Assembly (NCBI RefSeq): GCF_963853765.1
Contig: NC_088856.1
Location: forward strand, 28,582,001 to 28,646,000
DNA: 64,000 nucleotides
Source: Magallana gigas
Taxonomy: Eukaryota
Direction of reading: 5' to 3'
Shown here: in pieces, positions 1-64,000 of the stretch
Position numbering within the stretch: the first letter of the stretch is position 1
Layout: each line of letters opens with the position of its first letter
Notes under the pieces: model-generated
Told to the model about the DNA's origin: nothing
What the model saw: the letters and a program-made list of their open reading frames with translations, nothing else
The model's database searches: none
Translations under genes and position numbers: made by a program

Positions 1-1599
1 TTAAGTTAAATGCAATTACCTGCAAATGTGACGCCTGCAATCAAGCAAAGGACAAGACAAATTCCACGTTTTTCCATTAGAGACTGCAAAGATGAAAATA
101 ATTAACTCAGTGTGTTTATTGCAACCAATTCTCAATTTAGCTAATATTCTCGTAATGTTTCATACGTGAATGTACTACAAACTCGATCTTAATGCTAAAT
201 TCATTCTCAGTAAAATTTCTGCTTTAAACTTTGGCTTATGATTTTTTTGGCCCTATACTAACGTTCAGTAAAAAAAATCGAATATAATAGCTTTGAAATC
301 TTAAGCAGTTTACAATATCTCTATACATAGCTCTTTACATGGAGGTACATTTGGCCTAAAAATGGCCAATATCATCCAACCCTCTTTAATTAAAATAATA
401 TGAATGAAATCAACTCACCTGAATTTGTACCTGATAACACGAACTAGGTATATTCCGACGTTGCCATCGTTTTATACACACGCATTGTGAAAAAAACAAT
501 TTAGAAGGGGACACTTCGATAAATCTGTTACATTTTCTGCTGTCATTTCTATCCCTTAATAATTGCTCAAGTATGTAATTCCAGCTATGGCGTATGAAAA
601 TATGGAGTTAAAATAATGTTACAGCTTTAGGGATGCATGTTGCATTCCAGAATACACCTGATTTAAAAACTGTTTGTATCAATGCATGTATGAAACATGC
701 ACGCATCGCATGTTACCCATAACAACCAATCCCTCCAACGGAACTCAATAATCCCAGTAAAAAATGTTTACTTAGCTCTTATCAGTGGAATGTAGGGGAA
801 TCCGTAATGCAAAACAAAACAATTGACGTAAACAAATATATTTTTCAATGAAAAAAATGGTTTACATATTATTTATGGAATAATGAAAAATTTCATTTTA
901 ATTATCAAAACTAATTAAAACTGAAACCCATGTATGGCGAAATTTTAGACTTTTGATATAATTATGTTATAGTACGAATTACGCCCTTTTAAAGACATTA
1001 TTGTCATTCGTATATTTAAATTTCTCGTATAATGTTCGTAAGACAAATTGACTCGTAAGAAAAAAATGTAAGGAAATTGTCTTGTACATATAACATATAC
1101 CTTGACTATTCGAAAACTATTTTTTAAATACGACTGAGTCTATGTGGCTTGTACGATTACTATCTTGAAGTTACGACCGAGTCTTAATACATTGTAATAT
1201 GATCCCCTATATGCAACAAATTCTCTCATATATACGACTTGTTCTGATTTATGTCGTTTGACTCGTAATTACAACATGTATCCTCGTTCTTCCGACTTGG
1301 TATCCTGTAAGAACGACTTGTTGGCTCGGATGTTTTACTTGCTTGAACTTCGGTATTACAGATTTAATATCTTGTATATATATGACTTTGTATCTCATGG
1401 GTATAAACAACATGAATATGTATACTCTCTCAAAAACCATTTATGCATCACATTTTGTTCAATAACTCAAAACTCATTAAAATCAAAACTTTTAAAAGAT
1501 GGTTATTCAAAGTAAAAGAAGAACGTTTAGAGAAGAAATCAGATGATTCTACAGATAAAACAGACAGAGATATCGGTAAAAAAAAAAAACCTGAAAAAT

Positions 1600-1700
1600 T
1601 AGCCTCACCTCACCTCCGCCCCGGCCGGGGCTTGAACTCATGACCTCTGAAACCAACTCTACTAGCATTGAGCGGCCGGGTTGGAGGCGGAGCTCCAATA
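1600..1700 (-). mobile_element. tRNA-derived SINE-like head (degenerate)
   Basis: The minus strand reads ...CGCTCAATGCTAGTAGAG...AGAGGTCATGAGTTCAAGCCCCGGCCGGGGC. This gives a Pol III B-box (GAGTTCAAGCCC) preceded by a degenerate A-box-like segment. It is a GC-rich island in AT-rich DNA with no complete cloverleaf. Confidence 0.45.
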
Positions 1701-2610
1701 TAGTGAATTTTCTGCCTAAAATACATTCCCTGCTATGGGAATGCATATCTCAGTTTAACATTTCACATGTCTAGTTTAGATAAATCCAGATATGAATAAT
1801 ATACATATGTGCATACTAAAAGTTTAATATCCAATCTGTAGTGACATTGAACAGATTGTACATGCAAAGAACAAAAAGCAGGATAAATTGTAGGTTCTAT
1901 AAAAATGTATCATAAAAATTGCGGCAACGAAATAAAATTCTTACTATAAGTAACTGTTGTATTATTCAGTTAGAGTTTACAGCAAATAAACTACAAAATC
2001 CTTAATTTTCGTTTAACACTTTTTCTTATTGTATGGTGGAATAAGGATCATGACTGAAAAAAAACTGAACTTTATTTATTTTACGATTGATAAGCAAGCT
2101 CTACAACTTATATTAATATACAATATAGGATCATGACGGATGATGAATAATTGATTCAGTCCATTCAACCCGAAAAGCAAACCCGAATCATCCTGATCAT
2201 TGATGCGTTTTCTGGGTTTGTTCAATTAAAGTACTGTTAAGCATAAAATTGTGACATTAATATATCTCAAGTGTACTATGTTCTACAGCATCTATCGTAG
2301 GAGGGGCTTCTCTTCCATTTTCTTCAATTTATTCTGGTCGACTTTAGCATAACATGTCAGGAACGTATTTTATGAATATCTGTACCTTCTTTTAGAGAAT
2401 TACCAATCCACCCGTCACAATATACATGTACATTTAATAACATGACAATATGAAGACTCAACAAATGAATATGATCAAAATATAATGAGACGTCAGTGAA
2501 TATATTCCAGTTTTCGAAATACTTTTCTTCATGTCATATATTATTCGTATTTGCACTAGCAGTGTATTTTTTAAGATTAATAATAATATGAATCCCCTTC
2601 AGATAAGCTC

Positions 2611-4693
2611 TTAGTCTTCGTCACTTTCTCTCATATAGAGAACGCTAAATCTGTTTCCGGTACTCTGGTAACTTGTTTGAACACGCTGTGTTCTTTTGTT
2701 TTCTTTCTTTTTTTCTGTACGATCCGTACACTCTTCAAAATATCTGGATGCGGCAGCTATTCCCTTTGAGTCAAGAGCATTAATCACAGCATCAAAAAGG
2801 CATTGATGTATTTGTGCAAGATTTGATTCCATTAAAAGAACTTTATGTATTAATAAGTCAGCAGATTTTTGTTTCTTAAGCTCTAGATAAACATTGTACA
2901 AAAATGTCCCTGAAAATAGATGATGTATGCATGGATTTGGAAACGGGCACATCAAAAGAGAGTTTAGGTGCATAGTACCCATAAGACAAGTCTGGAATTG
3001 TGCAAATCCATGGATTACACCAATGTCAACCGGGTGTTCTGTGGTATGGTGAATTTTGGAACTATATTGATTGAGTTTGAAAAAGACCTCTTTAAGAGAC
3101 TTATCGGTCATGTCCAGAACTGTAACTTCTATCAAATTTTTCTCACATCCAGTAGTACCATGATGAAAAAGAACCCATTTCAATTTCAACATTATCAGAC
3201 AGACCAGTATGCTGTGCAAATGGAAAATAGTTACATGTGGCTTGACTCTCTTAATCCAAAATAAAACTATTCCCAGAACTAGTTCTAGGTCCTTGGTCAT
3301 ATAATCGATGCTTAAAGACGGCATATCGATTATCCGACGAAGAATATTTTCTTTTTCAGATGACGAAAGGTTTGGAATTACTGAAAGCTTTGGGAGTTCG
3401 CCATATCCTGTCAAAGTTCTAAGAGCATGAACAGTTTCCCCCAAAAGTGTATGCCCATTTCGATCATGTTCTTCGACATCAGAAATCCTGTTTGCTGCCA
3501 ATCCTTTGTCGACGATGTCTTCTGAAAGCAGTATTCCGTACATATATTCTCTAAGTTTTGCACTACACCAATAGGAGGATGTTGAATTTGGATATTCCAC
3601 CTGATAATGTTATTATGTCTAAGGAACTTGGCGGAAGAATGCCTTGTCTATGGTAACAAACATACCATTACAGATTCATCGAACCCTTTTGCCATCGTAT
3701 TTGTTTCGCAATTGCACTGCTATCTTGCTTAAAGTATGGAAACAAGGAAAATTCCGAGTCTGTTGCATTGAAAGTAAATACTTCTATGGTTCTATCTAGA
3801 GCTGATGATATAGTTTCTAGCTGTTGTGGAGTTAATGCCTTTGATTTGATTGGCGAAATTCCGTTCTCATACGTTTTCAAACTTTCTAACCACAGAAGGA
3901 CTTTGTGGGTCCTTTTGTCAGTTATTGGAATACTTCTAAACTGTGTATCCCCTTCATATCTCCAGATGGAAGAATAAAATGGTTTAAAAATCTGTATGTC
4001 AACATAATCATTTCCTAGGAGCAGAGCCAGCAAGGGGAGGACATTTCTTCCTAAAAGTGGAAAGAAATCAACAAACTTGTTCACATGATATATTCGAGCA
4101 GTAAGAAATTTTTCCAAACCATCATTCACAATTCTGGTTTCCTCTTCAGGAAAACATACACTGTCAAGAGGTATGAATCCAGGTGTTAAAGGAAATATAT
4201 AAAAATCACTATCATTGGACAAAACTGGACAATTCAACCTGTTTGCAAGTTTTGCAATTTCTTTGTCAGCCTCAAAGTCACATACTGCAAACGGAATCTT
4301 AATTTCTTTCAAGACTGCTTTAAAAGTGTCAAATGCCATGATAGGCATTACTTTACAATTTCCCTTATATCCCTTTGCTAGTTGCATGGCCATCTCAAGC
4401 CTCTCTTTCATCCTTTTACGATTTGTCTGAAATTTCATGTCATTTGCATCATTTCCACCATCAAACACAATATAAGGCTGAATGTTGCAACAGTGGAAGA
4501 GTTTAAAGAATTTAATTATTTTATCAGCGAACTGGTCATAATCTCCACCGTGAATAAAATCCAATTGATTATAATAAAAGATGAAGTGGTACAAGCTATT
4601 TCCATCTATGACTACCTCTGTGTCATGCAGTCGAATTTCTTCCATAAGCTGTGGATTACTATTCATGAACGTTGTCAATCCTTTAATTCCCAT
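2611..4693 (-). pseudogene. ASTE1: Asteroid homolog 1-like (FEN1/XPG-family PIN nuclease), copy 1, disrupted
   Basis: MGIKGLTTF start and motifs VIDGNS, VFDGG, CDFEAD, LSNDSDF and GNDY. An in-frame TAA lies at 3670-3668; the frame continues WYVCYHRQGILPPSSLDIITL, matching copy 2. A 20-nt deletion at ~3604 then removes HRKLLVP and shifts into the 2611-3600 ORF (QVEYPNS...). The C-terminus ends in a basic stretch plus NRFSVL and an acidic tail. Confidence 0.9.
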
Positions 4694-6171
4694 GTTTCAC
4701 CGTCGTAAAGAAAGTGGAATTTAGGTTTTAACACTTGTAGATTTTTTATACAGCTGATTCAAAAAGGACTTCTGAAAAAGAAAAGGAAAAATACAGAATG
4801 TGAATCACTAAGTTACTAGTAACATAATCAACGTAATAATTTTTGCAAAGTAACACAGGAAATGCAGTGTAAAGTACGATTGTTTCAACAACAAAAATTC
4901 GTAATACCATATAATATAATTACATGTATAATAATTACAATTCTCTCCAAACGTGCATTTCAAACGGAGAAATAAAGTTTATCTCAAGAAGGAAAAACGT
5001 TACAAATTGCACTTGCCCATTTTGTGCTTTTTGTAACGACCAACTTCATTGACAAAGGACTCTCATATTTTAGGACCACCAGTGCATGAACTGCAATCCT
5101 GTAAAATTACCTCAGTAACAACTGAACATCATAAATAGATCATTTAAAAATAAATGTGTAGATCCAAATACTCCAGTTTTATTTTTCAAAACTTTAAATC
5201 AGTTTACAAATTCCATAACCCTAAGCCTGGTATTCGTTCCCAAAACAATTTTAAACTTTGACTTCTGTGTGGGTTTTTTTTTTTTCATTTAAATAGAAAG
5301 TTTACTTTCGTTCTGAGTTCCATTGCGTGCGTTCAGGCTTAAAATGAAATGGCCTGCAATCGTATCACTGAAAAGATCTCATTCATTTGGATTTGAAAAA
5401 AAAAAAATTGTACTGACGCAGGGTATTCTTTTATAAAGACACTGCCTTATGTGCCGAGATCCGATTCATTGGTAAATATTCAAATTCTTGTATATTCATA
5501 CCCTGTCCTATTACGCAAAAATTAAGCTGGATAAATGATCATTGCATTTTGCAGGGATTTATTCAGTCTGATGTTATTACTATTCCTTTAACCGACGTTC
5601 TCTCTCAATGCCATTCAATGCGGTTCGTATATACCCATCAATGCTAGACTACATTGGTAAATCTATTCAGTATTTCACTTCACCACAGGATTTTAAAACT
5701 AAAAACAACATTTTTAAAATAATTCATTAATACTCAATAACATTTTACATTCAGCTAAGCTATTATATTTTGAATTATTCAAGATTGGTTTGGTTTAATA
5801 ACTGACTTTTAATCTAGTTCATTGGATGTGATTTCTTCAAGTACTGATCATTGAGAAGAGAAATGGATAAAATCACTCAAATTTAAACGGTGTGTCAAAA
5901 GCCGTACATGGACAGCTTTATATTTAATTAATTTCATTAAGTGTGATTAGTACAATATTGATCTGTTCAATATCTACCAATATCATATAGTTTAACACAA
6001 TGAAATTTATTACTTGTATATGAGTTTAATGCAATTGGAAGAATATAATTGTTCTGTTAAAGCAAGAAGAGCATAGCGAAAAAGGGGAAGAGAAAAGACA
6101 GGAGTTTGTTGATGCAGATCATAATACAGTCTTTCATACAATTTGGTGCTTTACGGTAAAACTTTCTCCAA

Positions 6172-6545
6172 AAACAAGCATTCTGAGAGTATTGTATAAG
6201 CAATACACGTCCCCTACTGGTTTGTGGAAATTGTGAAAACAATACACTGTTATGCAGAATATCGAACCCGAACATTAAAAAATTGGAATATAAAAAATAA
6301 ATTTTCTCGAAAATATGTCAACCAGACGCTACAAAATTGTAAACTTGATCTGTAGTTTGACATTTTGAAGCTGTTCAGCAAATTTCATATTATTCCTCAA
6401 ACGCATAAGGAAAAAAGGTGTTGAAAACTGAAGTGGGACAGACAGACGGAAAGACAGACAGGCGGACGAACGGACGGACAGACGGACTGACGGACGCACA
6501 GGAAAGCTATAGTCCCCTCCGGAGAAAACTGGTAGGGGACTAATA
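6172..6545 (+). mobile_element. Non-autonomous Helentron-like (HINE / pearl-CvA-like) element
   Basis: Starts AAACAAG. The 5' subterminal GTCCCCTACTGG (6209-6220) is inverted to the 3' CTGGTAGGGGAC. A GACA/GACG microsatellite spans ~6440-6500, the 3' hairpin is TAGTCCCCT...AGGGGACTA (6510-6542), and the flanks are A-rich. Confidence 0.75.
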
Positions 6546-8302
6546 AAATTTTTTTACGAATAAATCTTATAAAAGATTCAAAATTAAAACTCTTTTGATA
6601 CAAGATTACTTGGAATTTGTATTGAATTTGGAAAGAGTACGATCCAACTAAATACAACACCTAATCAAATTTATTTTCATTTACAGATATTTATAACGGA
6701 CTAGGCGTTTGCCAGATATTGTTAAGGGCCAATTGCTTTTTTTTTTAATCCAAATGAATCAAATCTTTTCAATAATTTGTTTGAAATCTATTTCATTTTA
6801 AGCCCAAACGCACGCAATGGAATTCAGAGCGACAGTTTGTGCAGTAATGACGCAAGGTAATTTTTGATCTTATGGAACGCGATCAGATACATTGGTAAAT
6901 GCTTGTTTATTCATTCAGAAATATGCCAACATGCATTTTGAATGTTGAAGTGGAAATTCCAGTTTTGCACCTAAAATGAAGGTGTGAACGTTAGAAACTT
7001 TCAATTTATGCTTTAAATGACTAAGAAGATAAACAAATTAGCTCGAAAAAAGGTTTTTTTCTCGTATATAAAAACTCATGTAAACAAAAACAGAGCACGA
7101 GACAAAGAATTGTAAGCAATGTATCTTGCTTATTATTCTAAGACTGACTTTCATTTGATCATTTGAAACGCATTTCTAATGCATCGTAAATAATAAAAAC
7201 AGAAAATTATAATTTAGACAAAAATCGTGACCATGCCCTTTTATAATTGAAAGCTCTCCTAATATACCCAAAAATGTCTTCTGGTTTTTTTTGTCCACAA
7301 AATTTAGATTCGAATTCTTTCAAAGTTTTAGAGATAATCTGATAACACAAAATATTCCTTTTATACACACGAATCATTGACAAAACACAATGTTTAGTTC
7401 GTTAATGCTCATTCATTTTCTACTGTCATTCTGCCTTATTGAACAGTTGCAAATTTGGCGTGAAAATATGAAGTTAAAAAAATGTTTACAATTTTATGGT
7501 GTTCAAATTTGCATATCTGTAGAATAATTATTTGTGAATTTATAGGTGATATTTCTTAAAGTGCATGAATGTGAAATAATTAGACAAAGATAAAGACATA
7601 AATAATGTATAATTATTACTTTAGATTTTTATTAAATGAAAAATGAAAGCTAACATCTTAAGAGGATCTCTTATTCGCATACATATGCTTTATTGACGTA
7701 TACATTTGTGTTAAATTAATATGTACCTTCTATACGTGTAATCATCATGTCCTTATACTCGTATACGACAGCTTATTTTCATCAACAAAACGAAACAAAA
7801 CAAAAAATAAACATAATTCATATGAAATACCACCTTACTGTCTATTAAATTTAACAATGCTTAAAGGAATAAAAAGAAAGTTACATAGATAAAATATCAA
7901 ATATTAAACGTGCAATAAATAACACGTATATCGACGGTAAAGTGGACAACAAGAAATGCTGTCTATACACATGTATTGTAACGGTCATTACAAACAAAAA
8001 ATGTAAATCAAAAAACTATACAACGCCTGTCGTTAACAATTATGGGCATTATACCGAAAAAAAAAATAATTATCATTTACTATTCTATCGAATATTTGTT
8101 TTGAGTGCTGATTGACTTTTTCAATCAATCTAAAATGGCCAAAATAACAGATTTTAAGGCACTTTTTTAAATCATCCAAACGACTTTGACAACATAAGCC
8201 AAAGTTATAATTGTACTAGCTATAGTATATTGACAAATTATCTTTGCATAGAAAAATCTTTAATCGTTAAACAGTAGTAACGTTGACGTTTCTTGAACTG
8301 AT

Positions 8303-8732
8303 TCAAGGAACTGCGGTTATATTTTATTAGTTTCACGGTCAAGAGATATTTTTACATATGGTCCACTCACTTTCTAACTAAACAAGTGCCTTTTGTGATA
8401 ATTAATATGTAAACGGTGTGACGTAGGACCGAGCGCAGATTTAACACTTTGCAGTTTGATTTTTGTAGAACAAATTAAATTTATTTGAAACGCACACAGC
8501 AGAATCCGCCTGGTTGCCTACTCAAATCATTAGCCAAAGTTTAACTAAACGTCGCGTGCTCAGTATATATTATGACGTCATGTTTCAGACATAAATCGTA
8601 CACGCTTTGTCTTCGGAAATAGCCGAAGAGAGTTATGTTAATTATTCCGAACTTTTTTTATTTCTTCTTTCATATAAATGCCGCGGTAATAAATTTGAAT
8701 ACTTATTCAGTATCTAAAGATCAGTTCCTTGA
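8303..8732. mobile_element. TIR-bounded MITE
   Basis: Exact 11-bp inverted repeat TCAAGGAACTG (8303-8313) / CAGTTCCTTGA (8722-8732). No clean TSD identified. Confidence 0.45.
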
Positions 8733-9200
8733 TGTTAATGTTTTTTTTCATTTTCCGATAATTTGATAAGACATACATAGAACTAGTCGTGTCTTTTGAT
8801 TGAAGCACTATTGAAACATATCTGGTGTCCTCTTCTATTTCTTTTAATTCAAACTACCTTCTATTAAAACACTGGAACATTTTAATCGAGTTTAGGGGCA
8901 ATAAACATCGATAAGCACCAGTCAATCAATAACCGAACTAACTTTTTAAAAACAAAATGGCTGCCAATATGGCGGCGCCCAGGGCTGGAGGACATTTTTT
9001 TGGCCTTAGTACCCCTGATTCAACTTTCATTTTTCACTGATTTTCTTATATATATGTGTTACCATTCATCCTTGCTTCGCCCACCTCTTGCTGCGCTCGG
9101 TATAATCATTAATATCGTTGCCATTTTTAGGCTACATTGATATTTTTTATAAAAAGGACTTCTATATGAAAAGTAGGAAAATATCGAAATTTAAAGTGTA

Positions 9201-9780
9201 AAGGACTATATATGATAAAGGCCTAAAATGGCCCCCTAAAATGAACATCATCATTTTACTATCATTCTTTGTTTTCTTAGTACAGATATGTATGTGATGT
9301 GTTTACATAATATTCATTTTTGTTCAAGTGCTCACAATTTAGAAATGCGACATTGTAAAGACAACCTTTTCCCGCCATTTTTGCATTTTTAGTGTAAAAC
9401 AGCTTGTTTTCAAGCAGTTTTTCCTTCCGAAAACATAGAGCGCATTCTTGAACAAATAAAATATTTTAATCAGAGATGTATCTAGCCAAGACTAATAAGT
9501 GAGAAAAAATTTTCCTTGTTCAAGCATGCGCTCTATATTTCCCATTCGTAAATAGATAAGAAAAATGTTAATTTTTGGCTGATTTTGATTGAATTTTAGA
9601 AATGGCGTCACTTTTGACGTCATATACTGCCAGTGAGTGCAAATAAATCAAATAAATAGATGAAAAATATATTTTATATCAACTCTTCTAAAAAATTAAT
9701 TAACATTTTATTGTATCCGAAGCACTTAAAAAATGGCCAATTATGGGGGCCAAAATTAACTCTTATCATATATAGTTCTT
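9201..9780. mobile_element. MITE, 580 bp, TA-flanked
   Basis: TIRs AAGGACTATATATGATAA / TTATCATATATAGTTCTT (1 mismatch in 18), with TA at 9199-9200 and 9781-9782. Confidence 0.85.
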
Positions 9781-10230
9781 TATGGATTTTTTCTTTACAA
9801 AATGATAGTTTATAGCTGAACAAACCATATCTTAAAACTTAAAATTTGATGGTTGATTTGTTGACCATCCAGCCTCTTAATTAGTTTTTTCTAATTTGTT
9901 TTCACTTGCAATTTAATAATTTGATGACCTAATTATGATAAATTAGTTATATCCATAATTTGTATATGCGTTAAATCTGTGGATGTTTGGTACTTGTACA
10001 TGTACATATATGTACCATTAAAGTTCAGCCATAATGAATTTTGATGATTTTACAGTTGAAACAAAATAATCACTTGTATTGTCTACATCACTCTTCAGAA
10101 AATATCACTCACTTTCTGCAAAAGAAACGGGGGCAACTTTGTTACAAACGATTTTAAAGTATATATATCATTCATAAATTTGGACGCAACATGATCATTT
10201 GTCTTTACTGTTGTCTTCATGATCAATTTG

Positions 10231-12201
10231 CTATCTGAAACATCTATATGCAAGTGGGCCGAGAGCCTTAATTACAGCATCATAGAGGCACTGGTATGCA
10301 CGTGAAACACTTGAGTTCTTTGAAAGCAGTTCATGTATGAATAAAATAGGAGATCTTTGTCTCTGGAGCTCTATACAAATGCTGTGCATCAAAGTTCCTG
10401 AAAATATTTGTGATATGGATGGACTTGGGAAGGGACACATCAAAAGATAATTAAACTGCATAGTTGCCATAATGCAAGTTTGAAACTGTGCAAATCCATG
10501 AATCAAATCACATTCTAATGGATGTTTCTTATTTTCTTTAGACCAGGCGACAAATGATTGAAGTCTGGAGCTGATCGCTTTTTGATTTTCAGTACCCATG
10601 CTTAAAACCGCATCTTCTATCAAGTTTTTCTCACATCCAGTAGGACCATGGTGAAAAAGTACCCATTTTACTTTCAACAAAATTAAACAAACCAGAACAC
10701 TCTGCAAATGAAAAATGGTAACTCGTGGCTTGGCTTTCTTTATCCAAAATACAACGATTCCGAGAACTAACTCAAGGTCTTTGGTTATATGATCGATGCT
10801 AAAAGAAGGCATATTAATTACTAGACGGAGGATATTTTCTTTTCCACATGGTGAAAGGTCTGGAATCTCTGAAAGTGTTGGAAGTTTGCCATATTCAGAT
10901 AAAGTATCTAAAGAGTGAACAAGTTTGCCCCTGATTTCTTGTCCACTACGATCAAACTCCTTGACAACATACATCCTGTTTGAAGCCACTCCCTCATTTG
11001 GTAGAAATCCATCAATGTGCTCTGAAAGTAAAATCCCATACATATATCTTCTTATACTTTCGCTGCATTGATAGGAGGACACTGACGATTTAGGATCTTC
11101 CACTTGGGGAACCAAAAGCTTTCTGTGTAATGTAATAATATCCATGCAACTTGGTGGAATAATTCCTTGTCTGTGTTGACAAACATACCACGCTGGAACC
11201 ATCGATCCGTTCTGACCTCGTAATGGTTCGCTGAATATAGTGCTCTTTTCCATGAAGTAAGAACTCAGAGAAAATGTGGTACCTGTTGTATTTGGTTTAA
11301 ACGCCTCCTCGGTAATTTTTATAGCCAATGAAATAGCGTCCTTATTTTGTGACTTTGACAGAATTTTCTCAATGCCTTCTCTATATGATTTTAAGTTTTG
11401 CAGCCAGAAAATGATTTTAAGAGTCCGTTTGTCGTCTGTTGGATCCGTGAGTTGTGTTTTTCCTTCTAATTGGATTGAAGCACAAAACGATTGAAATACT
11501 GTATGGTCCACATAGTCATTTCCAAGGAGGGCAGCTAATAATGGTAATACATCTCTTCCTAGAGACGGAAAGAATTTAACAAAATTATTGACATGGTATC
11601 GTCGAGCAGGAAGACAATGTTTCAGACTACCATTCTCCATTCTCATGCCTTGCAACGTGAAATTTAGGCTTTCAAAACGGATAAATCCAGATGTTATAGG
11701 TAAAATATAGAAATCACTATCGTCGGATAAAACTGGACAGTTGAACTGGTTTGCCAGATTTGCTATTTCTATGTCGGCCTCAAAATCACAAACAACAAAC
11801 GGTATCGTAATTTCCAACAAAACCGCTATAAACGTGTCGCGTGCCATTATTGGCATAACCCTGCAATAGTCACGTTGTTGTTTTGTTAGTTGAATGGCCA
11901 TTTTTAGCCTCTTTCGAATTCTACTTAGAACAGTCTGGAATTTTTTATTATTTGGTTCATTCCCACCATCAAGAACAACAAATGGTTGTATCTTGCAGGA
12001 GTGAAGAAGGCTAAAAAACTCTCTGATTTTTAGAGCATACCTGTCATAATCTCCACCGTGAAGGAGGTCAAGTTTGTTTTTGTAATATAAAAAATGGTAC
12101 AAGCTATTGCCGTCTATGACTACTTTTGTAGCATAAAGTCGAAATTCATCCGTAAGTTGTGGATTACCATTTATAAAGGTTGTCAATCCTAAAATCCCCA
12201 T
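10231..12201 (-). CDS. ASTE1: Asteroid homolog 1-like structure-specific nuclease, copy 2, open ORF of 656 aa
   Basis: Uninterrupted ORF starting MGILGLTTF, with acidic PIN/FEN1-type motifs VIDGNS, VLDGG, CDFEAD, LSDDSDF and GNDY, and C-terminal HGFAQFQ...FPSP..SQIFSG typical of asteroid proteins. The start context TGAAACATGGG is shared by all three copies. A putative 5'UTR intron acceptor (TCTCTTTCTAG) lies near 12247. Confidence 0.92.
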   Translation of the reverse strand: MGILGLTTFINGNPQLTDEFRLYATKVVIDGNSLYHFLYYKNKLDLLHGGDYDRYALKIREFFSLLHSCKIQPFVVLDGGNEPNNKKFQTVLSRIRKRLKMAIQLTKQQRDYCRVMPIMARDTFIAVLLEITIPFVVCDFEADIEIANLANQFNCPVLSDDSDFYILPITSGFIRFESLNFTLQGMRMENGSLKHCLPARRYHVNNFVKFFPSLGRDVLPLLAALLGNDYVDHTVFQSFCASIQLEGKTQLTDPTDDKRTLKIIFWLQNLKSYREGIEKILSKSQNKDAISLAIKITEEAFKPNTTGTTFSLSSYFMEKSTIFSEPLRGQNGSMVPAWYVCQHRQGIIPPSCMDIITLHRKLLVPQVEDPKSSVSSYQCSESIRRYMYGILLSEHIDGFLPNEGVASNRMYVVKEFDRSGQEIRGKLVHSLDTLSEYGKLPTLSEIPDLSPCGKENILRLVINMPSFSIDHITKDLELVLGIVVFWIKKAKPRVTIFHLQSVLVCLILLKVKWVLFHHGPTGCEKNLIEDAVLSMGTENQKAISSRLQSFVAWSKENKKHPLECDLIHGFAQFQTCIMATMQFNYLLMCPFPSPSISQIFSGTLMHSICIELQRQRSPILFIHELLSKNSSVSRAYQCLYDAVIKALGPLAYRCFR

Positions 12202-12519
12202 GTTTCATCGAGAATGTTGTTATTTTTGTCGAAACAATTGTAGACCTAGAAAGAGATATGTTTTTTATGGGGTCCTGAAAGTTACAACAGTGATGCATAA
12301 ATTGAGATACCAGGTCAACAATTATAAAAATTATTCATGATATTTTGCCGAGCAATTAATCAGGGAAATAGTCATCATAACTTTATAAAACTATCTAGTT
12401 TTACTTAAAGAAATTAATTTGAAAAAATTCTGAAGATTTTCTGTACATGTATATGTATTGCATAAAAGTTTTACTTACGCATTCATATGAAAAATAATTT
12501 CCCACTCTCTTATTTTGCC

Positions 12520-13910
12520 TTGTCTAAATACGAGCGTCCTTCACAACGGGTTTTTATTTTCTATGCTCATGCGTACATGCACTGTATTTGTTTAGATCTA
12601 TCGTCGTCAAGAAGCAACACTTCTTTATATTGATTTGTGTTAAACTGTGTACGTGTACCATAATTTCAACTCTTTCTGTTTGATATATTTAAAAAGTTCA
12701 CATATTTCAAATGCAAGTACCTTAGCTCTGAAAAGCGAATTGTTGGCCAATATTTGTTAAAATTCAAAATGGTTTATGAATTTCTTTTGATAGATTTTTT
12801 TTCTTATGCAATTCAAAATAATCTTATATGTTAAAAGGCACTCATTAACCTGATTTGCACAGTCATGACCCTATTAACACTTTTATATAACGTCAATAAG
12901 CTCTGATTTATTGTTTATTGTTATTCAATAGATCTGTTTAATTATTGACTATTTAAAATGTTAATAATTTATATAAAGATAGAAGAATATACAGTTCAAT
13001 CGTTTAAGTGCTGTGTCTTTTTTTATAGACGCTTTGCAAGACAGTTGTATTCTCGGAATCAATTCATTTACTAGTTTTTTGAAATGCAGGTGCAAAAAAC
13101 TCATTTGTTATCCATAAATATTTCTTTAATTTCAGACCAGGGAAAACATTCATAATTATCCAGAAAGTTATACATGTATCTATGTAAANNNNNNNNNNNN
13201 NNNNNNNNNNNNNNNNNNNNNNNNNNNNNNNNNNNNNNNNNNNNNNNNNNNNNNNNNNNNNNNNNNNNNNNNNNNNNNNNNNNNNNNNNNNNNNNNNNNN
13301 NNNNNNNNNNNNNNNNNNNNNATTTCTGATTGTTTTCGAGTTCAAAGTGGTGAAAGGAAAAAAGTACGTATATTTATCTATTTGGTTTTCTCAGAAGAAA
13401 CTGACTTGATAAAACTAAAAATTTCTACAGATATAAGGCATATATTTTAACTTACAAATTCATTTGACAGAAATACTCTCCGTCCTTACAACCATGAGCG
13501 CACTTAACAACATAATTTTAGTCTCTTTTCACATGCTCGTATGCACTGCGTTTGGTTAGATTCGTCGTCGTCAAGAAACAAAAGACAACTTCTTTATATT
13601 GATTCGAATTGAACTGTGTACATCTACATGTACCATGATGTTTACTCTTTCTATTCAATACTTACACAACAATAATTTAAATGCAAGTAACCAGTTTAAA
13701 AAGTGAACTGTGGGCCAATATCATTTCCAAATGATTTTTAAATTTAATTTATTTTTCATATGCAATCCAACGTAAATCAATATGTTGAAAGGCATTCAGT
13801 AAACTGAATTCATATTGATTATTGCGCGGTCATGACGCAGTTGATTCTGTTTTTAAACATCGACACGGTCTGGTTTATCGATTAAATGCTATTCAAGTGT
13901 TATGTTCAAT
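12520..13910. repeat. Diverged direct repeat of ~440 bp (12520-12960 and 13470-13910)
   Basis: Collinear shared blocks, e.g. TCGTCGTCAAGAA, CTTCTTTATATTGATT, AAATGCAAGTA, GGCCAATAT, ATATGTT(A/G)AAAGGCA, GTCATGAC. Roughly 70% identical by eye; the two copies lie on either side of an N gap. Confidence 0.75.
13189..13320. other. Assembly gap (others at 17172-17311, 20691-20860, 25190-25340)
   Basis: Runs of N. Confidence 1.
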
Positions 13911-15265
13911 AAACGAGAATTTAAAAAAGTTTGTTTACAAAGTGAAGTGCATGGTGTATGCATCTATGTAAAGATACATAAATGTAAATTGATTTCCCAT
14001 TTTTCTTTTAAGGTGGAAGGCTACATCGTCACAACATGTCTGACTTCCGTTCGAAACGCCATTGTGTTCCGGATTGATAACATGTCGAGGTACAAAATAG
14101 CTATACACCGTTTAATCGAACTCTTCTAACTGAGGAGAAGAGATTTGAATGAAATCACCAAAACGCTTAGAAAATATGTCAATTTTCTTCTTGTTTAAAG
14201 CTTTTAACTAACATTGATTATCAGCTGTTTTGTACGGAAAACGTGGAATCTAAAAAATATACCGTTTCCCTGCTCTGCTGCTATTGGCAAAACATTTTTG
14301 TCATGTCATCTGCAACAGACGATCATACATATGTGGCGGATTATCGATATAGGTAAGCAGATGTCAAATTTTCATTTAAATTATATATGCCTATGATGAA
14401 TATAAAACGAAAGTACCGTAGTGCGATCTTTTGAATTGATCCTAACTTCCCAAATTAAAAAAAACATTTGCAGTAAAAGACTTTCACTGAAACTTTGACA
14501 TTAAACTAATGTATTTTGATTAAAATAGATACAGCTAGAGGTGTAGCAATAGCAGTGGAAGCCCGCAAGCCAAATGAGGGAAAGACAGAATTCTGAAAAG
14601 GAGCATGTTTTTCATTTCCACACATGCATGTGTATCACTATGGACATCTAATGTATGTATTAATATGCGTATGGTTGTTGTGTATGATTGCTATTGTATA
14701 TAAAAAAGTAAAAGGCAATTTATAATATAATTAACTACTAGTATTCTGTTCTGAAGAGTTAAATATATATAGTGCATTCATCAATAATATAATTTTTCAG
14801 CTTCAAACATTATCATAAGCACTACTTATCTTATATCTACATATTTAGCATAGACTTGTTCCTTTTTTTAATTTTTCTTCGTGATTTTTATTAATTAAAA
14901 AATTGATCCCAAGATATTTGAGACCATGTAAAATAAAGAAACACAACTCTTAAACAGGATCTTTCATTCCAAGATTTTTGCAATAATTAAGTATTTCCTT
15001 TAATTTTTCAATTTCATTCAATTTCTTTTCTTCATCCCATTCACCAACGAATATTGTTTATATTTTCAGGTTTTTGTGGGATTTTGTCCAGCAGTTTGCC
15101 TTAAAAGAATTTTTTTTATATTTTAGTTTCATGTTTATGTGGATTCCAATAAAAATCATACAAACTTCATTCATGATCTTTTGTTTTTCATTTCTAAACT
15201 TAATAACATTTCACTTTCATAAGAATTTTAAAACAGAAATGTTTAAAATTTTGATACATAATTAA

Positions 15266-15418
15266 GGGGTTATCTGGAACCAGACTGATATTTTAAAAAT
15301 TCTCTAGAAAATAGTGTATTGTAGTTTGAGGTCTATTATTGTTGAATACTGTGCCTAGTATTGGTAACAAATGCATGCAACAAAAATCTCCTACACTTAT
15401 TTGGTGTATAGATCCACC
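15266..15418. mobile_element. Short TTAA-flanked MITE (Kolobok-like), degenerate TIRs
   Basis: TTAA|GGGGTTATCT...AGATCCACC|TTAA. GG..CC termini with TTAA on both sides; the TIR match is poor. Confidence 0.4.
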
Positions 15419-15648
15419 TTAACCATGGTACATGTATACTTGTTTTAAAAAATTTCTTAATTTGTATTTAACAGTTAACACAAAACTAAATGCATTATAT
15501 ATGTGTTCAATCACTCGATGTCAGAGTAGCAATTCATTTTAAAGTATTTAATCCTTTTAAACGTGTCTTTTAAGACGTGTATTTACATAATTCGTTCATA
15601 TAAAAGTTTTTGAAATGTAGATGCAAGAAAATTACTTAATCGGTTTGT

Positions 15649-15651
<3 letters not shown>

Positions 15652-15707
<56 letters not shown>
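15652..15707. repeat. (GA)n microsatellite (others at 34891-34947, 42157-42239, 42685-42732, 58050-58099, 58763-58802)
   Basis: Direct reading of dinucleotide runs. Confidence 0.95.
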
Positions 15708-15709
<2 letters not shown>

Positions 15710-16714
15710 AGCCTTGCCAGAGAGCTTGTCTAGACTCGGTTAATTAAACAATATTTATATTATCAACCATTCTACACGTGGTTGAACACGAACGATAACT
15801 CGGTTCTGAATATCATCGTTAAATTTAAAAATCCACTAGATGGTGAAATAAGACATACATCTTAAAAGATGATGATATTTTAATATAAATCAAAGTAGAA
15901 TATGATATGAAAATCGACCAGTAATTACGTATTTTGAGAGTATTATCCGAACACTTATACTTACGCTCAAAATTTCTTTGAGAGGGTTTATATAGGCTTT
16001 GCCTGTTGCCTAATCCATTTGATTACTCAATAAAATATGTTTAAATTTACATTATAAAAAAAATCACAGGAACTGAACAAATCTCGGTGAAGTCTCGTGA
16101 ACTTTCATTCGAGCACCTCTGGATTTATTACACACTTACCAACGATAAAGAAAACATTCCGAGCACATTCGCAGGGGTGAATGTGAAACAACAATGCAGA
16201 TTTTGAATTTGTAACTGCTCTGCGGGTATAAACGTCACATTTTCAGGGGTGAGGAATTTCAAAAGCCAGAAAAAATAGAGGATATTTTAACGTTTTTAAC
16301 AAACTGAAACATGTGCATAAAGTAAACGACTCCTATTCATATGTATATATAGAAAAGATAAACAAAACAGACGTTGCGCTTTGTGGTTGTTGTGGTTTTT
16401 TTTTTCGAAACACCAACTCATTAAATGTTCGTGTATAACATAATTTTATGGAAAGACTACCTTAATACTTGTGTAACATTTATGTATGTTACACAATCAT
16501 ATAGTACATTCTTTCATTCGTTTTTAACGTTGGTTTTATTTGCCCATCTGTATTAACATTTAATAAAATTCCATACATGAAAGCATTTGGAACCCAAACA
16601 AAATATGGTAAGTTGGGATAACAATTTACACGATTTACATGAATCATATTTACAAAGATTGTTCCTGTTATTATACTCTGTTCCGAGTTGTTTGCTTCCA
16701 CCACTGTTTGCTTG

Positions 16715-17115
16715 ATATTTCGATAATCATAAATACCTTTGTGCTCAAACTACGTTCATCCGCTAATTTGAAAAATGTCCAGATTATCTGTTTTGAAAGC
16801 CCCCCTCTACCGTTTCAGGTTTCAATACACGTCCAAAAATAGAAAGTCTACGGGGAATTTGCATTGCATCAGCCATTAATAAGCCCGGATGATAACGTTG
16901 AAAAATTGCTTGAGGTATCCCGAGTACCTCCGAATGGAGAAAAGATGTAAACATTTCCCAATTTAAATCTCCGTAAGAAATTTGTTTTCGTTCCTGTGAA
17001 CTTTTATGAGTGAAAAATGATAAGTGTTCAATGAAGATATCTTGGATATATTCCCTTTTATCGATAACAACTGTTATTCTTTCACATGAATGTGTATTTT
17101 TATTAAAAATCATGA
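16715..17115 (+). repeat. Dispersed repeat, inverted copy at ~41415-41825
   Basis: Shared reverse-complement blocks CCCGGATGATAACGTTGAAAAATTGC, CCGAATGGAGAAAAGATGT, TTTCGTTCCTGTGAA and TGTGTATTTTTATTAAAA. Probably a TE fragment. Confidence 0.75.
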
Positions 17116-18283
17116 CGATCGTACAACCTAAGATACCGTAATACGTATATGTATATTAGCTTTAGGAGACCNNNNNNNNNNNNNNNNNNNNNNNNNNNNN
17201 NNNNNNNNNNNNNNNNNNNNNNNNNNNNNNNNNNNNNNNNNNNNNNNNNNNNNNNNNNNNNNNNNNNNNNNNNNNNNNNNNNNNNNNNNNNNNNNNNNNN
17301 NNNNNNNNNNNTATTCCCTATACTTAATTGGTTATTCTTCCATAAAATGTTTAAATGTTGTTAGCAAGCATAATTTTATATTCATTTTACAAGCTGAAAT
17401 CTCAATCGCCCTGAGAAGAGTTAATTTAATTTTTTGGGCACTATTCTCTTTCCTTTATCTGACAGACAGATCTAAAGATATAATAGTCTGTGTACTAGAT
17501 TGCTTCAAACTAAATTTCATAAATAACATATAGTGCTTTCATGCTATTCATATGAATCAAGGCTAGGACAACGAAAAAATAGTACTATTTCCATTTGAAG
17601 TGTAGAGTCATTTCTAAGTTATTCAATCGTGATTATTTATCTTTATAGTTAGAACATAAACAATTTCAAACGTTTCCATCAAATATCAATTGTTTGATCT
17701 AATACACTAAAACTTTTATTTTTTTATTTTTTGCTCTTTTCTACTGGCATGTAATTGCAAAGACAGCCAACATTTGACAACACTTCGCAAGTACAATTGA
17801 AAAACATCAAACAGTAAAAGAAATCCAGAAGAAATTGGTTATATTTCAGTCATGTTTTCAAATCCGATCGAATATTAATATTAACAAAGTATCATGGCAA
17901 TCATCTGTGTTTATTAAAATATTAATTATGAATGTGAAAAAACTACTTTCATCATTTGTTCATAAATGTTCCTCTTTCACGTGACTTTCTTCTCTGGTGA
18001 CTAGGAAATTTATCACAAAAATGACATCGTATATAAAAATGAAGTTCACAAATGTGTACATGTAGGTCATGGTAATTATAAGATAAAAATAACTGTAAAA
18101 AATGTAGCAAAAATAAAATAATTAGAAAATAATACAGTATTTCAAATATGTCAAATACTTGTTTCAATACGAAAAACGTCCGGTGCTCATTAACAACGAC
18201 AAAGTACACGTATGATGAACGTATGCAACACTAGTATTTAAAATTATTAACATCTTCAATATTACATTGCTCTGTTTTAATTA

Positions 18284-18492
18284 CTGTATACAGGGTTATT
18301 TTCGCCCCGTGTTATTCTCGCCCTTCTACACTTGCAAAAGATTTCGCCCCGTCTTGAATTCGCCCAGACATAGGTTTGTTTAAAGAGATTATTTTAGACA
18401 TTGGCATTGTCCCTGTCTTAAATTCGCTCGCAGACAACGAGGGCAATATCCTAGCAAAAATAAAACAGGGGCGAATATTTCCCTCTATACAG
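18284..18492. mobile_element. MITE, 209 bp, TA TSD (second copy 28250-28456 inside duplication copy B)
   Basis: TA|CTGTATACAGGGTTATTTTCGCCCC...GGGGCGAATATTTCCCTCTATACAG|TA, with internal TTCGCCC repeats. Confidence 0.85.
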
Positions 18493-19169
18493 TAATAAGT
18501 ATGGAATCATAATTGAAATTGACAGAATTTTTCCGAATTGCCTTAGCGCAGCACCATTGATATGAACCATCAAATAAAAAGATCAATCAACAATACAACT
18601 ATATAATCGACTGAAACAATCGATATATCGATTAATCAATCAGTCAGGAAATCTACAAAATATCTATACACAAATATATCACAGTAAGTTAGTTGTGTCC
18701 AATAAATATTTGAATGTTTTACATTATTAAATCGTAACTCCTCCCCCCTTTCCCTCGTTTGTTAAATAATTTTTCCCCGAGAGGCGACGGTCAAACATGG
18801 TTTACCACACGCAAGCATGCAGAGTAAAAACACAGTGTATCAAGGAATGTTTACACTAATTGACTCTATGACTTTGATTACTAATGATTTTATACAAAAA
18901 TACCCAGTTACAAAATTAACGAGTAAAGAAAATGGTAAATATTAACAAAAACAATTTTGCATGCATTTTGAAGTTTCTTTGACTGCACAATGCATTAATA
19001 ATTTTCCTAAGATTTCTTAAATGAATCTGGTTATACAGATTTGAAAATGGTTTTCATGTAGCCTTATATATGTGTGTTTAAACAAACTTAATATTGTTAA
19101 TATCATAAGAGGTAGTGCTCTATCACCTATAAACTCTATGTTTACGTCAGCAGCGTGACGTCACCGTTG

Positions 19170-19250
19170 TCAAGATGGGATTGGTTGTCCGATCGTGTGC
19201 ACTTGACCGTGACGGAGTGTGAAGAATTTCTCTCTGTCGATTTTCTTTTT
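19170..19250 (-). pseudogene. NAPEPLD: Orphan copy of NAPE-PLD last-exon 3' part
   Basis: Encodes [26 protein letters not shown], identical to the end of the intact gene apart from one synonymous change. It lacks the splice acceptor and the first 14 codons of the exon. Confidence 0.9.
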
Positions 19251-19741
19251 CAATGGTGCAATAACAAGTACACCAGATTGTTTATCAAAACAGCATGCAC
19301 TCGTTAAAAATAAGATAAGAGATCGTGTGACGAAAAAATCCCGACTTTTGATAGCACGATATACTATAAAATATGTATTTATTTATCAATGAATTTATGG
19401 ATAAATTCATTCAGATTAATATTACAGTTGTTTAGTACGCTACAATCACAAAAGCGATAACTGGTCCAAGGAACCGTCATGAATGCGAAAACAAGATTTC
19501 TAAGGAGCACTTGAAATAGTTGTACTATGTTTTATATATAAAATAACTTAATAGAAAGAAAGATAAGGAGTCAACCATCTATACTGTCAAATTCTATGAG
19601 GACATATTTTGATAGATATAAAATACGATGAAGAAAATAACGTAATTTTAAGCCGAAAACCAATACCAACAATGGGAAGGAAAAATCTACAAAAATGTAA
19701 CAAACTTAACAAATTGAATCAACCAATCAAGCACATTTTAT

Positions 19742-22700
19742 TTATTCAGTATGCAGTGGGGTATAGTAGCAGTACATGAGGTGCTGGTTCCTTACATATC
19801 CAGTTCCCATTGGGTGTTTCCCGGTCGCATAGTTCTTATTCCTGGTGTCCTCATCATCAAAATATACGGACTCTTCTCTGACGTACATTCCTTTTACCAT
19901 CTGACAAGGGGACGTAAATCTCAGCAGGTAAAATGGGTGAGCCGTTGGGAGAAGAATTTCCGTGTTGTACCGACCATCGTTCCTGAGAAAAGATAAATAT
20001 CATGAAATAGCACTTTTCTTAAAACTTACCAAGACCGACCAAGTTCATATCCAAATGAACTCTTTTAACATTTCTGTGTTTTTCTTCTATTAAAATATCA
20101 TATTTACAAAAAAAATTTATAAGACAAAGAGCTCGCAGTCAAAATGGACTTTAAAATGGGAATGAAGAAAAACATGAATCAGTGTATTGCTTAAAAATTA
20201 TAAATCAATTGCAAGGTAAAAAAGCATTCACAAAATAGGGATTGGAGTAATATCATTTTTTCTAAATTTGATGATTTGTGCTATTGATTGTTTTAAAATT
20301 TGCCCCAAGGAAAGCAATCGAAATTTACGCCAAAAATACACATTAAGCCGATATAAAAAGAAAGTACGTCGAATAATTGCGACGGTGCCCAAATCCCCCT
20401 TTAAAGAAAATTCGGTCACTCACTGATGAATAATTTAATTTTGTGGGAGCCAATTTTCGTGGATTGTGGGGTTTTTTGGTCATTCAATGGAATATAACTT
20501 CCTCGAATGATTCTATTTTTATTTTCAACAGAAAAAATTAATTTTTTAATTAGTTTTCGTCAAGGATGTAAATTTGTAGGATGGAGCGCTACCCAAGAAC
20601 ATCTCGAAAATTGGGCCAAAACAAATTATAATGATTCCACAGTAATTTTAAATGCAATTTTAATTTTAAAAAAAAACCAACATCTCCGATNNNNNNNNNN
20701 NNNNNNNNNNNNNNNNNNNNNNNNNNNNNNNNNNNNNNNNNNNNNNNNNNNNNNNNNNNNNNNNNNNNNNNNNNNNNNNNNNNNNNNNNNNNNNNNNNNN
20801 NNNNNNNNNNNNNNNNNNNNNNNNNNNNNNNNNNNNNNNNNNNNNNNNNNNNNNNNNNNNCATGTATTGCAACTACATGTAACACTTTGTCGGATAATAA
20901 TGCCAGTTCCAAGGTGACATTTTTACATCCGTCTAAGCTGCATATTCTGCAAAATTCAACTTTGCCATAAAATAGACCATTGCTTGAAGAGTAACCAGCC
21001 ACCTTTGTTATCCTTGTATCTCACCTGTCAGGTAAGATACTAACTTTTCAAAAATAATTTTTTACGGTAGAATAATTTTTCCCAAAGGAAAAACAATATT
21101 CCTATGGTAAATTTGAAATTTCCTATCGGAATAATAGAATCATTCGTTATTACGAGTGTGGTATAGTGAAATTCCACCGATGGGACAAGATTCACGGTCT
21201 AGGACGAGGCTTTGCCGAGTCCTAGACCGTGAATCTTGGCCCCGAGGTGGATTTCACTATCCCACACGAGTATATAATGAATGATTACTTTTCTCGCATT
21301 ATATTACCTTAAAAAATGATGTTTGACAACTTTCTGTTTTGACGTTCAAAAGATTACTTTCGGTTTATCCCTCCGCGTGCTTCAAATAGTGCAAGTCAAA
21401 ATGAGAGCATACGACAGTTTTTTAATTAAAAATATGATAAATTGTAATTAATTAAGCAACACAATTACTTAATGGATAATCTCAATGCACCATTTTGCAT
21501 TTCCCTACAGCAGACAACGTTTGTTTACGTTTTAAAACGGCTTAGTAATACACAGTGTAAGACAGAAAAATCTCACACTGCTGTCTCACACCGGACAAAC
21601 CGATCTCACACCGGTGCTAATGCGAGAATACAATATCTCTGATACGATTTGATAAAATCCGATAGGAAATCTACATTTCCTTCAGGAAAACTATCTGTCT
21701 CAATCAACTTCCGACAGGAAATACTATTCTCCTATAGAAAATATAATTACCATAGGGTTTTTCATAATATCCTATAGGATTGTCAATATTTCCTGTAGGA
21801 GTGTCATTTCTCCTATGGGAATTATCATTTTCTTATTGGATATAAATTTTTAAAGATAAATATCTCACCTGTCAGGTAAAACTCGCTAAAAACAAAAGTG
21901 GTAAGCAAAAGTGGTTTTATACCCTTTAGACAATGGTTTATTATTTAGCATCTATGGTTTTTCCCAGAAATGTATCTTAAACAGGTGCAATAATGTCACC
22001 TTGGCAATGGTATAATTATCCGGCACAGTATTATATACGGAATTGAATAAAACGATTTTAAAAAGTTTTAATTGGTGGTGTGCGTTCGTTTAATATGCAT
22101 TTACACACCTGCAGCAGTAATAGATATCGGTGTTTCTTCCAAATGAACCCCTTGGTAATATTCCTCCATGCGAGTTTTTATTTAACGCATCTTCGTCGTC
22201 CCAATGAACATGACCAGATTCAAATCCTTTTAAGAAATCACATTATTTATAATCAGTGAATTGATATCTACATATTTATTGCGATCATACATCATTAAAT
22301 CTTCTTGATTTAATTTAAACAGGACTGCTTTGCGACGATATTATTTCCTAACTTTGCAAATCCTAAATATATTTACATTAGGAATACTGGAATTAAAAAT
22401 CGGTGACACTTAAAACTAAATCAGAAGATCTCCTTGGGCCATATCGCTCACCTGAGCAACAATAGCCATAACAAAATCACTTTCATGGAGCTATAAACAG
22501 ACTAATGAAGTAAAATAGGTCCTGAAATTTTATTTTCAAAAATTCTAATTTGCTTCCAGATAATCTTATGTTAAACATCAATCATCTTCTTGTAACAGGA
22601 TGAATTTATAGTTTTATCACAAATCAAGCATTAATGTCCTCAAAACAAAAGATCTCAAACAACTGTTCATATTAGGGATATGAATTAACATCAAACGTTG

Positions 22701-25160
22701 AGCCCTTTGTGGGGCCCAATAATTGTTAAGGGGCAAAAATCTAAACAATTTTTTAAAAAAAATGACAATATGTCAAAATGCTTGCATATTCCATATGTTA
22801 TAACATTTGAGTTTTTGAGAATAATTTACCTTTTTTTCCTTTGTTAACTTTGATCCCCCCAAATGTGGCCCCACCCTACGGAAAATCCTGAAGACTATGA
22901 TTTTGACGGATTGAATTTACATTATATAAGATTTCTTTCACAAAAGTTAAAGCTTTTTTAGGCAAATGGTTTTTAGATGAAATAGGTCTTTTCTCTATAT
23001 CTTCCGATGTAAAAAAAATTCGGCCCAAAATCGTGGCCCTTCCTATATCCCAAGAATCATCATTTTAACAAACATGAATCTACCTACCTGAGGATGTTTC
23101 CACACAAGTTTCAACTTTCCTGGCCGATCGGTTTCTGAGAAGATTTCTAAAGATTTTTCTCAATTATTCCTATGTAAAAATTCACCAACCCACCTCCATT
23201 GTGGCCCCACTTTATCCCCGGGGATCATAATTTGAGAAACGATGCTTCCACACAAGTTTTCAGCTTTTTGCCCAATAAGTTTTTAAAAAAGAAGGTTTTT
23301 AGAGATGTACTGTATATATGTGTATGTAAAAATTCGACCTCCTATCCTAACTCCGGGGACCATGATATGAACAAACTTGAATCTACACGACCTGAGGAAG
23401 ATTTCACTTAAGCTTCTCAGCTTTTCTGGCCAAATGGTATTTGAGAAAAAGATATTTGAAAAGAACTAGCAAATTTTCAATAATTCTTAATAATCTCCCC
23501 TTGAAAAAGGCCGTGGCCTTTCATTTTAACAAATTTGAATCTCTTTCACCCAATACTGCTTTGTGCAAAGTTTGGTTGAAATTGGCCCAGTGATGATGGA
23601 AAAGAAAAAGTCACGGTATGAATGGCTTACCCCCTGCCGGGCAGGATTCTCCGTGTTGCAGAATGCAGTAATTCCCGGCTGGCCACCTGCCCCCTCTATC
23701 CCCAACATTTGCAATCTTTGTACAGTAGAAAAACTTCATATTTCTTCCAAAACTTCCTGTATTTTAGAAATGAAAATATTAAATTATTACATCAAATTAT
23801 GATTTTTAGAGATGTATGCTGTTGAGGAATAAATAATCATTGAATATTATGAGATTATATTTTTGTCGAGGCGTGATCAAGTCCAATTTATGATAAATTT
23901 GATCACTACTCTACCAATTAATTACCACCTCTTAATATTCAAAGAGCTATTCCTTATTACTTATTTTTATTTAGTTTTCAGCAAATGTACGATTATCTAT
24001 TAAAAAATTGACATTTTTACTTTATTTCCATTTCGTATATTTTATGCTAAACCCGTTTGCGCTCCAACATTTAGTCTACTTGGTCATTGATGAAATGAAT
24101 TGAACTATATGCTACAAGTTTGATTTGTGGTGTTATCACAAAGAATTTAATTCAGAGAGGATTAAAAGTACTCGATGGCCGTGGCCAAGGTTAGACTGTA
24201 TTGATCGCCTTTGGAAGAAGAGCTCTAGATATATAAAAATATAGGAAAATGCCCAAATTTAAACGGTAAATCTTATGGATTTTTTATTTGCTAAATAATT
24301 ATTTATATCTAAACAAATCATATCCGAAAAATTTAGGTTAGATTTAATGCATCAAAATATGAAATAAATTTACACAAAGTTGTCAGTCCTGTCACTGCAT
24401 AGTTAACTGCATAGTTAACAAAGCGTATTGTGTGCGCAAATAGTAGAATTCGCCGAATGCCTGATACTATACATGCAATTTTCATTTATATAGATCATAA
24501 TTATTTTTGAAGTATGAACCCTTTAAATTCTGAGATAAAAAGTAATGGCTATACATATACGTAATATAACGTTCAAATTAAGTGGTTAAAAGCACAGGCT
24601 AGAGTCGGTGGAATCTGTGATATTCTTAGGTATTTCACGTTTTCGTTAAAAACATATGCTTTTGTTCAACGTATTGCAGTCCTTTTTAAAGGACAGCAAC
24701 TTGTATGTGTTTTATTCGTACCGGCGAAATGAGGATCATAGGAAAAACTGTTCTTATTATTGCCATCCTCGTTGTCTTGGTAGGTCCAGCCTTCTCTCCA
24801 ACCGGGCGGACAGCCAGATTTTGGTTTAACCAAAGTGTATGTTCCGCTCGGCCATTCCACTGAAAGAGGTGTCCGTTTAGATATGTTCAAATCTTTAAAA
24901 TGATTTATATTTTGTAATAAGTTTAAAAGTATGAAACTTTCAGTTACTAGAACTAATGTTACTTCAAAGACTTTTTAGCAATACGGTTGTTTGTTCTTCG
25001 GTTACCAAATCTTTTAATTCAAAAAATTTTTTTGAAATCATAGAAATTCGTACAAAGAGCTACAGCAGCATTGCTGAAACCGTTTTTGAGTACCATGATG
25101 ATTACCTGCAATAGCTACGGATGTAAGACAGAGAACAACAATAGCGCAAAATGTTTCCAT
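19742..25160 (-). CDS. Secreted apextrin-like single ApeC-domain protein, 225 aa, 5 coding exons
   Basis: Exons 25160-25106 (METFCAIVVLCLTSVAIA, signal peptide), 24859-24722 (EWPSGTYTLVKPKSGCPPGWREGWTYQDNEDGNNKN), 23756-23631 (SFGRNMKFFYCTK...WPAGNYCILQHGESCPAG), 22226-22109 (FESGHVHWDDEDALNKNSHGGILPRGSFGRNTDIYYCCR) and 19982-19742 (NDGRYNTEILLPTAHPFYLL...CQMVKG...FDDEDTRNKN...YCYYTPLHTE*). All introns are GT-AG, phases 1,1,1,2 match, and the total is 678 nt. AATAAA overlaps the stop. Confidence 0.9.
21017..21879. repeat. Segment bounded by 19-bp direct repeat TATCTCACCTGTCAGGTAA, containing a degenerate ~22-bp minisatellite with TCCTATAGGA-like palindromic cores
   Basis: Identical 19-mers at 21017-21035 and 21861-21879. 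Repeated TTCC(N4-5)GGA cores occur at 21080-21133 and 21655-21840. Confidence 0.75.
21134..21630. mobile_element. Long-hairpin (foldback) non-autonomous element
   Basis: Inverted arms of ~70 bp (21138-21290) around the loop GAGGCTTTGCCGA. GAATA direct repeat at 21129-21133 and 21626-21630. The element interrupts the minisatellite. Confidence 0.75.
22423..23610 (+). mobile_element. Helentron-type non-autonomous element carrying Cg170/HindIII-like satellite (ApeC intron 3)
   Basis: 5' end TGGGCCATATCGCTCACCTGAG. Tandem units with GTGGCCCC at 22865, 23033 and 23201 (168-bp period) contain GATCATGA..AACAAA.TTGAATCTAC...CCTGAGGATG.TTCCACACAAGTTT. The 3' end is truncated. The family assignment is from recalled oyster repeat structure. 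Confidence 0.8.
23826..24080 (+). mobile_element. Hairpin-type element related to 53095-53398 (ApeC intron 2)
   Basis: Shares GAATATTATGAG...CTC.TAATATTCAA...TTCCTTATTACTT and AACCC(G/C)G.TTGC.C.CCAACA with the 53.1 kb copy. Confidence 0.6.
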
Positions 25161-25665
25161 AAGGAGACTGAAAAAGAGGGAACTGCTTTNNNNNNNNNNN
25201 NNNNNNNNNNNNNNNNNNNNNNNNNNNNNNNNNNNNNNNNNNNNNNNNNNNNNNNNNNNNNNNNNNNNNNNNNNNNNNNNNNNNNNNNNNNNNNNNNNNN
25301 NNNNNNNNNNNNNNNNNNNNNNNNNNNNNNNNNNNNNNNNTTGGGCTGCAATTACTGTGCTCTGTTACCATATTTCCTACATCAAAGTTCACATGATCTC
25401 GGCTATCAATTGAAAATAGTTAACAACCCAAGTGTGTTCATGCACACTTCATAGCTTTTTTTCAATGTTAGGCATGAATTTAGAAAACTTTTGGCAAACA
25501 GAAGAGCAAACGATATTTTTCGTTCAAATTTTCACAAAAACTTATATTAAGGACGAGATTATCGTATTCATAAATCAAATGTAAGCTTTGCTTCGACAAA
25601 TTCAATGTAACTAAATAAAATAAACGTTGAAATGTAAAAAATAAAATATCAAGCTTAATGCACTT

Positions 25666-25726
25666 ACCTGACTTTAAATGATACAATCTGCAATAGATAA
25701 ACTTGCACAAATGACAACCTTTTATA
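25666..25726 (-). promoter_or_regulatory. Putative TATA box and short non-coding first exon of the ApeC gene
   Basis: TATAAAAG at 25726-25719 and AG|GTAAGT donor at 25668/25667. An acceptor TTTTTCAG lies 7 nt upstream of the ATG at 25160. Confidence 0.45.
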
Positions 25727-26836
25727 CACGATTAACTGGCTAGACGGAAAACTTCTAAAAATATGTTACGTTTTTTTGTGTCATTTCTATTGTGATAAAT
25801 GTTTGTGAAGTTTACTGCACACCTTGCGTTAAAGATAATGTAAAAAGAGCAGGTTCAATTTTAAATGGTTTACAATTTGTTTGTTAATAATTCCTGCAAA
25901 AAATTCATCATTGTTAATTGCACAATTTTTAACTTCATTTTCAACACCGTGGTCCCTTGCTTCAAGGTTGCACATCCAGTGGTGGCCCTATGCCTATATC
26001 CTGCCAAAATCACGTACTTTGAAATTTTCAAAATGCGTATTTTTTTTCCAAAGTAGCGTTGCAACAGAGCTTTTTTATTACATCGGGCATACGTTCACAA
26101 AACATGATATGGTTAGTTTGGAATTGGTAACCGTTTTATAATTTGTGATTGTGTTATTTGTAACTGACATATTTATATGGGAATAAGGATTTTCAAAAGC
26201 AGAAAAAAAAATAAACAAAGTTTAGACGTTGTAGAACAAATCGAAACATTTAAATATAGGTTACCGGCTCCTCTTCATATAATATTGGAAAGAAAAATAA
26301 AAGTATACCATGTGATTTGTCGTGTTGTTGTTGTTGCTTCTTTGTTTGTATTTTGTGTTGGTTTGTTTTTTAAAATCAACACCAACTAAATACATGAATA
26401 GGTATAATTTTAAAAGAACTACTTGTATAACACATTGATGTATGCTACACATAATTATACATTCGTTCATTATTTATTAATTAACTTCAGTCATGTAGCC
26501 CATATGTATTAATATTTAATAAAAACTCCATACATGAAAGCATATGGAACCCAAAAAATTAAAATCATCCTGACGTTTTGAAGCAGTTACTGTCGCTTTT
26601 TTAAAGTATCAGTCACGATGAATTAACAAAATTAATATGTAAAGTTTAGTTAACAATTCATTTGATTTACATAATTATAATTTCAAAGAGTGTCATATCT
26701 GGTACTTTTATTTTTTTTTTTGTGTGGAAAATCCCCCTTCTAATAATTATTGTAACATTGCTCGTTGACTATTGTGATTTAACATATACTATCTATACTA
26801 GCTTCAGTAGATTGCTAGATTGCGAGCTTCCATTAT

Positions 26837-27160
26837 ATAAATAGTGCCTGCTTGGGAGGGTAACAGTTGAAATTGACACCTCGATAAAACCATTGTCAAC
26901 CGACCCGAAGCGGAGGTTGACAATGGTTTTCAAGGGGTGTCAATTTCAACAGTTTCCCTCCCAAACAGGCACTATTTATTTTATTATACTGAATGTCTTA
27001 AATTTAGAGAAAATTTTACTGCAACCGTATGCGCATAATTTACGCGCATGTAACAATTCGTTTTGTTACCCGTTGCCAAGTGTGTTACTTATTAGGCTGA
27101 GGGTAATAGAACGGATTATCAACTGCGTCTAAACCAATCAGATTTTAGTATTCAACATGA
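26837..27160. mobile_element. Long-hairpin element inserted in duplication copy B
   Basis: Arms ATAAATAGTGCCTG...CCATTGTCAACC / GGTTGACAATGG...CAGGCACTATTTAT (26837-26979), loop GACCCGAAGCGGA. Not seen in copy A. Confidence 0.75.
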
Positions 27161-29143
27161 AAGTATAATAATCTCATTTATTCTTCAACTGTTGCATAAT
27201 TATATTCTATACTTAATGGGTTAATGTTTTACAAATTGTTTTTTTTTTTTTGGTCAATTTTGTTAATTTTTCTATTGATTTTTAAAGTTAAAGAATTTAT
27301 CGCCTCTCTCCATCATTTCATTCTTTGGGCACACCAACCCCCGCCCTTTATCTGACATACTGGACTAAGATTTAAAATTCTCTGCTCTGGTTTGCTTTAA
27401 AATAGATTCACAAATTGAATGTATAGTTTGCATGGTATTCATATGAATTAAGGACAACGGATGAAAGTATATTTACCATATGTACTCATTTCTAAGATGT
27501 TTGTACAAAAGTTGCCATTAAATATGAATTATTTCGTCCTTTAAAATAAAACTTTTTAATTCTTAATTCTTTAGTGTTTTCTATGGCCATTTTAAATCAC
27601 GATCCAGATTGTAGTATTTTTTTTAAAAAAATGACCAAACCAAGGCGAGATGAGAATTTTCGTTTATCGATCTGGCTTACAAGATGATTTGTGATAATTC
27701 ATAATTGTAAAAGTAACATTTGACAATGCTGCACAATTACAATCAGCAAACAAAAACAATTAAAACAAAGTTTCGTTATATTTTCAGTCATGTTTTTAAT
27801 CTGATCAAAAATTACTTTATTCAATTCAATCATCACGTATTCGTTAAAACAAATCACATATACATGAAATCGTGAAAAAAAATTAAGTTTTTTTTATCAT
27901 TACTTCATGAATCTTTCACCCTCTCTGCTACCCTCTCACTTCCCTCTCTGGTGACTAGGAAATTGATCACAAAGATGACATCGTATAAACAAATGAATCT
28001 TTAAAAATTTAAGTTCACAAATATGTACAAGTAAGTCATGGTGATGATAAAAAATAAATAAATTAAAAAAAATGTAGCAACATAAAAAATTAGAAAATAA
28101 ATAGTATGTAAAATATGTCAAATACTTGCTTCAATACGAAAAACGGACAATGCTCATTAACAAAGACACATTACATGCATGATGAACGTCTAAAACACTA
28201 GTATTTAAAATATATTACATCTTCAATTTACATTGCTCTGTTTTTATTACTGTATACAAGGTTATTTTCAACCCGTGTAATTTTTGCCTTTCTTCACTTG
28301 CGAACGATTTCGCCCTGTCTTGATATTCGCCAAGACATAGGTTTGTTTAAAGAGATAATTTACGACCTTGGCATGCGCCCAGTCTTAAATTCGCCCCCAG
28401 ACAACGAGGGCGATAGGGGCGAAATAAAACGGGGGCGAAAATTTCCCTGTTTACAGTATTAAGTATGGAATCATATATTGAAATTGACAGAATTTTTCCA
28501 AATTGCGTTAGCGCACCACCAATGACATGTACCATCCAATAAAAAGATCAATCAACAATCCAACTATATAATCGACTGAAACAATCGATACATCGATATA
28601 TCGATCAATCAATCAGTCAGGAAATCTACAAAATATCTATACACAAATATATCACAGTAAGTTAGTTGTGTCCAATAAATATTTGGATGTTTTACATTAT
28701 CAAATAGTTACACCCCCCCCCCCTTTCCCTCGTTTGTTAAATAATTTTTCCCCGAGAGGCGATGGTCAAACATGGTTTACCACACGCAAGCATGCAGAGT
28801 AAAAACACAGTGCATCAATGAATGCTTACACCAATTGACTCTATGACTTTGATTACTAATGATTTTATACAAAAATACCCAGTTACAAAATTAACGAGAA
28901 AAAGAAAATGGTAAATATTAACAAAAACAATTTTGCATGCATTTTGAAGTTTCTTTGACTGCACAATGCATTAATAATTTTCCTAAGATTTCTTAAATGA
29001 ATCTGGTTATACAAATTTGAAAATGGTTTTCATGTAGCCTAATATATGTGTTTAAACAAACTTAATATTGTTAATATCCTAAGAGGTAGTGCTCTATCAC
29101 CTATAAACACTATGTTTACGTCAGCAGCGTGACGTCACCGTTG

Positions 29144-31111
29144 TCAAGATGGGATTGGTTGTCCGATCGTGTGCACTTGACCGTGACGGAGTGTGAAAAA
29201 TTTCTCTCTGTCGATTTTCTTTTTATCCAACTCTTCTCCAAGCTTGACTGGGGGCTCCAGGTAAAACTGACCAATAAGAAAATCAGATACAAATTACAAA
29301 CAACTCCCTTTTCAATGGGAATATGAATTATTGGTAATGAAGATAAACTGACCTCCCGTGTCATTTTGAAGGTTCCCCAGTGGATTCCCAGGGCGTGCCT
29401 CGCTTTGACATCCTCGTATACCTTCACTGCTTCTTCCGGGTCAACGTGCATAGGCCTCATAAACCATCTAAATCAAAGTGTTGAGAACTGCATTTAATAT
29501 AATATAATAATACGTCTAGTTGATGTTCATTGTCAGGTACACGTATGTGATAAAGTGACACAAAAGCTAAATTTCAGCACAACATACGACACGCACTTAA
29601 ATGGCATCGTTGATTAAACTAGATATATATAATCAAAAGGAATTATTAATATTTTTTATTCTGATTTGTTTTAAAAAATATTTAATTCAGGGGGCTGGAT
29701 TGGGAACAAATTATCCATCATATTTGACTTTAAAATTTCAGTTTAATATTTTTTAATTATCAATAAACTTTAATTGTTTTGAGAAGAAAAACACCTAGAT
29801 TCTAGTATATAAGTTGTCATGGCCATCCAGTCCTCTTTTTTTATTTTAAAAAGGGAGTATTAATTATTATTTATTACGAAGTTTAACCTTGGATAATATG
29901 CGCCAATGGGAATTGCGGCAAAGTCGATAGGACCATATTTTCTGCCAATCTGTTTGAACCCACTGCAGTAACCAGTGTCTCCAGCAAAGTAGAAGCTGTG
30001 TCGGGGTCCTTTAACAATCCAACTACACCACAGCGCCTGGGCACATGTAACCAACACAATCATATTACATGTAGTGATACACGTGTATATTGTACATGTG
30101 TAATAGACATATTAAATGATGTAAACGCTTTACTTGAATACATTCAACGTATATACTTTCATTTTACATAATCTGGTTAAATTCGTAATGCAACGTACAT
30201 CATTGTATACTTTCTATTAGTATATATCTTGCCACTTGAAATAACGTACCTTCATTGAATCCCACAAGGTTCGTTCACAACGATGTTGGCATGGTACACT
30301 AGCGAATTTAAAATCGGGTCTCCCTGGGAATTCTGCCTCCTCCCACCAAGACAGCTCCACCACATTTTTACAACCTGCGTTGATCATCCATTCCTTCGTT
30401 CCCGAGGCAACGAACCACGTGATCTTGTTGTCATATTTGGAATTGAGGCTCTTAACGCTTCCATGATCTAGGTGATCATAGTGATTGTGGCTAATGATGA
30501 TTGCGTCTATGTGGGGCAAGTCTTTAACTTTGCAGGGTGGGGGTCGATATCGTTTGGGTCCCAGAAACTGCACGGGGGAACACCTGTCACTAAATACAGG
30601 GTCCGCAAGAATTGTGAGTCCGTCCATTTGTACTAGAACGCTGGCGTGGCCTATCCACATGATCTGAATGTCCGATTCTGGTGGGTTTTTCAGTTTCTGG
30701 AAATTAGGGGTCTCTACGGGGAGAGTCTTGTCCAATTCCTGTGATGAAACAAATAAAGAAGAACAGGTTTTTTAAATAAAATAAAATTGAACACTTTAAT
30801 TTGGTACATGCCTTCATATGATAATTTTCAACACAGAAAAAATTAATAAAATTCAAAATGTTTAAAAGTGACATTCTAGTAGAATCGATGTCAGTACTAA
30901 AGTTCATGTTCTGTTCTTGCAGACTCTTGGGTTCATGATTTGGCTTTTTAATCAAACGTACCCTTGGACTCGGAATGTTGCTGTGATCTTCGCTTCTCAT
31001 GAGTTTCAGAAATGTTCCCATTCCTGGGGTGTCTTCCCAGGTGTCAAATGGGTTTTGGTACCTGCCGTTCTTAAAGATGGGGCGGATCAAGTCCTCCTCT
31101 GTACTGTCCAT
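29144..31111 (-). CDS. NAPEPLD: N-acyl-phosphatidylethanolamine-hydrolysing phospholipase D (metallo-beta-lactamase fold), 341 aa, 5 coding exons
   Basis: Exons 31111-30962, 30738-30250, 30036-29888, 29467-29353 and 29266-29144; all introns are GT-AG with consistent phases. Motifs [18 protein letters not shown] (HxHxDH), [34 protein letters not shown] and FYLEPP. A possible upstream UTR exon ends at the AG|GTAAGT at 31769. Confidence 0.95.
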
Positions 31112-32461
31112 TTCTTAATTCATAACATAATTTTAATGCATTGATTTTTTCACACTTATATATAAACAATAGCACACTGTCGGATCAGAGAAATAAATAA
31201 CGTTATTTATGTCTCTGGTCGGATACAATTAGTACTACAGTATCAGGCCTTCTATGGCAATTTTTACATCAAGAGAAATTTTACAGATTAACAAAGGCCT
31301 TTACGATTAACCGATATCTTATAGTTTAAGCTGTACGCCAAATAATTTTATATATTTAAAAAAAAAACCCACATGGATATACAATGAATTAAAGCAACAC
31401 ACAATGTTAATGCTTAAGTTGTAATGAATTTATTTCTTGGCGATCTGGCGCACCATACTGTCTTTCATACTGATTAGCTGAGGGTACATATGAATATTTA
31501 TGTTGTAAACAAAACACGGATGTAACAGTTTTAAAAATGCTTTCAGTGAATAAACATTTTAAAAGAAATAGAACGATTTTGGACGATGTACTGGTATTTA
31601 TATTTGATTTTCTTATTAGCTAATACCGCTGATTAGCTTTTAACCCAGTTTTAATAGTTATGTAAAATTTGATGATATAAAGCAATAATATAAATTCAAA
31701 TTATTAATTTTTGTTGGTATGCTCTGTTTTCATTGAAAGACATACAAATAATCAAAAAATTAACTTACCTTATGATTTTGACAGGCTTTTAATTATTGGA
31801 GACTTCAGAAGAAACAAACAGTCGTGTATTGGATAAAATTCCTCGAGCGATTCGCGTTCTAATTAGCGACCCTCAAAGTAAGTTTGGAAATCCAGGATAA
31901 TTACGCAATATCATATTTTTACCAACATGCATCATGGGACGATCTGCGATATCTAACGACAGTTTTCATGGATTCTTCATAACGGGTGCCATTATCTAGA
32001 ACAACTTGGGTATATTTATGTAAACATTCTGGTCAACCTGTACGGAAGCCCGGGAGAACCATAAAACAAAACTAATTTAAATTTATTCTGGTGTTTGTTT
32101 TTATAGATCGTAGATTCTTTGTAACTATTTTCTGTATGCTAAAATTAATTCAAACATATGCCAATCTTATTGTATTATTTTTCTTCTTAATATTTTACCA
32201 AAAAATCATATAACAAACATGAATTAAAAAGAGATAAGGTTTGCGTACTAATATTTCTATGTGATATGGACAACGTATATACATGTGTATTTGGAAAACG
32301 AGTTTTAAAATGTACACAGACTTAGATAGAAAACTAACTGTCAAATCATTACGTATATCTTTGCATGTGATCAAAAGCTAATCTACAGTAGCATGGGATG
32401 TAACACTAGATGATATACCGCGCAAATTATACGACTATGCCAGGATATATCAAGGAGCGTG

Positions 32462-33053
32462 CAGGGATAAAAAAAAAACTAAAACTGAAATAGATAACAT
32501 ATAAATGTACGTAGTCTTTATTTTCTCTATTTTTATTTTTACTTTTTTATTTTTTATTTTTTGTTGGTTTCAGCTGGCCGGAAAAAATCGCTATTTTATT
32601 TTATTTTTCAGACTAGTAATTTAGTTAAGGAATGAATTCAATATTTATTTGTTTTTTACGATATAAAATGGTTTGGGGCAGTTTACGCTTTATAAACCGC
32701 GAAGCGGTTTATATAAAAGCGTTACAAACTGTTTCAAACCATTTTATATCGTATAAAACTAATAAATATTGAATTCATTGCTTATAATTTAATTTTGTAC
32801 TCTTGATTGTAGATAAAAACGGTCATTTGACCTTTAAAATGACGTAAAATTGTACAAAATTCAAACGTAACGTCAGGCGTATTGATACATTTTTGACGTT
32901 AGTCTTACTATGACGTAGGCAACATTCTTTATACGATATAAAACAATTTTTTAGCCAATCAGAAAGCGCGTTACAACTAGAATTAAATTATTACGCCATA
33001 TCTTTGAATTTTGGATTTTATAAGTTTCAAATTTTACTTTATTTTTATCCCTG
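32462..33053. mobile_element. MITE with CAGGGATAAAAA TIRs and a nested hairpin element
   Basis: CAGGGATAAAAA (32462) / TTTTTATCCCTG (33053), with looser similarity extending to ~30 bp. No TSD found. Confidence 0.55.
32626..32995. mobile_element. Long-hairpin element with GCGAAGC apex
   Basis: Arms of ~75 bp, TAAGGAATGAATTCAATATTTATT...TATAAACC / GGTTTATA...AATAAATATTGAATTCATTGCTTA (32626-32784). Apex GCGAAGC at 32699-32705. Confidence 0.8.
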
Positions 33054-34886
33054 TCCCAAATAAGACTTGTCAAAGGACAGTGAATATGTTAAACCTGCTT
33101 CGTCCGATTTTTTTGTTATTATAGTATCAAAATGTTTTCTATACAAACCATTTAAATTAGAAAGTTATGGACTTTCTCCTATTTACACCAACAGAATCAG
33201 TCTCCTTTCAAAGTTAGAACTATTCAAAGTAAATAAAAATAATTTCTTTTTGGGCAAACGAAAAAACAAACCAAGATGCATCACGGGAATGTTAGAAAAG
33301 GAAACCGTTTGGTTTCGTCCCCCGAATAATTGGAGTTATTCAACCCGCGTGCTATGCATCGATTGTAAAGAAAGCAAACTTCAAAAATATTAGCGAACAA
33401 AATGTACACATGTTTATTTGTAATTTGTCTAATCATTTCGACCTTTATTTAAAGCGATGTCAAAGTCGTAATACCACCATACCCGTCTCATCGTCAGAGT
33501 TGAACTTTAACATGAGGCGAAATAACGCAGTACCCTTTTATGTCGTTTGTTTTGTTAGCAAATTTTGTACGTATTTTTTTTCATTGAAATTTGGTTTAAT
33601 TGACTGGAAAAATAACTGCAATGTCTATTACATGTATTATACATATACTTAGCATAACCATTGTTTAAAAGCGTGCAAAAATTGATATAAAATCGGACCA
33701 AGCAGCTTTAAGAAAAAATGATAAGACTTGCAAAGCCACACTAAAAAAAGAGGCCAACAGGTAAAAAAAATAATTTCCTTCCATCATAACTCGCAACTCG
33801 CAACTCTTAGTGAAACAAACTTATGTGCTACGTTCACGTTTACGTCTACGTTTACGATCTCCGATAGGTTAGTGAAACGGTCGCCTGGACATCCCGTTCT
33901 GGAATGATCTTTCCATCAAAACTAAAACTGTATCAAAATGTTCCATTTTATTTATTGACTTTTCTGTATCCAAGGAATCTGCCCGTGATGCATGATGAAC
34001 TCGTCTTACACTTTTCGCAAAGGCGTTAGTAAGTTAGTAAGTCAACCCGCTTCTTGGTTACCCCGTTCTAGAAAATTCTATCCCGTTTTCTCACCAGACG
34101 TTGTGCTAAATTCGCGAGAGAATTAGTTATATCCATCAAAACGAATACCGTGCATTCAAAAAAAGAATTGGCTTATTTTATTTATTTAACATTTGTCAAA
34201 TCTTAACACCTATTTGTACACTAAATACGTTTCAATTAAATATTTTCACTCTTTACGTATTCATTCAATATTATTTCATTGAAAGTACATATTTTCATGC
34301 AAACCGACCTGGATCTGCAAAAGCGTGTCCACCACCTTACTCTCATTTTCGCTATTTCGGGTTGGTTCATGGAAAATAAAAGTAGGTTTTTAATTAATGT
34401 TATAATTATTATCAGGTAAAATTCAATTATAGCTTAAGGAAATCATATCACTAGTGAGGAATATCAAAGGTGTAAACATTTAATCTATTATTAAATGCCG
34501 TGAGATTAAAACATTTATACAATTACACAATGATTCAAATCTCGGTTTTTTTCTTGAAAAGCATGTTAATTTTAATTAAACGTAAACTTCGCCTATTAAG
34601 AAAAAAGCTTGTTCATTATTGGCTATTTCATGTCAGTCTTTCCTTGAAAACGAGTACTTGTTCAGATTTAAAATTCTTAACAATAAAATCAAAAACATGT
34701 AAATTTTACACGTGATTTATCAGTGATATACAAAAATGCAATCGCAAGTACAAGTAGAATTAAAATAACTTTTGTTTTTCATGTTTTTGGAAACAAATAG
34801 CATGTTCTGTAAAATAGAAATCGGTGTGAACATAATGAAGTGCAGTAAACGGAACAATCTTATATTAAACCGAGACAACTTGAAAT

Positions 34887-34955
<69 letters not shown>

Positions 34956-35250
34956 TGTGTGTGTGGGTGTGTTTGTGTGTGCTGACATTCAGGGGCACAA
35001 GTTGATTGTACGCCAAGAATCGGTATTACAAATATAATTAGATGAAGTGGAAAAAAAAGTAATGTCAAGTTTTCAAAGGAGCATGACTTTCAACATCTGA
35101 GTGGTCTTACAAATACAAATGCCAAATGCCGTGGTTGAAGTTAAGCCTATTACAATCCATGGTGAGGACAATATATAATCGCTGGATATATTTCAATATT
35201 GATAAGTATACTATAGAAGCAGTCACGTTTATTCTCTCAAATGTTGATGT

Positions 35251-36915
35251 CTAATTAAAATATTTGATTTTTTTAACACTGCCTTTCCAATACTCACATA
35301 CAAACAGATTGTCATTATTGTCTACAGATAAAGCATAAGGATTCTTCAGATCACAGTTATCAATGTAACAGAGAAACTGTCCATTCTGATTCAGAATGTG
35401 GATACAATGGTTGACACCGTCTGCTGTCAGGATATGACTCTGACTGTCTGTTGTAATACCACGAGGTTCAACTGGTTCGTTCTTGGTAACTGAGGGATGA
35501 CCAGTGTATCTCCATCTGAGTTTCCCGTCCTGATTAACCACCACTACTGCACCAGCTCCACTGTCGGCTACACAGATGTCATGGTTTCTGTTCTCAGTGA
35601 TGTATTTAATTCTATTATTCCCGGAGTACAAAGGTTTACCTTTATCATCAAATTGAATTGTTTGTTTCTCTGTAGATCTCGAGTAACGGACAACTTTGGC
35701 TTGAGTTTTATCATCACTGTACATGGTAACCAAGAGATCACCAGTAGCGGTGATGCAAAGATTAAAGGGATTCCACTCCTCTAATCTGATCAACTCTTCT
35801 GTCTTTCCAATATTTACTTCATATACTGTATTCAGTTTTCCGTCAGAGACAATTAGATTCCCATCAATGTCTACATCTAAATCATTAGGAAATTCTCCAG
35901 ATTTTGTATAGACCGTCTGAAGGAGCGAACCCTTCATGTTGAAGCATTTGATATTATTGGTCTGTCCACTCGTCCATATCCTGTCATCGTTATAACAGGT
36001 AACATTGCGTAGTTTTTCATGTCCAGTCTCCATGGTGGCAACAAGCTCCGGTTTATACAGTAGTTCTCTGACTGAAGTATTGGGTTGGTTAAGTGACAAG
36101 AGATTATCTCCGGTAGTAGTAGATAATGGAATAATCTTTCCAAACAAGCAATACATCTTCGCATTATCTATTGGTTTTGATATGAATGTTGGCATTGATA
36201 CGTGAACTTTGGGTGGTAACTTGCTAAACTCTCTGATCCTAGAACTGTATTTAATTGTAGGAGATACTTCAGTGGATTGTTCGAGTTCCTCTAAATCTAG
36301 TAAAGTTTGCTTTATGAGAGACTGTACCTGTTTGATTTCATTTAAATGTTTCTGTAAAATGCCTTTGTGTTTTACTTTTATCTCGCTTATTTCAGATTTC
36401 ATTTTGTTGATAATGATTTCGATTTCTCTCTGCCATTCCGCTCCTTGTTTCGATAATTCTGTTGTAAGTTCCTCATATCCTCTGTCCAGATTGGCAAGTT
36501 TCTTTTCCAAGTCAAAGACAATTTCTTCATATTTAGGAGAAATAAGGTTTTCAAATTCTACTTTATCTTTTTCAATGACGTCTTTCTTTGCCTTGTAAAC
36601 CTCTGATAATTCTACAAATGTATGCCCTCTGTGTTGCACAGATGCCATACATGAAGAACAAACCAAACTATTGTTGCAGTCCTCACACTGAAAATCACAG
36701 ATTTTGTGTGAATGGGTTTCACATTTCGGAAAAATGAGGGTTGATCTGCGTTCCTCAAAAGGGACTATTTTATGTTTGTCATATTCATCTAAAATATGAT
36801 CTAGTATACAGGGCTTGCACAGGTTGATATGACAAAAGTCACAGTAGCTGTGTATTATGGCGGTCTCACAAAGGTCACATCGGTGAACATCCTGGGCACT
36901 AGATTGTGGATCCAT
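35251..36915 (-). CDS. RING-less TRIM-like protein (2 B-boxes, coiled coil, NHL beta-propeller), 554 aa, copy 1
   Basis: MDPQSSAQD start preceded by acceptor TTTTGCAG; the ORF-track N-terminal extension is intron sequence. B-box CDLC..CDFC..LCKPC..H, B-box CETH..C..C..C..VCSSC..H..H, heptad-rich middle, and NHL repeats ([44 protein letters not shown]). Single coding exon. Confidence 0.92.
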   Translation of the reverse strand: MDPQSSAQDVHRCDLCETAIIHSYCDFCHINLCKPCILDHILDEYDKHKIVPFEERRSTLIFPKCETHSHKICDFQCEDCNNSLVCSSCMASVQHRGHTFVELSEVYKAKKDVIEKDKVEFENLISPKYEEIVFDLEKKLANLDRGYEELTTELSKQGAEWQREIEIIINKMKSEISEIKVKHKGILQKHLNEIKQVQSLIKQTLLDLEELEQSTEVSPTIKYSSRIREFSKLPPKVHVSMPTFISKPIDNAKMYCLFGKIIPLSTTTGDNLLSLNQPNTSVRELLYKPELVATMETGHEKLRNVTCYNDDRIWTSGQTNNIKCFNMKGSLLQTVYTKSGEFPNDLDVDIDGNLIVSDGKLNTVYEVNIGKTEELIRLEEWNPFNLCITATGDLLVTMYSDDKTQAKVVRYSRSTEKQTIQFDDKGKPLYSGNNRIKYITENRNHDICVADSGAGAVVVVNQDGKLRWRYTGHPSVTKNEPVEPRGITTDSQSHILTADGVNHCIHILNQNGQFLCYIDNCDLKNPYALSVDNNDNLFVCEYWKGSVKKIKYFN

Positions 36916-39014
36916 GGTTGCTCTGCAAAAACAAATTTTAATATTTAAAAACTTTATAGTGAATAGCACTAAAAAAATATTTACTTGAAATATAAATGTG
37001 CATTCTTAATTTTAATAAACACATCGGGAAATAAAAAGTTGTAGGTATAATATTTTTTAAGTCGAAAATGAAATTGAAACTTTTTTTGAACACTTTATTG
37101 CAATTCACAATCAATATCACTAAAACATTTGTAATTAGTTTGGTCTAAGTAATACAAGTCAATAAAGGAATATCCCAACAACCCCTTTTAAAGACTCTCG
37201 TATTGGTGCATGTATAAAACTGGGAAGAGCTAAAATTGACCTATCCTCGCTAGTGTAATAGATAACACATGTACGTTTTTCTAGATCCTTCTATTGCTAA
37301 TCTTATATTGTATTTGATTCATTTTTTTTATTTATACACAAGATAATTGATATAGTAAAGAATATATATCTAATCTGTAATTTTAGAAAACTGATGCCAT
37401 TCTATTTTAATTTAATATACGAGCAAAGAAACGTGTGACGTCATTTAGCCATTACACATTCTATCAGATAACACCCCTTCCCCAATCTTTCCTTTTTGAG
37501 ATTGAAAATTGAATATCACGGATCACTTTGAGACCTTTTTGGGGATACTAGTAGATATTTTGAGAAGATGCCGTATCATGTGGCTTTAATATACCTTTAA
37601 TGTAACATTTTAAAACAACCCCATAAATGTTCATGACAGTAAAATACACAGAACGTAGAGTGAAAGTAGATTGAATTTAATTTCTTGTGCCATTTATATG
37701 AATCACTTTTATAAAAGACTTAGAGTTAGGTCAAGTACAAAAAATGAATACACACCGTGTTTAGTAAGAATTTATGTTTTTTTAACCGTCTCAGGCGTCT
37801 GGTTACCGGTAACTGCCTAAAACATGGCCGACCCTGCCCTGAATTCTCATAAAAAGGGCAAAATATTAGAGTTACTTTCCTTACGTTATATGTGGTAGTA
37901 TATTTAACCAATTGGGTCATTTGCGCCACTGGTGATATAGCGTTCGATATCAATTCTATTTCGTTGGTGTAAATATTAGACCCATACTCAGAAGGACAGT
38001 ATTAATCATTTTACAAAAATTTTAAGAAAGAGTTTGGAGAACGTTTTACTTGGGAAGTCTAATCTCAACTTTCACGATTAAAGAAAAGTTGTAGCGATTC
38101 TTTTAAATTTTGATTGAAACAAATGTACTTAGGAATACCCCAGAAGGTAACTACTCCATGGTATGATTTATAAAATCTTTTTATAAAGCTAAACTCTAGT
38201 TGAACTCTGTGGCCTAGAAAATGCTTTAACGCATAAATGGATAATTATAAGCAAAATTTAAAAAGAAAAAAATAATTGCTTCAATAAAATAGAAACCTAA
38301 GGTTTCGCTTAAGTGTTATCAAACATATAATCGTGATATGAAGTTAATGTAGAGATATAAGAAAATGAATAATGTGTTGTATTAAATTCTTCATATATTA
38401 TACATGTGTATGACAATTTATTAATATTTTTGTTATTTAAATAAGTACAAATCTAATAATTAAGGCATCAAATGTAGGTAGTAGATCGTAAAACTTAACG
38501 AATATTTTATGATATCTATTGATAATCAAATTAATATAATTAGATCGTAACTATTGTAAAGTTAAATCTAAATAGTATCATATAAAACAAATACATGTTT
38601 ATTAACTTTCAAAAATTCGAAGATTTCAAGAATCCCAACAGGCGTTTATTAATTCCTATTTAACACAACAAATACCCCATTTTCAATAAGATATAAGATA
38701 ACTGACTTTTTTGTTTGGGGGGGGGGGGGGGTGTATAATCATGCAAACCTACGCAACTCGCGTATTTGAAAAAAAAAGTATTGAACTAATAGCATACGTT
38801 ACGTTGGTTTGTTGTGTTATCACAAAGACTCTGGAAAATGTTGACATTTTTACGTCATTTTAAAGATCTGAGTGATAATATTTGTAAACATATTAGCAGT
38901 TTTGGCATGGGGTACTCCCGTTGAGACCGGACTAATTCGTATTGAGCCTGTAGCTGAGAGTACGAGCAAATTTTTACAAAATAGAGGACGAATTCCACTT
39001 TATTCTAAAATGTA

Positions 39015-39016
<2 letters not shown>

Positions 39017-39100
<84 letters not shown>
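39017..39100. repeat. (GATA)n microsatellite, ~21 units
   Basis: Direct reading. Absent at the paralogous position near 57045. Confidence 0.95.
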
Positions 39101-39319
39101 GGATTACAGAAGTGATCTTTATTAAAGTGTTAGGTCTACAATTATTTCTTAATTAACTTACGACATCCTGTTAAAACTCTCATTTGTAATTTTCCAAATC
39201 AAATTCTTATTTTAAACGACAAACACCTCATTATGATAAATGAGTCACTTACAATTAAACCTTTCTTGTCAAACATAACATTAGGTTAGACATATTCAAC
39301 AAATCACTACTGGCTCAAA

Positions 39320-39560
39320 CAGTACTGTAATTGCTATTTGTTACTGATAGAATCTGATATTTACTGATCGTTTTCTGTTAGTACTGAGAATTCCTGATAT
39401 TTACTGATAATTTTACTGTTGTTACTGATAATTGCCGTTGATACTGATATTTACTGATATTTACAGAAGTCCTTGTGTGAGTTCTGAGAATTACTAATAT
39501 TACTAAGATCTACAGTTGGTTCTGGGAATTGCTGAAAATCGCTGAGAATATTTCAAAAAA
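39320..39560. repeat. Degenerate minisatellite built on TACTGATATT-like units
   Basis: Recurrent TTACTGAT / CTGATATTT / CTGAGAAT at ~10-20 bp spacing. Confidence 0.6.
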
Positions 39561-42167
39561 ACAAAACCTTTTTTAACTATACAAAAGACAAAATTCAGAT
39601 TTAACGCAATTTACATGTGTGTATTCAGTATTTATATGTTACAGTATAGAAACAAAGTATACCATTGAGGAAGTCAGCAAGACTCAAAAGCAAGTCTATT
39701 TTCCGTGGCGAAGTTATAACGTCAGAAAAATGGAATTAAAGGCACGCGTATCGTTTTGTGACGTAGGCAAGTTATGTTATACGATAAAGATGAATGAGGA
39801 TAGCCAGTAATAAAGGGCATTGCAACATGTGTATCAATTCATCGAACTGACGCACCTTTGTGCAGGGAATTAGTCTATTTACAGCGATTTTCAGAGAATC
39901 TGCTAAATCTATCGAATTATTCTTATTATGTGAAAACTGAGTAGAGGTATAAATAATATTTCAATCTATATATAGAATCTTTTTTTGAATATATGTTACT
40001 CAACATCTCTATTGAGGTTTGGTCCAGCTAATCATATCAAACTTTATCAAATTTATTGATGACATATTATATTATATCATATTATATTATTATGAAAACC
40101 TACCCTGAAAAGTTGTTTTCGTGATCCATAGGTTTCTGAGTTTTATCTCTAATATTTATTTGAGATCCGTCTGCGTGGTAATAATGTTATCGTGTTTCAA
40201 ACACAGTGTCGCTGATAAAATCAAGCGACGCCATTTTAATGAAATATATAGTAAACTGCACATTTTAGTCGAGAAATGCATTTCAGTCTATGGTCCAAAC
40301 TTTTAAACGATTTAGACGAAATTAATTGTACTCAACACAATAACAGAAGATATAGGTTTGAATCAATTCATAAAAAAATCAATCTGTGTTCTCGGCCAAT
40401 TTTTTGCAAAACAACTTTCAAGATTTAAAAGATTATATTAAACCTTATATTTTTATTATGACGTCATCAAATCCTTACATCTGCATGAAAACCAAAAAAT
40501 GAAAATGAGTTGATTGACAAGACTAGCTGACTAACACATCATGTCGAGAAACAAATTATGTAAATACGTATACTAATTAGACATTCTTATAGATGTTATC
40601 GAATGCACAAATGCATAGAATGTAAGGTTGTGATGAGAACAAAAATGGCTATTTTTCTTTGCCTGAAACTCTGAGTCAATCAATGCAAAAATAAACAACT
40701 ATTGACATGATAAGTTTGTAATCGTATAAATTGAATAGATTAAGTCAGGAGAACTTAAATAGATCGGTAGAAAATACAGAAATAATAATTGTAAAAGAAG
40801 CAAAACTAATGCATACAATTCAATTAATCTACTTGTTTAAACATGATTTTAAATGAAGGAGTTCAAACGCACACCCGTAGCTTTTAGAACAAAATCTGAC
40901 AATGTAAGTAACGTTTATAATTTTTTAGCATTTGATAATTATAAATGTTTGGTTTGTATAAACTGCAATTAAGCTTTTTTAGTTATCTCCATTTATGTTT
41001 CTAAAATTCATTTGTCATTTTTTAGAAAAATGAATGAATTTGCTAAACTTTGAGTCCTATTGTAACGTCAGCAAACCCGCGAGCTAGGTTAAGCATATAT
41101 AACAAATTTTTCGCCTTGTTTGTTGTGGTTGAGTTTTTAGAAATTGCAATGCAAGAATATAACATAAGATTATATACTTCATATCTGTATTGTAAGAACA
41201 CTTCAAGATTTTTGCTGAATAATCAAAAAGCTATGTCATGATTGTACTCATTAAAATTTGCATTGCTTGTTTAAAAAATACAATTGTATATAAATTATCA
41301 TAAGAAAAAAGAGTGGTCGAAATGTTTTACTTAGATGACGTTGTAATAGATCTAATTTCATAATTTATTATGATGTACTATAGTCTGTCCCAAGATATTA
41401 ATGCTGCATATTTGAACGATTTTTAATAAAAATACACATACCTGTGACAGAAGTGCAATTAAAATCGATGAAAGGAAAAATTTTCAGGATAACTTCATTC
41501 GCACTTTATCATTTTTCCCTCGTAAAAATTCACAGGAACGAAAACAGATTTCCTACGGAGATTTATAATTGGGAATGTTGACATCTTTTCTCCATTCGGA
41601 AGTACTGAGTCGGGACACCTCGCGCAATTTTTCAACGTTATCATCCGGGCGTGTTCATCTCCTTGGCAGTGGAAAAACCCTGTAGACATTTTATTTTTAA
41701 CAGTGTATTGATACCCGCCAAACTGGATGGGGCGTTTCAAAAAGGAAATCTAAGGATTTTTTCATACTTTTGAATAAACATCGTCTGAACCAAGAGGTAT
41801 TTATAAATATCGAATAATTTTAGGAAATATGCGGCAAAATATCTTGGGACAGACTATAGTATAATTACACATACAAGTCTTGAAAATTTATAATTACTAC
41901 GCTATTTGTGATTTAGAACTGAGCTTCATAAAGGACATTTTATTTGTACTATATAGAAAAGTAGATTCTTAAAGGTACTGAAACACTAACCGGTTCTATG
42001 AGCTTGAGTTTAAACATCGATTTTTAAAGCGCTCACAGGATACATCATCTTTAGATTGTCGTATATGTAACACCAATACAATGTATGTACATGTACTGGT
42101 TGGTTATTTCCGAGACAAATTACAGTTTGTAGACAAAGTTTTATCACCGCCCTCAATATCTCTCTCT

Positions 42168-42243
<76 letters not shown>

Positions 42244-42677
42244 GTATGCGCTAACCATTCAACAATCTCAGCAAAATAAAAATGAATATTTCATATCAAT
42301 CATCGAGGTTTTTTTTTCCATGTCAAGAAAAATTAAAGTGAGTAAAATTTCAATTTCTTTACGTAAAGTAGTTTCTTAAATTTAGGACAATTGTGTGAAG
42401 TATGACCAATTTATTTCCGAGATTAAAGTGTTTAGGCTTTATACAATAAGTAATATATGGATACACAATTGCTAATATCACGCAAGAAGGCGCTTCTAGA
42501 ATTCATTATTTTTGCTTGAAAATTTATACCGTGACAGACGTTAAACGAGCGGTATTTCAACGGAGGCAAAACATAATTATTGGTTGTCCAATAATAATGT
42601 CGACATAGAAGACTTCTTCTTTTTAAGGGGGATAAAATGTTTGAAACAGAGATATATGATCACTACCTGAAACGTTC

Positions 42678-42736
<59 letters not shown>

Positions 42737-43462
42737 TGTGGATGGGTAGGATTCTTATTATCCATCCTTTTGCATACAACATAAAATGTTGAAAAATTAC
42801 ACATTCTTTTTATGCATATTCGATGCATCAATTTATCTTTCTAAACTATATCAAGTTCTATTGATGAATTATAAACTCTCGTAACTATTACACACGCGCA
42901 ATGTACAGCTGCTATATCAATTTAAAATAAGAGAATTATCCACGTTTTAATGGATGTTATACCGGATCATTTCATTTCAGATTTGAAATTAATATTTCTA
43001 TGAACCTGTAAAATATTTTTTTCATAACGATAAAACAAAATACATGAAATCGTAGACATTTGATTTATTGTGGCATATAGAAATTTTCGAGCATTCGGCT
43101 AAAATTTAAAATAATTTGATTTTGAATATATTTTTTGTTTCTGTTGACTGCATTAGTTAATTGTAAAAATTCTGTAAAATACGTGTACGCCCGCGTGAAT
43201 ATGGTAAACTTAAGTAAACGAACAGTCTAAAATTAAATGGGGAAATAGGAAAAAATCGAAATTTTAAAATAATTGTTGATATTGAGGCACGGTTAGCATG
43301 AAAATATTAATGCCTCGATAACAGAGGAAAGAGCCATCCTGCAACTAGGTGACGCTGTCTTTGAATGTTTGCACATTGCAAAAAATGTTTATATCAATTC
43401 GCCGAAAAAAATTTCAATATACACAAAAGTCCCTTTTATTTGATTTGAAATATTTTCGATGT

Positions 43463-45152
43463 CTAGTTTAAATATTTGATTTTCTTTACACTGCCTTCGT
43501 TATACTCACATATAAACAGATAGTCATTATTGTCCACACATAAACTCTAAGGATTCTCCATATTACAGTTATCAGTATAACAGAGAAACTCTCCATTCTG
43601 ATCACATAAACCAAAAGGATACCTCAGATCACAGTTATCAATGTAACGGAGAAAATGTCCATTCTGATCCAGAATGTGGACACAATTGTTGTCTCTGTCT
43701 GTTGTCAGGATACGACTCTGACTGTCTGTTGTGATACCTCGGGTTTTAAATTGTTCGGTTTTTTGGTAACTGGGTAATGGCCGGTGCATTTCCATCTGAG
43801 TTTTCTACCCTGATTAACCACCACTACTGCACTAACCTCCAGATATCATGGTTTCTGTTCTCAGTGATGTACTTGCATTTTATCTTAGTATTGCCTGAGT
43901 ACAGAGGTTTACCGTCATCGTCAAATTGAATGGTTTGTTTGTAGATCCTATGTAACGAACAACTTTCGATTGAGTTTTATCATCAGTGCACATAGAAACC
44001 AGGAGATCACTAGTAGAGGTGACACACAGCTGACGAGGCTTTATCCCTGTAATCTTATCAACTCTTCTGTCTGTTCATTTTTAACTCTATTTACTGTTTT
44101 TGTTCTTCCATTTGAGTACAGTAGATCCCCTATGTTGTCTACGGCTATATCATTTGGGAATTTCCCTGATTTTGATTTGATTGTCTCAAGGAGTAAACCT
44201 TGAATATTGAAGCACTTGATATCATTGGTCTCATCACTTGCCCATATCCTGTGTTCATTACGACAGGTAATATTTCGTTGATATTCATGCCCAGTCTGTA
44301 TTGTAGCAACAAGCCCCGATTCATCCAGTAGTTCTCTGCCTGATGGGTTTAATTGGTTTAGTGACAATATAATTTCCTCTGTAGCAGTAGATAATGGGAT
44401 GATCAGTCCAAACAAACTTAACAACTTCCCATTGTCTATAGGTTTTGGAATGAATGTTGGCAGTGATACCTGAACCTTGGGTGGAAGCTTGATGAACTCT
44501 GCGATCTTAGTGTATTTCTTGAGTTCCTTTAAGGCCAGTGATGTTTTTTTTATGAGAAATTGTACTTCTTTGACCTTATTCAAATGTTTTAGCAAAATGT
44601 GTCTGTGTTTCAATTTAATATCGCTGATTTCAATTTTTATTTTGATAATTACAATTCGATTTCTCTGTGCCGTTGCTCCCCTTGATTGGATATAGCTGTT
44701 GTAAGTTTCCCATATCCTCCATCCAGGTTTGCAAATTGCTTTTCCAAGTCAAAGATAATTTCTTCATATGAAGGAGAAATTAGATTTTCTAAATCTATTG
44801 TATCCTTTTCAATTACTTCTTTCATTGTCTTGAAAACGTCTGTAACATCTACAAAGTTATATCCCTTGTGTTGTTCAGATGCTATGCAGGAAGAACAAAC
44901 CAAACTGTTGTTGCAATCTGTGCACCGAAATTCACAAATTTTATGCGGATGTTTTCCACATTTTGGATAAATGAGAGTTGATCTGCGTTCCTTGAAAGGG
45001 ACAATTTCATGTTTGTCATATTTATCTAATATATGATCTAGTATACAGGGTTTTCAGAGGTTGACATGACAAAAGTCACAGTAGCTGTGTACTATGTCGG
45101 TCTCACAAAGGACACATCGATGTACATCCTGGGCACTAGAACGAGGATCCAT
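43463..45152 (-). pseudogene. TRIM-like B-box/NHL pseudogene, copy 2
   Basis: ATG at 45152 (MDPRSSAQDVHRC). TGA replaces a B-box Cys at codon 33 (45056-45054), there is a 1-nt frameshift near 44655, an in-frame deletion after the coiled coil, TAA at ~44041 and further indels. A 66-bp tandem duplication spans 43537-43668. The paralogous stop is at 43465-43463. Confidence 0.93.
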
Positions 45153-45829
45153 GATTCAAATATATGAAAATTTAATGTCTTATCAGTTACAGTGATAAGT
45201 AAATAGTATTTTGAGAGAAAAATAATTATTACAGGGTATTAACATTTTTTATCTCCATAAACAAATTGAGGAAACATGTTATCTGTACAATATTTTTGCA
45301 GTAAAGAAAATGAAATTAATGGGGTTTTTTTAACTACACTTATTTAAAATTTAGATTTACAATGACATATATACATTTGAAAGAATTTGATTTTTACTAT
45401 AGGAATATCTCGACACACCTTTTTGAAAGAATTGCCCATTGGAATAAAATTTCGAAAAGCTAAAAATCTTAATAATCCTTGGTAGTATCCAAATTGAAAG
45501 TATCAAAAATGTTGGTATTTTTATATTATAATTAATCTTACATTGTATTGATTCTTTCTTGATTTTTCTCCAAGTTGTGCATATTGGAAAATATATATAA
45601 CCTAATCAGTGATGTTTGCTTTTATGTTCCTTTGTATTGTCAAATTGAATTATTTTTAGCAACCGGTTACTCGATTACTTCTCTTATCCAGTAGTGGGTT
45701 ACACGGATGCTTTTTAGTTAAAGATCTATTATGCATCCCATCCTCTTAACCTATCAGTAGAAATAAAAAACGATTTTACTGTCAATGAATTTTATTCACA
45801 GAGAGAGAGAGAGTATTAAATCCTTAAAA

Positions 45830-48417
45830 ACTTACCTGTCTCTAAAACATTCACTTCAAAGACCTTGCAGTATTCTTGTATTGCAGTCTTCTCATGGGCA
45901 AGTCCCCATTGGATTGATGCTCTTTTTTTCCAAGTTGTATGCACTCAGTAGTCTTTTTTTCAAGGACATGTTTAACCAAAAAAATTTCGAATGGATTTTG
46001 AAATGATCTAAATCTTGTTATTTTAAAAAACATACTCTCAAATAAAATAAAGCTACTGTAGTTTTATCATTTATTGAATAGCACAATATTGTGTCAATTT
46101 TATTTTTATTTTTTTTAAGTAGATCATTAAAATGAAGAAATCATCGAAGATATATGGTTTTTTCAAATATGTTCAGGGCTACTGTTGAAGAATTTACATC
46201 ATATTCTCAATAGTGTGTGATTTTAAAAATTCAGAAAAACTGATATCTTGAAACTAAGTATCTTTAAATATTTCATAATGCATCTTTACTAATGAGGTTG
46301 AGGAGACATGCACAGTGTTTTTTGAAAATCATACCTGTTTTTTCGAACAGCTGTAACAATTTGTCCAAAATTGGATGCTGTGAAACGCAGCTTGCGAACT
46401 CTGGCCCACAAGGTATTTTCCCGCTGCCCTATAGTGGTCCATGCAGTCTGGATAATTTGCTCTGGGGACATTGAAAGCTTCTCCCTATAATCATGGTTTT
46501 TAATTAGATAGTGATTCTGTTAGAAGATATATTTAAGGGAAAAAAGCTGATATATGTACCATCGGCTTGATTAGAATATTATTGATACAGTGCAATATAA
46601 ATATGCTGTCAAAATATTAGGTTTAAACATGCCTTAAAAAGGATTACTTGCATTCAGCATCCAAGAAATCTTTACTTTGAAATAGTGCTTGTATCAAGAC
46701 AACAGGACTATCTTAAGTTGTGGGTTCTTTCGACAGAATCCAGTGCATTGCTGTACAAATAAATTAAATCAGAAATATTTTAGTCTGAAATAAAATTCAC
46801 AAAGTGCATGTTTCTGCTTGGCATTAACTTATGAGAATATTGTTAAATAAGAACCTTCAGTTTCTGTTCGTTGACATTTGACATTACAAATATTGAAATT
46901 AAATATACTGCAAGCATTTGTGTCAATACAAATATGCTTGTCTGATTCATTTTTAGTAAAATGTTATAACAGCCATGGCTTAATACAACCAAAAAATAAC
47001 ACTAATATCAAAGTACATTTAATATCAAAATTCCAGATACACAAAAAAGTATCTTATAATGATAAATCTGAAAAAAAAGTCAACACCCCCCCCCCCCCCC
47101 CCAACAAATCAAGTTTAAAAAAAAAAGAATGAATACATCCAACGTGAGAACATATTAAAAGGGAAGAAATTGAACATGAACTGGGAGAACCTGTAAATCT
47201 GCCTAATTGGCTAAGTTGATTATAAAAATATAATCGGTCTTCATCCGTCACCACACGTTTTAAGGCTCTATAAGTGTGTGATATTAGATATATAAATATC
47301 CACAATTTTTACTGAAATTAAGTATTTTTTGTTGAAACGTTGCTTTGAAAATAAAAAAAAACTACATGTACCTGTATCCTGGTTGTTTTGGTGGAAATAA
47401 TTCCTCCATGGTTGTTGTCACCTTTGGCTGTGCTGACTTTGGATGTTTTAACCAACTGCATTTTATGTCGGTTTTGCTTGCCTTCTTATATCTGCAATTT
47501 ATAAAGAATTATGGTAAAAAATATTTGATGGAAAAACAACTGAATATACAGCAATTATGAGAAATGCATGTTGCATTTTATAATGATATCTGAAGAATTT
47601 TCACTCATCATTTACTACCCTTGAGTTGACATCTAATACACATCAAAAGTGAACAGATTGTCCAATGATTTTCAAACATTAACCACATTTTACAATAATA
47701 TACCAGAACACTTGCCCATAAAGGAGAGTTGCTGCCACATAATGACACTTATACCTCCCCATAGGACACTCGCATGATGATGACTCCACCACACCGTTAT
47801 CTTCAGATTCAAGGAATATCTATTGCAATGCATTGTAACATTAAAAAGAGATACAATACATGTACATGTACCTACACTTGTCAACAGACAAAAAATTTAA
47901 TCTTTCTCAATCTGTTGTAATTCATACACACGATCTAATCATACACGTGTGGTACAATAGAATTATCCAATAATCAGATATATAGGTATGTCTGTGCTTG
48001 CTTGCAGATTTGTTTATGCATGTACGATAACGTTAGAAAAATGGTTTGTTTTGTTTTCAAGTATGATTACATCATATAAGGAGCAATCTTTCGAAATGTT
48101 AATGATTTTTTTTATCAAAAGAGTAAAAGATATGTTATAGCCTATACGTGAGTAACAAATCAACAACGCACCTGAACTTTGTATGATATGTCCCTCATTG
48201 ATGCTTGAACATTGGCAGTAATGACACGCAACTCGTCAAACGCGAAACGGAGAACCCTCTGAGACTCAACTGCAGCTTCACTTTTCCTTTTAATCTTTGT
48301 TAAACCCTCAACATAGTTTGCCCAATACAATATCGATAACGCCATATCGCTAGAGGTACCCGGAAGTTAATAATCTCGTCAAATCTCGTTGGTCAGCTGA
48401 CGAGACTTACAGACCCT
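45830..48417 (-). mobile_element. Truncated DNA transposon with spliced SWIM + YqaJ-like exonuclease gene (ISL2EU-like)
   Basis: Exons 48345-48172, 47819-47716 (SWIM: CECPMGRYKCHY), 47491-47372 (SKTDIKCSW), from 47267, ~46770-46650 (WILSKEP, in-frame TAA at 46715-46713), ~46490-46333 (TIGQRENTLWARVRKLRFTASNFG) and ~45930-45838 (IQWGLAHEKTAIQEY). A terminus-like AT|AGGGTCTG lies at 48419/48417, ~70 bp from the ATG. The other end was not found. Confidence 0.7.
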
Positions 48418-49371
48418 ATATCAACCATTAATGATAAATCGCCGCCTAATGATACAATTTTATCATTAAGCGTTGCGAATGCAAATCTTAAGATTTGCGC
48501 ACGAATTGTGCATTGCACTTCTTTGCTTAATTTACAGTGACAGCTTCAAGTACATCGATAAAAGATTTCATGTATATTACTAAAAACATTATTCTTATGC
48601 GTTTGTCTTGAGATTAAATCATTTATAGAGATATATAAGGATTCAAATCACGTGTTTCTTTACATGCATATGAATTTTAATTGAAAGTAAACTTCATATA
48701 TTAAGAATAAAGTTTGTTCAGTCCTTGCTCTTTAGGAAATCAACAGCTCATTTTTATTGCATGTAATGCTTTCGCATTACTTTCACATGAATCTGACTAA
48801 TGATACGCATTCCGCTCATTTCTTGAAAGGGAATTCTTGTTCAGATTTGAAATATTTAACAGCAAAATCAAAAACATGAAAATTTTACCCGTGATTTATA
48901 AATGACACACAAAAGAAATCGGATCGAGGGAACATATATGTTTAATAATAAGTTTAATGTTTAACTATTCTTTTGCTTTTGATATTTTTGGAAACAGATG
49001 GGATACTCTGTAAAATTGAAATCGTAGTGAACATGATTAACTGCATTAAACAGAACAATCTTATATCAAACCGAGACAACTTGATATATTAGAGAGAGGG
49101 TGCTGAAATACAAAGGCACAAGTTGGTTATACGGCAAGAATGGGTAGTACAAAATAATGAGATGAAGACTAGTGGGAAAAGTAATGTCAAGTTTTCAAAG
49201 GAGCAGACATCCAGCACCTGAGTAGTCGTATATATACAAATGCCGTTATAGTATTAAAGCCTATTATAATCCAAGGTGAGGAAATATACGCTGGATATAT
49301 TTGAATATTGATAATTATACTACAGAGGAGTCACGTTTATTCTATATACAAAATGTTAAAATTGTTGATGT

Positions 49372-51036
49372 CTAATTTGAATATTTGATTTTTTTTACAT
49401 TGGCTTTCCAATACTCGCAGACAAACAGATTGTCGTTATTGTCAACGCATATACCATAAGGACTCTTTAGATCACAGTTATCAATGTAACGGAGAAAATT
49501 TCCATTCTGATCCAAAATGTAAATACAATGGTTTTCAAAGTCTGCTGTCAGGATACGACCCTGACTGTCTGTTGTGATACCACGGGGTTTACATGTTTTG
49601 TTCGTGGTAACTAATGGATGAGCAGTGTATCTCCATCTGAGTTTCCCGTCCTGATTAACCACCACTACTGCACCAGCCACACTGTCAGCTACACAGATGT
49701 CATGGTTTCTGTTCTCAGTGATGTATTTAGTATAACCATTCCCTGAGTACAGAGGTTTACCTTCATCATCAAATTGAATGGTTTGTTTCTCTGTAGATCC
49801 TGAGTAACGGACAACTTTGGATTGAGATTTATCATCACTGAACATGGTAACCAGGAGATCACCAGTAGAGGTGACACACAGATTAAAGGGCGTCCATCCC
49901 TGTAATCTGATCAACTCGTCTGTCTTTCCATTATTTACTCTATACACTGACTTAATTCTTCCCTCAGAGACAATTAGATTTGAATCGCTGTATACAGTAA
50001 TACCCAGGGGTAATTTTCCAGATTTTGTATAGACCGTCTGGAGGAGTGAACCTTTACTGTTGAAGCATTTGATTTCATTGGTCTCCCCACTTGTCCAAAT
50101 CCTGACCTCGTTATCACAGGTAATATTGCGTAAGGATGCATGCCCAGTCTCTATTGTGGCAACCATCTTCGGTACATCTAGTAGTTCTCTGACTGAAGTA
50201 TTGAGTTGGTTTAGTGACAAAACAGTTTCCTCAGTAGCAGTAGATAATGGGATAATCTTTCCAAACAAAGTATACAGCTTATCACTGTTTGTTGGGTTTG
50301 GAATGAATGTTGGCAGTGATACTTGAACCTTAGGTGGAAGCTTGCTGAACTCTCTGATCTTAGAGCTGTACTCAATAGTAGGAGATACGTCAGTGGATTT
50401 CTGGAGTTCCTCTAAGGCTAGTAAAGTCTGCTTTATGAGAGACTGTATCTGTTTGATTTCATCTAAATGTTTCTGTAAGATGTCTTTGTGTTTTACTTTC
50501 ATATCGCTGATTTCAGTTTTCATTTTGTTGATAACGTTGTCGATTTCTCTATGCCATTGCTCTTTTTGTTTAGAAATTGTTGTTGTAAGTTTCTCATATT
50601 CTCCATCCAGGTTGGCAATTTGATTTTCCAAGTCCAGTGCAATATCATCATATGTAGGAGAAATAAGGTTATCTAATTCTACTTTATCTTTTTCCATTAC
50701 CTCTTTCTTTGTCTTGTAAACCTCTGATAATTCTAGAAATTTATGGCCTCTGTGTTTTTCAGATGCCATACAAGATGAACAAATCAAAATGTTGTTGCAA
50801 TTCTCACATTGAAAATCACAGATTTTGTGTGAATGTGTTTCGCATTTCGGATAAATGAGGGTTGATCGTCGATCCTGGAAGGGGACTATTTTATGTTTGT
50901 CATATCCATCTGTAATGTGTTCACCTATACAGGGCTTGCACAGGTTGACATGACAAAAGTCGCAGTAGCTGTGTACTATGGGGGTCTCACAAAAGTCACA
51001 TTGGTGCACATCCTGGGCAGTAGAATGTGGATCCAT
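49372..51036 (-). CDS. RING-less TRIM-like protein (2 B-boxes, coiled coil, NHL), 554 aa, copy 3
   Basis: MDPHSTAQD start after acceptor TTTTTCAG. Same architecture and length as copy 1, roughly three-quarters identical by eye. Putative 5'UTR exon donor G|GTAAGT near 52397. Confidence 0.92.
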   Translation of the reverse strand: MDPHSTAQDVHQCDFCETPIVHSYCDFCHVNLCKPCIGEHITDGYDKHKIVPFQDRRSTLIYPKCETHSHKICDFQCENCNNILICSSCMASEKHRGHKFLELSEVYKTKKEVMEKDKVELDNLISPTYDDIALDLENQIANLDGEYEKLTTTISKQKEQWHREIDNVINKMKTEISDMKVKHKDILQKHLDEIKQIQSLIKQTLLALEELQKSTDVSPTIEYSSKIREFSKLPPKVQVSLPTFIPNPTNSDKLYTLFGKIIPLSTATEETVLSLNQLNTSVRELLDVPKMVATIETGHASLRNITCDNEVRIWTSGETNEIKCFNSKGSLLQTVYTKSGKLPLGITVYSDSNLIVSEGRIKSVYRVNNGKTDELIRLQGWTPFNLCVTSTGDLLVTMFSDDKSQSKVVRYSGSTEKQTIQFDDEGKPLYSGNGYTKYITENRNHDICVADSVAGAVVVVNQDGKLRWRYTAHPLVTTNKTCKPRGITTDSQGRILTADFENHCIYILDQNGNFLRYIDNCDLKSPYGICVDNNDNLFVCEYWKANVKKIKYSN

Positions 51037-51355
51037 GGTTGTTCTGAAAAAAAAATTAAATTCAAACACTTAATAAATTGTTAATACCATTTTTTAAAAA
51101 GACTTACTTGAAATATACATGTACTTGTACATTCTTAATCATAATAAAACACGTCGAGAAATAAAAAAAATTGTAGGTACAATATTTTTTAATTCGAAAA
51201 TGAAATTAAAACTGTTTTTGAACAACACTTTCTTGCAATTCACAATCAATATAACAAAAAAAATAATAATTATAATTTGATCTAAGTAATACATGTCAAT
51301 TGAGGAATACCCTAACAACCCCTCTTAAAGAATCTCGCATTGGTGTATAACTTAA

Positions 51356-51863
51356 GGTATCCCATCCATATTTGGACCAAATTGTTCCAACCTTGAATAT
51401 CTATCATGTATTTAATACTTTGATATGTATTTGAAGCATTTACGAGTAGAAAAAGATTTACCGAGAGAAATCTTCAAAAATATTATTGACTAAGCAGTAA
51501 TCAATTAATGAAGATTGCATTAAGGTCTATGGAAACTATCACATTTTTGTAAATAAAAAAGTAATTACTAGGAATATCAAAAAATGCTTTGGTGGAAAGA
51601 TGTATTTTATCATTAGAAATACAACAAATATTGAAATTAAATTTTATACCGTGTAGATTGTTTTAGAATTAATTTTTATAGAATAACAGCAAAGGGGGAC
51701 AACTCTTCAAAAAAAGAAAAGGTCATTAAAAAGGACACATTCCACTCTTTCATATTGATACTTATATAGGAAAATTATGTTCAAGTATACTGAGTATTTA
51801 GCCCATACATACCTGTTATGCATCCACAATCATTGAATCTGAGGCTATTATAGATCGGATACC
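51356..51863. mobile_element. TTAA-TSD MITE (Kolobok-like), 508 bp, in 5'UTR intron of TRIM-like copy 3
   Basis: TTAA|GGTATCCCATC...GATCGGATACC|TTAA. The paralogous site near 37215 lacks the element. Confidence 0.85.
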
Positions 51864-53094
51864 TTAAACTGGAAGAGCTAAAATTGGTCTATCCTTGCTA
51901 GTGTATTATAACACGTGTACGTTTTTCTAGATCCTTCTATTGCTAATCTTATATTGTATTTGATTCATTTTTCATTTATTCACAAGATAGGAAATTGTTC
52001 AAATAAAGAATATAAATCTAATCGGTGATTTAGAAAATGTTTTGCCATTCGTTTATTTGATTTAATTTACGAGCAAAGAAACGTGTGATGTCATTCAGTC
52101 ATTACACATTCTAGCAGATACGCCCCTTCCCCAATCTTTCCTTTCTGAGATGGAAATAAATATCACGGATCACTTTGAGACCTATTTGGAGAAACATATT
52201 TTGAAAAGATGCTATATCGTGTGTTTTTGATTTACCTTTAATGTACAGTTATTAATAAAACAACCCCATAAATGTTCACAACCGTAAAATACACAGAACG
52301 TAAAGTGAAAGTAGACCTAACTTGTAATTTCTTATGCCACTTATTTTAATCCCTTTTATAAACGATTAAGGTTTGGTTAAGTACAAAAAAAAGAATACTT
52401 ACCGTGTTTAGTAAGAATATAAGTATCTTTAACCGTCTGGGTTCCTTGCCCAAAACATGGCCGATCCTGCTCTGAGTTCTGATAAACAACGCAGTAAATG
52501 ATAATAAAAAATAATTAGAGTTATTTCCCGTTCATTATTGTCAATCTTGGCGGAGTGAAAACTTTTGCTCATTTTACATGTATCTCTTGTGGTAATAAAT
52601 TGATAAAATTTCAATTGCTTCATTTACGCCATCGAGTAATACAGCTGTGGATCCAAGTTTTATTTCTTTGGTGTAAAGATGAGGCCCAAACGCAGAAGGA
52701 TGCTATTTTTGGAAGGAGTTTGGAGCACGTTTTTCTGAGGAGAGTCCAAACTCGATTTTGACAAGGTTGAAGTAAAGAAAAGTAAAGTTGTAGCGATTCT
52801 TCTATATTATAATTTTGAAAAAATGTACTTCTGAATATCCTAAAAAGTCAGGACGTCATTGTATAGATCTTTTCATAGTGCTTAATTCTAGTTGAACTCC
52901 AAAAAAAATATTAACATACCTTTATGCATAGTGTACAAATGTTACACCCGCTAAAATAATTCACTATAAGCAAAAAAAATGCTTTGATGTTTTCTGTGGG
53001 TATGATGATAGCAAACACTGCAAAATAGAAACTTAAAGTTTCGCTTAGGTGTTATCAAACATAGATGATATGCAATTCATGTAAAGATTTAAGG

Positions 53095-53398
53095 AATAAG
53101 GAATCATTTTTTGAGTATTATGAGGCGATAATTTCGGTCGGGCGCTTTATGATAGATTTGACCACGCCCCGACCGAAATTATTACCTCATAATATTCAAT
53201 GAATGCTTCCTGATTCCTTATTACTTTATATTTATATAATTTTCGGCAGTTGTATGATTAAAATTAGAATATTAAGTATGCAAACCCCGCTTGCACCCCA
53301 ACAGTACGCCATTCGAATTTATTGGGCTGTATAGCACAAAATAGATTCGTAGTGTAAACACAGACAGAGACACTGGAATGTGTAAAATTTGAAAAATA
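53095..53398 (+). mobile_element. Hairpin-type element inserted upstream of TRIM-like copy 3
   Basis: AATAAGGAATCA...GAGTATTATGAGG..AATTTCGGTCGGG / CCCGACCGAAATT..CCTCATAATATTC...TGATTCCTTATT. Absent from the paralogous site near 38360. Confidence 0.7.
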
Positions 53399-54063
53399 AA
53401 TAACATGTTGTTTCAATTTTTTATATATAATATGGCAATTTATACTTCCTTATTATTTAATTAGATAAGTACAAATCCAATTATTAAGGGATCAAATGTA
53501 GGTAATGAATCGTAAAACATGTTCTATGATTTTGTTAAAATTAAGTATGTTCACAAGCTGGGGGGGGGGGGGATCCAGATACCTATCTATCTATATCTAC
53601 TATATTAAAATAATAGACTCGAATTTTTGGGTTTTAATACCGAGAAATCAAAAGAGTACTGTTATTTGTTTTATATATTTTGTTTTGAATCATTATTGGC
53701 ACTTGAAGATTACCAGTTTGTTTTTATTTTTTCTCAATCAAGCTTCGCTAATTAATAATCAACGAAAACTCCTTTAAAAAATCAGGAAATCATATGGATT
53801 TTTTTAATTTTACAGTCTTGCGCATGTGCATTACATTCACGGTAAATCACGGGAGGCTCTTTAGTTTTTGTTTCCACAAATCACAAAAAGCGATATTACA
53901 AATACGTGTAAATTTTCATTGAAAATTTGTCATATATATATATTGTGAAAACTACTTTTCTTAGGAAGACTTTTCCGCTTTGATTACGATTCCCTGCCGA
54001 AAAAAATCTTTCTCGATCACTAGGCTGATGTCCTGCATGCTATATTTGTCGGAAAAACAAAAA

Positions 54064-54200
54064 GGATTTATCCCCGACATCATAACAATCCTTCACCTAT
54101 ACGACCTCACAGAATACTTACAAGACTGGCTGTACAACGGAACTTTCCCAACCAAAGACTCTTCGAAAAAGATTGTCATTTATACCTTCATCTATACGGA
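54064..54200 (+). mobile_element. Non-LTR retrotransposon ORF2 C-terminal fragment (RTE-X-like)
   Basis: Peptide GFIPDIITILHLYDLTEYLQDWLYNGTFPTKDSSKKIV resembles, from memory, the post-RT region of invertebrate LINEs. No RT motifs are present. Confidence 0.4.
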
Positions 54201-55071
54201 AATTGCCATCAACTCCCGACGAAATCAACTTGTGTACAAAAATGCATTGCAATTATAACTGTAAAAATATGTATATCTGTGTACTGTATAATCGCGCATT
54301 CGGGGATGTCTCCTGTCACTGCTCATGTACGTGTCCAGTTACATTCGATTTTCGAAATAGATGGCGGAGCGTGATTATAATTACTTCAGAGCCCTCCGTT
54401 TAAGCGTAATGTGAGTTTAACAGTTCTGACAAACATTTTGTGAACGATAGTGCAAATATGAAAATTTTGTAAGTCAATTTATCTTTTCTTCTCACCTTTG
54501 TCCTTATTATTTGATGTTTTCTTTTCTGAGAATTTATAGCTTGTATGTATCTTCATTGTCTCTTTAAGGAGGAAATAAAGTATGACTTAATGAATAGGGG
54601 AGAATTTTAAGTAACTGTACGATTATGTAGGAGTTTAGATTTATTAATTATTGTATTAATAAATCCATAAACAAAAGTTATTAATTTATTGATAATCAAA
54701 TTAATATCATTAGGTCATAACTATAGTACAGGTGAATTTTAAGTAGTCCGAGTATCGCATTACGTCATAATACGATTTTACAATATTGGTTCGACTTTTA
54801 CAAAGCGTTTTAAATATCCGGTGTTGATTTTGCTCTACATTGCAGCATCGCAATAATAATATTAGAATTAGAATTATAATTAGAACGGTAATTTATGTAT
54901 TCTATGAGAGATTGAAATGATCAATTGGTTGAAAAACTCAATTTTGTTAAAGTAAAATGAAAAAAAAACGAAACTTCTGTTTAACCAGTATCTCAGGTAT
55001 GTTTATATCTTCTATGTTTTGACTCCCCCCCCCCCCTTACGATTTTTTTTCTTTTACTAACACCGGTTTAA

Positions 55072-55952
55072 AGAACGTGGGGGAATAAGCCGAGACATAT
55101 ACTCCCTTAAGCCCATTTGAAAAACCCACAATTATTTTTCAAATATCACTTTTGTTACATTTATTACGCATATGTGATTGTTTGCATTCAGTATTGCCAA
55201 AACCTTCAAAAACTTACCTCAAATTTAAATGATATTAAGACATCACAATATGTATAAGCTAATTGAGCAACAAAATGCTAATGAAATCGGATGTTTAGAC
55301 TAAACAAAAAAATGGTACCAAGACCCACTCTATAGCATAAAGCAAGTTCTCTTCCTTTAATTTTCAAGATGATCATCAAATGGCAAAGACCGATTTATGT
55401 TTGTGCAATACTAAATTGAGGTTGTTATATAAATAAGATAAAACTTGTGATACTGTGGTGTAGCGGTTAGCAACGAGTTCTTGGAACATACGTATGTTGA
55501 AATGGGTGTTCGATTCCAATGAATCGTGTTGTAAATACTTTTTTATATCTTTGTTTACTTTGTTTAGATTAGAAAAAATCATTTGACGTAAAAAAAAAAA
55601 AAAAAAAAGTAAAAACTCCGTTATTATGATTAAAACACATGCACTTAATCATTTTATAGTTTTTTTTTTTTAAATAAATTATCTTTAGTATTCTTTTTAA
55701 AAGATAACATGTGACTTTGTTGATGGGGTACTAATTATAGACTTTCAGACAAAAGATTGAAATTCTTTATTCTATGTGCACGCACATAATAAATTTTCTG
55801 GAGATATGTAAAATAAGCACAGGAATAAAAGTATTTGAAGTTAATACACATATTATACTAAATGCGTGATTGTCATTTGAAACATACAATGTACTAGTGA
55901 TAGGATTGTGGCCACTTGTGGGCATATGCCTCGGCTTTATCCCCCAGGTTCT
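55072..55952. mobile_element. TIR element, ~880 bp, TTAA-type (Kolobok-like)
   Basis: TTAA|AGAACGTGGGGAATAAGCCGAGACATAT versus ATATGCCTCGGCTTTATCCCCCAGGTTCT|TTAG. Absent from TRIM unit 1. Confidence 0.75.
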
Positions 55953-58047
55953 TTAGAGACAGAAGTTAATTCGAATTTAATTAACTGTCAGTGAATAAAT
56001 GTCTAAATAATATCTAACATTGTTGACACATCTAAGCAGAAAACTGTAGCAAAATGTGATTTTTACGGAATTTTTCTTCAGGGTTTACTTGGTTAAGAGC
56101 TTATAGCGTAAAAAGTCATCCATCAAAATATTATTTATTTTACTAAATATTTTCTTCTAAGATGTCATTCTATAGAATAAACACCAAAAATTTAGGTTTG
56201 AGTCCATAAAATAGTAAAAATTGACCAAATACAATACATGCATTGCATTTTTTTGTATTCTATTTTGATACATCAGGCCCATAAAGCGTACTTACTAACA
56301 ACATTTTTCGAAAAATGTTTATGAGATATGGTTTTAATATATGTTTATTCTCTATTTTGTATGTCCAGTTCTGATTTTCCCCAAATTGGTAATTATTTTT
56401 TAGGAAAAACGGACGTCTGGCAAATTTCATAATTGTCAATAATTTTCGGAAGAGGGTACTCCCTTCTGAGACGTGATAACAAAAAAAAAAAAAAACTAGC
56501 ATGTAAACATACATAGTTTCTTTTCTTCATGTATCGCTATAACGTATATCTATTATTTAAAGCTAGGCTTCTAATTAATGAGTCCATTTAGTGCTATGGA
56601 TAGGGCTATCTTAAATGAAATTCGGAGATACCCAGAACCCCAACAGGCGTTTGTTTAATGTTATTCCACACAACAAATTCCCCTTTTACAATTGGATATT
56701 AAATACTGACATTTTTAAGGGGTTTTTTTTCAATTCGTGTAACTATGCCAATCTACGCCATTTGCGTCATTGATAAAATGTATTGGTCTAATAGTATACT
56801 TTACGTTGATTTGTTATATTATCACATTCAAAGACTCCGGAAAATGTAGATATTTTGAAATACAAGTCATTCTTACGATCCGAATGATAATATTCGTAAA
56901 CATATCAGTAAGTAGTTTCGGCGTTGGGTGCTATCGTTGAGGAAAGAGACCGGACTATTGATGAACCTATAACTGAGCATACATGCTTATTCTGCAACTT
57001 CGACAAAATAAAGCACTAATTCTACTTTCTTCTAAAATGTACTACATGCAGTTATAATAATTAGTGTTATGTTAAACAAAAATTTTTTTATTTAACTTAC
57101 TACAATCTATTTAAACTCTTATTTTAATTTTCCAAACAAACTGCATATTCATACTTTGCATTTAAACGATAATGTTGCACGTTACAGTTCAATATATATA
57201 TACTATACCTATTTATTTAATTATTTGGCAGCTCTAAACTTAAACTTTAAACACTTTAAGAAGCACTTTAGCAACAAGTTTACACTAAGACTCCGCGTAG
57301 GAAGGGCAAACAGAAAATTGGACATAAAAACAGACTAGTACCGTGTAAATAATAGGACGTTGATTTTAATTCTTCAAAATTAATAATCAGATTTATTTTT
57401 TCAGATTTTTCTCGTCCTAAGGAATATATCCTTTACCTAATAAATCAATGAAATGGCTTTAAATTTGCAAGGTAGGAGTATTTTTAGCGATGAAAATGTA
57501 TTCCGTAAGGTGTTTGTGAAAATTTGTTTATTTGTTTATTTAGGTTATCATGTGTCAATATAATTTAGACGTATGACTTAGTATTCTAGAAAATATTATC
57601 AAATGAAGGCTATGGGAAATTTTGGAGCTTGCATGCATTAGAATGGTAAATTTTCTTTCTAAAAGCAAATAATGAATTTTTGCCAACCATTATCATATCC
57701 CGTATTTTTCTTGAAACTATATGTAAAAGACACCAACTTTTCAGTCGATTTTCGAAAAGAATCTGTGTCTGCAGCCATCGCCCATGATGGAATTTACATT
57801 ATAACTTCTTTTTCTAATTTATGGTTTTTCATCATGATTGTGTATAGCGTTTAATAAAACCCAGGGTAGAAAACAATAGCCCCGGTGTTTTTCACACCTG
57901 TACAGGATTAAAGAAAAACTCAAAATTACTTACGACTTCATTCAACCGTCCAACACCTCCCTTTTTATCTTACAGAAGATGATTTTTATTAATATGAGTG
58001 TCCTATATCCATGCAGCTGTCTTCTGTTTTTGATCCTTATGGGTGAC

Positions 58048-58104
<57 letters not shown>

Positions 58105-58379
58105 CTTTTAAATGAAAATGATCATAAACGAATAATTCCTTATTACTTAAAAACAAAGATCGATATAACTAGATAGCTATGCTATGGCCTTACTGAGTAA
58201 AATTAAGTAAGTTTTGCAGCATGTTAAAACTAAATTCAATTGTGTAAATCCCCATCCATTTAAAACAGCATTTGATTATAGACTTAATAGGTCTGCATAC
58301 TGACAGCATATTGACAGCAATCTTTGCTATATTTCTGAAGACAATTTAATAATTGTTTATAATTTATATGTACATGTTT

Positions 58380-58621
58380 TACTCGTATCGCTCGCAATGT
58401 GATGGACACAGTTTTTACTTTTGAAGTTGTTGCCGATCTCTATAGATATCACATGTGTGATGCTGACATTCGCTAACGTACACCAAGTAAATGGACAAGA
58501 GCTAGTAGAATTGTTCAATCTTCATTTGTTATTCCATTGTATATAACTTGTAAGTTGTAAGAACTTGTTTCCAATCATTTTGTGTATTTTACACAATAAA
58601 ATATGTTCAAATCAATCATAT
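58380..58621 (+). mobile_element. Possible LINE 3' end
   Basis: Ends CAATAAAATATGTTCAAATCAATCA (polyA signal plus short tandem tail). No coding evidence. Confidence 0.3.
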
Positions 58622-58757
58622 AACCTATGTCATTGATGCTTGTCGGATCCCTTATTATCTAGTTTGCCTTTGAAGCGATTTGGTGTCTTTAAACAACTTG
58701 AAATAGTTGTCAATATGTTATATTATGTATGTGTGAAAACCTAAATAGGGTAATCAT

Positions 58758-58810
<53 letters not shown>

Positions 58811-60853
58811 AGGAGTGTGTTCCTGTTTTATTGTTATCTTAGATGCATTATTTATTTCAATCCAAGTCACCTTAACTGTGTCTCGTTCGTTTTTTGATCG
58901 TAATCTTTTACATTTTAAGTCACTTATTTGAAACAACTAGACCACTGTTGATCAAAAACTTCAAGATGTTTTCTTGTAACTAATCATCATTGATAAATAT
59001 TCCGACCAAGATAATTCACGCCACATGTACAACATTTATATCATTTAAAATATTCTATTTGTTTCTACAATGAACTGGGTAATAATCAAGATCTATAAAA
59101 AAAAAAACCTTCTCCCACATATAAGGTCAAGTACTGGAAGAACAAACTATTTCTATAGAAGAGAGAATCTATGGTTTACAGAGTTATATATTATTGATAT
59201 ACATGAACATTGTACTCAGAGCAAAAAGCTGTTTCAATACACTCATGCGTTCACATCTACATTCATTTGCAAACCCAACACCTTCACTCAGTGATAGGAA
59301 CGGCCTTTTCATGCAGGATTCAACTTCTTTAAAAATATATAGAAATGATAAATACTTGTACCTAAATAAATACTCTTTAAAATATTTTAACAATACAGAA
59401 TCAAAGGCCATTTAGAGACTTTTGAAATATTTTACGATATAAGTTGTTTAAAAAAATCCGATGAACTGTCATTAAGAATAAATTTTATGCGAAAAGGTAA
59501 AAGTTTGTCATTTTCTTTGGATTTCAAACAAAACATAAAAATTGCCTTTTATAAATAAAAAAATCGTATATAGGTGAGGACTAAAATTGCAAGTTTTATA
59601 CAGTAGGTCGACGTAAAATATTTTCCGTTTGCCAAATTGGATGGTTAGGTTAAAGTTACGTGTTGACTGAAAAAGTGATAGAATGATAGCTAGTCCGTGA
59701 ACTGCATAATAATTTTTCAGATTTTTGTTTGAATAAACATTGACATGTAACGCTTTATGTATGAGTACCGTTTCTTCCTTTATCACAGTGCTTTAAAACG
59801 CTCACTTGAGCATACAACAGCCAAAGTGTCACGTAAAAAATATTATGAAGTTAATTTTAAAAGCAACAAAAACAAAATCCTTTAAATACATGCAAATTAT
59901 TATGATATGTTATCTAATACATGCAAATATTTATAAGAATAATGTATTTGTAATAAGATATATTAAGTAGACAGTGAGTACATATCCCACATTGCAGCAA
60001 TTGCTGAATTCTAAGTACATTCTATTTTCTTGCTTAATATGACAATGTTACATTTTTCATTTTGTAAGAAAATTTTCGTCAGAATCACAGAGATTTGTGT
60101 ACATGAAAGAAATGCGAAGTAAATTCAAGTTCTAATTAGAGTGGACAACTAATGGCGAGAACTGTACTTATCATGTACATGTACACGTATTTCTCAAGTT
60201 TCATAGAGAGTCATGCGGGTAGAGAATCCAACTACTCATGCAGTATACGGTAAAAGTGTTATCAATACTCAGCATTATTCGCATCAAATAAGGACATATA
60301 GATAAAATTAAAAATTTATAAATCATTTTTCATAATCTTGTTATGATACTAAGTTTGATTCTTGCCTAAATCGCTAAAACATTACATCTTTAAAAAACAA
60401 ACACGTTAAACAATGCTTCACATATAGTTTAGTGCAAGTAATATGAGGTGAACCAAATTTATTATATGCTTTATTAATTCCTAGCTCTTTTAGTGACCGA
60501 TTTCCAACAATCGAGAGAAAAATAAAACGTTTTCTTCACTAGCATTCACTTGCAAGTTGTCTTTGCTTGACAACACTCGATATGATATATCTGTATCAAA
60601 TCGTTGCTGAATCATATACATGTAATGACACAATTGTTGCTGATGGGTTTTTTCCCGACCCTTATGATGATTAAAGTTGCGTGAAGTGGTTCAACGTTTT
60701 GATGTTTTCACATTTTTATAAAAGATAAAATACACTGGTTGTTTCATTAGTATCACTTACGTGCCCGGAAAGATAAATACATGTACTTATACGGGTGTAA
60801 GGTCAAGAACATAGCTTTTAACAACAGGTTTTCTTCCGATGCTTATTTTTTAT

Positions 60854-62942
60854 TTACAATTCAAGATCAGTGCACAGCAACATCTGTTGCACTTGATCTT
60901 TTCGTTTTAGCCTTATTCTAGTTTTCCTCAAAAAGACAGGTTTTGAACAACTTTCAACAGATTCATATATGTGTGGTAAACATTTTTCATCATACAGTTT
61001 TCCTACGTATGGAGTGTATTTGCTATAATGATATCTGTTCTCTGTATATCTAAATGCAGTTGGTCCTACAGCTTTATTGACAGCATCAAAGAGGCATTGA
61101 TAAATCTGTATAAGATTTGAATTCTTTGATAGCATTTCATATATAAATTGATCAGGATCTTTTCTTTTATTTTCTTTGCAAAAGTTATATAAAAAGTTCC
61201 TGAAAATATGTGTGGTATGTATGGACCTGGAAAGGGGTCCAGAAAAAGAGAATTCAAATGCATAGTAGCCATAATGCAAGTCTGAAACTGTGCAAAGCCA
61301 TGGATTAAACCACAGTCTACTCGAGATGTTCTAGACTTTTTATATTTACTAAGTTTTTCATTGACCGTTTTTAAAGTTTTGGCTTTTATGCCAAATAGTG
61401 CAGCTTCTATCAAATTTTTCTCACACCCGATTGAAGCAGGGTACATAAGAGCCCACTTTACTTTTAGCATTATCAAACAAACCAGGACACTTTGCATATG
61501 GGAAATCGTTACCTTTCGCTGGGAATTCCTAATCCAAAATATAACTATTCCCAGATTTAGTTCAAGATCTGGTGTCATATGATCAATGTTAAAACAAGGT
61601 ATATCTAAAATCATGCGAAGTAGATTTTTTTTCTCATTTCGCGAGAGGTCTGGAATATCTGATAGTTTAATCGATTTGCCAGAATAGGTCTCAGGTTTTA
61701 CAGGGTTTATACCCTGACTAATAATTATATCTCCTCTTCTGTCAAACTCCTCAACAACACTTTTCATGTTTGATGCTATTCCCCAGGCTCCATTTGTCTC
61801 GAAATCGGCACTGTCCTCAGAGAGCAGTATTCCATATATATATTTTCTTAGGTTTACGCTAGATTGATAAGAGGAAGCTAATGAGTTTGGATCTTCCACC
61901 TGAGGACTTAAAAACTTTCTGTGTAATGTAATAATGTCCAAACAATTTGGAGATATCAACCCTTTTCTGTGATGAGAAAGATACCACATGGGAATCGCGG
62001 ATTCATTAACAAATCTTATTTGATTTTCACCTATCTGTTCTTTTCCCATGAAGTATGCATATAGAGAAGATTCAGTTTCTGGTACATTTGCTTGAAATGT
62101 TTCAATAATTATGCCTTCACTATATGATTTCAACCCTTGTAACCAAAGAAGAACTTTGAGAGTCCTCTTGTCACCAGGTGATTTCCAATCCTGCGTTTCA
62201 CATTCATTTGACTGGATTGAATCATTGAAAGATTTAAACACATCTTTGTCGATATAATCATTTCCAAGGAGGGCAGCTAACAATGGAAGAACTTCTTTCC
62301 CCAAAGACGGAAAGAAATTATCAACATGATAGAGTCTGGCACGAAGAAAATGTTCCACGCTGTTATTCTCCCCTTTAATTTCTTGTAAATTGAAAATTAC
62401 TTTGTCAAAACTAATAAATCCGCCCGTTAATGGAAAAATAAAGAAATCACTATCGTTTGATAGGACAGGACAGTTCAACGTATTTGCAAGCATTGCAATT
62501 TCTTTGTCAGCCTCGAAATCACACACTGCAAATGGTATGCTCAGTTTCTTTAAAACTGCTTTAAAAGTATCAAATGCAAGGATTGGCATAACTCTTTTCT
62601 TGCATCGAATTCCACTAGCAATTCGCTTGGCGTTTTCAAGTCTCTGCTTCATTCTCTTTTGTATTGTTTGAAATTTCAGGTAATTTGGATCATTACTATA
62701 GTACCACCATCAAACACAACATAAAGCTCGATGTTGCAGGAGTGAAGGAGGCTAAAGAATTCTGTGATTTTTATGGCATATTGATCATAATCCCCTCCAT
62801 GATAGAAATCCAAATGGGTATAATCAAAAATGAAATGATACAGGCTATTGCCATCTATAACAAGCCTTGTTGAATGCAGCGAAAATTCCTTCGTAAGTTG
62901 TGGATTGCAATTAACGAAGGTTGTAAGTCCTGGAATTCCCAT
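60854..62942 (-). pseudogene. ASTE1: Asteroid homolog 1-like, copy 3, disrupted
   Basis: MGIPGLTTF start with the same acidic motifs. An 8-nt insertion ACTATAGT at 62695-62702 follows FDGG, and a 1-nt deletion lies in the T-run at 61191-61195 (SGTF|LYN). There is also an in-frame loss of ~19 codons near 62110 relative to copy 2. The three track ORFs join into one asteroid-length reading frame. Confidence 0.9.
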
Positions 62943-64000
62943 GTTTCACTGTGATGTTGTTGTTGTTCTATGTTTCTGTCATATGAATACTTGTTGAAGA
63001 ATCAGGGAATGAAAGGCCTCACTGAAAGTTACGATGACAAATCAATAAATATAAAGTAATTATGAATATTTAATTTTATGTCGTTTTTGGCGAGCAGCGC
63101 AATGTACACATTATGTTCAAACATTAAAGTTTACCTTAAATCAGAACTGCATTCTTAACAATTCACAATTTAAATGGTATTTCAGTCTTACTTACGCCTT
63201 ATGATAGAAAATATTTCTCCTGTTTTCTATGGCTATCTTATAAATTATCTGATTATCAGCTTCATTGACAACGTATTTCATGTTTATATCATGCATACAT
63301 GTTTTTTTGCTTGTTTATACTCCTGGTCATTCAAAAAATCAATATTATCGTCAAAACAAATAAACTATGCAATTAATGATTGTTTGATAATATTTTAAAA
63401 CTAAAGAAATACATTACCTGATCGATGAGTCGAGACTAAAATTCTCGTTGGTTGTTGACAAAACAGTCTTAAGCATTGAATGATGATCAATATGTTACAA
63501 AAATTATTCCAATACAAAGCTGGAAACTTTCCAGTGAACATTTTTTGTTGCATCGACAGCAACAACCAAACAATCAACCTTCTAAAATAAATGTTTCCTT
63601 TGAAAACTTGTCTCAAAAAGAATATATTTATAAGCATGCCAGGTCTATCGATTTTTTTCATTTCCTACCTATTTCAAAAATTTATATTCTTTGAAAACGT
63701 TAATATACAGAATTGTAATTTTATTTTAGATCACTTATATCTAAAGGAGTTTCGCAAGTTCACTTTATCATGAAAAAAAGCAATTTTGTTTTATTTTCAA
63801 TTTGTTGAATTTAAAAAGAAATTAAATATTTTTGGTTTAGAACCCAATATTTATAGAATACATTCAAAAATGCGGATTATAAAATCAGTGATTAATCACA
63901 TAAATTTGAAATAACCATAAAGGAGACCGTAGCTTAGTGGTCAAGAAATTAGCAATCAGATCTGAATTTAAAAAAAAATTCAATTATAATATTTTTTGCC

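What the first reader, a model, noticed from the sequence alone, without database searches (positions are those of the whole stretch)
2611..62942. Co-oriented birth-and-death cluster: ASTE1-like nucleases x3, B-box/NHL TRIM-like x3, secreted ApeC - candidate bivalve defence locus
Seen: every host gene in 60 kb is on the minus strand, two families are triplicated, and three of the six family members are disrupted. Known: ApeC proteins act as microbial-surface recognition proteins in amphioxus, TRIM-like B-box/NHL genes are expanded in bivalves, and ASTE1 is normally a single-copy DNA-repair nuclease. Inference: a repair nuclease that duplicates, diverges and dies at an immune-gene pace beside TRIM-like and ApeC genes may have been recruited as a nucleic-acid-cutting defence effector. 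Co-location alone does not prove shared function.
Basis: partly seen in the sequence, partly recalled or inferred. Interest (0 to 1): 0.72.

Follow-up and report, generated by a model that had tools for sequence, protein, structure and literature searches.

The report
Oyster ASTE1-like nuclease cluster among immune-type arrays
This stretch of Pacific-oyster chromosome holds real, partly decayed duplicates of an ASTE1-type DNA nuclease between a tandem array of secreted ApeC genes and a huge array of B-box/NHL genes. That shows ordinary duplication and decay in a duplication-prone region; a defence role for the nucleases was not tested.

Summary
The window is Magallana gigas chromosome piece C4, 28.582-28.646 Mb. 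On its minus strand lie three ASTE1/asteroid nuclease copies (B intact; A and C broken) and three RING-less B-box/NHL genes (two intact, one decayed). There is also an intact five-exon ApeC gene with a signal-peptide-like start, and a NAPE-PLD-like gene missing from the finding's title. None of the four assembly gaps touches a coding exon.

Context weakens the interpretation:
- The B-box/NHL genes belong to a family with 2,472 candidate hits in the genome, so lying next to them says little.
- Co-orientation ends 6 kb left of the window, at an inverted segmental duplication that made ASTE-A.
- The genome has eight ASTE loci, six within 335 kb here. The subfamilies are old (dS above 1) and under purifying selection (omega 0.2-0.3). 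Only the D-to-A/A' copies are recent, and both are dead.

New points: one ASTE gene and the first two ApeC exons duplicated as a unit. All copies keep the seven catalytic acidic residues. Subfamilies B and C lost the family's conserved C-terminal tail. ASTE-B appears transcribed without splicing.

A defence role is untested. I rate it about 12% likely.

The parts
2611..4693 (-). ASTE-A, a recently duplicated and disrupted ASTE1-like copy. It has a TAA at codon 339 (3668-3670) and a 20-bp frameshifting deletion near 3604.
   Evidence: It is 91.6% nt identical to the intact parent D over the coding region (dS 0.18). Its nearest intact relative is P0013 (dS 0.087).
1..5302 (.). Right arm of a roughly 7-kb segmental duplication. 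The left arm is inverted and lies just outside the window, with the palindrome centre about 1.7 kb left of base 1. The unit is ASTE plus the first two ApeC exons.
   Evidence: Self-blastn: -1595..5302 matches -47265..-39632 directly at 85-91% identity, and matches -8640..-1859 inverted at 85-93%. tblastn map; signal-exon copies.
9025..12264 (-). ASTE-B transcription unit. The intact 656-aa ORF is 10231-12201. The RNA is unspliced, with a 5' end near 12264-12274.
   Evidence: The X1 contig of 2,678 nt covers 9025-9202 and 9779-12264. The X3 contigs end at 12274.
9203..9778 (.). A 576-bp high-copy MITE-like repeat in the ASTE-B 3' UTR. It is present in this assembly and absent from the X1 contig.
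   Evidence: joint 9202>9779; 50-nt imperfect terminal inverted repeats; 1,955 candidates, copies 95-99% identical.
19742..25160 (-). Short-form ApeC gene. Five exons, 225 aa, with a signal-peptide-like N-terminus and a complete ApeC domain.
   Evidence: PF16977 positions 1-54, 89-134 and 133-208; middle exon; gene model with GT-AG introns.
29119..31111 (-). NAPE-PLD-like metallo-beta-lactamase-fold gene with at least four exons. It is low-copy, with 2 loci in the genome.
   Evidence: PF12706 hits on three exon ORFs, together spanning profile positions 3-200.
35251..36969 (-). TRIM-like gene A (B-box, then NHL repeats; no RING), intact and single-exon.
   Evidence: It is 74% aa identical to copy C.
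43466..45152 (-). TRIM-like pseudogene B, with 9 indels and 4 in-frame stops.
49372..51069 (-). TRIM-like gene C, intact. The 554-aa product P0142 is 100% identical to it.
61049..62942 (-). ASTE-C, a disrupted ASTE1-like copy of an old subfamily. It has a 2-bp insertion at codon 81 and a 63-bp deletion, and it lies inside the TRIM-like array.
   Evidence: It is 95.8% nt identical to intact P0019 (dS 0.05, omega 0.77).

Best explanation
The window lies where two lineage-specific tandem arrays of the Pacific oyster meet. On the left is a roughly 120-kb array of seven short-form ApeC loci (C4 28.485-28.607 Mb). On the right is a multi-megabase array of RING-less B-box/NHL genes. An oyster-specific subfamily of ASTE1/asteroid XPG-type nucleases has been scattered across this junction by tandem and segmental duplication.

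The shared orientation and the mix of intact and dead copies are by-products of that duplication followed by loss of redundant copies. They do not indicate a co-regulated defence unit.

Shown:
- The intact nucleases (B here; D, E and F elsewhere) keep all seven catalytic acidic residues.
- They evolve under moderate purifying selection.
- ASTE-B appears transcribed.

Inferred:
- They are working structure-specific DNA nucleases that have split or changed the ancestral ASTE1 role.
- Subfamilies B and C have lost the conserved C-terminal N[RK]FxxL-acidic tail, so they have probably lost an ancestral partner or localisation signal.
For: - Gene content and breaks.
- ASTE loci: 8 in the genome, 6 on C4 between 28.31 and 28.64 Mb.
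- ApeC array and interleaving with ASTE.
- TRIM-like family size and arrays.
- Segmental duplication: a 7-kb unit (ASTE-D plus the first two ApeC exons) was copied once directly and once inverted at 85-94% identity (signal-exon copies). Old paralogs share only the coding region, with no terminal repeats or transposase.
- Tree: an oyster-only clade (SH-aLRT support 100) with subfamilies F, E, C, D/A and B, each with relatives in other sources.
- Selection: omega 0.22-0.33 within the B clade and 0.19-0.31 between subfamilies, with dS of about 1 or more. The recent D/A/A' set has dS 0.08-0.20.
- Catalytic residues: D30, D78, E141, D143, D161, D163 and D229 (B numbering) align to EXO1 active-site positions and are kept in all eight copies.
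- Expression: ASTE-B is covered by transcript-like contigs with matching 5' ends in two runs.
Against: - Clustering with two immune-type families, and the co-duplication of ASTE with an ApeC exon pair, could reflect functional coupling rather than chance.
- The Crassostrea angulata gene record for ASTE-D runs from the ASTE start codon to the ApeC stop codon. That hints at shared transcripts.
- Omega of about 0.3 is higher than I would expect for a core repair gene (my own knowledge, not tested here), and tail loss suggests a new role.
- Runs X1 and X3 are only presumed to be RNA.
- Two poly(A) RNA runs show almost no ASTE-B reads. Expression is therefore conditional, and the conditions are unknown.
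Confidence: 0.72

Rival explanations
1. Defence recruitment. The expanded oyster ASTE1-like nucleases, above all the tail-less B and C subfamilies, act as nucleic-acid-cutting effectors against viruses or other foreign DNA. On this reading the ASTE-ApeC pair is a functional two-gene module kept together by selection.
For: - The expansion is oyster-specific, with five retained subfamilies.
- Active-site residues are intact.
- The conserved C-terminal tail is lost in B and C.
- Omega is about 0.3, close to the neighbouring TRIM-like genes at 0.34-0.47.
- ASTE-D and the first two ApeC exons duplicated together.
- The C. angulata gene record spans both genes.
- ASTE-B expression looks conditional.
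- Oyster short-form ApeC proteins bind peptidoglycan (PMC9585378).
Against: - There are no induction or activity data.
- TRIM-like adjacency is expected by chance inside a megabase array.
- The ASTE-ApeC pairing traces to one ancestral unit, so it is a single event.
- A low-copy NAPE-PLD-like gene, not an obvious immune gene, lies in the middle.
- ASTE loci F and G sit outside the cluster.
- No window reached omega above 1.
- A secreted lectin-like protein and an intracellular nuclease have no obvious shared mechanism.
Confidence: 0.12
2. Mobile-element cargo. The intronless ASTE-like ORFs are carried by, or derived from, a transposable element, and that explains their multiplicity and decay.
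For: All copies are single-exon ORFs. Several are dead. The region is rich in repeats, including a young MITE in the ASTE-B 3' UTR and a non-LTR retrotransposon ORF 12 kb to the right.
Against: - Old paralogs share homology only across the coding region, within about 10 bp of the ORF ends.
- The shared sequence shows no terminal repeats and no transposase or reverse transcriptase.
- The only long shared flank is a host segmental duplication that includes ApeC exons.
- There are only 8 loci in 564 Mb.
- Each subfamily is under purifying selection and has relatives in other sources.
Confidence: 0.03
3. Partly an assembly artefact. Some of the disruptions, or the inverted duplication, are errors in a gap-containing assembly, so fewer copies are truly dead.
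For: - There are four gaps in 12 kb of this window.
- The region is repeat-rich.
- Intact relatives of A and C exist elsewhere at dS 0.05-0.09.
Against: - The breaks are a 20-bp deletion plus a nonsense codon (A), a 2-bp insertion plus a 63-bp deletion (C), and 9 indels plus 4 stops (TRIM-like B). These are not typical consensus errors.
- None is near a gap.
- The duplicated arms differ by 6-15%, so they are not collapsed or duplicated haplotigs.
Confidence: 0.08

Closest known systems
Vertebrate ASTE1 (asteroid homolog 1), a single-strand DNA / 3'-overhang endonuclease of the 53BP1-shieldin end-joining pathway (PMC9778356, citing Zhao et al. 2021)
   Same: - Same domain set: XPG_N, XPG_I_2 and the Asteroid domain PF27698.
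- 28-32% identity over about 98% of the length.
- All seven acidic active-site residues are present.
- Oyster subfamilies D/A, E and F keep the C-terminal N[RK]FxxL-acidic tail also seen in fish and insect proteins.
   Different: - The oyster has eight loci in six lineages.
- All copies are intronless.
- They evolve faster.
- Subfamilies B and C, and the divergent G, lack the conserved tail.
- Three loci are pseudogenes.
- No activity or partner data exist for any mollusc member.
Bivalve tandem expansions of immune-type families, for example C1qDC (PMC6835236), and the general expansion of innate immune genes in C. gigas (PMC4346834)
   Same: - Lineage-specific tandem and segmental duplication.
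- Intact copies mixed with pseudogenes.
- Moderate omega.
- Copies lie in same-strand runs.
   Different: - The expanded family here is a DNA-repair nuclease, which my literature searches did not find reported as expanded in bivalves.
- The copy number is small (8), against tens to hundreds for the known cases.
CgACP1, a short-form ApeC protein of C. gigas (219 aa, signal peptide plus ApeC domain, binds peptidoglycan; PMC9585378)
   Same: The window's ApeC gene encodes 225 aa with a signal-like start followed directly by a full ApeC domain.
   Different: - I did not establish whether it is CgACP1 itself or a paralog.
- It belongs to a seven-locus local array.
- Binding was not tested.
TRIM-NHL proteins (TRIM2, TRIM3, TRIM71/LIN-41, Brat). 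These are the names that databases give to oyster members of this family.
   Same: B-box zinc finger followed by C-terminal NHL repeats.
   Different: - No RING domain was detected.
- The genes are single-exon and encode 554 aa.
- There are hundreds of paralogs at 71-76% identity in megabase arrays.

Membership tests
ASTE1 / asteroid family | N-terminal XPG-type PIN nuclease domain (XPG_N plus XPG_I) | tested here: met
   - Copy A N-terminal half: XPG_N at 33.9 bits (cut-off 22) and XPG_I_2 at 24.5 bits (cut-off 24.2).
- Copy C: XPG_I_2 at 31.2 bits.
- Copy B alone falls just under both cut-offs, at 17.8 and 21.7 bits.
- Precomputed Pfam for close relatives lists PF00752 and PF12813.
ASTE1 / asteroid family | Asteroid domain (PF27698) | tested here: met
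   Precomputed PF27698 hits on P0001 (100% identical to copy B) and on nearly all listed relatives. Unmarked (strong) hits on the B-clade products.
ASTE1 / asteroid family | Seven acidic metal-binding residues of the FEN1/EXO1 superfamily active site | tested here: met
   The alignment to human EXO1 covers the first six positions, up to residue 167. The seventh (D229 in LGNDY) was assigned from the motif, using my own knowledge of the fold. All seven are kept in all 8 oyster copies, pseudogenes included.
ASTE1 / asteroid family | Full-length similarity to named vertebrate and insect ASTE1/asteroid proteins | tested here: met
   Fish ASTE1 proteins match at E of about 1e-80 to 1e-60, with 93-99% query coverage and 26-32% identity. 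In the tree the oyster copies group with the other animal asteroid proteins sampled.
ASTE1 / asteroid family | Conserved C-terminal N[RK]FxxL motif with an acidic tail | tested here: not met
   - Present in fish, insect and oyster F, E, D and A copies.
- Absent from copy B, which ends at a nonsense codon relative to P0003-type relatives. Absent also from the C clade and from G.
- It is a conserved feature that I observed, not a published defining one.
ASTE1 / asteroid family | ssDNA / 3'-overhang endonuclease activity and shieldin association | not testable with these tools
   This needs biochemistry. Known only for human ASTE1 (PMC9778356).
TRIM (tripartite motif) family | N-terminal RING finger | tested here: not met
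   No RING-family Pfam hit at E<=0.01 in either intact copy. The N-terminus is a second B-box-like Cys/His cluster. 'TRIM-like' is the right label, not TRIM proper.
TRIM (tripartite motif) family | B-box zinc finger | tested here: met
   PF00643 at 29.4 and 31.9 bits, against a cut-off of 24.1.
TRIM-NHL subfamily | C-terminal NHL-repeat beta-propeller | tested here: met
   PF01436 at 32.5 and 47.2 bits, against a cut-off of 20. Weaker beta-propeller family hits (PF24684, PF08450) span residues 306-562.
Short-form ApeC-containing proteins (ACPs) | Complete ApeC domain (PF16977) | tested here: met
   Exon-wise hits cover profile positions 1-54, 89-134 and 133-208. The exon for positions 55-93 was found by homology to paralogs. 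The spliced ORF is open.
Short-form ApeC-containing proteins (ACPs) | Leading signal peptide | tested here: inconclusive
   Exon 1 encodes METFCAIVVLCLTSVAIA, which is hydrophobic and ends with small residues. Paralogs have MEKRGICLVLCLIAGVTFAG at the same position. No signal-peptide predictor was available.
Short-form ApeC-containing proteins (ACPs) | Peptidoglycan binding / bacterial agglutination | not testable with these tools
   Shown for CgACP1 and amphioxus ACPs only (PMC9585378).

The most novel reading that the evidence does not exclude
Oysters have turned a duplicated ASTE1-type repair nuclease into a small family of conditionally expressed nucleases that have lost the ancestral C-terminal tail. 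On this reading they cut foreign or aberrant nucleic acid, and they are genetically coupled head-to-tail with a secreted peptidoglycan-binding ApeC gene in a module that duplicates as a unit and may be co-transcribed.
Probability: 0.12. Interest if true: 0.75.

Novelty: new member of a known kind. Interest (0 to 1): 0.4.

Why it matters
Bivalves are known for tandem expansions of recognition and signalling families. An expansion of a DNA-repair nuclease has not turned up in the literature I could search.

If the oyster ASTE1-like paralogs have new roles, they would be a rare animal case of a repair nuclease diversifying by gene duplication. They would also give a handle on ASTE1 biology outside vertebrates.

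As it stands, the main value is cautionary. Co-orientation and adjacency to TRIM-like genes in this genome are explained by array structure and cannot be read as functional linkage.

Tried and rejected
- Mobile-element origin of the ASTE copies: rejected. Paralog homology stops at the ORF ends, and the shared sequence has no terminal repeats or transposase.
- Gap artefacts as the cause of the broken genes: rejected. No gap touches a coding exon.
- Spliced 3' exon that would restore the C-terminal tail of ASTE-B: rejected. The transcript-like contig is collinear with the genome apart from a polymorphic MITE, and the frame after the stop still reads like the relatives' tail.
- A slow, canonical ASTE1 ortholog in the oyster: not found. 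The divergent C6 copy (G) also has close relatives only in oysters, and is only 44% identical to its Saccostrea relative.
- Literature on ASTE1/asteroid in oysters or bivalves: none found. A search for the run accessions also found nothing.
- Rfam scan of the window: no hits.
- Pfam scan of ten plus-strand ORFs: no hits.
- Infection-induced expression: could not be tested.

Full report
**What is in the window**

The window is G000:C4:28582001-28646000. This contig's length, 57,946,171 bp, is the same as that of records named Magallana gigas, so the genome is the Pacific oyster.

All are on the minus strand.
- ASTE-A, 2611-4693: broken.
- ASTE-B, 10231-12201: intact, 656 aa.
- ASTE-C, 61049-62942: broken.
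- TRIM-like A, 35251-36969: intact.
- TRIM-like B, 43466-45152: decayed.
- TRIM-like C, 49372-51069: intact.

Pfam gives XPG_N and XPG_I_2 for the nucleases, and B-box plus NHL, with no RING, for the TRIM-like genes.

**The breaks are real lesions**

- ASTE-A carries a TAA at codon 339 and a 20-bp deletion relative to its parent copy.
- ASTE-C carries a 2-bp insertion at codon 81 plus deletions of 63, 9, 6 and 3 bp relative to an intact relative.
- TRIM-like B carries 9 indels and 4 in-frame stops.

**ApeC gene and the assembly gaps**

Exon-wise Pfam hits and homology to paralogs allowed a five-exon model with canonical GT-AG introns. It encodes 225 aa. A hydrophobic signal-like start (METFCAIVVLCLTSVAIA) is followed directly by a full ApeC domain. 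This matches the short-form ApeC proteins described in C. gigas (PMC9585378).

The four gaps lie as follows:
- two in intergenic DNA;
- one in ApeC intron 4;
- one starting 30 nt upstream of the ApeC start codon.

None interrupts a coding exon. Splice phase and Pfam profile positions run on correctly across the intron-4 gap, but physical continuity cannot be proven. I did not try to fill any gap.

A four-exon NAPE-PLD-like metallo-beta-lactamase gene (31111-29119) also lies here. It has only two loci in the genome. No plus-strand gene or Rfam family was recognised.

**Genomic context changes the reading**

- TRIM-like family size: the TRIM-like query gave 2,472 first-look candidates. The 77 that were scored are all 71% identical or more, and they lie in dense runs on C4 (18-32 Mb) and C10. 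1,735 database clusters match at E<=1e-40, and sources give them names such as TRIM2-like, TRIM71-like, lin-41-like or 'uncharacterized'. Two more copies follow within 26 kb to the right of the window. Lying next to TRIM-like genes is therefore expected for anything in this part of C4.
- ApeC array: there are seven ApeC loci between 28.485 and 28.607 Mb. The window holds the rightmost one.
- ASTE loci: the genome has eight. Six are on C4 between 28.31 and 28.64 Mb, one is on C3, and a divergent one (35% identity) is on C6.

**How the copies arose**

Self-comparison of 194 kb around the window shows a 7-kb unit holding the intact ASTE-D gene and the first two exons of its downstream ApeC gene (the signal exon and the first domain exon). 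This unit was copied twice, once inverted and once direct. The two copies form a near-palindrome whose centre lies about 1.7 kb left of the window.
- The right arm carries ASTE-A.
- The left arm carries a second disrupted copy, A', on the plus strand.

The window's uniform orientation therefore ends just outside it.

D, A and A' differ by dS 0.08-0.20, with pairwise omega 0.35-0.41. The other paralogs share only the coding region, at 68-71% nt identity. That argues against a transposon vehicle.

**Family history**

A maximum-likelihood tree of the eight oyster copies, their database relatives and outgroups gives a fully supported oyster-only clade with subfamilies F, E, C, D/A and B.
- Each subfamily has relatives in other, unnamed sources.
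- F, the C3 locus, groups with named Saccostrea proteins.
- The Saccostrea echinata member of the F clade lies beside a fucokinase-type gene, with no TRIM-like or ApeC gene within 10 kb.
- Subfamilies differ by dS of about 0.95-1.6, with omega 0.19-0.31.
- Within the B clade omega is 0.22-0.33. It is lowest in the nuclease domain (mostly 0.11-0.28) and highest in the middle of the protein (up to 0.67). One window reached 0.73 in a single pair, and none exceeded 1.
- Intact relatives of the two dead window copies exist at dS 0.087 (A against P0013) and 0.05 (C against P0019). These deaths are therefore recent and may be polymorphic.
- The C6 copy (G) likewise has close relatives only in oysters, and evolves fast.

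**Function**

All seven acidic residues of the EXO1/FEN1-type active site are kept in every copy.

A C-terminal N[RK]FxxL motif followed by an acidic tail is conserved from fish and insects to oyster F, E and D. It is missing from the B and C clades and from G. In ASTE-B the loss comes from a stop codon, after which the frame still reads like the relatives' tail.

Expression of ASTE-B:
- Transcript-like contigs cover it in two runs, with matching 5' ends at 12264 and 12274 and no splicing.
- These runs are only presumed to be RNA. Their assemblies are small (91 and 107 Mb) and leave stretches on both sides of the gene uncovered.
- Two poly(A) RNA runs show almost no reads over the gene.
- Six runs of unrecorded type hold 96-100% of its words. 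Their assembly sizes (540-684 Mb) suggest DNA.

**Verdict**

The birth-and-death description is right. It results from ordinary tandem and segmental duplication at the junction of two large arrays.

The TRIM-like link is uninformative. The ASTE-ApeC link is real but traces to a single ancestral unit.

An oyster-specific expansion of ASTE1-type nucleases, with tail loss in two subfamilies, seems not to have been reported. It is modestly interesting. A defence role remains an untested possibility, which I put at about 12%.

Noticed in passing
window 9203-9778: A 576-bp MITE-like element with roughly 50-nt imperfect terminal inverted repeats sits in the ASTE-B 3' UTR. It has at least 1,955 candidate copies in the genome, many full-length at 95-99% identity, so it is young. 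It is absent from the contig of run X1, which makes it an insertion polymorphism. It accounts for the deep pile of reads at 9190-9786 in the poly(A) RNA runs.
   Followed up: partly
L025:10001-18640 (Crassostrea angulata CM046783.1, homolog of the region about 40-48 kb left of the window): The gene record that yields the 697-aa ASTE-D ortholog runs from the ASTE start codon exactly to the stop codon of the downstream ApeC gene. An annotated isoform therefore appears to join the two genes. Two M. gigas contigs carrying ASTE-D are collinear with the genome and stop about 1 kb after the ASTE stop codon, so they do not show the join.
   Followed up: partly
about 10 kb left of the window to window 5302 (G000:C4:28573200-28587300): A near-palindromic segmental duplication with roughly 7-kb arms at 85-93% identity. 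Its centre lies about 1.7 kb left of window base 1. Each arm carries a dead ASTE copy and copies of the ApeC signal exon and first domain exon.
   Followed up: yes
window 17769-19250 and 27715-29224: A roughly 1.5-kb repeat at 85% identity lies just downstream of the ApeC gene and again across the 3' end of the NAPE-PLD-like gene. This is why the tail of the last NAPE-PLD-like ORF matches window 19145-19249 at 97%.
   Followed up: no
window 46292-46519 (minus strand): A 76-aa ORF with a weak, sub-threshold resemblance to the viral alkaline exonuclease / YqaJ family (E 0.07). It is probably a fragment of a mobile element lying between two TRIM-like genes.
   Followed up: no
L012:1395-5030 (G000:C4, about 11-15 kb right of the window): A 1,212-aa ORF that looks like a non-LTR retrotransposon (endonuclease-type N-terminus), lying inside the TRIM-like array. 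I ran no family search on it.
   Followed up: no
window 34723-35089, 42013-42840, 58749-58936: Long (GA/TC)n dinucleotide microsatellites lie in the TRIM-like part of the window, two of them next to TRIM-like genes. They show up as poly-(Ser-Leu) and poly-(Glu-Arg) ORFs.
   Followed up: no
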